Assembly: GCA_964304625.1 (NCBI GenBank) | Contig: OZ199839.1 | Span: 1,314,221-1,378,220, forward strand | Direction of reading: 5' to 3' | DNA from: Kudoa neothunni | Lineage: Eukaryota; Animalia; Cnidaria | DNA: 64,000 nucleotides | Shown here: piece by piece, positions 1 to 64,000 of the stretch | Numbering within the stretch: position 1 is the first letter of the stretch | How the letters are laid out: each line of letters begins with the position of its first letter | Notes under the pieces: model-generated | The model's database searches: none | What the model was told of the DNA's origin: nothing | The model's input: only the letters and a program-made list of their open reading frames with translations | Made by a program: the position numbers and the translations under genes

Positions 1-1
1 C

Positions 2-208
2 AGAAAATATGGGTTTCCTGCAACCGATGAATGCAATATTTCATTAGATATTAATTTAAGAAATAAAGAATTCTCAATTGGAAATTCTAAGATTATTCAA
101 GAGGACGTCGTTATGCCTACATCAAAACACTTTGACGAGCTTGCTCCTTTGATTGTTGAATCTGCGGATTCTGAAACTGAAGATTTAGGAGTGGCAGAAT
201 TTATATAA
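2..208 (+). other. 3' end of an unidentified reading frame entering from outside the window, possibly a transposase C-terminus
   Basis: Frame 2 is open for 68 codons (RKYGFPATDECNISLD...ESADSETEDLGVAEFI*). A possible element end (...GGTTACCTACC, ~520) follows and abuts a truncated piggyBac-like repeat. Confidence 0.3.
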
Positions 209-520
209 AAAAAATATGTATTTAAATTTTTAAACAAGCAGAATAAATATACGACAGAGAGGGATTGATTATCTAGACGAAATAATGAGTTAAGATGATA
301 AAATTACGACATACGCCTTTAAAAATATAAATAAAAATAACATTAAATAATATATTATTTCATTAAAAGGAGATGAACGTATAAATGGAATTAATTTCTT
401 TAAAATAAGTATATTTTTTTATATTTGCGCGCGCAGCAAGTTACGGAAAATACTTCACTGAAGCATTTTCAGCAACTTCCCCATGGTCTCAAGAGGATTA
501 CGGAAAATCGGTTACCTACC

Positions 521-849
521 GTACTACTAAATGCGCTCGTGTCTTGCAAAAATCTTAGGATAATCTCCAAACATGCCGGTTTCTTTCAGTAGAAAATAAA
601 ATCAAAACTTAGTCATACTCTTATTTCTTTTATTTATTTAAAAATTAATTTTAGTTAAAGTTAAGTAAATAATAAATGTAAGAGATTCAAAGGCCTTTAA
701 ACACTGAATATTATTGGTTCGGTTTCGAAAAGGTAGTCTATTATTTTATATCCTTACGGAAAAATTTTAGCGAAAATAAAAGGTAAGAATATAAATTTCG
801 ATAAATAAAATATTTGGGGTTCTTAAATACCCCGTCCGTCTCGTAAGGG
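521..849. mobile_element. Right-hand part of a non-autonomous piggyBac-like repeat (family R)
   Basis: Clearly similar to 11218-11556 and 33560-33717/36040-36127. Ends GTCCGTCTCGTAAGGG followed by ATAA (degenerate TTAA). Confidence 0.65.
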
Positions 850-931
850 ATAAAATAATTTTATCCTTTTTTCATATTTTATAAGCTTGTGTAATTTTTA
901 GTTAAAATCCCCGATTAAAGCTTTAAATTAA

Positions 932-3900
932 GGAAGGGTCTATTGGCCCGGCAGATCAGTTTTACGATTTTGTATTATTAAAAATAAGTAAAATTAGGTT
1001 TTTCATTTCCCAATTGTTAAATTACAAAGTTTACAAACATATTTTTGATATTCGAGTCGCTCCAATTAGGAATTGTTACCTGCACGGCGTGATTATCGTT
1101 TTCAAATATTATATATTTAACTTATATTTTTTCGCCGAAATTTGAGAATAAATTGATCTAGTGATCGCATCTAAATTAAACAGTGACGTTGAATTTTATG
1201 AACCTTGTGTTTCGTATAGCGTGGTTATTCGTACGCAATGAACAGCAACGAAAGTGGTGGAAGCAACCATGATGTTAACACTAACGAGAATAATTTTTTT
1301 AAAGTTGAAAATTGAACAGTTGGAATTACTCGATAAATATACGATGTCCATATTAGATTGCAAAACCATTGAGAGTGGCCAAAAACGATGTGATCGAGTG
1401 TTAAATCCATTATTAAAATATTATCAATTAAAATATTGTTGTATTCATGGCGGAAAAAAGGTAAATCGTTTTATTTTGTTAAATACATTTTATTTAAGGT
1501 TGATTATTGTTTTGTCTTTAGGAATATTTTTATTTATTTGATAAGTTATTTATTGGTTTCATTACTTTAGAGAAAGCGATCAACTGGTCAACGAAATACG
1601 AACTCTTATTATAAGGGATGCCCAGTGTTTTTAAGATTTCTAATAGACACCGATGGGAAAAAACTTGTGTTAAAATCTCGTAATTTATCACACAACCACG
1701 ATTCTCTTAGTTTACCCTCAAAATTTTCGTCAAAGGCAAAAAAACTTAATGATGAGGAGATTATATATATCACCCAACTTGTTGAAGTCGACGGTAATTC
1801 AAAGGCTATCCAAGAAAAAATTTTCAGGGAGAAGGGAAAGTAAGTTTCACTGAAAATGGTAAGAAACATTAAATATTCAATTAAATCCCATTCAACCACA
1901 CTTGATTGTTTGTTAACTCTAAAAAATAATCCTAATGTATTTATTGAAGTGTTAGAAGGTGAAAATAATTTTAAGGGCCTGTTTTATCAAGATTTGGACA
2001 TGAAAAAATGCCTGAAAGCTTACCCCGAAATAATATTTATTGACGCCACATATAAATTATTAGACTGTAGGGCTCCAGTTTATTTTCTTGTGGTAATGGA
2101 TGGAAGAGGAATGAGCGAGATTGTGGCAACAGGAATCCTCACTGAAGAAACTGAGGAAATATTATCGTGGTTTATTAAAACAATTAAAAAGCATAACCCA
2201 GTGATAGAAAATGAGACTAAAATTTTTATGACAAAGACATGGTAGAACGAAAAGTTTTAAAAAATATTTTTCCAAATGTTAACATTCAATTATGTCTTTA
2301 TCATGTCTTAAAAGCATTTAATCGTGAAATCAAGGTCGAGAAAATGAACATCAATTCTAAGGAAAAAGAAATTTCACTCCTTTACCTACAAAAAATCTCA
2401 TACGCCAAAAAAAATGATGAGTATAATTCTATAAAAAAAACAATTTAAGGATAATGTAGGAGAAAACGTTTATCATTATTTTAAAAATAATTGGCATACC
2501 ATCAAGGATGAATGGGTTATTGGTTTACGGAGATACGATGGAATGTTCTTAAATTTTACCAATAATAGAATTGAAAGTGTCAATTCCAAGGTAAAGCAAG
2601 TGATTCCATTGTTTTCCTCTTTTGAATAATTTTTCAAGAAGTTTCTGGTTTACATAAATACTTCAAGAATGGAGAATGATAATAAGGCTGTACAAGAAAT
2701 TTTAGACTCCTCAAAAATTCATTGATCCTGATATAATCGAGTATTTTAATTATTTAACAAAATACCCATTTCAAATGGTTTCAAATGAATATTCTAAAGT
2801 TCTATCGCCAGAAAACATCGGTGACAAAATTTTTCCAGATAGTTTTAATATGCCTTCCAATGATAAATGTAGCTGTCACGTATTTACATATCGGAAAAAG
2901 TGTAATCTTCCACTTTTTGATAAATCTTTGTGCTCCAAGAGATGGACAAAAAAATTACTTTATTGAAAATTCCAGATTGCAAGAAAATGTTTGCGAAAAG
3001 AATGATGTCGACTTTGGGAGCGATTCTATTACTTTCAGTTCTTTATCCAAGAATGTTCAATATTCAGAACAGAAAAAATTTAATGAAGCTTCTAGGTTAA
3101 TGAAAACCGTCGCTGCTAGAATATCAGAAAAAACAGGCCCTGAATACAATTATTGGATAGATATGCTGAAACAGTTTGTGGAATGCGTTGAAAATAATGA
3201 AAAAATTGCGATAACAAGATTTAACGATAATGACTCTACACGTGAGGTCTCAACAGCCTCAAGCAAAAACATCACTGTGTCTAAAAGTATTCATTTATAT
3301 AATATAATGTAATATTAATTCTGACCTTTATAGATTCAGAATTACATCATTGCCCTATAAACGAAAGTCAACAAGAGTAAAACGGAATCCCTGTTTAAAT
3401 ATTTATTCTAATTATAGAGAGAAATCCAATAATGGTGAAAAATCATTTGAGATATCTGATGAAGATAATAAAATTTCAAGTAATATAAAAATTAATTATA
3501 TTTTTGATTCAAAATGTAGAATTAATTTTGCCTTCAAAAATTAAATATAAGGGCCGCCCTAAAGGTTCGTCGACGACTGTAATTGGTATAAAAAGATCTA
3601 AAGTCCACATGAGTTCGTTCATGAATTTAACTGAAAAGCAACAAATTTTGAGTATATTATAAATTATAAATTTTTTAAATAATAAATAGCTATGCTGAGT
3701 TGGTTCGTTGATAAAAAAATTGCGAGAAGAGCTATGGTTAATAAAGAAAAAATTGATGAAAAGGATGTCGAGGTTTTTTCCGATAACGTAAGTGACGCGA
3801 TTCTTGACCAAAGGGTTAAAATTGATAAAATATTTCCTTATTTTACTGACGACGCCATTTATAATATTAAAACGATTATAAAAAACAAACAAACCGTTGG

Positions 3901-5024
3901 CTATATGTGCAGTATCTGTAAAAACACGATTGGGAACATGGAATCATCTATAGGTTGTGATACATGCTTAGAATGGAGTCATTTCAAATGTCAAATATCA
4001 GTATTGGTCCATATTCTAAATATTGGTGTTGCATCGAATGTAAAAAGTTATTCAAGAACAAATGAAAGTACAAAGGTTGCAAACTTGAAAAAAATGTCTC
4101 CAACAAAAGAGTAGTTTTATTCGAATTATCTTCAAAATTATCACGATTTTTCCAGATACAAATTTTTTTATTGCAAATACGAATAGTGCCAAACTATATT
4201 ATCTTTTTAATATTTTTAATTACGCGAATAATCGAATAAATACCATTTCTTTTGTAAACAACATTGGCTATTATAGGGTCGATTTGTTTAAAGCTTCGTT
4301 TTTAAAATTAAATTCTATAGTCTTAATCGGTTTCTATAATGATCTCGTATATAATCAACATTAAATAAACTTCATGTTTAAGAATATACCAATATAATTA
4401 ATATTTTTTCGAACCCGGATGGAGATATTTACTTACTCATTCGAAATAGCGTCGAAATTTTAATTTATTTACAATGCAAGCATAATTTGAATAATATTTC
4501 GAGATAAATTTTGTCAAATTGCTTTACCGCTTGACTAAATGAACTTTTGTTCGTTATGCACAATGCAAATTAACTTATTGGTACAAATCAATCTCTCGAA
4601 ATTGAATATCAATAAATTATCAAACTGATATAAATAATTATTAATTATTGCTCTAAATAGAATCAAATATATCTCAAAATTATTATTTTTAGATGCATTT
4701 TAAGGATAAATATAACGCATAATTAAGTCATTGGAATATATTAATATGATGTAAATATTTCTATAGAAAACTTAAGCCTTATTAATCCAATAATTCATAA
4801 ACGTTCTAGTTTATGTAAGATTGGCATTTTTCACAAGCCAAAAAATGAAGATCTCGATTCTATCCGTGTCTAAATAGGTATCTGAGTAATCTCGTTAATT
4901 AAACTTAATTGATAGATATACTTGTCGTTAAAATGTTATTTAAATATTAAATGTAATTTTATATCCACTCAAAGTAAATTTAAATAGCATGCGATGCTGA
5001 TCTGCCGGGCCAATAGACACTTCC
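932..5024 (+). mobile_element. Mutator-like (MULE) DNA transposon, full-length but degenerate
   Basis: 28-bp TIRs GGAAGGGTCTATTGGCCCGGCAGATCAG (932-959) and 4997-5024, one mismatch. 9-bp TSD TTAAATTAA (923-931, 5025-5033). Empty site in the paralogous flank at 11630-11638. Confidence 0.93.
1254..4114 (+). pseudogene. MULE transposase pseudogene: ZSWIM3-like N-terminus, MULE DDE core, SWIM remnant, GRP AT-hook-like motif, C-terminal PHD-type finger
   Basis: CCIHGG / intron 1461-1570 / YKGCPV; IFIDATYKL; QLCLYH; TNNRIESVNSK; CSC; KGRPKG; CSIC..SIGCDTCLEWSHFKC. Several stops and frameshifts. Confidence 0.85.
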
Positions 5025-5340
5025 TTAAATTAATACAAATTTTATTCACTATTTATTACTCTATATTTTTGCAATGTTTAATAATAAAACGAAATTTTAA
5101 TTAATAAACGACGTTACACCAACTCAAGTATAAATACTAGAATTTTATGTCAAACCTCAAATGTAGTAATTGTGTATTTAATTTTATTTGACCTCTCTAA
5201 ATATCAATTGTTATAAAATTCTTGGTATGAAGAATAAATAATGCAACGCCTTGTCAAATCATACGAAAATAGAAATATTTTGAGAATTTCACTATAAATA
5301 TATTTTGTAATTTTTTAAATTATTTAAGATTTTTCATTAA

Positions 5341-6846
5341 CTATGTGTCAAGTATGAAATACACTACATCATCCAACAATTTCAGAAAAGGATTCGCTGA
5401 TTGTGGTCGTTCACTTGTAGTTTTTGTTCGAACATCTGCAGTTGGCATTAATGGAACTGCATCTGCAGTTTCAGTTGTTAAAGGTGTTTCGCAAATAGCT
5501 CTACAGGCTACGTTAGATTTAAAATTATTCAAGTTCATCTCTTTTCCGTTGAATTTAAATGTTTGGCAACTTTTAACACCACCGTTGGTTGCTCCGTAGT
5601 AATATCTCTCTAATTCGTATTTATCATTCCCAGTCGTCACGCCAACTTTATCCTGTTTACAAACTTCGACAGCATTGATATCACCAAGATGGGCAGCTAA
5701 TTTATAATTAAGGAAAACAAAAATAAGTAATACGATTATTGTGAATTACTCGCTGGACAGAAGCTTGCACAGAGCTCTACCGAACTAAAAATATTATTTG
5801 AACCATCATCAATTTTGAAGGAGGTTTCAGGAGCTTGAGAAAGAAAAGGGAGACAAGCTTTTCTGTCTTTATGGAAATAGAAGTACTCTTTTAAATTATT
5901 AGAGCTTTCTTCAGTTGTAATTTTTGCTTGAGGTTGAACTTGATATGGGCCAGTTGCATTACAGGCAGCAACTAGCTTAGCTATTTTTTGGTTAGCAAAT
6001 ATTTATCACACAATTGAATACTTATGCAGGTTTCTACACATTTAGGTAACTCCTCAAAATATCCCCTTAGTGCAGTTTCACCAACAGCGGCATAAACACA
6101 TCTTTTTTTATCTTTATGTAAAACAACACCCATTTTCGGACTCGCGGTGTCCACTTCAGCTGCGAAGCCGCAGTCAAATATATTAGGAGTCGGTGTTAAT
6201 GGGCTATTTTCATCAGTACTAGGGATACCACCATTTTTCTTATCTAATTTAAATTTTCCCATAAAAATGAGTTTAAAATTTAAAAAATTAGCGTTACTTT
6301 GACAAGCATTTTTACATTCAACTTCGGAATCGAAATTATTTGCATTTCCACCACATCCACTGTATTTGAATTCATGGCACGAGTTCACAGCGGCGCCACC
6401 ATTGACAGTCTCCTTTGAAAAATACCACCTTGTTTGTCTTTTCTCCTCTGGTACTTCACAGGTGCCTACTGATTTAGTTTCCCCACACGCGTTGGACTTC
6501 TCCTCAGGTGTAAATGTAACTATTTCAAATGTTATTAAAATACGGGATTATTGCGGTATACGGTGGTATTGACAAACCGCTTTTGACACAAAGTTATTAA
6601 AGTTTCCAAGAGAACCTTTATATTTGAATGACTTGCATGTAGCAGTAGCTTTGTCGACATACCATCTATCAACTACAGCTTTTTTTTGTTCATCTGCGCT
6701 CATCCAAGAAGGAGGTTCCCCCTCATCTAACCTGTAATCGGTTAAAGCCTTTTCTAAAATAACATTATAACAAAAATAGATTAACTTGATATACCAGTTG
6801 ATACAATTTCTAATAATAATAATAATAGAAATGGAAAAGTCAACAT
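5341..6846 (-). CDS. Secreted five-module Kunitz/BPTI-like protein, copy 1 (six exons)
   Basis: Signal exon MLTFPFLLLLLLEIVST (ATG 6846; intron 6754-6794), then five phase-1 exons. Module 2 is canonical: CGETKSVGTCEVP...RWYF...SCHEFKYSGCGGNANNFDSEVECKNAC. Frame is intact after splicing. The exact C-terminus is uncertain (a terminal micro-intron is possible). Confidence 0.85.
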
Positions 6847-8412
6847 TCACTTCTTTATTAAAGTAGACTATTAGGTACCGTATTTGAGCGAGATGTAAAT
6901 TACATTTATTATACGGATGAATCAAACATCAATTGATTCATTATTTAATGCAGGATAACTTAAAATTTAATAAATATTAAATATTTTGCATTAGTTGTAA
7001 TAATTTTCATTATAACATATATTAACCACACAACATAAATGACTTAAATTTAATTTCAAATTTTGATATTTATAAAATCATATACAATGACCGAAGATTT
7101 ATAATCTAGTTAATTTAGAACGAAGAACATTTATCTATTGTTCAAATTAATTAAAAATGTTTATCTTCAGAGATTATTACGATCAATTCATTTTACATAG
7201 GATTAACGGCACTCAATAATGAGAAAATGATTTAGATTCAACTAATATTTTTAATTTAAATAGGAAATTTAATAATTGTGCAGGATTAAATTTTAAAATT
7301 TATAGCAAATAAAATTAAGAATAATAATTTTTCAAAATATGTTTTAAATTTTATTTTATATATATTTTATTAGCCCTTTGGGTCCCAGCGTATACTTAAA
7401 TATATACGATCAAATGTGGAATTCCCTAGACGCTCTCGTTTGACTATTCCATCTACAATAATTTCTGAACATTTTATTTAATTTATTTTTTCAAAAACGA
7501 TGTTACGTTATTACAGTAAACTTAAATCGGAAGATATTAATACAATTATTAAAATTGCATTGTTTTGAAAATAGGATAATTATCCATGCGTTTGTTCCAA
7601 ATTATAACACGCAGATACGTAAAAATATTTTTTTATAATAACAAAAATATTTTTTGGGTTGATTAAAACAAAGCGTAAGCTTTTAACGAGATGCACATAC
7701 AAATATGTTGTACTATTATTTATAAATAGGGCTCACACGTAACAGATTTGACCACACCTTAATCGTAACGTCGTTCAATTTAAAAACTAAAATCTAGTTC
7801 TATGCAAGAAGCATTATTGTTTTACAAAATAATCATTTTTATGATTTAGACACAATCTCCGAACATGATAGTATCATTGTATTATACAAAAACAACGAGC
7901 TGGAGTCGCGGGAAAATATTCCAACCAGCAAATATGAACATTTTGAGGAGATAATAAAATTAAAACTTTTCGATAGAATATTTATAGAGCTTTTTAAACG
8001 ATTCATTGTTTGGCTTGATTTTCCGAGAAACCAAACCATGATCCGATCAGTGTGACTATTTTCTTCAGAACATAGGTAGTAGAGATGAAAATATACATAG
8101 GTACTGTTATTTTAATGAGTATCGTTCGAAGGCTGAGAATTCCATTCTACTGGCAAACAAATAAAAATTGTCTCCTATTTCAAATTTTGTCTAAAAGTCG
8201 ATGATTTGAACATTTACCAAATATATTCATTTCCATTACAAAACCAAAATAAAAACCAGCCAACATTGGAAAACTTTGATAGTTTTGCAAAATAAGCCTT
8301 ATTTTATCACTTATTATTTTTCATTTCATGGAATTTTACCGAATAGTAAGCATTTAGTAGGTCAAAAAATTATCTTTTTTTAAGGGGAAATTAACGTAAG
8401 GCAAAACATATC
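6071..8412. repeat. Near-perfect segmental duplication, copy A (partner 12686-15026)
   Basis: ORFs recur at an offset of 6615. By eye only about three differences (near 7328, 8185 and 8241). Confidence 0.95.
6887..6945 (-). promoter_or_regulatory. Conserved upstream block of the Kunitz genes
   Basis: GCGAGAT..AATTAC..CATCAATYGATTCAT is shared with 22901-22962 of the diverged copy 3, while sequence further upstream does not align. Confidence 0.4.
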
Positions 8413-8870
8413 CAATTGCCGATTAACTGTGGGTTGGAAATGTTTATAAAGAGGGGGATGTACGATTTTATTTGATTTACTATTCATACGATAGTAAGTT
8501 TAATTAATAAAACTGGTACGAATTCGGAAGACTGCCCTTAAACTATGTAAATACACTTCCAATTGCCAAAAAATAGTTTTTATATCTTGATAACTGGTTA
8601 AAAAATATATCCACGCAGATAGTTTGTTCAAAAATTCTTTTTTGCAAACGCAATCAGATCAGATCGGGAGAAAAACTAACTTTGTAATTTGAAAATTCGC
8701 GGAAGGGGATAGGTTGTGGTACTTTCGAATGTGTCAAATAAATAAAATATAGAATTTTCTTAATTTAATGGATTTGGGATATGTGGTTAACTTAATCATC
8801 TTCGACTTATTTGACGTTTGAGGCTACTAGATCAATAAAACGATTTGAGCGTACAAAAGAGAGCTTAATA
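7374..8870 (+). mobile_element. piggyBac (PGBD3-like) transposon remnant
   Basis: Starts TTAG|CCCTT. Decayed motifs IYIGTVILMSIV..IPFYW, FKGK and LDNW. Confidence 0.55.
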
Positions 8871-8878
8871 TTCTATAC

Positions 8879-8930
8879 CAGTATTTCCCAACCTGGGGTT
8901 CAAGGACCCCTAAAGGGTACGTGAGAAGAT
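8879..8930 (+). mobile_element. Isolated hAT (Charlie/Buster-type) terminus
   Basis: CAGTATTTCCCAACCTGGGG resembles hAT-Charlie TIRs; the partner end was not found. Confidence 0.35.
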
Positions 8931-9489
8931 TTTTACTCTTAGAAACTTGGTCTTTAGTGAATTTCTGGTTTTAATAAATTACGACTTTAAAAACTACTCT
9001 GGGACAATAGTGTCAAATATAAATTTCCGTGGTAAATACTCTTGAAGATTCATATTCGATTAGCTTAACTAGTCGGAGGTCAGTGAACGAAACATGTTGG
9101 AAAATATTGTTCTGTACCCCTCTGCGGTAACCGAATACAACGAGAACAGTGGCGGAGTAGATGTTCCGAATATACCAAACCCAACGTGTGAAAAATTTGG
9201 TATGGGAATATTTATCTGGCCATAAATATTTCTCTCTGGTAGTCATAGTTATTTCACAGAAAAAAATTGTAGAATGACGAAGGTTGAAAGCAATGACACT
9301 ATTTATCTACCAGGTTTTACATCAAAAACAGGATTTTATAACTCGTGACAGGAAATAGATAATAGAGTATCCGGCTCCAGTTTTTTTGCAAATTGTAACA
9401 ATCAGAAAACCAAGACAGCAATTTAATCTTTCCCTCGGCTATTCTCTATTAATCGACTAATAATCTATATTATGGGACAATCTATTTAA

Positions 9490-11556
9490 CTCTCAAAAAA
9501 CTTACGCGTGTGCCGAGGGGAAACCTAAGGTACCCCAGAGGTTTTTCAACTTAGTTCGCTCGCAGGGATAAAAAATTTGATGATGTCTCTTTCCACAACA
9601 CTGGTACATGCACGATGATTATAGGATTAATTTTATTCCCATTAGTTTTGTATGTTATTAAGCGAATAATTAAATTTAAACAATAATATTATCTGTTTAT
9701 ATTTTATTTTACCGCATAAACAACGTAAAAGACCAATTCTAGCGTTTAAACCAAATGTTGCAACATAAAATGTATTTAATATTATATGAGATTTTTAAAA
9801 TAAGTTATTGATTACAAATAATTTTTCAATTTATTATTAATATTTATTTGTGGTAGAAAAACACTTTAGATGGCGGTTTCACTATTAGGGAAAATAAGTT
9901 ATCGATGATTCCTGACAAGATGACCGAGGATGTAATGAGCACATTTTTATGTTTATTCTCCTTTCAACATAAAATTTTTGTAAATACTCGTAACTCTGAT
10001 AAGCTCATAATAATATTGACAACGAAGTTCAACATTTTTTTTAGTTTAAGTTTAATTATGCCATGGTTATCAAAAATGTGGACACAATGTTTTGCGACCG
10101 TTCTTTATTTTGCACCAACTACCGCGCAACCACCTACTAAAATTTTGAAACCGTCTGAGGTCAGTATAGAAACACTTATGATCCTTATATGGGTTATAAA
10201 CGATAATTCAGCCGACTGAAAATATAATGTTGCATCTGAATATGGCGAATATAATAATGAACGGCGATATATCAACTGACCCGAACGCATACATCAAAGA
10301 AGATAATGAATCGAACTGTAATGAATTCAATCAAACTCATAACGAAACAAAAATTTATGAAAATAATAACTACGAAAAAAAGAGGTGACAGATAGATTAT
10401 TGCATACATTAACTAACTTAGTGAAAACGATTGTGGCAAATGATTTAGTGAGCTTAACTCCTCGTTGCCGCAGGATGAATAAACTTATACCTACTAATAT
10501 GAAAATTCCACTATTAACAATTAATTCAAACCTAATTATATTATGAAGGAGGTAAATACTATAGGTATATCCATACCCACGGCAGTGAATGATTATTTTG
10601 AATATGATAAAAAAAATTGATATCTATGAAGCATGTTTGGAAAAATATAATCATTTTGTCTGATAAATTTTTGTGGGTTATTCGTCTTAAAACATAAAAT
10701 TAATAGAAATAAAATTAATTCAATAATCATCGCGCACGCATCATTGTTGTGGAAAGAGATACGATAAAAAAAATTTGTTTTATGTGATTATTACTTAGTT
10801 TAAAATGAAAGTAACCTCCCAAAACGTAGAGATATTTAATCAGCTAGGAAAAAATACGGGCAATTCATTGGCATCACATTTAAGAAAAAGGCGAGAATAA
10901 ACAAGCAATCTCACAAAAATATAGGTTATATTTGCATAGGGTTATTGACTAATTATTTGAAAAGTCAATGTTGATTTTCAAGTGAATTTGTCGTCCGAAG
11001 GGAACAAATGACAAAACCGCCACAACAGAGACATCCGAATGTTTTAGTCAATCTCATTATGCGATCGTGGTATTAAATCGTAGGAATATTTCCTTCCCTT
11101 CGAACGACTACCTTTTCCGTGATAATTTTTATTAAATAGTAAAATTCACGGCTGATGTAAAAAAACAAATATGGAACAAAATTAAATATTAATCGACCTA
11201 TACTTTTAACATTAATATACTACTAAGAGGGCTCGTGTCTTGCAATAATCTCAGGATAATCTCCAAACATGTCGGTTTCTTCCAGCAGAAAATAAAATCA
11301 ATATTTAGTCATACTCTTGTTCCTTTTATTCATTTAAAAATTAATTTATAATGATAAATTTTTAGTTAAAGTTAAATAAACGTAAGAGATTCAAAGGCCT
11401 TTAATAACTAAATACTATTAGTTTGATTTCAAAAAAGGTAGTCTATTATCTTATATCCTTACGAAAAAATTTTAGAGAAAATAAAAAGTAAGAATATAAA
11501 TTTCGATAAATAAAATAATTGGGGTTCCTAAAATACCCTGTCCGTCCCGTAAGGGG
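9490..11556. mobile_element. Non-autonomous piggyBac-like element, family R, with a nested insertion
   Basis: TTAA at 9486-9489 and 11557-11560. The right end GTCCGTCCCGTAAGGGG is an imperfect inverted repeat of the left end of the 33014 copy (CCCTCGGAAGACGGAC). The body is colinear with 33014-33717. Confidence 0.75.
9579..10766. mobile_element. Long-TIR non-autonomous element, probably Mutator-type, nested in family R
   Basis: ~100-bp imperfect inverted repeats (TCTCTTTCCACAACA...CACGATGATT vs AATCATCGCGCAC...TGTTGTGGAAAGAGA), flanked by AAAAATTT direct repeats. Absent from the 33014 copy. Confidence 0.65.
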
Positions 11557-11938
11557 TTAAAATAGTTCTATTCCTTTTTCATATTTTCTAAGCTTCTGTA
11601 ATTTTTAGTTAAAATCCATGATTAAAGCTTTAAATTAATCCAAAGTTTATTCACTATTTATTATTCTAAATTTGTTTAATGTTTAATAATAAAACGAAAT
11701 TTTAATAAATAAACTGTTACACGAACACAAGTATAAATATTAGAATTTTATGTCAAACCTTAAATGTAGTAGCTGTGTATTTAATTTTATTTGACCTCTC
11801 TAAATATCAATTGTTATAAACTTCTTGGTATGGAGAATAAACAATGCAACGCCTTGTCAAATCATACTAAAATAAAAATATTTTGAAAATTTCACTATAA
11901 ATATATTTTCTTATTTATTTTAGATTTTTCATTATCCT

Positions 11939-13461
11939 TTAGTTAAATATTAAACCATATACCTTCGAGACTAATTCCAGAAAAAGATCCGAAGATTGTG
12001 AATCGTTTCCAACTCCGGTCTCTCTCCCTTGAGATGTCTGTGATTGACTTACATCCCTATCCTGAGGAGGTTGGGCTACACTCGTAGTTTCAGCTGTTAA
12101 AGGGTCTTTACAAATAGCATTGCAGGCTGCAGGAGTTTTGAAGTTATTCAAATTCATTATTTTACCGTTGAAATTAAAGGGTTGGCAACTTTTAGCGTTA
12201 GTGCCGGTTGCTACGTAATAATGCCGAGGTAATTCATACATATCATTCTCGGCAGACTCGCCTGCTTTTTCTTGTATACAGACTTCGACAGCATTGAGAT
12301 CACCAAGATGTGCAACTAAGTTTAATCAGGTTAGTAAAACATGACTGAGAAATATAATATTTTTCAATAACTTGCAGGACAAAAACTTGCACAGATTTCA
12401 GCTGAACTAAAAATATTATTTGAACCATCATCAATTTTGATGTTGACATCAGGAGTCTGAGAAACAAACGGAAGACAAGCTTTTTTTTCTTTATGAAAAT
12501 AAAAGTATTCTTTTATAGTATCACCATCTTGTGTAATTTTTTTAGTAGGCTGAACTTGATATGGGCCAGTTGCACTGCAAGCTGGGACTAATTCCGCTAT
12601 TTTTTGTTATTAAACATTTATCACTCAATGGAATACTTATGCAGGTTTCTACGCATTTAGGTAACTCATCAAAATATCCCCTTTTTGCAGTTTCACCAAC
12701 AGCGGCATAAACACATCTTTTTTTATCTTTATGTAAAACAACACCCATTTTCGGACTCGCGGTGTCCACTTCAGCTGCGAAGCCGCAGTCAAATATATTA
12801 GGAGTCGGTGTTAATGGGCTATTTTCATCAGTACTAGGGATACCACCATTTTTCTTATCTAATTTAAATTTTCCCATAAAAATGAGTTTAAAATTTAAAA
12901 AATTAGCGTTACTTTGACAAGCATTTTTACATTCAACTTCGGAATCGAAATTATTTGCATTTCCACCACATCCACTGTATTTGAATTCATGGCACGAGTT
13001 CACAGCGGCGCCACCATTGACAGTCTCCTTTGAAAAATACCACCTTGTTTGTCTTTTCTCCTCTGGTACTTCACAGGTGCCTACTGATTTAGTTTCCCCA
13101 CACGCGTTGGACTTCTCCTCAGGTGTAAATGTAACTATTTCAAATGTTATTAAAATACGGGATTATTGCGGTATACGGTGGTATTGACAAACCGCTTTTG
13201 ACACAAAGTTATTAAAGTTTCCAAGAGAACCTTTATATTTGAATGACTTGCATGTAGCAGTAGCTTTGTCGACATACCATCTATCAACTACAGCTTTTTT
13301 TTGTTCATCTGCGCTCATCCAAGAAGGAGGTTCCCCCTCATCTAACCTGTAATCGGTTAAAGCCTTTTCTAAAATAACATTATAACAAAAATAGATTAAC
13401 TTGATATACCAGTTGATACAATTTCTAATAATAATAATAATAGAAATGGAAAAGTCAACAT
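11939..13461 (-). CDS. Secreted five-module Kunitz/BPTI-like protein, copy 2
   Basis: ATG 13461. Exons 1-3 and most of exon 4 are identical to copy 1; modules 4-5 and the tail diverge. Frame is intact with GT-AG phase-1 introns. Confidence 0.85.
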
Positions 13462-15026
13462 TCACTTCTTTATTAAAGTAGACTATTAGGTACCGTATTT
13501 GAGCGAGATGTAAATTACATTTATTATACGGATGAATCAAACATCAATTGATTCATTATTTAATGCAGGATAACTTAAAATTTAATAAATATTAAATATT
13601 TTGCATTAGTTGTAATAATTTTCATTATAACATATATTAACCACACAACATAAATGACTTAAATTTAATTTCAAATTTTGATATTTATAAAATCATATAC
13701 AATGACCGAAGATTTATAATCTAGTTAATTTAGAACGAAGAACATTTATCTATTGTTCAAATTAATTAAAAATGTTTATCTTCAGAGATTATTACGATCA
13801 ATTCATTTTACATAGGATTAACGGCACTCAATAATGAGAAAATGATTTAGATTCAACTAATATTTTTAATTTAAATAGGAAATTTAATAATTGTGCAGGA
13901 TTAAATTTTAAAATTTATAGCAAATAAAATTAAGAATAATACTTTTTCAAAATATGTTTTAAATTTTATTTTATATATATTTTATTAGCCCTTTGGGTCC
14001 CAGCGTATACTTAAATATATACGATCAAATGTGGAATTCCCTAGACGCTCTCGTTTGACTATTCCATCTACAATAATTTCTGAACATTTTATTTAATTTA
14101 TTTTTTCAAAAACGATGTTACGTTATTACAGTAAACTTAAATCGGAAGATATTAATACAATTATTAAAATTGCATTGTTTTGAAAATAGGATAATTATCC
14201 ATGCGTTTGTTCCAAATTATAACACGCAGATACGTAAAAATATTTTTTTATAATAACAAAAATATTTTTTGGGTTGATTAAAACAAAGCGTAAGCTTTTA
14301 ACGAGATGCACATACAAATATGTTGTACTATTATTTATAAATAGGGCTCACACGTAACAGATTTGACCACACCTTAATCGTAACGTCGTTCAATTTAAAA
14401 ACTAAAATCTAGTTCTATGCAAGAAGCATTATTGTTTTACAAAATAATCATTTTTATGATTTAGACACAATCTCCGAACATGATAGTATCATTGTATTAT
14501 ACAAAAACAACGAGCTGGAGTCGCGGGAAAATATTCCAACCAGCAAATATGAACATTTTGAGGAGATAATAAAATTAAAACTTTTCGATAGAATATTTAT
14601 AGAGCTTTTTAAACGATTCATTGTTTGGCTTGATTTTCCGAGAAACCAAACCATGATCCGATCAGTGTGACTATTTTCTTCAGAACATAGGTAGTAGAGA
14701 TGAAAATATACATAGGTACTGTTATTTTAATGAGTATCGTTCGAAGGCTGAGAATTCCATTCTACTGGCAAACAAATAAAAATTGTCTCCTATTTCAAAT
14801 TTGTCTAAAAGTCGATGATTTGAACATTTACCAAATATATTCATTTCCATTACAACACCAAAATAAAAACCAGCCAACATTGGAAAACTTTGATAGTTTT
14901 GCAAAATAAGCCTTATTTTATCACTTATTATTTTTCATTTCATGGAATTTTACCGAATAGTAAGCATTTAGTAGGTCAAAAAATTATCTTTTTTTAAGGG
15001 GAAATTAACGTAAGGCAAAACATATC
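12686..15026. repeat. Near-perfect segmental duplication, copy B
   Basis: Matches 6071-8412; identity ends abruptly after GGCAAAACATATC. Confidence 0.95.
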
Positions 15027-15900
15027 TAAGTGCCGACATAATGGGCTTCATATATTTACAAGGATTGCAGTACCTAATTTGGTTTAATATTCAGTCAAAA
15101 AATGATAAACTTTAGCATGTACAAAAATTTAGTATGAATCCAGAGGGTCCCTTCAAATTATGTAAAATATTTCCTGTTGCATAAACATATCGAATATTAT
15201 TATAAGTGCCTCGTAAATTTACCTATTCAAACAATTATCGAAGAAATATTGATATTTCCTACCGGTAAAATTAAACAAAATCGGGTATACGATTGCTCTG
15301 TGTCATCTGATAGTTTGTCGAAAAGGAAAGATTGTGGTGCCATTGGGTGTGTCAAATACCCCAAGTATTGAGTTTTATTAAGTTGCCCGTTGCACGGGAT
15401 CTGTGGTTATCACACTTTCAACTATTTCGATTATTGAAGTTCCTAGCAAAACGCATAGATTTAACTACGCTGAAAACAAAGTGGTGAATAGTCACTACCT
15501 TTCTGTTGCAGCCGAATCGAACCAAAACATTGGTGTAGTAGACTTCTCGAATATGCCAAACCGAAGGTGTACAAAACTTAGCAAGTGGATATTTTATTTG
15601 GTCAGAAGTATTCTGATCTGGATTCCCAGTTATTTTACAAAAAAATATAATCCGAGGAAATTTGAAAGAAAAGATATTATTGATCTATTAGCATTCATTC
15701 ATTCAGGATGCTATTCTGTTGCACCTTTACAAAAATCGGCATGGAACCTTAAATGTGGTGAACATCGTTATACAAATGTTCTCCTCTAAATCTTTATATT
15801 AAAAAATTAAATTGTTCAAGAAAGTTTTTATAGATGTCATTGGATACGTCGCAGACGTATCTCCGAAAATAACAGTATTTAGAATTTATAGTCGGCAAGA
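13989..15900 (+). mobile_element. piggyBac (PGBD3-like) remnant, second copy with a different 3' continuation
   Basis: Same left end as 7374. Downstream NQNIGVVDFSNM...KWIFY resembles the YN..MGGVD...KW motif. Confidence 0.5.
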
Positions 15901-16731
15901 TTGATTAAATTGTATTAATGTGGACCTTAATTGATGCCAAATGAGAAATAGAGATTTTTATCACAATAAGAAAAATAAAATATTTGTCTATATTTCATTA
16001 TGGTTTCATTACAATATTATATAGTCGTATGACCAAATCTGTTCGGCGTGATCTTAGGGTATATTGAAATGTACATTGTAATAAAATACTTAATTATCCT
16101 TGCATAATTAATATTTTTGTACAAATCTTTATGTTTATGAAATCAATTAAACATATTTTTCACATACGGAACAAATTTTTGGATCGAAGGAGTAAATAAG
16201 AACTAATAGAATCCATTTGTAGCGATCGCATACAAATGTGCCTAATGACGCAATGACAGGAAGATATATGCTATTCTTAATCTAAAATAACCATTACATC
16301 TTTTTCAATAATTTAAAAACTCACAAGCAATAAAATGAACAATTATATTAAAAAATACAATTATTTATCAATTTAAATACAAAGTTACCTTGTATAAATA
16401 CATATATTTCAAAACATATTTTATTTTAAAAAATGTAAGAAATCTTCAATAACTCGTGTAATAAATAATTTTATATGATCTTAACGCATTGATATTGATC
16501 TAATATCAGATTAAGATTAAAAATATAAAAATACAAATAGCTTTAATTACTGTGTACGCTATCAAGACAATTAAATATTTGAGTTTGATTGCGAAAGTGT
16601 TTATTTTCATGTAGCAACCTTTTTATTTTATTTAGAAATTTTAAAAATAACTAAAAAATAGAACTAACATAAAATAGCGATTTAATAGATAAATGTGAAT
16701 TTGAATAAACTCAAAAAATATACTAATTAAT

Positions 16732-19700
16732 TTATATAAAAAATGTTGATATTGTTGAGTTGGTACTGGAATTCATCTTGTTGCAATATTCTTTAAGAAT
16801 TCTCGGATATTGATTCTACATAATCGATGAATAATAGAAAGTTACTTCATAAATATATACCTTAAGTTTCTTAATTAGAAGGTTTGTTTTATCGAAAATA
16901 TTTCCTTCAGAATACATAGATAATATCCCAAAAGAAAAGTCCATAATGATAGGCATTAGCTCACTATAATTGGAGGTTTTGTCAGACTCAAATTCTAGGA
17001 TGTCATTGAAAAGGGGAAATAAAAAATCAACAAAAATCTCAATTTTTATTGTTTCGGGATATGACACTAGAGTTTGGAACATTGAAGAAATAGCGTAAAC
17101 AATATGTTCGTTGTGATGTAGTAGCAAATTATGGACAGAATTCTGTAAAACATTTAGACAACTTTCAATGAAGCAGAAATTATATTCGATGACTTCTTGA
17201 TGAATGTATTCTGAATTATCACCTTCACCTTCACCCTCACATTTCATTATATTATCATAATGTTCACAAATAGACAGCGTAATAGCGTTGAATCTTTCTC
17301 CTAAGAACTTCATATCAGCCTCGTTCAGGGTATCTTGAAAGCCAGTTATAATGTAACATTTTGTAAAGGTTTCAATTATAGGACCTATGTTTTTAATTGG
17401 ACAGTTTTTCATGGTTTGTAAAAATTGATTTTTTAAACAGGTTATCCACATAAGTTTAGTTTTTTTGGAATCTCCAAATAGAATTCCACAATTTAAAAAT
17501 TGGTAACAACTTTTAAAAAGTTCATAATAAAGATATTCCATTCCTTCATGTTTTAAACTTTCACATGCAGTTTCAAGTAATGTTGGAACGTATAAAGCAA
17601 ATTCTTTGGCACCATTTTCCGATAACAATGACCCCAGTCGACAAACCAAATATATATTGGCGCGTTCTTGATTGCAATATCCAGTCGTTGATGTTTCTGG
17701 AAGAAAAATATACGAACACTCGTTGGAGATTTCTTCAGTATTTATCTCCAGACGTTTATTTGTTGAATCAAGGAACTTTATCAAAGAAGGAACGAGTTCA
17801 GGGAGTAAAATTTCGAGATAATTCGATTTGATTTCAGCCATTTTTAATAAAAAAGGTAAAAACACAGGCCATATACCTAAGTCATTTTGTCCCAAATTAT
17901 GCCTGCTTTTAAAACCTACCAGGTACCGCATGATTAACGGAACAATAGTTTCTAGATTCTCCGCTGAGAAGTTGGAAACAACTTTAGTCAGACAACGCAC
18001 GATACAATAGACAGATAATTTGTGAGCAGGGATGAAAAGAAGTTTATCCAGGATGTTAGAGAATTTTGTGATTATATCAGGCATATATAAACCAACCGTA
18101 TCTTCCATAAACCGATATGTACAAGATATATACTCACAAATAGGATTCATTAAGAATGAAACCAGTTTAATTTCGTCAGATTTGGAAGGAATTATGTCCA
18201 GCAAATCCAGAAACATTTGAGCGACTCTTTTAAGGGATATTTTGAAATCGATTGGATTTCCCCGTTCCAATATATAACTAATGTTGTAGATGGCTTCACA
18301 CTTAACAAACATAGAAGAATGATATTCAGCTTCGTCTAAGATAATATTCAATGCCGCCATTTGAAAAGTGTCATATCTTTTTCTGTTAAACACAGTTGAC
18401 AAGTTCCCAATTATTTTGATTATAGAATAAGAAATTTTAGAATTATTACTGCGAAAATGAGGAGAAACCATCCCCAAAAATACCCAAGGATCTTTTAAAA
18501 CTCTTCTTGGGTAATGACAGACTATTACGCTTAAAATTTCAACTGCAATATCAATTTGTTTCCAATTGGAAGAATTCAACAAATCAGCGACATGCTTAGA
18601 AAAAATAGGATAAGTGGTTTTATTTCCGAGGATACGAACAATGACTTCAAGGCATGGTGTAACAATGCTTACATCTGCAGTTGAATTTTCGCAAGTGAAG
18701 TTGTAATAATGCAGAAACCATTCTTCAGGATTGGAAGGATACAATTCTGTCTGAAAATGAATCACATTTTCGATGATGATATAAACATAACTTTGATAGT
18801 ATAATCTTACGCTCGTTGGAAAACGCAACATAAGAAGAGTTAAACAGTCGTAAACCTTTGACAACTTATTTTTGTCAATATTTTTGTCCTCGATAAATTT
18901 AACGATTTTTGATATCATTGTATTGACGTGACTTTTAAAAACCCTCTTCCATTGGAATAATAAATTATACATATAATCCATAAAATCCCAACCTTCCTTT
19001 GCAAATATCAGTTCTTCCATTGCATCTATCATTAGAGGAACTAATTTGGAAAATGATCGTACACAATAATTGGATTCAAAGATCAATGAAATTTCGGACA
19101 TAACTTTCATTGCCAGTACAGCGATCTAAATGTTAAATCATCAAACCAACTTTTATGCACATAAACGTTATCTACTACGTAATTTTTAATTTTAATACTT
19201 TAAAATTAAAAGTGTATGAGTAATAATGGAAATTATTTGTTACTTTGGGTGTATGTTGGAATTTTTTAAGGCATGCCGTACAAAATTTCCTATAATGGGA
19301 CACCTGATGCTTTTCCTTTGTACCAAACAAATCAGGGGAGTATCTATACTTGCTATAACTCTCAAAGGCAAAAATAAATTATCACATCAATAAGTTAGTT
19401 ATTGCTTCTGTAAGGCAGGGTTGTTGAATCGATACATAATGAATTGCCAATTCTGCAAGAAATTCCCATTTTTCTGTTCTTACTTTATTAACAATTTTTA
19501 TAAAGCTTGCAAAAACGGCTTCTATTTCTTTTTGGTGGGGTTCGTTTTCCTCCGATATTAGAGCATTTTCAATGTAGCGCTTGATTGCATTGAAACATAT
19601 ATCGGGAACGATATTCTCAGATTGTAGAAGTATAAGTGAAAATGTAAATTTCAATCTTGAAATTGCATCACTTTTTAACTAAAAAACGATAGTAATATTA

Positions 19701-19947
19701 TCTTATTTAATAAAATTCAGATACATCACAACTTTTTCTTGAGGTGAGCACAGTAAACAACAATTCAATCTTTCTCTCAATAGTGATAGTATTATAAATT
19801 TCCTAATAGTTATTTAAAGCTTAAATATTTGTCATTCCTTACTTCTGCCTTTTTAGCTGTAGTATTGTCATCTGATCTCAGTTCACTTAACGTTGAACAG
19901 AAAATACCCAGGTCGATTGAATCAAGATCATTATCCTCGTATTCCAT
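16732..19947 (-). CDS. Diverged importin-5-derived HEAT-repeat protein, paralog P1 (six exons, intact)
   Basis: Exon 1 MEYEDNDLDSIDLGIFCSTLSELRSDDNTTAKKAE aligns to importin-5 exon 1, and all five intron positions are shared. The 764-aa ORF aligns with 45969-48551 (FSKLVP, SNWK, SNNSKI.YS.I). Confidence 0.85.
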
Positions 19948-20216
19948 ATTATTCGATATCACGCTTATAAGTGCTATTCATTGAAATTCACTTATTCGAA
20001 CAAAATCAAAATGCGGATAAAGTACTCGTTTGTTTACAATAATTATTTACGACGATATTAAGAAGGTATTTATTGATAATGAGAAATAAATAATCGCTGC
20101 AATAAATTGTTTTTAATTTACATTTTACTTTTAATTTGAAATTTTTCTGATATAAATTATAAATTAAATTGCAATGGAGTAGTAGATTACACACCGCATA
20201 ATAATTCTTACATTTG

Positions 20217-20226
20217 GCGCATGCGC
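20217..20226. promoter_or_regulatory. NRF1-type palindrome GCGCATGCGC, ~270 bp upstream of P1
   Basis: Perfect GC-rich palindrome in very AT-rich upstream sequence. Confidence 0.3.
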
Positions 20227-21297
20227 GGTATATTTTTTATGTCTGTTTTATTAAATCTATTATTCAATAGATTACAAAAAATTAATTCATTTACATGTAA
20301 AATATTATTTTCAGTTTATCTGAGTTAACTAAATTAAATATAATTAGGCAATATAAAATTTGATAAAATATTAAGTTCCCTGATAATTTCTTGTCGTTGT
20401 TTAATGATAAATTAAATATATATCGTAGTAATTAAACATAAGAATATTTGTAAATTTTAATTAAATAAAATGGAAAGGTTTAATTAAAGCTTATGTAAAG
20501 AAAGATTGAAATAATAATATTATTATTATTATTTTAATTATTTATTATTTAAAATAATGTACAATAGGATTAATCATAAAAAAATTCTTAGGTGTGTTAG
20601 ATATATGAGAGAAAAAAATGAATACATTTTCTCAAACAAACTACAGAATGATCAACTAAGCAAAGATAACTAACGAATTTACAAATAGCAAATTATATAT
20701 GTTTTTACATTTTATCTTAATATTTATTTGAAACTAATTAATTCCTTTGAGGAAGAGACATTCAAGAATCTAGATTATAAATCAACATATAATATTTTTG
20801 AGCAAAGATGAAGATACCAATAGGAAATAATAATCTACTTCGTTTGTTTGATTATAAATTCAGAAACTGAGCAAAATTTAATTGAGAATTAATTAATCAC
20901 GTGGACATTGATTGTGTATTCTTTTATTTGAATAAAAGAGTAATGAAATAATTATCTTTTGATTTTCATAAAAATACTCTTGATTTTATGTAATGAAAAG
21001 ATATTAAAATATGTTTTCACGAAACTCAATTTGGTTAGTCCCAAACTACTCATAATTATATCAGTAAAAGTATTTATATGAGCCTTTGCGTAGATTTATA
21101 TATTAATATATATATATAATTAAATTTATTGAATGGTAATAATTAAAATTAAAAAAAATTTGATATATTTTAATAACACCGAACTAATTAGCTATAAAAT
21201 ATTTAAGTGATAATTCTAACAATATAACTAAACGTGATTTCTTTTTTGAAGTTTAATTGGGAAAAAGGCCAATCTGATGTAAGTAGTTTTGCGAAAA

Positions 21298-21366
21298 TCA
21301 TACAGGACCACTAATGCTACTGGTGCTAACAGAAGCAGACGCTGTAGCAGTAACGGTGGTGGTATC

Positions 21367-21410
<44 letters not shown>

Positions 21411-22859
21411 CAGCAGTACCAGTACCAGTACCAGCACCAGCAGCACCACCAGTACTACCACCAGCACCAGCAGCACCACCAGTACCAGGAGCTGAAGTTG
21501 TAGTTAATGGTGTTTCGCAAATAGCTTTACAGGTTTGAGCAGATTTAAAGTTATTCAAATTCATCTCTTTTCCATTAAATTGAAATGACTGGCAAGTTCC
21601 AGCGTTGTTGCCGGTTGCTACGTAGTAATATCGAGTTAATTCATACATATCCCCGTTGTTATACTCGCCAACTTTTGCCTGTTTACAAACTTCGACAGCA
21701 TTGAGATCACCAAGATGGGCAGCTAATTTATAATAGAATAAAATAAGATTAATAATATTATTGTTGTGAATTACTCGCAGGACAAAAGCTTGCACAGAGC
21801 TCAGCTGAACTAAAAATATTATATGAACCATCATCAATTTTGAAGGGGGTTTCCGGAGCTTTAGAAAGATATGGGAGACAAGCCTTTCTGTCTTTATGGA
21901 AATAAAAGTATTCTTTTATAGTATTGTCATCAGACGTAACTTTTGCTGTAGGTTGAACTTGATAAGGATTGGTTGCACTGCAAGCTGGGACAAGTTCAGC
22001 TATTTTTTGTTAACAAGCATTTATCGCACAATGGAATACTTATGCAATTTTCTACACAACTAGGCAACTCCTCGAAATATCCTCTTTTTGCATTTTCACC
22101 AACTGCAGCATAAACACACCTCTTTTTATCTTTATGTAGAACAACTCCCATTTTCGGGCTCGCAGTGTCCACTTCAGCTGCGAAGCCACAGTCAAATTTA
22201 TTAGGAGTCGGTGTTAGTGGGCTATCGTTATTACTATCAGGAATACCACCATTATTCTTATCTAATTTAAATTATTCTATAGAAATGAGATTCAAACTTA
22301 TACAATTGACATTACTTTGACAAGCATTTTTACATTCAATTTCGGACTCGAAATTATTTGCGTTCCCACCACATCCACTGTATTTGAACTCATGGCAAGA
22401 GTTAACAGCTTCGCTACCATCCACTTTAGCCCTTGAAAAGTACCACCTTGTTTGTCTTTTCTCCACTGGGACTTCACAAAGTCCATCTGATTTAGATTCC
22501 TCACACGCCTTTGATTTCTCCTCAGGCGTAAATGTAACTATTATCAACGTTATTAAAATATGGGATAATCACACTATACGGTGGTATTGACAAACCGCTT
22601 TTGACACAAAGTTATTAAAGTTTCCAAGGGAACCTTTATATTTAAATGGTTTGCATGTAGCGGTCTTTTTATCGACATACCATCTATCAACTACAGCTTT
22701 TTCTTGTTCAACTGAGCCCATCCATGAAGGGGGTTCCCCAGCATCAAAATCATAATTAGTCAGAGCCTTTTCTAGAATAATATTATGACGCAAAGATTGA
22801 TTTAATTTACCAGTCGATACGATTTCTAAACATAATAATAGAAATGATAACCAAAACAT
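21298..22859 (-). CDS. Secreted five-module Kunitz/BPTI-like protein, copy 3, with Gly/Ala/Thr-rich tail (about 444 aa)
   Basis: Exons 22859-22811, 22771-22580, 22537-22316, 22261-22040, 21999-21775, 21722-21298. Introns of 39, 42, 54, 40 and 52 nt, all GT-AG phase 1. Signal peptide MFWLSFLLLCLEIVST. Confidence 0.88.
21366..21490. repeat. Coding trinucleotide repeats: (TAG)n plus CAG/CAC-based repeats
   Basis: Encode poly-Thr and TGGAAGAG repeats in the copy-3 tail. Confidence 0.9.
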
Positions 22860-23803
22860 TACTTTCTGTAAATAATTAAACTATTTATTTCCGTGTAATT
22901 GCGAGATATGAATTACGCTTCATATTATCCGAAGGAATGTTGCATCAATCGATTCATCATTTGTAACAGAATAGCAAAAGTCATGTAATCACAAATAAAA
23001 ATTCGTTAAGTTTATTATATTTATTAGATTAAAAAGTTATTTCAACATGTACGAAAGTAAATCAATTTCGAAATGAACTAATTTTAGCATAATGGTTTTT
23101 ACCATGTAAGCCACAAACATTGATTCCATTTGAGTAGTTGGCAAAACATTGTTATTTCATTTCAAAAATTTTAAAACAGCAAAGAATTCAGATTTGCAAT
23201 TTTTTAGTATAACATCTCTAATGATAAAATAAACATATAAGTTAATTTTCACTTATAATTTATGAGTTATAAATAACCAAGACGATACACCAAATATATA
23301 TTGCTCAAAGGTTGGGTCGTTCAATCTTTAAGTTAAGTTGTGCTTTTCTTAATGTTTTCAACGATATTCGACTACATGGCTGAATTATAATTTTCACATA
23401 AACTCCCAATTAACGTTACTAACTAATATTATAGTTAAGAGTAATAATATTTATAAAAAATTGTTAAGAAAATAGTAAAATAAACTCTTTTACGATTTTT
23501 ATGTGTACAATATATTAAAGCCCAAATTTTAGGGCATATTATTAAATAAGTTAACCGAATATTATTTATTTTAATAGAATTAAGAGTATTCGTACAAAAT
23601 TCGGAGAAATAGAAATCTAAAACACCTAAATAATAAATTCCATAAAATAAGGAATTCTAACTCGGTACACTAAGCTAATCATTAATTTTTCCAAAAAATA
23701 CGGAATTTGAATTTAACATGTAAAATCATTCGAAAATTCAATGATTAAATTAGAAACAAAACTAAATTAAAATATTACATTAAATATGTAAATTGTTTTT
23801 ATA

Positions 23804-25125
23804 CGGTAGTGTATGATGCAACGCTGAAATTGGGGAGATGAAGATCGCTGCGTTGCATCCATTTTTGCGCTGGACACGTTCGAATAGCGCATGCGTTCGA
23901 TCAAAAATAACAGTTTTTAATCGGTAATATACTCAATAATAATTTACTACGAAGAAAATATTAACTTGCATACCTTTTGTTATTAAAATATCGTTCTATA
24001 TTTTTTGTTCTGAAAAAATTGTTCAAATGTTGAGTCAGCGTCAACCATTTTAAGGTCGGTTTATAATTGTCAAGCATTGACAAAATTTTATTTAGAAAGA
24101 GTTTTCTAACTTTTGCCCATTAATATAGTTACTCATGGTTTGATATAATAACTTGATCAAAAAAATCAGAATCATCATCAACCATGTCAAAATCAGGAAA
24201 ATCTGGTGTTGTCAAAATATCTGAGGTGTCGACTACGTTGCTTTCAAGAGTTTCATCAATAATATTTGTTAATTCTAATGATTTCTTCTCTTCAATCAGC
24301 TCAATTATGTAATGTTTAAATTGATCATCATCAGGAACATAATAGGAATCATCATTTAGTGGATTTTTAGAGAGGATAATTGATTTCCTAAAGCAATTAA
24401 CTATGGTTCCCGTTTTAATGTATTCCCATAATTTTATTGTCAAATGAATAACATCTAATACATTAGTTACCATGTAGCCACAACATTGAAAATCGGTCTG
24501 ATGTATGAATGTCGTAATTGGATTTATTTTGTGCAACATTTTAGAACTTTAACAATTCCATGATCCGGTGGCTGAAGCACACTGGTTATGTTCGAAGAAA
24601 AGTAGCAGTGTTACATTAGACAAATATTTTTTGGAGGTTTAATAAATAGTCGAGAAATAATAATGAAAATTTTCTTAGAAATAGTGAGTTTCCTATTCTA
24701 TTTTTCAAGAAAAGATACAAAAATGGAACTGGACATTAGACTTTTTTATTATCGTGCTATTTTATTGGCAAATTTTTCCATCGCTTGGAACTTTGCATCT
24801 TTAGTATATGATATAAATTAGTAAAACCTTATAATTTCAAGTTTTTTGGTAGTCTAAAGTGGTTTTGTTTCATTAAAATTGACGCTCCATCCATTATTTT
24901 TTGCCAAGTTCAGATTAAGCGCTGCGCTCGAGCCATTTTTGAGTTAGATTCATACAGTAAGTTTTCAACCCTAATATTTTGTTAAGAACCAATTATTTAT
25001 TGAAAAATGATCTATTTTGTATTAAAATATCTATTTAAATTTGAATTAAAACAAAATAAATAGTAAATAAGTAAATTTTTAAAAATTGCGTTGGAGCCAT
25101 ATTACGTACGACCCATACACTACTG
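23804..25125 (-). mobile_element. pogo/Tigger transposon remnant
   Basis: TIRs C(G/A)GTAGTGTATG at both ends, TA at left. Decayed TSVLQPPDHGIV and TIVNCFRKS motifs. Confidence 0.75.
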
Positions 25126-25280
25126 TGTTTCCTATTAAAAAATAAAAACTTTTTTCAGTCCTTTGAATGATATTTCAATATATTAAGTATTACGATATTT
25201 AGAACGTACAAAGAACTCAATAGTATCAAAAAATAATCTCAAAAATAGCAAAAATAGGCTTTGTAACTGAAATAATATTT

Positions 25281-28200
25281 TTATTTAGTTTTGAGTTGTT
25301 TGAGGTTGGAAATTTCTAAGGAGATATTTCTGATGATGGACTTTTTGACCATGTCGATTACGTTGAGTTCTTCTTGGATTAAAACAAAATATGATTCCTA
25401 TTAATATGAAAGACTTTAACAATAAGCAATGTGAGAATAAGAAACCTCTAAAGTGTTCGATGATTGTGTAACTTTCTCGGCAATTTTACCATCACAATAC
25501 TCCAAAATGATTCCAAGGGACGTTTCCAGAACCAATGATAATAAATTGCTTGTGTTTATTAGTTCGTAAGGGATCTGTTTCAGTATATTTTCAATAACAA
25601 TAATTGCGAGCAAATGGAAGGTTTTCCATTTGTTCGTATTGGGTATATCTCGAAAAGTTTGAAACAACGGAATTAAGGCCTCAAGAGTTATCTCGCTGTA
25701 CAGTGGTGTTAAGTGACCGATCCATTTAATTATGCAATCGAACCGATTTGAATCTAGTTCATATTTATTCTCTTCGTCCAAAAAATGGTTGGAATGACCA
25801 GTTGATTCTAATATTAATGAAGTCTCTTGGTGTTGAATATCGAGAACAATTAATCTATTTATGATCTCCCCAATGCAAATAATATCTTGATAAACTAATG
25901 AGTTATCGTATCCAGAAAATAGAATGACTATATTTAGGAGCACATTTAATACGTTGAATGTATTCTCATTTAGGTTATTTTTCATTATTCTAAAAAGTTC
26001 AGGTTTGAAATATTTTTCCCAGACATTAATTGTGTCGTCCACATCTCCAAAGTTTAAACCATAGCTCAGCAATAAATGGACATTTTTTAATAAACACAGA
26101 TAGATAGAATCAACATTCATGTGTACTAAAATAGCATGAATAATTTTGAGGCAGTCTGAATGAAATTGATCAAACTCGAAAGTATACAGTTCAAGTAAAA
26201 TCGCAACTAAATTGCAAACAAAACTGATTCCTCCATCACACTCCTCTTCGAAGCAGTTGGAGCAGCCGAAAGGAACAGGGATAGATTGAGCTTGTTCATT
26301 ATTGTGGTGTAACGATAAAACGATCTCTTTGATTTCCAAAAGAAATTGTACAATAGAAAACCTAATTTTTGGAAATAGAGTCCAAATGAATTCCGAGTCA
26401 TATCTACACAAGCTTTCTATTAGGGGAAAAAAGCATGGTTGGATTTCGATGTCGTCTAAGGAAAAATCGTGTGTGATGTTGAAGTTATCAATATAATTTA
26501 TGACCAATAAGAAAACTTGTGGGCATTGATAAGAATGATGCTTTATCACACGTTTGAGACTATTTATCACGTTGTGAACCAAAGGTTTTAAATCAGGTGA
26601 ACAATAAATCTTTTCTAACATCGCAAGTAGATTTTTTGTGATACTCAAAATGTGAGGAATTTCATCGATATCCATCAATCCATAAATGCAGTCGAAATTT
26701 TCACAAATCGATTCGCAAACAAGTTTCATCAATACCACTTCCTTATTTCCAAAAAATTCATCAAACAAACTTGAAAACAATTTAAATATATGATCATCAA
26801 AATCTTCATGGAAAATCCAAGGGGCCTGGTTTATGATGCGGGCCATAGTGTGCATAGACAAAAGTTTAATATATGTGCAGTTGTGGCTCGTTGCGGTGTA
26901 CAAAATAAACAATAATGTTTGTTTAATATAGGAGACATAATTAAATTCAAATGATACAACACACAAAGTTTTGGCATATCTAATAGCGGAGTACACAATT
27001 ACTGGATTTTTGCTTAATAGTAACGGTCTAATAACTTTAAAGGTTTTCCAACAATGAATAAGTTTTTCTGTTGTTGTAGCTGTATTCACAAATATTAAAA
27101 GGGAATCAATTGATGTAGAAACAAATTTCCAATTAGAAGATTTGAGAAAATGTGTTGCTTTCACGAACAACACAATAAACAAAGTTTTTTTTTGAAAGGA
27201 ATGAAAAATTTCACCAAAACAAAATGAGGGAACTGTTTTATCCAGTTGTGAAAAAAAATCCTGGGATTTGATATTATCGTTGAACCAATGCTTTGGATTA
27301 TTGGGATATGATTGTGCCTGGGAAACTAATAAATTATGAACTAAAGTAGGAAAGTGGTGTAAACAATTTTCATTAATGTAATCGGAAAAGTATCGGAAAA
27401 ATTCAGCGATCCATTTGTAAAATTTTATCATTACAGCACGTTCAATTTTTATGTTGGTTAACAGAGTGAGCATTTGTTGCAAAATGTCGTTAACATAAGG
27501 TCTAAAAACTTCGTGTCTATTATTAAGTATTAGAAGTAAGTTGTCTATTAGAAAGTATCCATTTGTTGTTGAAATCAATGCTTCCATCGTGACCATTAGT
27601 GAAGGTGTTAATTTGGAAAAGGTTCCAATGCAAGAATCAGATTTATATGTTGACAATAATTTGCGAAAGAGGTAAATTGATAAAAGAGCAACCTATATTT
27701 TATTTTATTTATGATTTACAAAAAATTTAATCATCTTTAAACTATATTGCAATTTAGTTTCTATTAACAATTTACATGTAGATTTAAAATTATATGCAGT
27801 CGAACCTCGATTATCTGGAAAATTTGGGATCAACAATTTTCTTTCCGGATAATCAAACATTTATCGACACGTAATATCAATATAATCCAGATATAATTTA
27901 AAATTTCGGCAAATTTACATTATTGAGGGCCTGCATCGGGTCTAGCCGGAAAGCATAGGTAAAAAGAAAAAATGAAAGTTTTTTCGACTTGTAGACTTTA
28001 TATTCCACTGAAAATATAAAGGAAGGATAGTTTGCACATTTATAAAAGAAATGATGATTAATTTCGTTGTCTAAACTATGTTTTTGCGTTTATTGCCGAC
28101 TTGGGTCCCCAATAATGTAGATTATCCAAAATTTCTTCCGGATAGTGCTATTTTCGGATAATCGAGGTTCAATTGTATTAGTTATAATTAAATTCATACT

Positions 28201-28898
28201 TCTGGTTTATCTGAACACTTTTTCAAACAATCCATAAACAGTCGGTAATACTGTGGCAATTGCAGTTGTGTGGTCTTGCCAAATATGCTGGGACATTTCC
28301 TAAATAATACTAATGATGAAGTTTGATGGAGAGCTATTTAAATACAGGCATAATTCGCAAACCATTCTAATTAGTCTTGACTTTTTGGACGTTACACAGT
28401 CGACAAATAAATCAGCGATCGGTTCCCATTTGTTTTGGTTGTTCGTATTAATAACAAAAATAAGTCTGAGACACAACGAAAATAATTCGAGTTGATATTC
28501 CTCATTATCTTCGGCAACCATTGAGTTAATAATGGATAACATTGACGCGGTTGCTAATGTAACCGAAATGTTTTTTAAATCAAAGCAGTTGGAAAATATT
28601 ATCCTAAGTTGTAACATTGCCGTTCTCCTTATCTAAACATTTAATGTATTTTGATTCTAGGTGATAAATCCAAACATGGTTTGAGTTTTGAGAAGATAAC
28701 GCCCGTAGAAGAAGCTGGATTTGCTTTCTAATTGAAATAAAATAAGTCCCAGGCTTCAAAATTAATCTAAATAGGCAAAAATGTAGTTTACACTTCCGGA
28801 ATGTCGTCCTCAAAAAAACAATCTTCTTCTCGTTCTCCCAAAATAGACCAAAACTCATTGATATCAATTGCTTGAAAATTATTTTCATCTAGGTTCAT
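25281..28898 (-). CDS. Diverged importin-5-derived HEAT-repeat protein, paralog P2 (six exons, intact)
   Basis: ATG 28898. Exon 2 has the same length as in importin-5 (QLLL..L.SQ); exon 4 is KCPSIFG...KPE. 746-aa main ORF with the same intron positions. Last exon stops at 25281. Confidence 0.82.
27797..28175. mobile_element. pogo/Tigger-type MITE in intron 4 of P2
   Basis: TIR CAGTCGAACCTCGATTATC vs GATAATCGAGGTTCAATTG|TA, plus an inner inverted repeat TACATTATTG.GG.CC (~27917 and ~28105). Confidence 0.75.
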
Positions 28899-31637
28899 CT
28901 CTCTAGAATAAAAATTAAATAATAACTTGAATTCTTTGATTTAAATACTGCAAATATAAATTAAATTCTGATGGTTGAAAACTCTGATAGCACTCACTCG
29001 TTTGTTTAGAATGATTCTTTATTCTCGTATTTATATAACAACCAATTAATTAGTTATTTGACTATTGGAAAATTCTTTGTTTCGTCAATTTCTATATTGG
29101 TATCAAACAATATTAATTCAGTGATTTATTTACTAGTCATTATTAGCGGGTAATTGAACTATGTGAGACGAAGTATTATCTATTTTTTATTATTTCGATT
29201 AGATCATTATTTCACTAATTAACAGAGGTGCTCGCAGCCCCCAAAGATCTGAATAATTATCGTTAAAAATGCAAAATTTAGCTCCAACTTAATATAATAA
29301 CTGTTTTAGCCGTTTTTTTTTATTTTGTTCGTTGATTTTCACAAAATTACCTAGTGTTTTACCTTGGAAATTAGTTTCTCGGAAGTCTAGTTGACAATAA
29401 CTGGTGATGGCAATACATCAATATGATTCCTGAAAACGATATGTTTATTTTGTTATCCAAAATAGAGTCATGTATTGAATTATTATTAAACAAATGGAGA
29501 AAAAAGAAATGACGTGGAATTAATTAAAAAAATAGTGAACTCTATTTGTTTGGGCTTTTGAGGAAACTGCATATGGATTTCTCCACTGTTTTTTAGTATA
29601 ATTCATTAAATAAAACGCATTAGTTTTTTATATTATACGATGAGTGACCAGTTTTTTGTACATTTTTCAATCTACATGAGGATTGGATTACGACGTGCGG
29701 TCGTCTACTGTAATATTTTTGTCTAAACTCTTTCTAAGTGTGCGATTGCTGACTATATTTTACAATGAACTAAAAAATATTGTCCAAAAATAAATATACC
29801 TCGATTGCTGGTTGAGTCATGATACAACAAAATATTTTTAATTATTTGTTTAATAAAATTTCAGATGGCTGGTTGAGTTAATAACTAAAAATGAAATTGA
29901 TGAAATTTAATAAAATTTGTATCTAATGTATAAACTTAAGCAGTAGTAAAAAATTATTGAAGGTTTTTCAGTGGAGGTATTTATAGTCGTTTAAATATTT
30001 CAAATCATTATTAGATATTAGACCTGAAATTAGCTTTAATTTTTTGATAGGATGCGAGAATAAGGCATGTAGAGAAGCACTAGTTTAGCTGGCGTGCTTA
30101 TGTTTATCGTGTTCAGTTATCGAGATAAAGAAGAAATATTTACAGAAAGCTTTTAAAAAAATGACATATGGCTAGCACCGATGAATTATTCAGAATAAGT
30201 AACCAGTTTAAATCCCAACAATTTCCACACAATTTTCTAAACTCATTTATACTGCATAAATGTCATATTAGCATTAGAATTATATTAATTTTGGAATGTT
30301 TCATGAATTTTAGGAGAATTTAGAAGGAAAATAAATTAGATAATAGTCAAAATAAACATCACGTGATTAGCATTTTTTCATATTTCTATAAGTGAACCTT
30401 GTTTGTGAATGTTTTTTTAATTTTTTAATAACTTAAATATAAATAATCTATTTATACATAAAATAATGTAATAATATAGCTCGCCTTTTTAACAAACAAA
30501 AAACAACCATTATGATGCAATTAACATGTTATAAATTAACGTACTAAATGAAATTCAAAAAAATGAGTACTTATGTAAGCTAGAAAGGTTGAAGGAATGT
30601 AGTTCGTAGAATAATTGGTTTTCTACGCTGAACCTGTTTATAACTGAATTCGATGGAAGCAACTCAAAAAAATTTAGATCTTCGTACCTACCAAATAAAT
30701 TAAATCGTATTATAGGAGATTATGTTTCCACATATACCTGAATGTTTATTCCTTTACATAAAAAAATACAATTAAATTTTTATTTCGGAACTGCCTTCTT
30801 AAGTCAAATGATCACTTCTAATCGGGTTGCTAAAACAAACATATACGGGATAATTGGTCCAATATATTTACTAAATTAATGAGCTTACCGCATTAAACCA
30901 GAAATATTAATATATAAAATTTAAATTTAAAATGTCTAATGTAATTAATGAATTAGTTATGTAATAACAGATAATATCAGTAGTAAAATTTCTAGGTATC
31001 AAAAAGGGGTGTCAAAATCTTGAAAACTGATAAAAATATGCCTTTTATCAGAGATTTTTTGTAAAATTTGAATTATATGCACTAGACGTCAATAAAAATT
31101 ATCATTTACATGAAAAAAACAAGATAAAACGGTCCAATGACTAGTTTTACAGACTTTTCCCCATTTCCAAAAGGACTAATTAAACTGGTTACCTAGTGTA
31201 ATGTTTCTTTTCATATATGTTACAACATAAAATAAAGATGAAGTGTCCGTTTATAATAATCATTAAGATTCTATATTTTGTGGTTCAATTAATCAAGAAG
31301 TTATTTAATTGAATTTTAATGCGATTCCGATCTACATGGCCAAGAATCTGACCCCTAAAATCAATTGAGTCTAAGTAATTAAATTTTTCTAATTAAAGGA
31401 TTTTAAGTTTATTAAATATCTATATTGCTGCAAATAAAAAGGATAGCATACATGTTTTTTCTAAGTAACCAGACTTTGGTTACTACGCAATTTAAATGTC
31501 ACAACTTTAATTGCTAGCAGATCAAATTAGGGGTGTACCTAATAAGAAAATCGTGAATTTGATCAAAAAGATAAGGATATAATGTATTCTGGAGCATTTC
31601 AAGATGTACATTATGTTGATAATTTTATTAATCATTA

Positions 31638-32960
31638 CTGGTTTTCGAATCCAAAACCGGACTTGTTGCAATCATAACCAGATTCATTGCAATCGAAACC
31701 GGAATATCTTAGCGTGTGTTTATTAAAAAAAATTTCTATTTATTTAAAAGAGCTAGAAAAATAAGGAGTTTATATGTATTTATATATATATTAGTACTAA
31801 ATATATATGTTGTTTGAATCTAGTTACGGTTGATATCCATTAAGAAAAAACTTGGTTCAAAGAATGTTTCTGCATGTTGTAAATAACCTTTTGGATTATT
31901 CTCATTTACCATGTTAGAGGCATTTCTCATCCGATTCAGGAGATCTTCCCCTCCTCGAATTGGAGTATTTCTCCGATCATTTGCCTTTATTTGAGCAAAT
32001 ACCTCCTCACAAGGGTTAAGAAAGAGAGAATACCTCGGCAGGAAATGAATTTCATAGGGAAAGGTATAGTAAATATCCTGGATAGAGTGGTGAAATCGAA
32101 CATTATCCATGATAACAATATAATTATAGCCATCTCCTATAATATCTAGAGGGATTGACAAAAACTTTTTGAACATATTCCCAGAAACGATGCCAAGGGC
32201 GGCTTCATAGTTAATAATATTGATTGCGTTCACCGCGAGTATCATCGTCACATTGGAACCTCGATTGTTCGAAATTACAATGTTTGGATTTTTACCTCGC
32301 AAAGCGCGGTCATGGTTCGTCATCATGTGTAGGGAAAAAGGGCTCTCATCAACACAAATTATATTTTTGTACGCATTTCGATAGGAATTCTGGTATACCA
32401 ATAGGCGCAAAGTTTCCTCTCGTCTATTACAGCGGGGATATTCCTACTAACTGGAATAGGTCTAACAACTTTATACGTGTAGTTTAATTTTTTGAGCCAT
32501 CTACATACAATGGATGGGTGAATTGCGATGTCTAATTTTTCAATTAAACTCTGAATTCTTAGAGTGCAATTGTCTTCAAGTAGTTTTATTAATTTATCTT
32601 TAAGTTCTCGTGCTACGGCAAGATTTCTCATCTCTCCGCGTACAGTCTTTTTGGATGTATCAGTCACTTTATATTTTTTATCAAATCACTCATTGTCGAT
32701 TTAAGAATCCCTAGATACTCCGAAACGTCTTTCTGACACTTCCTTTTATTCACAACAAGATGGCAAGCAAGAGCTCTTTTATCTTCGGGTGATGTATTTT
32801 TCGTGGCATCATGAAAGTTGCTTGTTTTTTATCTGTTTTTAATTGCGATAAATCTAATTTCAGTTACATCGAATTTGGTTTCAACTGCCAAAAATCTTGT
32901 TTCAGTTACAACGAATCCGGTTGTGATTGCAACAAGTCCGGTGCTGGATGCAATAACCGG
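31638..32960 (-). mobile_element. IS630-Tc1-mariner element with a frameshifted DDE transposase (31820-32810)
   Basis: VDESPF, IMDNVRFH, LPRYSLFLNPCEEVF motifs; HTH in 32359-32667. TIRs are built from ~22-bp ACCGGA..GCAATC repeats, with TA flanks. Confidence 0.88.
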
Positions 32961-33718
32961 TATAAATAAACATTAAATATAATAAATTATACCAGTATTA
33001 AAGTAGTTATTAACCCTCGGAAGACGGACCTCGAAAAACTTACGCGTGAGTCGAAGGGGGACCTAAGATACCTCAGAGATTTTTCAACTTAATTCGTTCG
33101 CGAGGATATAAATTTTGTTTTGTGTAGTTATCACTTAAATTAATATAAAAGTAACCGTCCAGCATTTACAAATATTTAACCAGCTATGAAAAAACACAAG
33201 CAATTTGTAGTCATCACTTTTAAGAAAAAAAGCGAGAATAAGCAAGAAATTACTCAAAAATATAGGTTATGTTTGCATATAGCTATTAGTTAATTATTTG
33301 AAAATTTAAGGTTGGTTTTCTAGTGAATTTTTCATCTGAAGTGAACAACCGATAAACTGCCACAACAAAGATATCCGAAATTTTTCTTTGATCTCATTGT
33401 TCGATCGTGATATTAAATCGCAGGAATATTTCCTTTCCTTCAAACAACTACCTTTTCCGTGATAATTTTTATTAGATGATAAAAACCATGGCTGGTATAA
33501 AAAGAAAAATCCGGTTGGAACAAAATTAAATATTAATCGACCTATCCCTTCAAAATTAATATACTACTAAGGGCGCTCGTATCTTGCAATAATCTCAGGA
33601 TAATCTCCAAACATGTCAGTTTTTCCAGTAGAAAATAAAATCAAAACTTAATCATGCTCTTATTCCTTTTATTCATTCAACAATTAATTTTTAATTAAAA
33701 TTAAATAAATAACAAATA

Positions 33719-34848
33719 CTAGCGCGAACTGCCCAGCGTTGCTTGGGGAAGATTTCGCTTAGAGACATTTTTAATAGCATTCAAAAAATATGTTGAAGTT
33801 TCGATTTAACCCATAGAAACAAAATACAAAATAACTAAAAAATTTTAAACAACATACTTAACGAGTTGGATTATGAAATTGTAAATTATGGTCATTTCTT
33901 TGAACGAGTGTTCCAATCCCGGCGTTCATTAAAAATTTCGTGTCTCGGCACCAACGCTAAGTAAGTTAAGAGTAGCATCGTGTTTTCTTCATTCCCGAAT
34001 TATTTAAGTCTCGTTAAAATGTTACCCTAAACGTTATTTCTGGCCCGGCTCAGAAGGTTTGTGCACCACTGTTTACGGGAGACAAATAAATAGAAAAAGT
34101 AATAGAAATCGAAGAAAACGTATGAATGCTAATTGATATTATTAAAATTAGCATCGCTTGGCCCGGCATAAACATTAGTGCATTATTCCAAAACGAACTA
34201 CTAAAAATCGCTTCAATCTAAACATAAATAACTTATATAATTAGATGAAATAAGGGTACAACCATCTGCATCGAACTTAATCACGGTAAGTTAAATTTAG
34301 CGGACGATTTCAATGAAATCTACGGACGCAGTATTTCCATTATAAAGCTTCAGTCAATATGATTTTAACATTCTCCATCAATTCGTTATTAATTAAACAT
34401 ATATAAATTTTCATCATATCTAAAAACCATTAATAGAATCTTCAAAATGTGTTTATCATGTCAAATACGTTAAAACTCCACAAATAAGGAGTGTATCTGC
34501 ACGAATGTCTAAATTTATATACAAATTTAGATAACAACAGTTAACCAACATTTGGTAAGGCATATAAGCAGGAAAGTTAACTCCAACCGACCACCAGCAG
34601 GTCATAAGTAGGTGTTAATCCTATTGTTGTACTCAAGTAATCCGTTAAAAAAAACTTTGAATGGACAAAATTACCATTTTCTAAACACTCCTTTTAACAT
34701 TTGATAATGTTAAAACGATTTAAATATTTTCTGAAACATTGAAATTTTTTAAAAAATTTCATAAATGTCTCTTTATAAGGAAAAAATTAGGACGTACGTG
34801 CGTATTTGCTGACACACACGGTTACTTCAATTTTATATATATAGTAGA
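33719..34848 (-). mobile_element. Non-autonomous Helitron
   Basis: On the minus strand: 5' TC(TACTATATATA), 3' hairpin CCCAAGCAACGCTGGG then CTAG, inserted between A and T. Confidence 0.8.
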
Positions 34849-34977
34849 TAGAAGAATTTAACAATTGTAATATCCTGTGTATCCTCCTAAAATAAATAGC
34901 ATTTTATAATTGTTCAATCAAAATTCGAAAAATTAGAATAAACAACGATATACACAAAAAACATACACTTGGTGTTT

Positions 34978-35990
34978 TTGGGGTCAATTTGACCCCAAAG
35001 TTTTTATTGCATTAATGATAACAGAATATTTAAAGAATTGAATGGTTGAGTTAGGTTGAATTCTGAAGGCAGAATACTGAGAAAATAATGAAAACATGTA
35101 AACGAGGTCATACGCGACGACACGGATGCATCCGTTTTACCGCGCCATTTACACGAAGTTACCCGAAACATTATGACCAAGGTCTAAGGAAAGCCTTGAT
35201 GAGATTTTTCCCACTGATTATGAGAGCGACTCTAACGAATTATATTATGTTACTTATTTTAATTGTCGGAAATCAAATTCTGGTGGATCTGGCGATAAAA
35301 ATGAGCATTTGAATTTGTTTTGCGATAAGACTAATGTTTATAGCCTAAATTATATACAAAGGGCGATATACAAAAATCCATATTGTTAACGTGTGATCCA
35401 AGCTGGATTAAAATGGTTAAGTGACTATTTTTACTTTTTTCCCGATCTCGAGGGGCTTACGTAAAAATGATTACCAACTATATGAAATTAATTTGTTACT
35501 CACGTTACAAATGAACTTAATTTATCAACATTTTAGTAATAAACTAAATTAAATTATTTTGACGCGTCAAAAATTGATTTATCTCACTAATTCGTTACAA
35601 CAAAATCCAAGTCGACTAAACCACAGGTTGCGCCAACAAATTCACACAAATTCGAATTTTTTGTATATACGAAATGTAAATCCTTGTTAAAATATGAAAG
35701 AAGTTTGTCGATAAATTTTTATTGAATTTTACATGTGATTACATATCTATTTATCGCATTTAACAATGTAATGACTGCCTGAGATCCTTTTTACCCCAAA
35801 GCCCGTTGGAAGAGAAAAATTTTGTTTGAAGATACAATCAATATTCCACATAAACTTTAAGAATCTATTTATAAAAATAATGTAGAAGAATAGAAGAAAT
35901 TTTAAGTATCTCAAATAATTATTAAATATTTTATGAAAAAATTAAAATCCGTTTGGGGTCTAAAAGACCCCAAGCCCGTTAGAGGATTAA
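34978..35990. mobile_element. Probable piggyBac-type MITE
   Basis: Subterminal palindromes GGGGTC-N5-GACCCC at ~34980 and ~35955; ends in TTAA. The left boundary is unclear. Confidence 0.45.
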
Positions 35991-36586
35991 GGAAAAAATT
36001 GTTTTTGAATTTAGTTTAAGGTTTATTTGATATTGAAAGATTAAATGGAAAATAAAAAGGTAAAAATAGAAATTTCGAAAAATAAATTAATTGGGGTTCC
36101 TAAAATATCACGTCTGTCCCGTAAGAATTAATAAGAGCCAACAACAAACTTTATTTCAAAATAGGTAGATATTATTTAACTAGTTAAAATCTAACAAAAT
36201 ACTTTGTATCAACTAGTAGAATATCGTCCCTCCTCATTTTCTATTTTAATAATAAATGTTTTCTAGAGATTGAAACAGTTAATCCATTATCATTATTTTT
36301 ATTTACGCCAAGTTATTTTTTTCAGTGTTGCACAAAAATTATGGTAATTCAAAGTTTTGTTAAAAATAATCAAGAAAAATCGACGTGATCTAAAGAAATA
36401 GCAGAACATAGTCAATGTACGTTTGAAAATTTCAAATGTTAATAAATAATTACGTCATATCTATATTGCTCATAAAACTAAATTATTCTATCTACATTTT
36501 ATATTGCAAATAGACAAACGCTAAAAAACAGAAAAATTTCATTATTTTTCGCATATCGTAAATAAAGAAGAGTTTAGAAAAACATG

Positions 36587-39500
36587 TTATTCATTAACAA
36601 GGAGTTTTTCAATAATTGATTTTTTGTTTGGGTCTATATTTTCTAAATTATCCTCAAAAAACATATTGAAGTTGCTCTAAAAATAAAAATAATACTACAG
36701 AAATATTCAACTGAATAACCTTTATCTTTTTTATTATTAATCTTGATTTTTTCGTTACGTCGTCATCGTAGGACGCTGGCAATACCTCGAGGGAATAATT
36801 CCAAATATCTAGCAATATTCCACACTTCTTGACTATCTCTGGTGGTACCAAATCAAGAGTATCCTCTGATATAAGTAACAAAAATTTTATGAACTTATCC
36901 CAATTGTCTGTTTTGGGATAGTGCATAAGTGATTTGAACATAGGAATCACAGCATCGATAATAATTTCTCTATTCATTCTCATTACTTCATGAATTAACT
37001 TATGAAAATTTTCTAAGCTATCATTAATATCGACAGTCTCTAATATTTTGAGGACATTTGAATGCTCAGTTTCGGGTTTATCGTCGCATTGTAATAGGTC
37101 CTCATTCTTCCGAATGAGCACAGCAATTGCAAGAGAGAAAATTTCTCCGAGTTTTTCAATGTCACCGGTATTCAAGACATTTTCGAAACTAGGTATAGTG
37201 ATGCATTCCCTTAGCACACTCAATAGCTTGATTATTATCGATTTGGAAGAATTTTTAATGCAGTTCAGGAATTCGTTCTTGAGGTGACTATTCCACACAT
37301 TGATGGCACCCTCGGCATTTCCATACAAGACAGCGCAATTGAGCAATTTATGAACACTCTTTGCAGTGGTGTAATAAATGGATTCATTTGAGGCATTCTT
37401 GAATATTTCAGAAAGAATACTTAGCTCAATTTCTACATTCCCATGGAATTCATCAGGATAGTTTTCGACCAAAATGGTGGCGAATACACACAACCAATGT
37501 ATAACCCCGAGGTAGTCGTCGCAAAAGCATCTAGTACAACCATATAAAGGAGAAGTTTTTAAAATTTCAGTTAAATCCCCTTCACCGGATTCACTAACCA
37601 CCGGAACTATATCAGAGAGAATCGTGGCTATCGACGATTTCAGCTTGGGAAATAATGGCAGTAAACCTGATGGTTTATGTTTAGCGAATTTCTTTATCAA
37701 TGAAAAGAAACAAGGTAAAATGTCAATTCTTTGTTTTGATAACTTATTTGAATTACTAAAGCCTAATATATAAAATATGACTGATGAGAAATTTTTTTCA
37801 ATTTCATGTGGTGGACTATCCGAAACGACCTTATAGAGGTAACCTGCCAAGCAATGACCTTCGTAACCAAAACTAATGGATGTTAGCTCGATTTTGCGCA
37901 ATATTTTAAAAATATCGTCGATTATTTCGTTGTGGAAATGGGAGGTGGATTGAAAAATTCGAAGTATACCATCTAAAATTAGAGGCGTAGTATTTATCAA
38001 CCGCATCGTCAAATCATTGTCATTAGAGTTGAAAATAAAATCTGACAAGGCGGTAAAAAGCTTCATCGTTCCATCCAATGTAAGCTCAAGTTTGTCGCAC
38101 TGACAATTCATGTATATATTGTCCACAGCATTTATCGCTACTATTTTTAGGTAGGCATTGCTTTGATTTGTTGCCGCTACTATAATTAACGCCAAAGCTT
38201 CTTGGTGTAATCTAACATATTTTTCTCGGTGGAAACTAACACACAATACTTCGGTTAGTTTTATAGTGGAATATCGAATTTTAGGATTATCACTGTAATA
38301 ATAAGGTGTCGCTGTTCGAATCACCTCCCGAGGGTCACAGAGTACACTTTGGCGTGAACAATAGGCAAATATGCACAATATTTCGAGAGCCGTATCAATC
38401 CATTTCCAATCAGATGATTTTATACACTCATCCACCCGTTTCTTTAACAAAGCGTAGAGAAGTTCACTTTCAAGTGAACACAAAATATCAGTCAAATAAG
38501 ACTGTGTTAATGATAGATCATTCATTAAGAAAGTATCGCATTTTTCGAAATTGTCTGTAAACCATTGTTCTGGTTGGTTCGGATAGGATCCAATATGAAA
38601 ACAGAATGCATTATCAATAAAAGTTGGTATAATATTTTCGCAGTTGTTTCTAACTTCTTCGGGAAAATGCATAATAAACTCTTTGGTCCATTTATATACC
38701 TCCAGAAGGACTGGTATTTCAACGCTGCTGTTTTTTTGAAGTTTCACTACTGTTTCGATTATCTGTTTGGAATAATTTCCAAAACAAACAATTCCAATAT
38801 TCTAACATAGTTTGCATATGTTCCATAAACCAAAATCCCATCACTAGTAGGCACAAAATTTTCCATTGCGTTCATTATTTGTGGAACCAACCTGGAAAAT
38901 GTTTCAACGCAAAAATCATCAGATAAATGATTAGATAAATAATTTAGGATATCCACTGCAAGCCGTGCAAGCTAAAATACAGTTTTTAATCGAAATATAT
39001 TAAATAGAATATTAAATTATTAACAAAATAATTGAGTATCACAACAAAAATATGGATTCAACCGAAAAAGATTACTGATAGGTAGAGTTATTAACAAATT
39101 CAATTATGAGTGGATATTTATACATTCGGGTTTCCTTTAATTTTTCTAAAGCATTCCGTGAAAAATAGATTGTATTGTTCACATTGATCTTTCATGTTTT
39201 CTCCAAACAATGTGCGAGAATTTCTACAATTAAAAGTTACATATTTATAAATTGAGAATTTATTTTACATTAAAAAGTTTTTTGCAAAATTGTACTGAAA
39301 TGGCTTATTAGTAGCCAGAAAACGGTCAGCTAACTCAATTATAACTTCCCATTTGTTTATTTTATTTTTGTTGACCACTTTCATAACAGTAAAGCACACC
39401 GATAATAATTTTTTTTATGCGCTTCCATTTCTTCAATAACTAGAAGATTAAAAATATTTGACTTTATTTCAGTGATTAAGGCCTCTGAAGCATGATTTTC

Positions 39501-39819
39501 CGTGAGAAACGAGGCGCATAAATTTTCTAGAATCGATGATGCTGTTTCTTTTAACTTTACGTAGGTCATATAAACGGAAAAATTGAAATGTACCTTATAA
39601 GGTTGTTGAGAGGACAAAACTTCGAGTAGCAGTTGTATTCTCTGGTTGATCGGGAATAAATTCAATTTTATCTATAATCACCATTTTATCTAAGCATTAC
39701 TTACAGCATTACCTCTTGCAAACCATCCTTTGTGTCGTCCTTATTATCCAGTTCATTTAAAATTGTGCAAAATTTAAAAAAGTCCGACTTTTCACAATCA
39801 TTTCGTTCAGTAGACTCAT
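36587..39819 (-). CDS. Diverged importin-5-derived protein, paralog P3; 5' exons carry homopolymer frameshifts (pseudogene or consensus error)
   Basis: 697-aa uninterrupted ORF with the same exon structure. Single-base indels near 39817, 39412, 39365, 38838 and 38777 are needed to restore alignment. Confidence 0.75.
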
Positions 39820-40725
39820 TTTTATTGAATTGGATGTTAATTTTTATATGGATGCTCACTGATTTCAGTCAATTTATCCGATCGTTGTGCAAATACACAA
39901 ATACCGATAATTTAATCGGGTGTTTATGCATCATTATTCATTAATATGTTAATATTATTTTCAATAAAAATGTTTATGATAAAAAAACTAAACTTTTATT
40001 TTTTTTAGTAGAGTTACGGCATCAATAATCATCTCGAAAAGATAATCAACGAAATATTGTAGATGTTAATCATTTTTTGTATTTTTATACAAAATTAACA
40101 ATAAAATTCTTTTTTCATAAATCATAATTACTCTTTTCGAAGATAACTTTCATGTTATGTTTATTAGTTTAATTCGATGAATCGAATAAACAAACTTCAA
40201 AATTAACACTTACCATAGAAAAGTAAACAAGGCAAAAAAGGTTACATAATCAAAAACGTACGACAGCTTCCCAAACTTAATGAATAAAATCTATTAATTT
40301 TTTCAGATGTCGGAATATATCGACGTTAGAATTCTGAAAAATGGGACTTGATGTGGGTGACATCAACAACTAGACGAGAATTTTCCATTGAGAAGCTTTA
40401 CACTCATCGATAATACTTCTATAAATAAGGCTTACTTTCGAAGTCAAAAATAATGATAATTTCTTTTAATGCATTATTTACTTTAATTAATGATCGGATT
40501 GATATTTTACGGTTTACATTTATTTTTAATGTTAGTTTGTATATAATTGTTATACATCAATAGTGAAAAATCTGAACAGTAATCATAAATAACTTTTGAA
40601 TTAATTACTAAGAAAGAAACAAACAAAATTATTCAATGTTTGTTAAAATAAGCGCATTAAAGTTAATGCGGATCCAAAAGATATTAATTTGAGCAATGAG
40701 AATTAATTTTCTTGTGTTTGCTTCA

Positions 40726-41140
40726 TCTCTATTACTCTCTCTATTTTTGTATCACCTAAAAAGTTAGTGATGTACACATTTTCTGAGTCGGTCCAGAATT
40801 CGACTTTAAAAATCCCCCGGGCCAAAAAATAGCGTATTATATTGCACTTTAAACAAGTTAAAACAATTTGGAAACGAAAATAAATTTGAGCAATGACCCT
40901 AAATTATTAACGTTGGTTGGGGGACAAGAAATTGTTAATTAAAAACCAGGATTAATACATTCCTGCTCAGAAATGATTATGATTTAAATTTCAAAATCAT
41001 TATCGACTAAGTATGATGCTTTAAAAAGTTAGTTTGACCGCTTTTATAAAGCAATTTGAATCAAAATATTTTTTTGAAAGTTAGAAAAAAACATCTCTAC
41101 GCCGAATCTTCCCCAAGTAAAACTGGGCAGTTCGCGCTAA
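40726..41140 (+). mobile_element. Helitron fragment related to 33719-34848
   Basis: 3' end TCTTCCCCAAGTAAAACTGGGCAGTTCGCGCTAA|T matches the other copy; the 5' boundary is tentative. Confidence 0.5.
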
Positions 41141-41732
41141 TATATTTGTTTTACCGTGCTAAATTAACTAGTTATCCACGTAACGGATTTCAAAACATAA
41201 TTTGAGAAAGTTAATATTTTATTAACCAATAATACAAATACAATCAGTTAGGTTCCCTTATTTGATAAAATCAGTAAACCTTAGAGAAATAAAAAAAATT
41301 TTTTAATGACTAAAAATTTTGGCGTAATCTCATTAGAATACAACAAGTGTGTAAAACTATTGAAATTTAAAATGTGGACATGCGTATAAAATTGTTTCAA
41401 GGTTACATAAATCATCTTCACTCCTCCACAAATACTGTCAGGAAAGTTATTTCTTTACGAAAACAATGCTATCCACCCTATTAACGTTAATCTTAACATT
41501 TTACGCACGTGCGACGGATTTTTAACCCTTCCAACCTACTATTTACAGACTTGCAGCTTACTTTTAAACATGCATAGATTATCGTTTCACAACCACAATA
41601 AGACTTATAGTCATCAGAAATAATTAATTATGATCATAACACTTCAGAAGTTAAATTAAAAACAGTCACTTGAGAATGATCTGAATTTAGCGTAACGGAT
41701 ATTAAAATTAAATAATATTTATTGATGTGTAT

Positions 41733-44700
41733 CAGACAATGCCCGTTCGTGTGTTCGTTCGTGTCATGAGCGAACGAAGTTTTCTTCATAATTATAAACA
41801 CGAATGAACTTTTCTGATTTTTAAACTTTTGACACGAAACACGAACGAAACCATTCGTGCGTTTCGTGTGCGAGGATGGTGATGAAGTATGTGGTGTAGC
41901 GGACGAGGGTCGAACACACATGTAATCTCCATATTTTTTCAACAAACACTGAATTTTTTCGTTTCTTTCTTAGTTATTAATGAGAAAGTTATTTATTATT
42001 ACTATTTTGATTTTTACTATTGTTATATAACGATTTTATATGGACTAACTTTAAATATTAACTTATTGCGTGTCTCACAAAAAGATCTCATTTTTCACTA
42101 TAATGAAAATACTTTTCGAATTTAAAAAATAGATCTTGATGTCGTACGATTTTTTTTAGTTTATAATTTTTTAAAATGACAATAGAAAACTGTTTTACAT
42201 TGCAGTATTTGTATTATATTGAAAAAAAAAATATTAAGCTATATTTTAATTATTTTGTAAGTTTTTGTGTATGTCAAAATTTGTAACAACAAATTCGGGC
42301 CAATGTACGAATTGAGAATATTACTAAGTGTAAACCCAATATTTTAACTAAGGTTATTATTTTGATCTATACATATAATTAACTAAAACTAATGAATGTA
42401 TAGAAAACAATTTTTTGATTTCTAATAACAACATTTTTAATTTTATCGAATGTTATACTAAACACACGTAAAAATTCCTCTAATAAAGTAATAACTTCAT
42501 ATAATCAACCTTTAATTGTTTACCTATTGAAATTAAATGTTTATCTAAAATATACTATTTATTTATTTTTAAAAACTCATCAGTACTAAGAATATTAAGA
42601 AAATGCATTTTGAGAGTACGTAGTTGTCCTCGTTTTTGAACTATTCGTAATTAAAAACTAATAAAAACATGTATAAATAAATCTGATATTGTATAATTTA
42701 TGTTTATATGCTAAAAAATATGAAGAATAACCAACTTATGAGTGATTATCAAAACGAATTAGACAACAATTCAATGTTTGTTGAAAAAAAGATATTCGAA
42801 TAACATGCACAAGCGGGCGTTTTTTAGGTGGCGCATACTTTACCATTACCAAAAAGAATCTTAGATATGAAATTACCATTAAATTTTAAGCGAAGAAAAT
42901 ATGAGGCATTGAATGTAAGAAATTACGATCTTTACCTTGATTTACTGGAATTTTTGAGATATGTTACCTCATGTCACAATTTCATATTTTATTACCAAAT
43001 ACAAATTTGATATCAGTTTTTTTTAAAAGATAATCAAATTAATTTAGGAAACAGAACCTCGTTATATTAAGTTCCGCTATAGTCAAATCTGCCTAAAACA
43101 TTTTTTAGAATGATAAAAATACTTTCAAACCCTAATTTTATAAGTCTAATAGTTAGAAGTGGCTAAGTTAGGTCTGTTCAGTTTTCTTTTGAGATAATGC
43201 AAAATAAAACATAATAAAGAGAAGGAGTGAATTAAATTCACTCCAGAAGTGTCTTATTTTTAATATTATTAGTATAAACTACTAATTTTCTTAATGTGTT
43301 CGGTTCAAGTCTATATCTAGACTTGGATAAAATTTTTCCAGCGTATGAAAACGCCCGTTCTGACATTGAGCTGGATGCTGGTCGGCTGTACACGTTAGTT
43401 GCAATTGTTTTAAAGATTTTCATTCTTGGAGTTTTCCCAATAAACGAGCGGATCTTCGTAACTTGGTTGACTTTTTCTCGGATTTACAGTTGAATTTCTG
43501 ATTGAAAATCTTCTGAGTCACTATCCAGTTTCATAACATATTGAGTGGGTTTTCAGAAGTTCCGAGCTCTTTGGGATTAATTCTAATTTTTTTAAAATAT
43601 TTGTTACAAGAAAAGATTTACCATCAAATTTGTTTTTTTTATATGGGTAATTTGGTTCAGCCATGCCAGACAAAAGCGACTCAACGTGATTTACCACAAA
43701 ATTTAATTCTTTATTTTGCAAAGACTTACACTCAATAAATTTGAATTTTTTAAAATTTGGATGGAGAAAAGCTGCGATTTTATGGTTGATATCAATACAT
43801 TGTGTGTATTTTTCGTCCAATAAACTTTCCAAATGCATACAATAATCGCCCATAAAAGTTTCACGTTGTTTTTGAATCATTGCTTTGATACGATGAAATA
43901 CAATAAACACCTAACGATAATATAAAAAACGAAACTTAAACGGATTACAAAATGTGACGATGGCCTTTTCACCTGCTCCAACTGATCAAAGAAATCGGAA
44001 AATATTTTGAAAAATTCAGCTATAACAACGCATTCTTTCTTGTCCAATCCGTCAAAGTATTTTTTAGCTGGATGATTTTTTAGCACATCCTCCAAACTAT
44101 CGAAACACGCCACTAACGTCCTATATCGATCGCTGAGGCCTCTCCATGGTCGCGTAGCTGAGCCCCATTGTATTTTCATTGGTAATTTTGACTGTAAATC
44201 CGCCGTTTTATGAACAGATCCGCACAGTTTGTCAACATTCACCCTTAGTATGGATAAATCGGATGTGCTGTTTGTACTAAGATCCCAAGCTACACATAAT
44301 AAAAAAATCGAAATTAGATATTATAGCGAAAGTAAAATTTATTTATAAACTCAGTGATAAAAAAGTGTAATCAATATATTAAAATACATAAATATAAACT
44401 ATTTAAATTTAGATTATAACAGTTTTATCTTGATTTTCCAAACAGAATTATGAGAGATCAAGATAGCATATCGTTAAGTATATCACTTTTACAATTATTT
44501 ACTCACCAAAATTTTAACATAAATTTAATACATAAAATACCTTGAGATATAATAGTGTGAAGGCGGTGAGCAGCACATCTGGTTGTGTTGAACTCTCTTA
44601 GACCAGATAGATTGTTTGCTGTGGAATCACAAACAATTCTTAGATCAGATTTGCTAAGTGAAAATTTAATACAAAATTCCGTGCAGATTTTATTTATATT

Positions 44701-45457
44701 TTCGGCAGTGTGTTTTACAGGAAAATAGATCATGTTCGTATTGGAAATGTTGAAGGGTGAAATTTTTAACAAACAACACTGATATATCAATGAATGAGTT
44801 GATTTTAGCATTATCAGTCCAAATATCAATGGTTAGGCACATACTATTGTGACTTATTGTTGTAATTAATTTTTCCATTTTTAAATACATGCACTCATAC
44901 TCATTCATGATTATTTTTTTAACACATTTTTTGGATAAAATCTTAAGTCTAGCACTAGGTTCATTGAACTTTTTGCCTAAGTTAAATGCGAAGTTTATCA
45001 TCTCCGTAAACGAAGCACTTTCTGTTATTGTAAACGGGGAGATCGTTTCAGCTACAAAATTAGCAATTTTAGTGTCAAACATTACCTGATCTGATAGGCT
45101 TAAATTAACAATGGAGGGAGGTGAAACAAATAATTCATTAATTTTTATATTTGTTTTAGCATGTAACTTATTATGACTAATAAGCTTCCTATTCCCGTAA
45201 GACGACTTATGCGGGAATGCTTTGTTGCACTTTGTTGCAAACAATAAAATCAATTTGGGATGTTTCATCCCCGTTTTTAGTAAAGATGGAACAGAAATTG
45301 TCCCATTCTTTAGAATGCGTTGTAGATTTTTTCCAAGAGAAAAGTCTGCTAGTTTTCAAAGCCCTCTTCAACACTTTCCACACTCCAGCCTGACATAGTG
45401 TAACCAAAAGAGGACACGAACGAACGAAATTTTGCACGAACGAACGGGCATTGTCTG
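41733..45457 (-). mobile_element. hAT (Ac/Hermes-like) transposon
   Basis: 18-bp perfect TIR CAGACAATGCCCGTTCGT. Perfect 8-bp TSD ATGTGTAT (41725-41732, 45458-45465). Subterminal (C)ACGAA repeats at both ends. Confidence 0.95.
43238..45396 (-). pseudogene. hAT transposase, disrupted: BED finger, DDE core, hATC dimerisation domain
   Basis: W..F...CNKC...H...H; LTIDIWTD; VCDSTAN; RCAAHRLH; TRPW; AAFLHPNFK; PASSSMSERAFS. Contains introns, frameshifts and at least one stop. Confidence 0.88.
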
Positions 45458-45755
45458 ATGTGTATACACGACAATAACCGTTAAATGTCGGAAAAACTAT
45501 GATCCTAAGGGAGGAGAGTAATGAAATTATTGCAAATGAGTAGAGTTAGCTGTTAAATCTAATAGAAAGGAAAAATACGCTACTCACTTTAAAAAATTGC
45601 ATATTCAAATTTCAAATACAACAAGATAACAAAATTAAGAATAAATCGGTGAAAAAGCCTAATCACACGATCACAAAGAAAGCAACCAACAATCATGAAC
45701 AAATAAGTGAAAACAATGAAATTTTCTACGGTACTCTAGCGCGAGGGAGTGACGT

Positions 45756-48700
45756 TTATTGATGGTTTTTAATGATTCTATCAAAGTTGGATTTTTCACT
45801 CTCATCAAGAGAACTGAGAGACTGAGCAAGTTGTGTTGGGAAAATGCTCTAAATATGCAGAATTTAGAGAGGAACTGGGTAATAAGAAGATATATTTTAA
45901 GGCAGACCAAGATAATCTCACCCTGCAATTTAATGATAGTAGCAACAGCCTTTTTACAAACATTATCGTCAGGGCACTCCAAAAGCATGGCGACTATAGC
46001 ATGAAGTATTTTGGAGTTGTGTTGGTCGTTGTTGTTTTTGGAAGATGGCGTTAGCTTGAGTGTCGATAAGTTCGCAGAGATAGCCAAGACAAAAGTCCAC
46101 CTCATCATCCAACACGGGTAGCAATTGAAGCCAATTTTTCATTTCTTGAGTGGGATCGGAGAAAAGTTGAGGCACAAATCGAATGTAACGACCATAGGCA
46201 GCGATACAATTTGCGGTGGCTGCAATGTTATCAGGGTTGTTGGCGGCGGGATCACTAATGTGTTGCACCAGTAAAGGTACCGATTGCGAGTAGGTAGTTA
46301 TAACAGTTGGACACTTGACTTTGAGCAATGAGGCCAAATCCGAAAGCAGTAACTTGCCTCATGTCAGGATTTGTGGATGCAAGATAGTGAAGCATTTTCG
46401 GCATAAAATCCACATAAATGTTGGGTGCGGTTTGAGGAGCGAATTCCACAACATCATCAAAGATACAAAACGAAAATCGAATATACATATCGACTGCGTT
46501 TCTCATCAAGACAAACCAGAAGAGTTTTATACATAAGGTCGATGGCGGTTAGAAACGCTTGTTTGAATACGGAAAATAGGTCGTGAGTGCACGATTGTAA
46601 ACTTTGTAGAATATATATCATTGATGTACATTTGTTCCACTTCACACTCATCAAAATATCTCTTCATCCTCCTCATCTCCTTTGAGATGTTTGGCTTGTG
46701 AGAGTTCGTTATCGTATTGGATGAGTGATACAATTTTGGCGTTGAAAACCTCACCAAGGTATTTGATTTCGGCTACATTCATCGATTCGTTGCCGAGTAA
46801 GGTCACACATTTGGTGAAGTTTTCAAGAATATCTCCGAAAATCTCTTCATTGGGATCATCTTTGATGGACAACAACAGAACATTTTTGATGCTTGCATTC
46901 CATAGGTTCATGGCGTAAGCAAGGTTGCCATTGAGTATGAGGCAGTTCAACAGTGGTGGTATACAGTTGGTGAGATAGGTTCGAATACTGTCTCCGGCGT
47001 ATTTAGAGAAAAGCACCAACAAAATCTGCAAACAGGCTTCAACATACTGAGCAAAGTCGGATTTTAAATTTTCCGCCAAACTTGTTATAAGATCACAAAC
47101 CACGCACTTATCATTCATATAGTCATCGCTATAGATATTATCGGGATCATAGTTCGCCATCTGAGTTCAATGTATTTTGAATAATGGAAGAATTGCTGAC
47201 TCCATTGTTGGCATCGTAAGTGGAGAGGAAATTTAGCAGGGAAGGCACCAATTTGGGGAGTATAGAGGTGAGGCAATTCGGCCCGATGTCGGCTAATTTA
47301 GTGAGTAATGAATAATAGCTGAGTTGGATTTCTAGTTGATCAGGTGTTTTTTCGCTGAGGGTGCTGAACGATTCCACGTATTTGAGAATGGTTGGAATGT
47401 AGCGTTCGACAGCGCCTTCCGTCTCATAAGACGATACAACTCTGACCAAACAATCCAATATTTGGTTAATTATCACACTGTGGCTTGGCTCGAATGAAAT
47501 CTTATCGAGAATGCTGAACAGATTTTGAATAACACTGGGAGCGTAAGGCTCAAATTTGGCGCCAGTTCGATCACATATGTGTATCACGGCGTTGGTAACT
47601 GCTCTGGTCAACAAATTGATCCCGTCCACATTCATGTGATGGAATATGGATGAAGATATGTTGATCAAAAGTTGGCACATGGTTGGCGCGTACGATTCCA
47701 GCAATTCATCGTTACATCCGTCAATCACATTGACAAATGCGAAAACCGCTTGCGACTGCACCTTGATAAAATTATGACTTTCTGCCACTTTAAAAATGAG
47801 CGGGAACACTTGAGAGTGGAAATGGTTGTGAAAGTAACCGGGGTAGTCACTCGATAGCTGACCGATAGTGTTGATAGTTGAAAACACAATCTTGGGATTG
47901 TTACTAGCGAAGAAGGGCGAGATAATCTTGACAATCTGAGGCAGCATTGGTTTCATTTGTTTCCTGCAACCCTCGGCGATCGCTCCCAACGACACTAGTG
48001 CTGCATCTTGGAATTTCCAGTCTGGATTTTGTAAAAATTCTGTCACTTTTTGCAAGGCCAACGGTAAAACCGTTTCGCCTTTCAATGCGCAAGCAATTCT
48101 ATCTAACGAGGTTTCGCCAAAATAGGCACTCTCAGAGAGGTTGTCTTCGGCGCACTCATCATACTGGGTCAACCATTCGGCGAGTTGTTCCTCGTCAATC
48201 TCAGTAAGCATATTGTATGCATAATTAATGATTAGGGGGATATATTTGGGGCATGCTTTTTTAATTGCACCGGGCACTTTTTGAACGTAACTCACCAACG
48301 CTTCAAATATATCATACACCACAGTTTTTTCGACATTGGGAACATTCAACAGGCCAATCAATACTTCAACAACCTGTGCTACGTAATCTTTGAAAATTCG
48401 AGTATTGAATTCCAACAAGTTTGTCATAATGGGTCATGCATAATGATCCCTCCGGGGTAAGGATCAATGATTGTGTTGCAAGCAGAAGAAAAGGAACCAA
48501 TTGAGAAAAAACTTTAACCGAAGCTTTGTCACTATTCACTTCGGCTATCATTCCAAGGGATTCGATAGCCAGGACGCTTAACTATATAATAGAAAGTGAG
48601 TGTTTGTTTAAGGTGTACATTCATTAAAGCTATAACATTATTTCTTAACCAATTGTCTAATTTGAATATTTTAACTAACTAAACTAACCAAACTAACCAA

Positions 48701-51502
48701 ACTAATTATGGGGAATAAATGCGACGTTTAGCGGGAATTAATGTCACGCATGTAAATTTTTCAAAAGTTGTAAAATAATATTCATCTATCGCCATCTTAT
48801 ACGCGTAAAATAACAAACATTAATTAGCACGTTTAAATTAGAGCTGTAATGGGAGTATTTCATTTGAATAGAACAGCGGTGGTCAAACCGTGGCTTTTGG
48901 AAAAAATTTTTTTAAATTCACTAAAGTACAACGTTTAAACTGTTTAATCAAGTGAAGAAATTAAATCTTAAATCGTAAACCGGAAAATATTTTTGATTAG
49001 AAAACAGTTAAAAACTACCATATCGCCTTAATATTTGACGCAAACTAGAATTAGTACCGATTTCATTACGAAATACAATTAGAACTAGTGTTTATCCAAT
49101 ACCAAATATCGAAAGAATAAAACACACATTGAAGTTTTATAGATGATTCATAATTCCAACACGCCAAGGGAATGAATTTTGGAAATATATTCCAGAAAAT
49201 AAATATTCAAAATTACAAGAAATTTGTCTGAAAATTGTTCCAACAACTTATTTTTGTGAGTTTATTTATTCAACGACGGAGATTGTAAATTCGAAGCATC
49301 GCGGATCTCTCCCTCCCTCCCTCCCCCACAAACAAACAAACACCTGACTGGACTAATTCGTACAGCGTTAACGGCATCCGCCGACCCAGATTACCGTATC
49401 GTCAGCTCACAGATAATATGGAAACATAAAAAACTTGTAACATAAAAATTTCTAAACAATTCGAAAGCATTAAATTCCCGCGTCATTACTTTATTCATGA
49501 ATATTTAATTCTATGTTTTGTCAGACACCATGTATGACTAATTATAAAAAATATTTTATTATTATTATTACGACCATTTTCACACATAAAAAGTTTCTTG
49601 GGTTATTAATTACTAATTTACTATATAGGAAAAACCATCGCAAATTATACCAGTAATAATCATTTGTAAGTTTTCCAACCATTAACCGAATAAGAAAAAA
49701 ATAAAAATCCAACATTTGATCCTAATATTTACCAAAAATTTTTCGAGAATTAAAGTTTTAAATAAGGAAGAGATGCGTAAATGATTTTAACGCCTTGTGG
49801 CTCTCGAAACTTTGGGCAACCTTAAAGTTTGTTCCCGATCTGGGCAATTTTGGCAGTTTGGCCACCTCTGGAATAGAAAGATTTACATACTGATACTGAT
49901 ACTGATACTGATAATAATAATAATAAATGAGTAATATAAAATAAGGCAGCCCTCACTTTTGTTATACAGAAAAATGTGGATCATAAAGTCGATTTTAAAA
50001 AAGGGAGAAATAAACATAGATACAATGCTTATTTATGTTCAAATTATGCAAAAATTACAGCATGCGCAAAACTCTTAGAAATCTACAAACAACAAATAAT
50101 TTATCTCGATACTAGTCAAAAGCTTTACCAAATTAATCCTACTAATTGTACGATAATAAACAAATTCCAAGTGTTTGCGCACCAATTAATGGTTGCCATC
50201 GCTTGATAATTGCCCATTCATCCTAAGGCAACAAATTTTAAAAACAATCGATGAAAAACTACTAATAGAAAAATTAAATATTTTGGTCAAGATGATATAT
50301 TTTTTGGAAGATACATCATTCTGTAATTATAATGTATGTGTGCGCTAATATACGTGAGATTAGGGTAATTACAAAAAGCAAGAGAACGAATTAATTTTTA
50401 ACAATAGAAATTAACACCCAATCCATTGTTTTAGTTAAATCAAGTAATTCAATACCCACACCTAATCTCTTCCTTGTGTAGCTTTAAAGTATTAAATTGT
50501 TTTGTAACTAACATAACACAACAACGACAACAACTCAGAAATAAATAGATCTAGAAAATTATCAATAATGAAAGCTCCAAGAAAGAAACACAGAGATTGT
50601 GTAAGATTTTTGAAACTAAGAAATACGAGCCAATAATCTCAGGCTTTATTTATGCAATGACGTGCGCAAGACAAATTAATTCCCGCGGCTGTCGGATTGT
50701 TAAACTGTTAGCTCCACATAGTTAAAAGCTTGATTGACAAGAACACCAAAAATAACACCATACAGCAAAACATAAAAATTACCTTAGGGTGAGCTTGGAA
50801 ATTTTGAAGACTCTTCATCAGAAACTGCACATATCGCGGCATAATTTGTTTCATTTTCTCTCCAAACAACGTAGGGAAATATCTAAATCGAGGATTCCAA
50901 ATAACAACCTAGCACCATCACCACCAAAAAATCCAGCATACATAACAAGAGTGAGCGCAATTTCATGCATTCGAGGGTCATTAGAAGCAACACAGTTGAG
51001 AACAAAAGTTACACTTTCCTCCCATGTGTTGGCTCCATCCGAATAAAAAACCTCCATAAGACTAGACATCAGAGAGATGAGTTTTTTCCGATAGGAAGCA
51101 TTCTCTTCGCTGACCACCAACTGAGGAATACACTGCTTGGAAAATGCATATGTTTGTTCGGATACCTCGTTTCGGGAGATCGAGTTAACAAAAATCATTT
51201 TCAGTGTAACACATGCGATATTTTTCAACTATACAAGCCACATTTATCACAATTCACGTGCAGTAATCAACGTGGTAGTAGTTACGTCAAGAGAGGCTTG
51301 AGATGTGAGAACATGTAGCAACAGTTGGGCACGATTTTCCGTGGGAATTGAAGTTAGTTGACTCTAATCGTTTCGAGTTAAGTAGTTCACAGTCACATCA
51401 ACCGAATAATACCTCAGCTGTACGCCGAATGTTATTGTCATGATTCATAAGAGATGACAGCACTGTGCAAAATTGTTCAAAATGTTGAGAGTTGCTGTTC
51501 AT
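45756..51502 (-). CDS. IPO5: Importin-5 / karyopherin beta-3 (Kap121/Pse1 family), six exons, with eight +1 frameshifts in this sequence
   Basis: DNNIRRTAE, GETSLDRIACALKG, WKFQDAALVSLGAIAEGC, NTIGQLSSDY, CIFDDVVEF, RQVTAFGFGLIAQ, ATANCIAAYG and WLQLLP..D are hallmark importin-5 motifs. ATG 51502; stop 45756; large intron 48582-50782. Confidence 0.9.
48874..49870 (+). mobile_element. Internally deleted hAT (Buster/Charlie-type) element in IPO5 intron 4
   Basis: TIRs CAGCGGTGGTCAAAC / CAGAGGTGGCCAAAC; perfect 8-bp TSD GAATAGAA; residual TTYFCE..YS...SKHR transposase tail. Confidence 0.88.
49888..49927. repeat. (ACTGAT)4 followed by (AAT)n microsatellite
   Basis: Read directly from the sequence. 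Confidence 0.8.
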
Positions 51503-51836
51503 TTTGATGAATTTGATATTAGCGTTGAGTTGTATGGAGCGAAGATCCTTGAATTAGTAGCCAATCACAATGGGCAAAACGGCTATACAGGTACTATGCT
51601 AAGCCGAGTCGTCGTTAATTGATTCCCAATGTTCGGAAGATTACATTTTCACGAGGTAACCGTTGTCGATCACTCACGCCAACCTCATTGTATATTTAAT
51701 ATACAACAATTTGAATCACTATCATTTATTGCTAATTGACTGAATGAAGTTGGGTTAAAATCCGTTCACACCTACATATATAATGATTGGCTGAGATTAA
51801 AGGATTAGTAAGTTTGTGTTGTATATCCTGTGTCGA

Positions 51837-52140
51837 TGACGACATCCAATAAGCTGATTTATTACATTAGCTACCAACGTTAGATTTCATTATTAACAAA
51901 ACATTTTTGAACATAATTAATGCTGCGCTGATCACATACCACATTTGAGGTAATTTTATTATTGTTGACGTGTGAATTTTTGCGATTTATTCTATTTCTT
52001 TGTGACGTTAACTGTCAATATGACGCACCTTGATTATTATCGCTCATTATATGACGCGATAGTGCGGCGGTGAAATAGTTTACGATTGCGCGTGCGTACG
52101 GTGTCATCTCGTCATGGCGTCCACTGCTTGTTTTTTTTTT
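51837..52140. promoter_or_regulatory. CpG-enriched upstream region of IPO5 with clustered TGACG half-sites
   Basis: Six TGACG/CGTCA copies (~51837, 51966, 52003, 52021, 52051, 52110), 330-610 bp upstream of the ATG. Confidence 0.4.
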
Positions 52141-53155
52141 CATTGTTCTTTAAAATCTTGGGTTTTTATTGAAAACCTGTAAACATTGAATAATAACACA
52201 AATTTTATTATGTGCGACATTAATATTTATATTTATAATAACGTATCCTACTCAGATTATATCGTGCAGAGTTTAAACATTTACGATATTGAATGACGGT
52301 ATAACAGATTGTTTAACGTGGCACTATTGCACAATTGTTCAATTAACATCGTCGCACATTATTAGAAAATTTAACGTTATTTCAAAATATATCTTGAATT
52401 ATGAATTAATTCATTCATTCATTGTGAGTATATTGATCTACACTAGATATTATGTTTTAATGAGTGTTCGCAACAATAAATTACAATAATACGACGATAA
52501 ATTTAAATTTAATATCTGTAGACGTATTTGAAGACTCGGAAGATGATTAAAAACTTTAATAGCTATGATTCTACTTTTTGCTGTACTTAAGACTAGCGTT
52601 TTTCTCGACCTTGGGTTTTTTCTAAAATCCCGCTGGCAGCCCTGCTTCTCATATAAGATGATCTGTCGTCGTCTATCCTTGTGATCTCTTTAATTATTAT
52701 TCGCCCGCGAAATTACCGACAAATCGGAATAATCTATACGTATTAAAAATCTATTTATTCGTCTAATTTTATCTTAAATTTTTTGATTTTATATGAATAT
52801 TGAATATAAATTGAAAATGTAAACGCAAATCAAACATAATAGATAGGATATTGCATTGTAGACCTATGATCTCGTGTTTATGATATTTTAAAGTTAAAGC
52901 TTTTAATATTAAAGCTTTTATATTAATTTTTATGTTTTTGTATTCTTTTTTTTAGCAGTTGTGAGGCTTTTCGCTATTATATTGGTACTGGTAAGAAAAT
53001 ACAAAAGATAGTTATAGCCATATATTTTTGTAAGTTCTGTTTCGTGTTTGCTTCTATGAATTTATCTACGAGTAAAGGAGCACTATGAATCATTTTATTT
53101 AAGTATTTTTCCACGGATTATATCTAATCTTCTTAATAAACCATTTATTATAATT

Positions 53156-54150
53156 ACAGTAAGGAACCAATTTCACGTAACCCTCTCGGGATCAAGAAAA
53201 ATGTCCGCAAAATCGGCCACGTCCAATTTCACATACTTGTGTGCGCGATTATTTCAGAAAAAATTGACATTTAATGATTAAGTTGCGTTTAAAAGACCAA
53301 TTAACTATGTATTAATTTAAACAAATAATAATTAAGACTCGAGAAATGTACTAACAATAAAAAACTTTTTTCAACAATCTATGAAATACTCCCATTGTTT
53401 CTATTGGTAGAATAAGACGGATTCGTCTACATCTACAATGTGAATAAAATTTTTAGAGTGTATTTTAAAAAATATCCTGATTTTATTGGTCCACTCTGAA
53501 ATAGTGTAGCATCAGCAGATTAGCTAATAAAATTTGATTTTTTAATGTTGGACCTTTTTTAAAACAACGAAATCCTCAACGAATTAAACACCAAGATAAA
53601 CCTTTTTCTTTGACTAATTGATTTCTCTTGATGATTATCGTGACGACATTTACTACAATCTTTTTTTTTCGTGCCCACTCAATCCACTCATATTCATCTT
53701 CATCAACAGAATGAAACTTCCCGACGTGCAAATAATTTCTATTTTTAGATTCTATAAACATTTGGAAGTTTTTATTGTGTTATTTTTCAACTCTAGGATG
53801 TCATTAGGAGTCGAGATAATAGATATTTTAAAACGTGATACAGTGGCAATCTTTTGGTTATTAGATTCGAGAATTTTATAATAATAAGTAATATTGTACT
53901 TATTGGAAAAAGGTATCGTTATGGAGTTTTTCGGAATTAAATATTGATTTAATTTAATAACAAACAAGAAGTATCTGAAAAAAGAGAATGAAATTGGTCG
54001 ATCACGTGACTTTTAGTTACTTTATTTAACAGCTTTTTGAAATAATTTTTATACAAATTTTGATTGAAATATAAGAAACATATTATATAAACAATGATCA
54101 ATCAATATTCTAACTATATAGGTTTTTTAAAAGTGCGTGAAAGTCGTTAC
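53156..54150 (-). mobile_element. Old pogo/Tigger fragment
   Basis: TA|CAGTAAGGAACC end; CENP-B HTH-like GKFHSVDEDEYEWIEWARKKKIVVN. Confidence 0.45.
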
Positions 54151-54199
54151 CGCACAATGATAATATTGAAAAACTCAGCTGAATCGTTGGATTTACAAT

Positions 54200-54555
54200 A
54201 ACACAAATAATTAGTTACAGCTGTAACAAAGAACCGAATAATGTTGTTCGCACGCGTTTTCCCCGCATTTAGAGCGGACAGTCTTTGTTTTTTACGTGTT
54301 TCGAGTATAGGCAAAAATGGCATCTATTCTTGTTACCCCCTATCACACTTCGACGGTGTTCCAAGTAGAACATCAATTTTTTTGTTAATATACTTTTCAA
54401 AAATCTCATCATTCAAATTTTGTAAATATCGACGTCTTGTTCGGTTGTTGTATTTTTGTTGAAATTCATTATATTTATCTAAGTACACAATCATTGAGTT
54501 GTAGCCAGCAATGTCAAGGATATTGTAAAATATTGTGAGTGGCCATCTGAGAGTT
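54200..54555 (-). mobile_element. piggyBac transposase C-terminal fragment
   Basis: RWPLTIFYNILDIAGYNS followed by a decayed Cys-rich tail (C..NACEQH...C..C). Confidence 0.7.
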
Positions 54556-55139
54556 CACCTTCTTACATTTCCAAATCTTCTGGGTTTCCTGTAATCATTT
54601 AGATTGCACCATAAATGGAAAACATAATGCACAACTAATCGTTACACGAGGACGACAAAAGGTTAATCTGTTCCTGTTTTTAATCATTATTTTTGACAAA
54701 TATTTACAAACGCCCATAATTTGATTCATTATAAGATTTAATAATATAACTAAAATTACATAACACAGGAAAAAAAGAAATAATTCTTTCTTTAAAGTAC
54801 ACGGAAAGAAATAACTAAAAATTCTAATTTCTCATTTTATTTTAATTTTTTTAAATCAACATGGTAATATTCAGATTGGCTTATGTAGCAGATATTTTTT
54901 ATTTTAGAGTTTGAATTCGTTTTGACATATTAATTGTTTAATTATTCAACAGAGTCCATTGGACACTGTTGTGCATAAGAGGTTGTTTTTTATTTACACA
55001 AAAATAAAAAATCATAAACAAGTTACTAGATGATATAAATGAAAAAAAACTATAATAAACAAATTTGTGAGCAGCTGGGCAGATTTATATATTTCTGACT
55101 ATGTTGAGAATGCTGCAATTTGTGAGATAATCATGAACA

Positions 55140-56450
55140 GGGTCTATTGGACCCTGGGCGTACGTACAAGTGTTACGTGTGCATTATTCAAACACAGTTT
55201 AAAAATATAACAAGATAACATTTTATTTGCTAACTCTACAGCAAATTAGTGAAGGAGATATTGCCTCTTGCTTCTGTCGTTCTTTCTCCATTCGGGATAT
55301 CTTTCTTTCCATACAATGTATGGCTTCAATCAACTATGTGTATCATCTCCATGAAAATTTTCAGTGACTATGTACGAGATAGTCTAGCACGTGGACAAAA
55401 CTAAATCATTTTGTCAACATTTTTCACTCCTCTTTTGTTTTATTATAATAAAGTATAATCATTGGACGTTTTCTTGGACCAGTTTCTATTGACGAACCAT
55501 CGTGCAAAGTTAATAGAAGAACGACAGTATAGTTTTTTTTGGGACATACGAAACTAATTTTAGGTTACCACAGAAACCAAAAATGGAAGACTAGACTTTC
55601 GCTGTGAAGATTTTAAAAATTCCTTGAGAATATCAAGTTTATTGGATCGAATAATTCCTTTTGAGGTGATATTATTCTCTAGTAAATTTTTACGAGAGGG
55701 ACAGATGTGAAAACATTGTTAATAGTAACATCTCAGCCGGTTCTATAGACAGATGAAAAAAAGTTGTGTGACCACTCTTTGATCTTAACTTATTTGCCAT
55801 GTTCCATTTATTTTTCCAGTATAAGGCTGAATATTTGTCATATCTAAAGTTTTCAGATTCAGTGGCTACCTAAAATTTTATTCCGTAACGACCAGGTTAG
55901 CTTTTCATGTATACTCGAAAAGAACACCTATCTTTAAACAGACGAATCGTTCATCAACAGTAATACGAGTCCCCTGGAAAATAGTATTTAAGACAGTTTT
56001 CATTGAAAGGTTGGAATATCTTTCGAATGGACTCAAATTTACCGTTTTATTTTTTGAATGTTCAAATCTCGTGAGTTTATAATCAAAGTTATTTTTTTAT
56101 ATGATGGAGTTGGTTTTTCGACAACGCAGAGGAAAAAGAAATCGTTTAAAAAGTAGGTTTGTATCCTATATTTTTGAAAGAGACAGCGCCCGACCATCAC
56201 AATGTACTGCAATAATTAAAATACTTACGTCTCCTCCTCATATGTGATATATAGGATTTTCCATTTATGCTCGGCATTTTTGCAGCTAATCTCAACACCT
56301 TTGCGATTTAAATTTAGCGTATTCGTGTTTAGTCTATAAATTTGTGTAAATGTGTGGAAATCATGAACCAGAGAAAAAAACAAAAATATATTATATTTAT
56401 TCCACTAACACCAATAAAATTATTATTCCAGAATAACTTCACCTCTAGAA
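55140..56450 (-). mobile_element. Highly decayed piggyBac transposase
   Basis: ITVDE motif near 55950 and GVDK-like motif near 55415; many stops. Confidence 0.5.
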
Positions 56451-56559
56451 GACCTGGTGATATAACCCAACATTTCGCGATAGAAACTGTCACGATGTTG
56501 GGATGTGATTTCTTGAAAACACTCTCTTATATCGCATTTTTCAACTCGCTTTAGTTTTG

Positions 56560-57950
56560 ACATTGCCAGCGGTTAACTACATTTTTCCAAACAGAGAAAA
56601 CACATTCTTAATTGGATTCAGGAATGAACTACACGGAGGTGAATATCTTATCGTGAATATTTTTTAAAGGATTAATTCTTCTAGTCTCTTATAATGATGT
56701 ATTTTCGCATATTCCATAACGAAAACAGGTTTATCAATACCACTTGATACACAGTTGGATGTTAGGATGTCAGTTCCTGTAGACGAATTTTAAAATCCTC
56801 ACCTGAAACCGCTCGCTCGTGAATCTTACTATATATGATATCTTTTTTATTGATTTCAGCAACTATAGATATGTCTCTACTTCCATATTGCTGATCAGAC
56901 ATTATTACAGCAATTTCATTACATTCTGGGGCGTTGAATCTTCGTCAATGTTCTCCATCAGGACGTTTATCTGCATTAATACATATACAAAAATCAGCAG
57001 TAGGTTGAATTTCCAGGGCAAATTTTAATCTATCAACGTAGCTGTTATATAAATGCAGAACAGTTTGAATTTCAATGATAATTTGTGGATTTAGTCCAGA
57101 ATATATTCTTAACCTACTCTGTGCTTGCTCATTAAAATCTTCGATAAAATATAACTGTAAGAATTGGGGATGTTTATTCTGAGGGGAAACAAAGATCCAA
57201 TTCTGTGATAAATTTGGTCCTAAACTTTAAAGGTTGGCATAAACCCGTCTCCATTGATAATACTTGCTTCCAATGACGTCATCTGAAAAGCGCCATTGTA
57301 CTTTCTAATGTCTTTGAGGAAAGTTAGGCAGTAGCATTTTTCCACCAGAGCAGCACATACCTGCTATTTCTTTTGGCCATTTTTTTGCTTTACGTATGGC
57401 ACAAACAATATTCCTTTTTACGATCGTCACATTCTTGTCGCTTGTATAGTTGAATGTTGGATTGTATTCCAGATTAGCGTTGTGCCAGGTTAGATTAATG
57501 CTTGAAATATATTGTTCAATTGTATCATCCATATGGTGTACTTGTATTTGTTGCTCGTGGAGATTTTCCGATCTCATTTGGCGTTTAAGTGCCCTATCTC
57601 TTGATTCGACTGCTAACCCATTTTGTCTTTATAAACTGGTTTCATTCGATCTAAGGCGCAAATTTCTTAGCCTGTTTCGTTCTCTTCTTTGTTGAATTTG
57701 TTCTTCTGATTGTTGAGAAAATCGAATACGTTGACACAACGCATTTTTTTCTCTTCTTAGCAGTAATTGCTGCCTGGTTTGTTGGGAAAGTCGGACGTTT
57801 TGGCAAAAAGCATCTCGTTCTCTTATTTGCGTTGTTTCCTCTTCTGTTAATTGCAGACGTCGACTTCGCTAACGTGACACATTTTCTTCTCTTATACATT
57901 GCCTTTGCTCCTCCGTTTGTTGAGAACGCCTAACCCGTTGACTTACCATA
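56560..57950 (-). mobile_element. Helitron Rep/Hel N-terminal remnant
   Basis: KWPKE..GMCCSGGK, YNGAFQMTS, FMPTFKV..QIYHRIGSL and ADKRPDGEH.RRFNAP motifs. Confidence 0.8.
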
Positions 57951-57962
57951 CTTACCGTATAT

Positions 57963-60900
57963 CAGAGCTTCCCTATTCGTTTTGGGTTTGACGCCCCCTG
58001 CAACTGTATCGGCAATTTCCACGTCACTAATTTTAAGACTAGTTGAAATTCGGATTATAAATGATTAACGCGCACATATTTCCTTTAACCTCGATACATT
58101 TGTAGGCAATAGCACGAATATACATTTTTTAACTATTTAATGCGAAAAAAATACAATTGTAATTAATCAATTAAAAATTTAGTTATATTTTTGACTTTTT
58201 GTTTTTTGTTGGCAATTAAAACATCGAAACGAGGACTTTTGTTGTATAGTGCTATTCGTAAGTCATTTTCTAGTTTTAACGTGCTTCTACACTTGTTTTT
58301 TATGTATAAAGGGGAGGAAAACCCCGATTCACATAACCACGTATTGGCAAATGGAATTAAAACCTTCAGCGCTTTTTTCGCTAAATTGGGATAACTTTAA
58401 GGGCGTGACACCAGAAGTGCTCAAGTAAACTTGGCTCAAACAGCAGTTTCATTGATTGGCACGATCTCAATTTGATCAAATTTTATTTTTCGTCATTATT
58501 GTCCTCCATTTTTTCCATGCTGAATGCGAATGGATTGGCAACCCGGCTATCAGATTCCTTTAAATTGCCAGTAGAAAAATAGCCGTCAACAAAATCTTTC
58601 AATTCTTCCAAATGACCTTTTATTTCAATTTGAGAAATTTCGGAATTCACATTTTCATTTTTAATATTTTCCTCCAACAATCCATAAGGTTAGCTTTTCG
58701 CGAAATGCTCGTAACTTGTCAGAAGCACTTTAATATTTATATCTTTCCTTGAAGCGAATAATTTAATTCGTTCAAATGTTGAAAGATATCCGTGAGACAT
58801 GCCAGCATTATTGAGAAATTTTGGAACTTGAAAACATTAGCAAGATCCGACTTTGATCCAATAAAAAATGCTCGATTTCATATTTTAAGTCAAAAAACCG
58901 ACTTAAAACACGTCCTCGAGGCAACCATCTTACTTCTGTGTGCTAGATAAGAACAAAAGCTTCATCGTTAATTTCATTGCAAAACGCTTTAAAAAGTCTG
59001 TGATTTAAAGCTCTTTTGCGTATGACATTTATTATTTTGAAACAATAATCCATTGTTGGTTTTAGATCAATCGGCAAAGTTTTTGATATCATAGCTTGGC
59101 GATGCAAAATACAATGAGTGATTATCACTTCCGGAATATGACATTTTATATGAGTAACAACCCCCGATTTATTTCCTAACATGATGGATGCCCCATCGAT
59201 ACAAATAGATCCAATAGTTGTGATTGGAATTCCGTTGGCGTCAAAAAGGTCTTTAACTATTTCGAAAATAATTACTGCAGTTGTTGTTGAATTCAACGCC
59301 TTTCAAAATATAAAGTCTTCCTCAATAGAAGTAGACTTCGCATATCTTACGAAAGCGATGAGCTGACTACAATTATCTACATCCGTTGACTCATCCAACT
59401 GAAGTGAAATTTGCATTGGAGATGCTTTGATATCCGAAATTATTTGACCAAGAATATCAGCACTTGTCTCATCAATCTCATTTCGGATAACATTGTTGTA
59501 TAATGGTATTCCTTTGAGTTTTTGTGCTGCTTCAAAATTGCATAGTTTTATCAACGTCTCTGCAATATTGTGGGGGTTTTTCGCTTTTGCTACTTCACAA
59601 GCTATTTTGAATGAAACGAGAATCAAGGATTTATCTAGGAAAATGAACCCTAATTTGGAAGTATTCCCTTTAAGTCATAGCGCGCTTTTTTCACTTTTAA
59701 TAACTGGATATCGTTTCTTATATATGTTTTACCACCATGTTTGTTCTCAAAATGTTAAAGCAACTTTGATGACTTAAAGTGAAATTTGAATAAACGACAT
59801 TACAAAGAACGCACAGTGGTTTTTCAACATCATTGTCGAGTTTTTTAGTAAAACCGTATTTGGCGTATCCATCCTTCCATCTCCTAACTTTTTGGTGGCG
59901 TTTCATATCGAAATAAACGTTAGGATTAAAAATGGGTAGGGATAGAATTAGTATTTATCCTTCATTTGAAAATATGTTTACATTAAATATTTTCTTCTTG
60001 AATCGGTTACCTCATCTACGATTTAAAGAAGTGTACAAATTATCAAAAGTTAGTTCACAATCTATTACAATTTAATTAACATTGATAACTCCATTAGTTA
60101 TTTTGGGTTTTATTGTGGGATTTGTTTGTTATTTGTTTATTTGTGGGTGACAATATTCAGCTAACGAGACTTCAGTAGTAAATTTTTCATATCATTGAAT
60201 TTTACACAAAAGCATGCAAATCTTGCAAGATTTGGGAATTTTATTCTCTAATTGACAGTTTAATGATGAAGATTGTGGCATCTAAAGAACATCTTCATTA
60301 ATCAAACTTTTCTTTTTTTCATATTAGTTTTTTAAAGAAAGAAATTATGGACTCTAAATTAGCACCACAAAAGTCACTTCTAAATTTATAGATTGTAACA
60401 AAAAGGGATTTGGAGCACGTGTTATCTCCATTATGTTCGTTCTTACTTCGAAGTTTTGTTTCTTTTTCTTACGATCCAATTTATTTATGTTGAATGTTCT
60501 AGTATAATTTTTTTGATTAGTCACATGCTTAAATGAACTATCAGAACTCATAATTTGAAAATATCCCATATTATGAAGAAAATGCCTTTTTTAATATTCA
60601 TATTTAATTAAATATCGTTTGTAAGTTGTTTTATTAAGTATAAACATTGTTTTAGTCTATAAATATTTTTGGGGTGTTTTGTTCAAACATAAAAAAATTA
60701 CACATATTTTTCCTAACAAATTTGTACAATTATTTTTTAAAAATTATGTGATTAACTATTTTTATGCCTATTAATTTTATGCATGTTGGGAACAAAATGA
60801 AACTACATTTTCTGAACTTTTTAGATTTGATTTTGTGGGTAATAATTCCAAAATAAACAAAAATGCTATACATTGTACTTATTGGTATTACGTGTATATA

Positions 60901-61669
60901 AACAATATATTTTTAATTGTTTTATTGCGTTAGTTTTTATCATGAATTGAATTGGGGTTAATTTCTCTATTCACCCGAAATTTCAAAAAAATTATTTTGG
61001 GTTAAAATGTATAATGTTACACAAGTACCTCAATCACCATAAGTTTAAAAACTTGTTAATTCTACCACAGTATTCTTAATATTATTTGATAAGATTTTGT
61101 TTAAATTACAAAAATAAAAACCTTTTAAGATCACAATGAATAATTAATTTAAGAATGTATCATCAACCCAATATTAACGATTTCAAAATATGGTATCTCA
61201 ACATATAAATAAAATAATTTAAACTGAATTTAATATTGTTGTAATACGATTTTTTATTTTACTAGTAAATAAACATTAATCAAAAAATGGTTAACGCAGC
61301 GTGATTAAGAGAGATGTGGTCGACACATTTTGACTGTCATAATTAAGATTAGAGCCCAACCGACTTACTTCGATCTGACATAATGTATATGTTGGGATAT
61401 TGATTTTAATTGCTTAATTTTAGATTTTAAGAAATTTTTTAATTTATAAAATTATTGGCGAAAATTGGGTGTTATGTTTCGTTCACATAAAGATTCTTTT
61501 TACGTAGCATCTTCTTTAACATTTCTGATACCAAACATTTCATTACTTTAATATTTTGTAATTATAATCGCTTAAATGATCTAGGTACATCGAAACTCGT
61601 TATCCGCACCCCATAGAATCGTTTCTCGCACCCTCTAGGGGTGCCGGCACCTCCAATAGGGAAGCCCTG
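57963..61669 (-). mobile_element. hAT Buster-family (ZBED5/SCAND3/FAM200-like) transposon, degenerate
   Basis: TIRs CAGAGCTTCCCTATT / CAGGGCTTCCCTATT. ORF fragments with Y..YGF..KPLCVLC, LQLDESTD..SQLIAFVRY, CIDGA..M.G, THCILHRQ, HTEVRWL. TSD only partly matching. Confidence 0.85.
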
Positions 61670-61692
61670 ATATATATATATATATATATATA
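61670..61692. repeat. (TA)n microsatellite
   Basis: Read directly from the sequence. Confidence 0.9.
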
Positions 61693-61698
61693 GTTAGA

Positions 61699-62479
61699 CT
61701 AGCGCAAAAGCCCCGCTTTACGGGGTCTTCCTTGTCCGGCCAAGCAGATTAAAGCCTTGAGTAGGCCAAGGGCATTTTATGTTCTAGGTAAATTATAATT
61801 ATTTTATCGTTCTCTTAACGACAATGGTGACCGAAATAAACAGCAATAACACGACCATCTTCATTTTCTTCTTTATTGGATTTTATTTTCATTTGAAATC
61901 ATAAGTTCTTACATCTCGTGTGGCGTTTTAATCGTTTTAACCAACCCTTCGATGAATTAACTAATCTAAAAATTTGTTTACATTGTTACATTTAATTACA
62001 ATGCGATAAAATCATTTTATGTTTATTTAAAAAATATTAAAACTTCTTACCTTTAATTAAACATGCAAAGTAAATAATTTATTCACGTGTATTAATCTTA
62101 CGTTAAAAGAACAAATCTACGTTTACAACGAGCCCCCGCCTTCGCACGAACAAATGTTGTAAATCGTCTTAAGTACGTTCAAACGTAGAAAAGAACAAAC
62201 TTTCAAAGTTTCAGCTGTATTGATACATGCAGTAAATTAGAATTATCTACGCATATCACTGAAACCATTAGGAAATCACGTACTGTGGTAATCTTATTAT
62301 TGTCAGCTCTAGTCTGTTTACAAAAAGTTTACACTACAAATTCACCACTTTTTAAGAAAGAAGACAACCCCGTTATATTTTTTTAGTTAATTTTATAATT
62401 TTTAAAGTACAGAAATAATCTCAAATATTAATTAAAGTCTCTGTATGAGGAGAAGATTAGTGCACACACACGGATACTA
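61699..62479 (-). mobile_element. Non-autonomous Helitron interrupted near its 5' end by a pogo element
   Basis: Minus-strand 3' hairpin CCCCGTAAAGCGGGG then CTAG|T. CACACACGG motif shared with the 5' region of the 33719 Helitron. Confidence 0.7.
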
Positions 62480-64000
62480 CAGTCGAGATTCGATATTGCG
62501 TAATTTTTGGGACCAAGGAAAAACTACGCAATAAAAAGGTTTTACGCAATATCGAGCCATTCACATGCGCATTTGTAAAAATATTCGATTTAAACTTGTT
62601 TTGTGCGTTTGTCCTACTTTAAATCATTGCTAGTGAAAGAAAATAAATATAAGGAATTTTATTTAAATCAACCAGACAAAATTATTAATTTTTATGAAAA
62701 AATGAAGTAATTTTAGTTTGGTGCCATCTTTGAGATGATATTTTTAAAATTCAATCCATTATCGGATAAAGATCGATGAGTCCAGATGGATCTTCCTGAA
62801 TAAACATCTTCCTTAATGTACTTACGACATGCTTTATATCTTTTATTGGAACTTTTGGTTCTTCTTCATTAGATTCGATTTCATTCTGAATTGGATTCAC
62901 TGTTGATATAAGACGTCGCCGTTATCATCATCAAAGTTGGTCTCCCATGTTTCCTCCTCGACTATAAAAATATTAAAATTTTATTGTATATTTATACTCT
63001 GTTCATCTTCGAAAATATTATCATTTGTTTCCGTCTCTGTATCTTCTATGATAATGGATTAATTTTTGAAGTTCGCATTAGCTTTTACTTTCGCTAAATA
63101 TACCCGACTTTTTAAAATAGTTGACAATAATTTCAGGTGGAATACTGTTCCATGCTTCTTGGAGTGTCAAAATTGCATTAAGTAATGTAAATTTATTATT
63201 TAACGAATCATCACATAATGCCATATGGCTACACAATATTTGTTTATATCTACTTTTAAGACAATTAATCACTCCGAGATCGAGTGGCTGTAAAACACTT
63301 GTAGTATTTTTCGTTGTTCTGACTCCATTTTAAAATTTAATTTTTTTCAGTATCTGGAAAAAAATAGCAGATGTCATCCAAGAATTTTGTTGGGCATAAT
63401 ACTCATAAGGTAAATTTTTTACCCCCTTGAAGCACCTGGGGTTTTGGTATTTCCCAATTACGACTAAGGACAACTTTTCTCCGCTTAAAGAGCACGATAC
63501 CAGGATCGTTATTCTTTTTTTCGATAGCTTTTTACCTTTAATGTCATTTTCTTCTTTTAATAAATAACTACTGTTCTGTAATTTCTCATCAAACAAACCA
63601 GTTTCGTCAATATTGATTATATTTTTTGGGCTGTATATGCTTATCAAATTTTTATTTTCATAGATCCACGAATCAATAGACGCGACGTTAGCGCTCGCAG
63701 CTTCACCATGAAAATGATTCCAAACCTTTTTTTAAACCCTGCTAGCCAACCCCTGCTTGCTTTAAAATTTTGAACTTTATTCTTTCTGGCAATTATGGTG
63801 GCCATTTCAAGTATTACGTCACCAGAAATAATGTGACCATTGGTGCGTTTTTTGATAGAACATCCGTAAACTCCTTCGTCTATGTTGATAAATCTTCCAT
63901 TTGAATGCCTCTTCCTATTTCCTGCAACATCTGAATTTTTCAGCTTGGTTTCATGAGAAAGAATTCTGTCAAGCGTTGAATGTTCTTTAAAAAATAAATT
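62480..64000 (-). mobile_element. pogo/Tigger transposon (CENP-B HTH + DDE_1), running off the window
   Basis: TA|CAGTCGAG TIR; NIDETGLF, KKRIT, NPRCFK, NSWMT, TTSVLQPLDLGVI and ASRGWL motifs; internally deleted or frameshifted. Confidence 0.88.

Follow-up and report, generated by a model that had tools for sequence, protein, structure and literature searches.

An importin-5-derived family of fast-evolving HEAT-repeat genes in Kudoa neothunni

A family of HEAT-repeat solenoids, which probably serve as karyopherin-like cargo binders, appears to have arisen by lineage-specific birth and death from the single importin-5 (IPO5) gene of Kudoa neothunni. Its ancestor was a DNA-level duplicate of IPO5 with all five introns retained. 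This ancestor lost C-terminal HEAT repeats amounting to about 130 residues, and its rate of evolution afterwards was about 7-10 times that of the parent. From it came four short N-terminal-only genes and no fewer than 14 full-length members, of which three form a tandem array next to the parent and the others are spread over three chromosomes. Most members are kept open under protein-level constraint, while a few are decaying. The parent and the three neighbouring copies (P1, P2 and P3) were analyzed in a 64-kb stretch of genomic DNA, referred to as the window (Table 1).

Table 1. Features of the importin-5 cluster, in positions of the 64-kb window; last exons include the stop codon.
Feature	Position	Strand	Remarks
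Parental IPO5	45756..51502	-	6 exons, ~1110 aa without the eight extra bases
IPO5 exons	51502-51413, 51363-51286, 51228-50909, 50882-50783, 48581-45923, 45848-45756	-	splice sites from DNA
Eight extra single bases, IPO5 exon 5	45921, 46035, 46291, 46493, 46614, 46653, 47153, 48428		in assembly, absent from read contigs
P1	16732..19947	-	intact paralog, 979 aa
P1 exons	19947-19843, 19802-19725, 19678-19386, 19358-19244, 19125-16861, 16815-16732	-
P1 exon 4, alternative acceptor	exon start 19352 in place of 19358	-
P2	25281..28898	-	intact paralog, 977 aa
P2 exons	28898-28794, 28753-28676, 28632-28346, 28299-28200, 27692-25446, 25397-25281	-
P3	36587..39868	-	paralog with lesions
P3 exons	~39847-39713, 39671-39594, 39554-39269, 39223-39124, 38971-36720, 36676-36587	-

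The cluster extends from the final base of the P1 stop codon (position 16732) to the A of the IPO5 ATG (position 51502), and remnants of Tc1/mariner, hAT and MULE elements are interleaved in it. A preliminary description had placed importin-5 and three paralogs on one strand here, with five common introns, and both points could be read directly from the DNA. Each of the four genes on the minus strand consists of six exons, and the five introns are identical in position and in phase (0, 0, 2, 0, 0). Exon 2 measures 78 nt in all four genes and exon 4 measures 100 nt in IPO5, P2 and P3. The conserved exons and the terminal intron are also visible in other family members. Retention of the five parental introns, unchanged in position and phase, shows the copies to be DNA duplicates, as had been proposed, and rules out an origin as retrocopies. 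Capture by a transposon is likewise unsupported, as the flanks of the paralogs share no sequence and show neither terminal repeats nor flanking inverted repeats.

The parental gene shows Pfam matches to Importin_rep_4 (E 2.8e-12), HEAT_EZ and TPR_IPO5, and its closest library protein is the IPO5 of Henneguya salminicola (32% identity, E 2e-68). Importin_rep_4 was found at one locus only in the whole genome, which is the parental IPO5. Judged from its sequence, this gene is the one-to-one IPO5 ortholog, with the paralogs grouped in a clade of their own behind a long stem. In the assembly its reading frame appears broken. These breaks are eight spurious single-base insertions, as contigs of the DNA runs X1 and X2 covering the eight sites each omit one base per site and are otherwise identical. 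Without the eight bases exon 5 becomes a single exon of 884 codons, and the parent is intact in the reads. Tiny or odd introns had been considered as the source of the +1 frame jumps (with GT-AG or GC-AG ends) and were rejected, since the read contigs lack the extra bases; introns of 40 nt and 28 nt which fit the jumps are superfluous once these are removed. The frame being whole in the read contigs, IPO5 is not a dying gene. Neither is the assembly error-ridden throughout, as two actin and four HSP70 genes form intact single frames. The eight bases are a local fault of this public chromosome-scale assembly, in its sole IPO5 gene.

Homology searches were run exon by exon, and comparisons with the read-corrected exon 5 of IPO5 were local only. 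In BLASTP the big exons of P1, P2 and P3 matched the 426-aa IPO5 exon with E values of 4e-37, 1e-21 and 8e-27, respectively (20-26% identity), and one another with E values between 1e-45 and 7e-66 (22-27% identity). Against the read-corrected exon 5, P1 scored 227 bits over 751 aa. P2 is the most divergent member, with 18-20% identity to IPO5. P1, P2 and P3 are not mutual closest kin within the family; the nearest relatives of P3 are two members outside this cluster, at C2:6.32 and 6.35 Mb (46% identity).

The spliced frames of P1 and P2 are fully open over 979 and 977 codons, and 98% of the sampled words from the P1 gene region are present in DNA run X1. The open exon of 697 codons described earlier for P3 was recovered when counted from GTG, the first start-type codon, and measures 715 codons from stop to stop. 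P3 carries ATA at 39847-39845, where its relatives have ATG, and two frameshifts, one near 39415 within an A8 run, the other near 38785 at a run of T. Both were read in the assembly and, lying at base runs, could be assembly errors. P3 looks like a young pseudogene. The members at C1:15.47 Mb and C2:11.85 Mb, which contain a frameshift or an in-frame stop, are probably pseudogenes as well. Frame-breaking lesions, a lost start codon or neutral divergence are not seen in P1, P2 and most other members.

The genome, which is otherwise streamlined (40 Mb) and whose COX1 contains eight TGA codons, was searched as a whole for further copies. It does not come from a typical nematode, as the SL1 leader of nematodes was looked for and not found, nor from an eriophyoid mite, whose introns are long; its HSP70 matches those of many animals at 75-78%. 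The preliminary description had spoken of a tandem family. This holds for the three copies beside the parent, but the 14 or more full-length members, which occupy three chromosomes, and the four short loci show that the family is not only tandem. The members are 21-46% identical to each other and 18-26% identical to the parental IPO5. Compared with the own IPO5 of this genome each reaches 119-227 bits, and with any of the 150 best library proteins no more than 62 bits. The own IPO5 is matched two- to fivefold better than all other proteins. Among 1.84 billion library proteins the highest score is 105 bits, again for an IPO5. No family member was found among these 1.84 billion proteins, and a word-index protein search with the P1 big exon gave no matches; both are weak evidence, since the collections may lack close relatives of this genome. 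A broken relative is present on a metagenome contig.

In a tree from a quick search with few outgroups, the family forms one clade (SH-aLRT 100), and its stem, which leads from the genome's own IPO5, measures 1.26 changes per site compared with 0.32 for the branch of the parent. A C-terminal deletion of about 130 aa (IPO5 exon-5 residues ~730-860) is common to the 12 full-length members aligned; two were left out of the alignment. The scores against the own IPO5, the single clade and the common deletion agree with the earlier view of a lineage-specific family and place the paralogs outside any other established karyopherin subfamily. An origin from such a subfamily present across animals, for example importin-4/Kap123, is contradicted by these data and can hardly be considered. 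It would at most find a trace of support in Kap123 and importin-4 appearing lower in the fold search described below, whereas the paralogs carry exactly the set of five introns retained by the parent.

The copies had been described as importin-5-derived HEAT proteins, and both profile and structure searches agree with this. A profile of 13 members searched against the PDB matched human IPO5 (E 2.6e-24) and Kap121 (7e-12), with no other family at E<=0.01, and the match to human IPO5 is colinear over residues 201-860 (about 660 residues). The sequence homology of the family is thus specific to IPO5/Kap121. The AlphaFold model of the big exon of P1 (exon 5) consists entirely of paired helices (pLDDT 81, pTM 0.72). 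In Foldseek the top 12 hits of this model were RanBP5 and Kap121, RanBP5 being best (9e-12), and the TM score reached 0.64 with Kap121-RanGTP. P1 is therefore predicted to be an all-helical HEAT-repeat solenoid of the IPO5/Kap121 type. A look-up in the Protein Atlas confirmed IPO4/5, and no more. Most members are acidic (pI 4.9-5.8), and a family-specific motif, YPxNPxxWF, occupies the place of the IPO5 acidic loop. Several features count against a karyopherin-like function: the full set of C-terminal HEAT repeats is absent from the aligned members; divergence from IPO5 is even along the protein (19-33% identity), and the Ran-binding end is kept no better than the remainder; two members are basic or neutral (pI 8.55 and 7.75); and no Pfam importin domain was found above threshold in any paralog exon. 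The Pfam models are, however, weak in this fast-evolving lineage, where IBN_N itself is detected at one locus in the whole genome.

Selection on coding capacity despite the extreme divergence, as claimed before, is borne out by the reading frames and by the codon positions. The open frames of the family span 637-796 codons in DNA of 30% GC, and in all nine pairs tested identity declines from codon position 2 through position 1 to position 3, which together indicate protein-level constraint. For P1 and P2 the identities at positions 1, 2 and 3 are 0.41, 0.56 and 0.36; the protein-guided alignment somewhat inflates the values at positions 1 and 2. Frames of about 750 codons are kept in eleven or so members, and the calculated chance of such a frame at this base composition is about 1e-27 per gene. 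In the youngest pair (C2:6.32/6.35 Mb), whose copies are near-identical, amino-acid changes cluster in codons 270-480, beside a 1.65-kb stretch with few differences. The dN/dS ratio near 1 which was to be expected of decaying genes is not found over codons 488-732 of this pair (0.23), but is approached over codons 270-480 (0.85), where relaxed constraint fits as well as adaptive change. RNA contig runs of the same label contained no P1 words, and the RNA runs X10 and X11 gave 0 reads on the IPO5 stretch, the one to which they were compared. As reads are absent even for IPO5, these runs contain no RNA of this organism and do not bear on the expression of the paralogs.

A retained karyopherin-like, cargo-binding solenoid is the probable state of the proteins, and they may act as specialised import receptors or chaperones with diversified cargo-binding surfaces. 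It is possible, if unlikely, that they have instead left transport and become HEAT scaffolds or adaptors, which keep the solenoid, have lost the binding of Ran and of the pore, and serve a different role particular to this lineage, such as one in the biology of the spore or plasmodium. The replacement of the acidic loop by a new conserved motif, the missing C-terminal repeats, an evolution far faster than that of the parent and the existence of four short N-terminal-only genes would all suit such scaffolds. Pfam also fails to recognise the diverged N-terminal exons and the region of the acidic loop, an argument weakened by the single IBN_N locus of the genome. On the other hand, the overall fold is still nearest to RanBP5 and Kap121, and most members are acidic, as karyopherins are. 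A decay of the whole family into pseudogenes without function is very unlikely and is contradicted for P1 and P2. It could draw on the lesions of P3 and of the two further damaged members, on the broken metagenome relative and on the missing transcripts, though the latter come from runs silent for IPO5 too. Against it, about 11 members keep frames of 750 codons although their amino-acid sequences diverge by more than 70%, splice sites and phases are kept at all five introns, and both the codon-position pattern and the low dN/dS over the last third of the proteins of the young pair speak for constraint.

Two further readings concern the rapid turnover of the copies. As a rather improbable extension of the receptor function, the family might represent adaptive variable receptors built on a karyopherin solenoid. 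Copies would be gained and lost continually, inner surfaces would diversify to fit changing targets, such as proteins of the host, of viruses or of transposons, or proteins bound for the different nuclear types of the plasmodium, and the four short genes would be regulators or competitors. We regard as improbable a conflict-driven family, whose members would be decoys or receptors in an arms race, the opponents being transposons, viruses or host factors. Such a conflict would explain rapid turnover and sequence change, and is consistent with the birth-and-death dynamics seen in the three lesioned members, with the clustered changes in the young pair and with the transposon remnants in the cluster. 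However, dN/dS is nowhere above 1 in the regions tested, the clustering could stem from gene conversion with adjacent partial copies, and the paralog flanks are devoid of common sequence or terminal repeats.

In eukaryotes, karyopherin-beta genes usually occur as single copies and rank with the best-conserved genes of all. With importin-5/RanBP5/yeast Kap121 (Pse1) the paralogs have in common the HEAT solenoid, the colinear homology, the acidity of most members and the structure of the parental gene; they differ in their low identity to the parent, the C-terminal deletion, the motif in place of the acidic loop, the lack of a detectable Pfam importin domain and their copy number, which is 14 or more as against one. 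Importin-4/Kap123 and RanBP6, the vertebrate paralog of IPO5, are also duplicates inside the same karyopherin clade. In contrast to the Kudoa family, which has many copies, evolves fast and was not found beyond its lineage, they are single, conserved and widely shared. In Drosophila, nuclear-transport genes were duplicated recurrently (Ran-like, Ntf-2r, importin-alpha copies), and these copies are tied to the testis and to genetic conflict. Like the Kudoa genes, they are rapidly changing copies of conserved transport genes and are confined to one lineage. However, retrogenes, either of small proteins or of importin-alpha, are frequent among them, whereas the Kudoa copies are intron-keeping karyopherin-beta duplicates and are many more. 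Ciliates such as Tetrahymena possess nucleus-specific importin and nucleoporin paralogs, and myxozoan plasmodia contain vegetative nuclei and generative cells. Both organisms thus have several kinds of nuclei and expanded transport-factor paralogs, but the two groups are not related, different genes are involved, and a link to the nuclear types of Kudoa is hypothetical.

In the myxozoan and karyopherin literature searched, no description of such a family was found. The derivation of 14 or more highly divergent, mostly open copies from one karyopherin-beta gene in a streamlined genome is unusual. If expressed, the family would be a natural experiment on how far the solenoid of a transport receptor can diverge and yet work, and it could indicate that nuclear import is specialised in this parasite, which passes through cell-in-cell and multinucleate stages.

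The canonical importin-5 gene (IPO5) was recognized in the assembly (40.26 Mb in four contigs, C1 to C4, approximately 30% GC) by its Pfam matches to Importin_rep_4 (E 2.8e-12), HEAT_EZ and TPR_IPO5, and is the only Importin_rep_4 locus of the genome. The window spans C2:1314221-1378220. Three large open exons, belonging to the divergent paralogs P1, P2 and P3, follow downstream, and all four genes are encoded on the minus strand. The 426-aa exon of IPO5 matches the large exons of P1, P2 and P3 with E-values of 4e-37, 1e-21 and 8e-27, respectively (20-26% identity), and these match each other with 1e-45 to 7e-66 (22-27% identity). The gene models, which were read from the DNA, comprise six exons and five introns per gene at homologous positions in phases 0, 0, 2, 0 and 0, as the preliminary description had claimed. 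Exon 2 measures 78 nt in all four genes, and exon 4 measures 100 nt in three of them (IPO5, P2 and P3). Intron lengths are 26-57 nt except for intron 4 (118-2201 nt). Intron 3, a spliceosomal GT-AG intron of phase 2 whose position is kept, has 26 nt in IPO5 (50908-50883) and 27 nt in P1 (19385-19359) and is longer in P2 (46 nt) and P3 (45 nt). P1 and P2 were correctly described as fully open (979 and 977 codons after splicing) and P3 as having one long open exon. In P3, the ATG of its relatives is replaced by ATA (39847-39845), and the reading frame is shifted twice, in an A8 run near 39415 and in a T run near 38785. Either P3 is a young pseudogene, or its lesions stem partly from assembly errors.

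Coordinates of the importin-5 family and of other features in the window (bare numbers are window positions)
Feature	Position	Strand	Remark
IPO5 gene	51502-45756	minus	
IPO5 exons 1-6	51502-51413, 51363-51286, 51228-50909, 50882-50783, 48581-45923, 45848-45756	minus	incl. stop
P1 exons 1-6	19947-19843, 19802-19725, 19678-19386, 19358-19244, 19125-16861, 16815-16732	minus	incl. stop
P2 exons 1-6	28898-28794, 28753-28676, 28632-28346, 28299-28200, 27692-25446, 25397-25281	minus	incl. stop
P3 exons 1-6	~39847-39713, 39671-39594, 39554-39269, 39223-39124, 38971-36720, 36676-36587	minus	incl. stop
P1 large open exon	16816-19110	minus	764 aa
P2 large open exon	25416-27656	minus	746 aa
P3 large open exon	36654-38747	minus	697 aa
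Full-length members, C1	10.12, 11.61, 13.36, 15.47 Mb		15.47 Mb: exon 5 divided over two frames
Full-length members, C2	P1, P2, P3 (window); 1.76, 6.32, 6.35, 11.85 Mb		11.85 Mb: in-frame TGA
Full-length members, C3	0.69, 1.93, 7.54 Mb		7.54 Mb: partly masked
Short members, C2	2.114-2.131 Mb		four-copy array
Kunitz/BPTI-domain genes	5981-6925, 12542-13540, 21298-22859	minus	first two resemble a duplicated pair
Transposase-remnant-like frame	1856-2245		flanks cluster; MULE/ZSWIM match from Pfam
Transposase-remnant-like frames	31820-32667, 43238-45545		between paralogs and IPO5
Transposase-remnant-like frames	58943-59626, 63330-63647		flank cluster

One of the several Kunitz/BPTI genes has a long Thr-rich tail. 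The four transposase-remnant-like frames other than the MULE/ZSWIM one (Tc1/mariner-like, hAT-like twice and pogo-like DDE) were judged from their translations.

By homology, IPO5 exon 5 shows repeated frame jumps in the window, all of them +1 and at least four with too little space for an intron. A generally faulty assembly was ruled out by two actin and four HSP70 genes, which form intact single frames. Contigs of the public DNA runs X1 and X2, both from one sample, were aligned to positions 45650-51600. They lack a single base at 45921, 46035, 46291, 46493, 46614, 46653, 47153 and 48428, which is where frame jumps had been deduced from homology, and no X1 or X2 contig supports the assembled version at these eight places. 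The contigs show no substitution and, over the rest of the aligned stretch (approximately 3 kb more), no other single-base indel. One X2 contig alone has, in intron 4, an insertion of 8 nt at 49105. Removal of the eight bases leaves one open exon 5 of 884 codons ending CAG|GT, followed by a 73-nt intron 5 and a last exon of 30 codons; IPO5 is therefore intact in the reads (approximately 1110 aa), and the frame breaks are not real. All eight insertions cluster within exon 5.

The closest match to the IPO5 of this genome is a myxozoan IPO5. A preprint describes a chromosome-scale K. neothunni assembly that was a by-product of host-genome sequencing (10.64898/2026.02.11.705288). Within the IPO5 region, the only part of the window compared, the RNA runs X10 and X11 yield zero reads, and the RNA contig runs contain none of the sequence words of P1; in both cases the species label is probably that of the host. 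Mitochondrial COX1 (C4:1216-5445) has diverged strongly and contains eight TGA sense codons; its stretch has 42% GC compared to 30% for the nuclear genome.

The genome-wide copy count proposed earlier, performed with the IPO5 exon and P3 as queries, revealed 14 full-length members on C1, C2 and C3. Their big exons are open over 637-796 codons, and exons 1-4 as well as the terminal intron and last exon are recognizable in nearly all of them. Lesions were found in three members (P3, C1:15.47 Mb and C2:11.85 Mb), the partly masked C3:7.54 Mb member being outside this assessment. The members share 21-46% identity in pairwise comparison; the exception is one pair at C2:6.316-6.351 Mb with 90% protein identity. 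Each gene of this pair is followed by incomplete copies of the C-terminal block, of which some contain stops. A search with P1 exon 3 added four short members, in which exons 1-4 precede an exon 5 cut to approximately 100-119 codons; the resulting proteins are N-terminal-only and have roughly 300 aa. Since a metagenome contig of 1126 nt (ENA ERZ28624939, scaffold_13759) also codes for a relative, the family occurs in one or more other organisms or samples. An in-frame stop and two frame changes interrupt this copy, which shares 34-46% identity with the C3:7.54 and C1:10.12 Mb members and is much more distant from IPO5.

The paralogs descend from the IPO5 of their own genome. Against its read-corrected exon 5 each scores 119-227 bits over 600-750 residues, compared to 37-62 bits for the highest-scoring of the top 150 library proteins. 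In the phylogeny suggested in the preliminary description, a quick maximum-likelihood search, the 14 members form one clade (SH-aLRT 100) that joins this IPO5 by a stem of 1.26 changes per site, the IPO5 branch measuring 0.32. P1 is the first to branch off, P2 and P3 belong to separate subclades, and the nearest kin of P3 lies 5 Mb away. IPO5 exon-5 residues ~730-860 are absent from all members (12 full-length members aligned), and the five introns of the paralogs are exactly the parental set at the same positions and phases, which bears out their reading as DNA duplicates. Taken together, the bit scores, the single clade, the common deletion and the introns point to one DNA-level duplication within this lineage, which would have been followed by the exon-5 deletion and then by expansion and dispersal. 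Neither common sequence in the paralog flanks nor flanking inverted repeats were found.

The assumed selection on coding capacity is backed by several observations. By our own calculation, the chance of a 750-codon open frame at this composition is ~1e-27. All nine pairs have their highest nucleotide identity at codon position 2 and their lowest at position 3 (P1-P2: 0.41, 0.56 and 0.36 at positions 1, 2 and 3; random expectation ~0.27-0.29). A conserved, family-specific motif, YPxNPxxWF, occupies the place of the IPO5 acidic loop. The 90% pair is a mosaic of a near-identical 5' part of 1.65 kb, in which few bases differ, and a 3' part with 5-10% difference; its dN/dS is 0.85 over codons 270-480 and 0.23 over codons 488-732. 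Most members have a pI of 4.9-5.8 (IPO5: 4.54), and two have 7.75 and 8.55.

None of the paralog exons contains an importin domain that Pfam recognizes. In the PDB, a 13-member profile has no matches apart from Kap121 and IPO5, the latter with E 2.6e-24 and colinear with residues 201-860. The AlphaFold model of P1 exon 5 is an all-helical solenoid (pLDDT 81, pTM 0.72), and in the structure comparison against Kap121/IPO5 that had been called for, Foldseek ranks RanBP5 first and Kap121 second, with Kap123 and importin-4 below. When 1.84 billion proteins were searched exhaustively by profile, Henneguya salminicola IPO5 was the top hit and nothing exceeded 105 bits, a lack of relatives that is weak evidence. 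Pfam detects IBN_N at a single locus of the genome (C3:4.006 Mb), and its other karyopherins are therefore very divergent or few. A scaffold role outside transport is possible for the paralogs, as is a role driven by genetic conflict. From their fold and descent, we infer that they may act as karyopherin-like, cargo-binding solenoids, whose specificity would have diversified.
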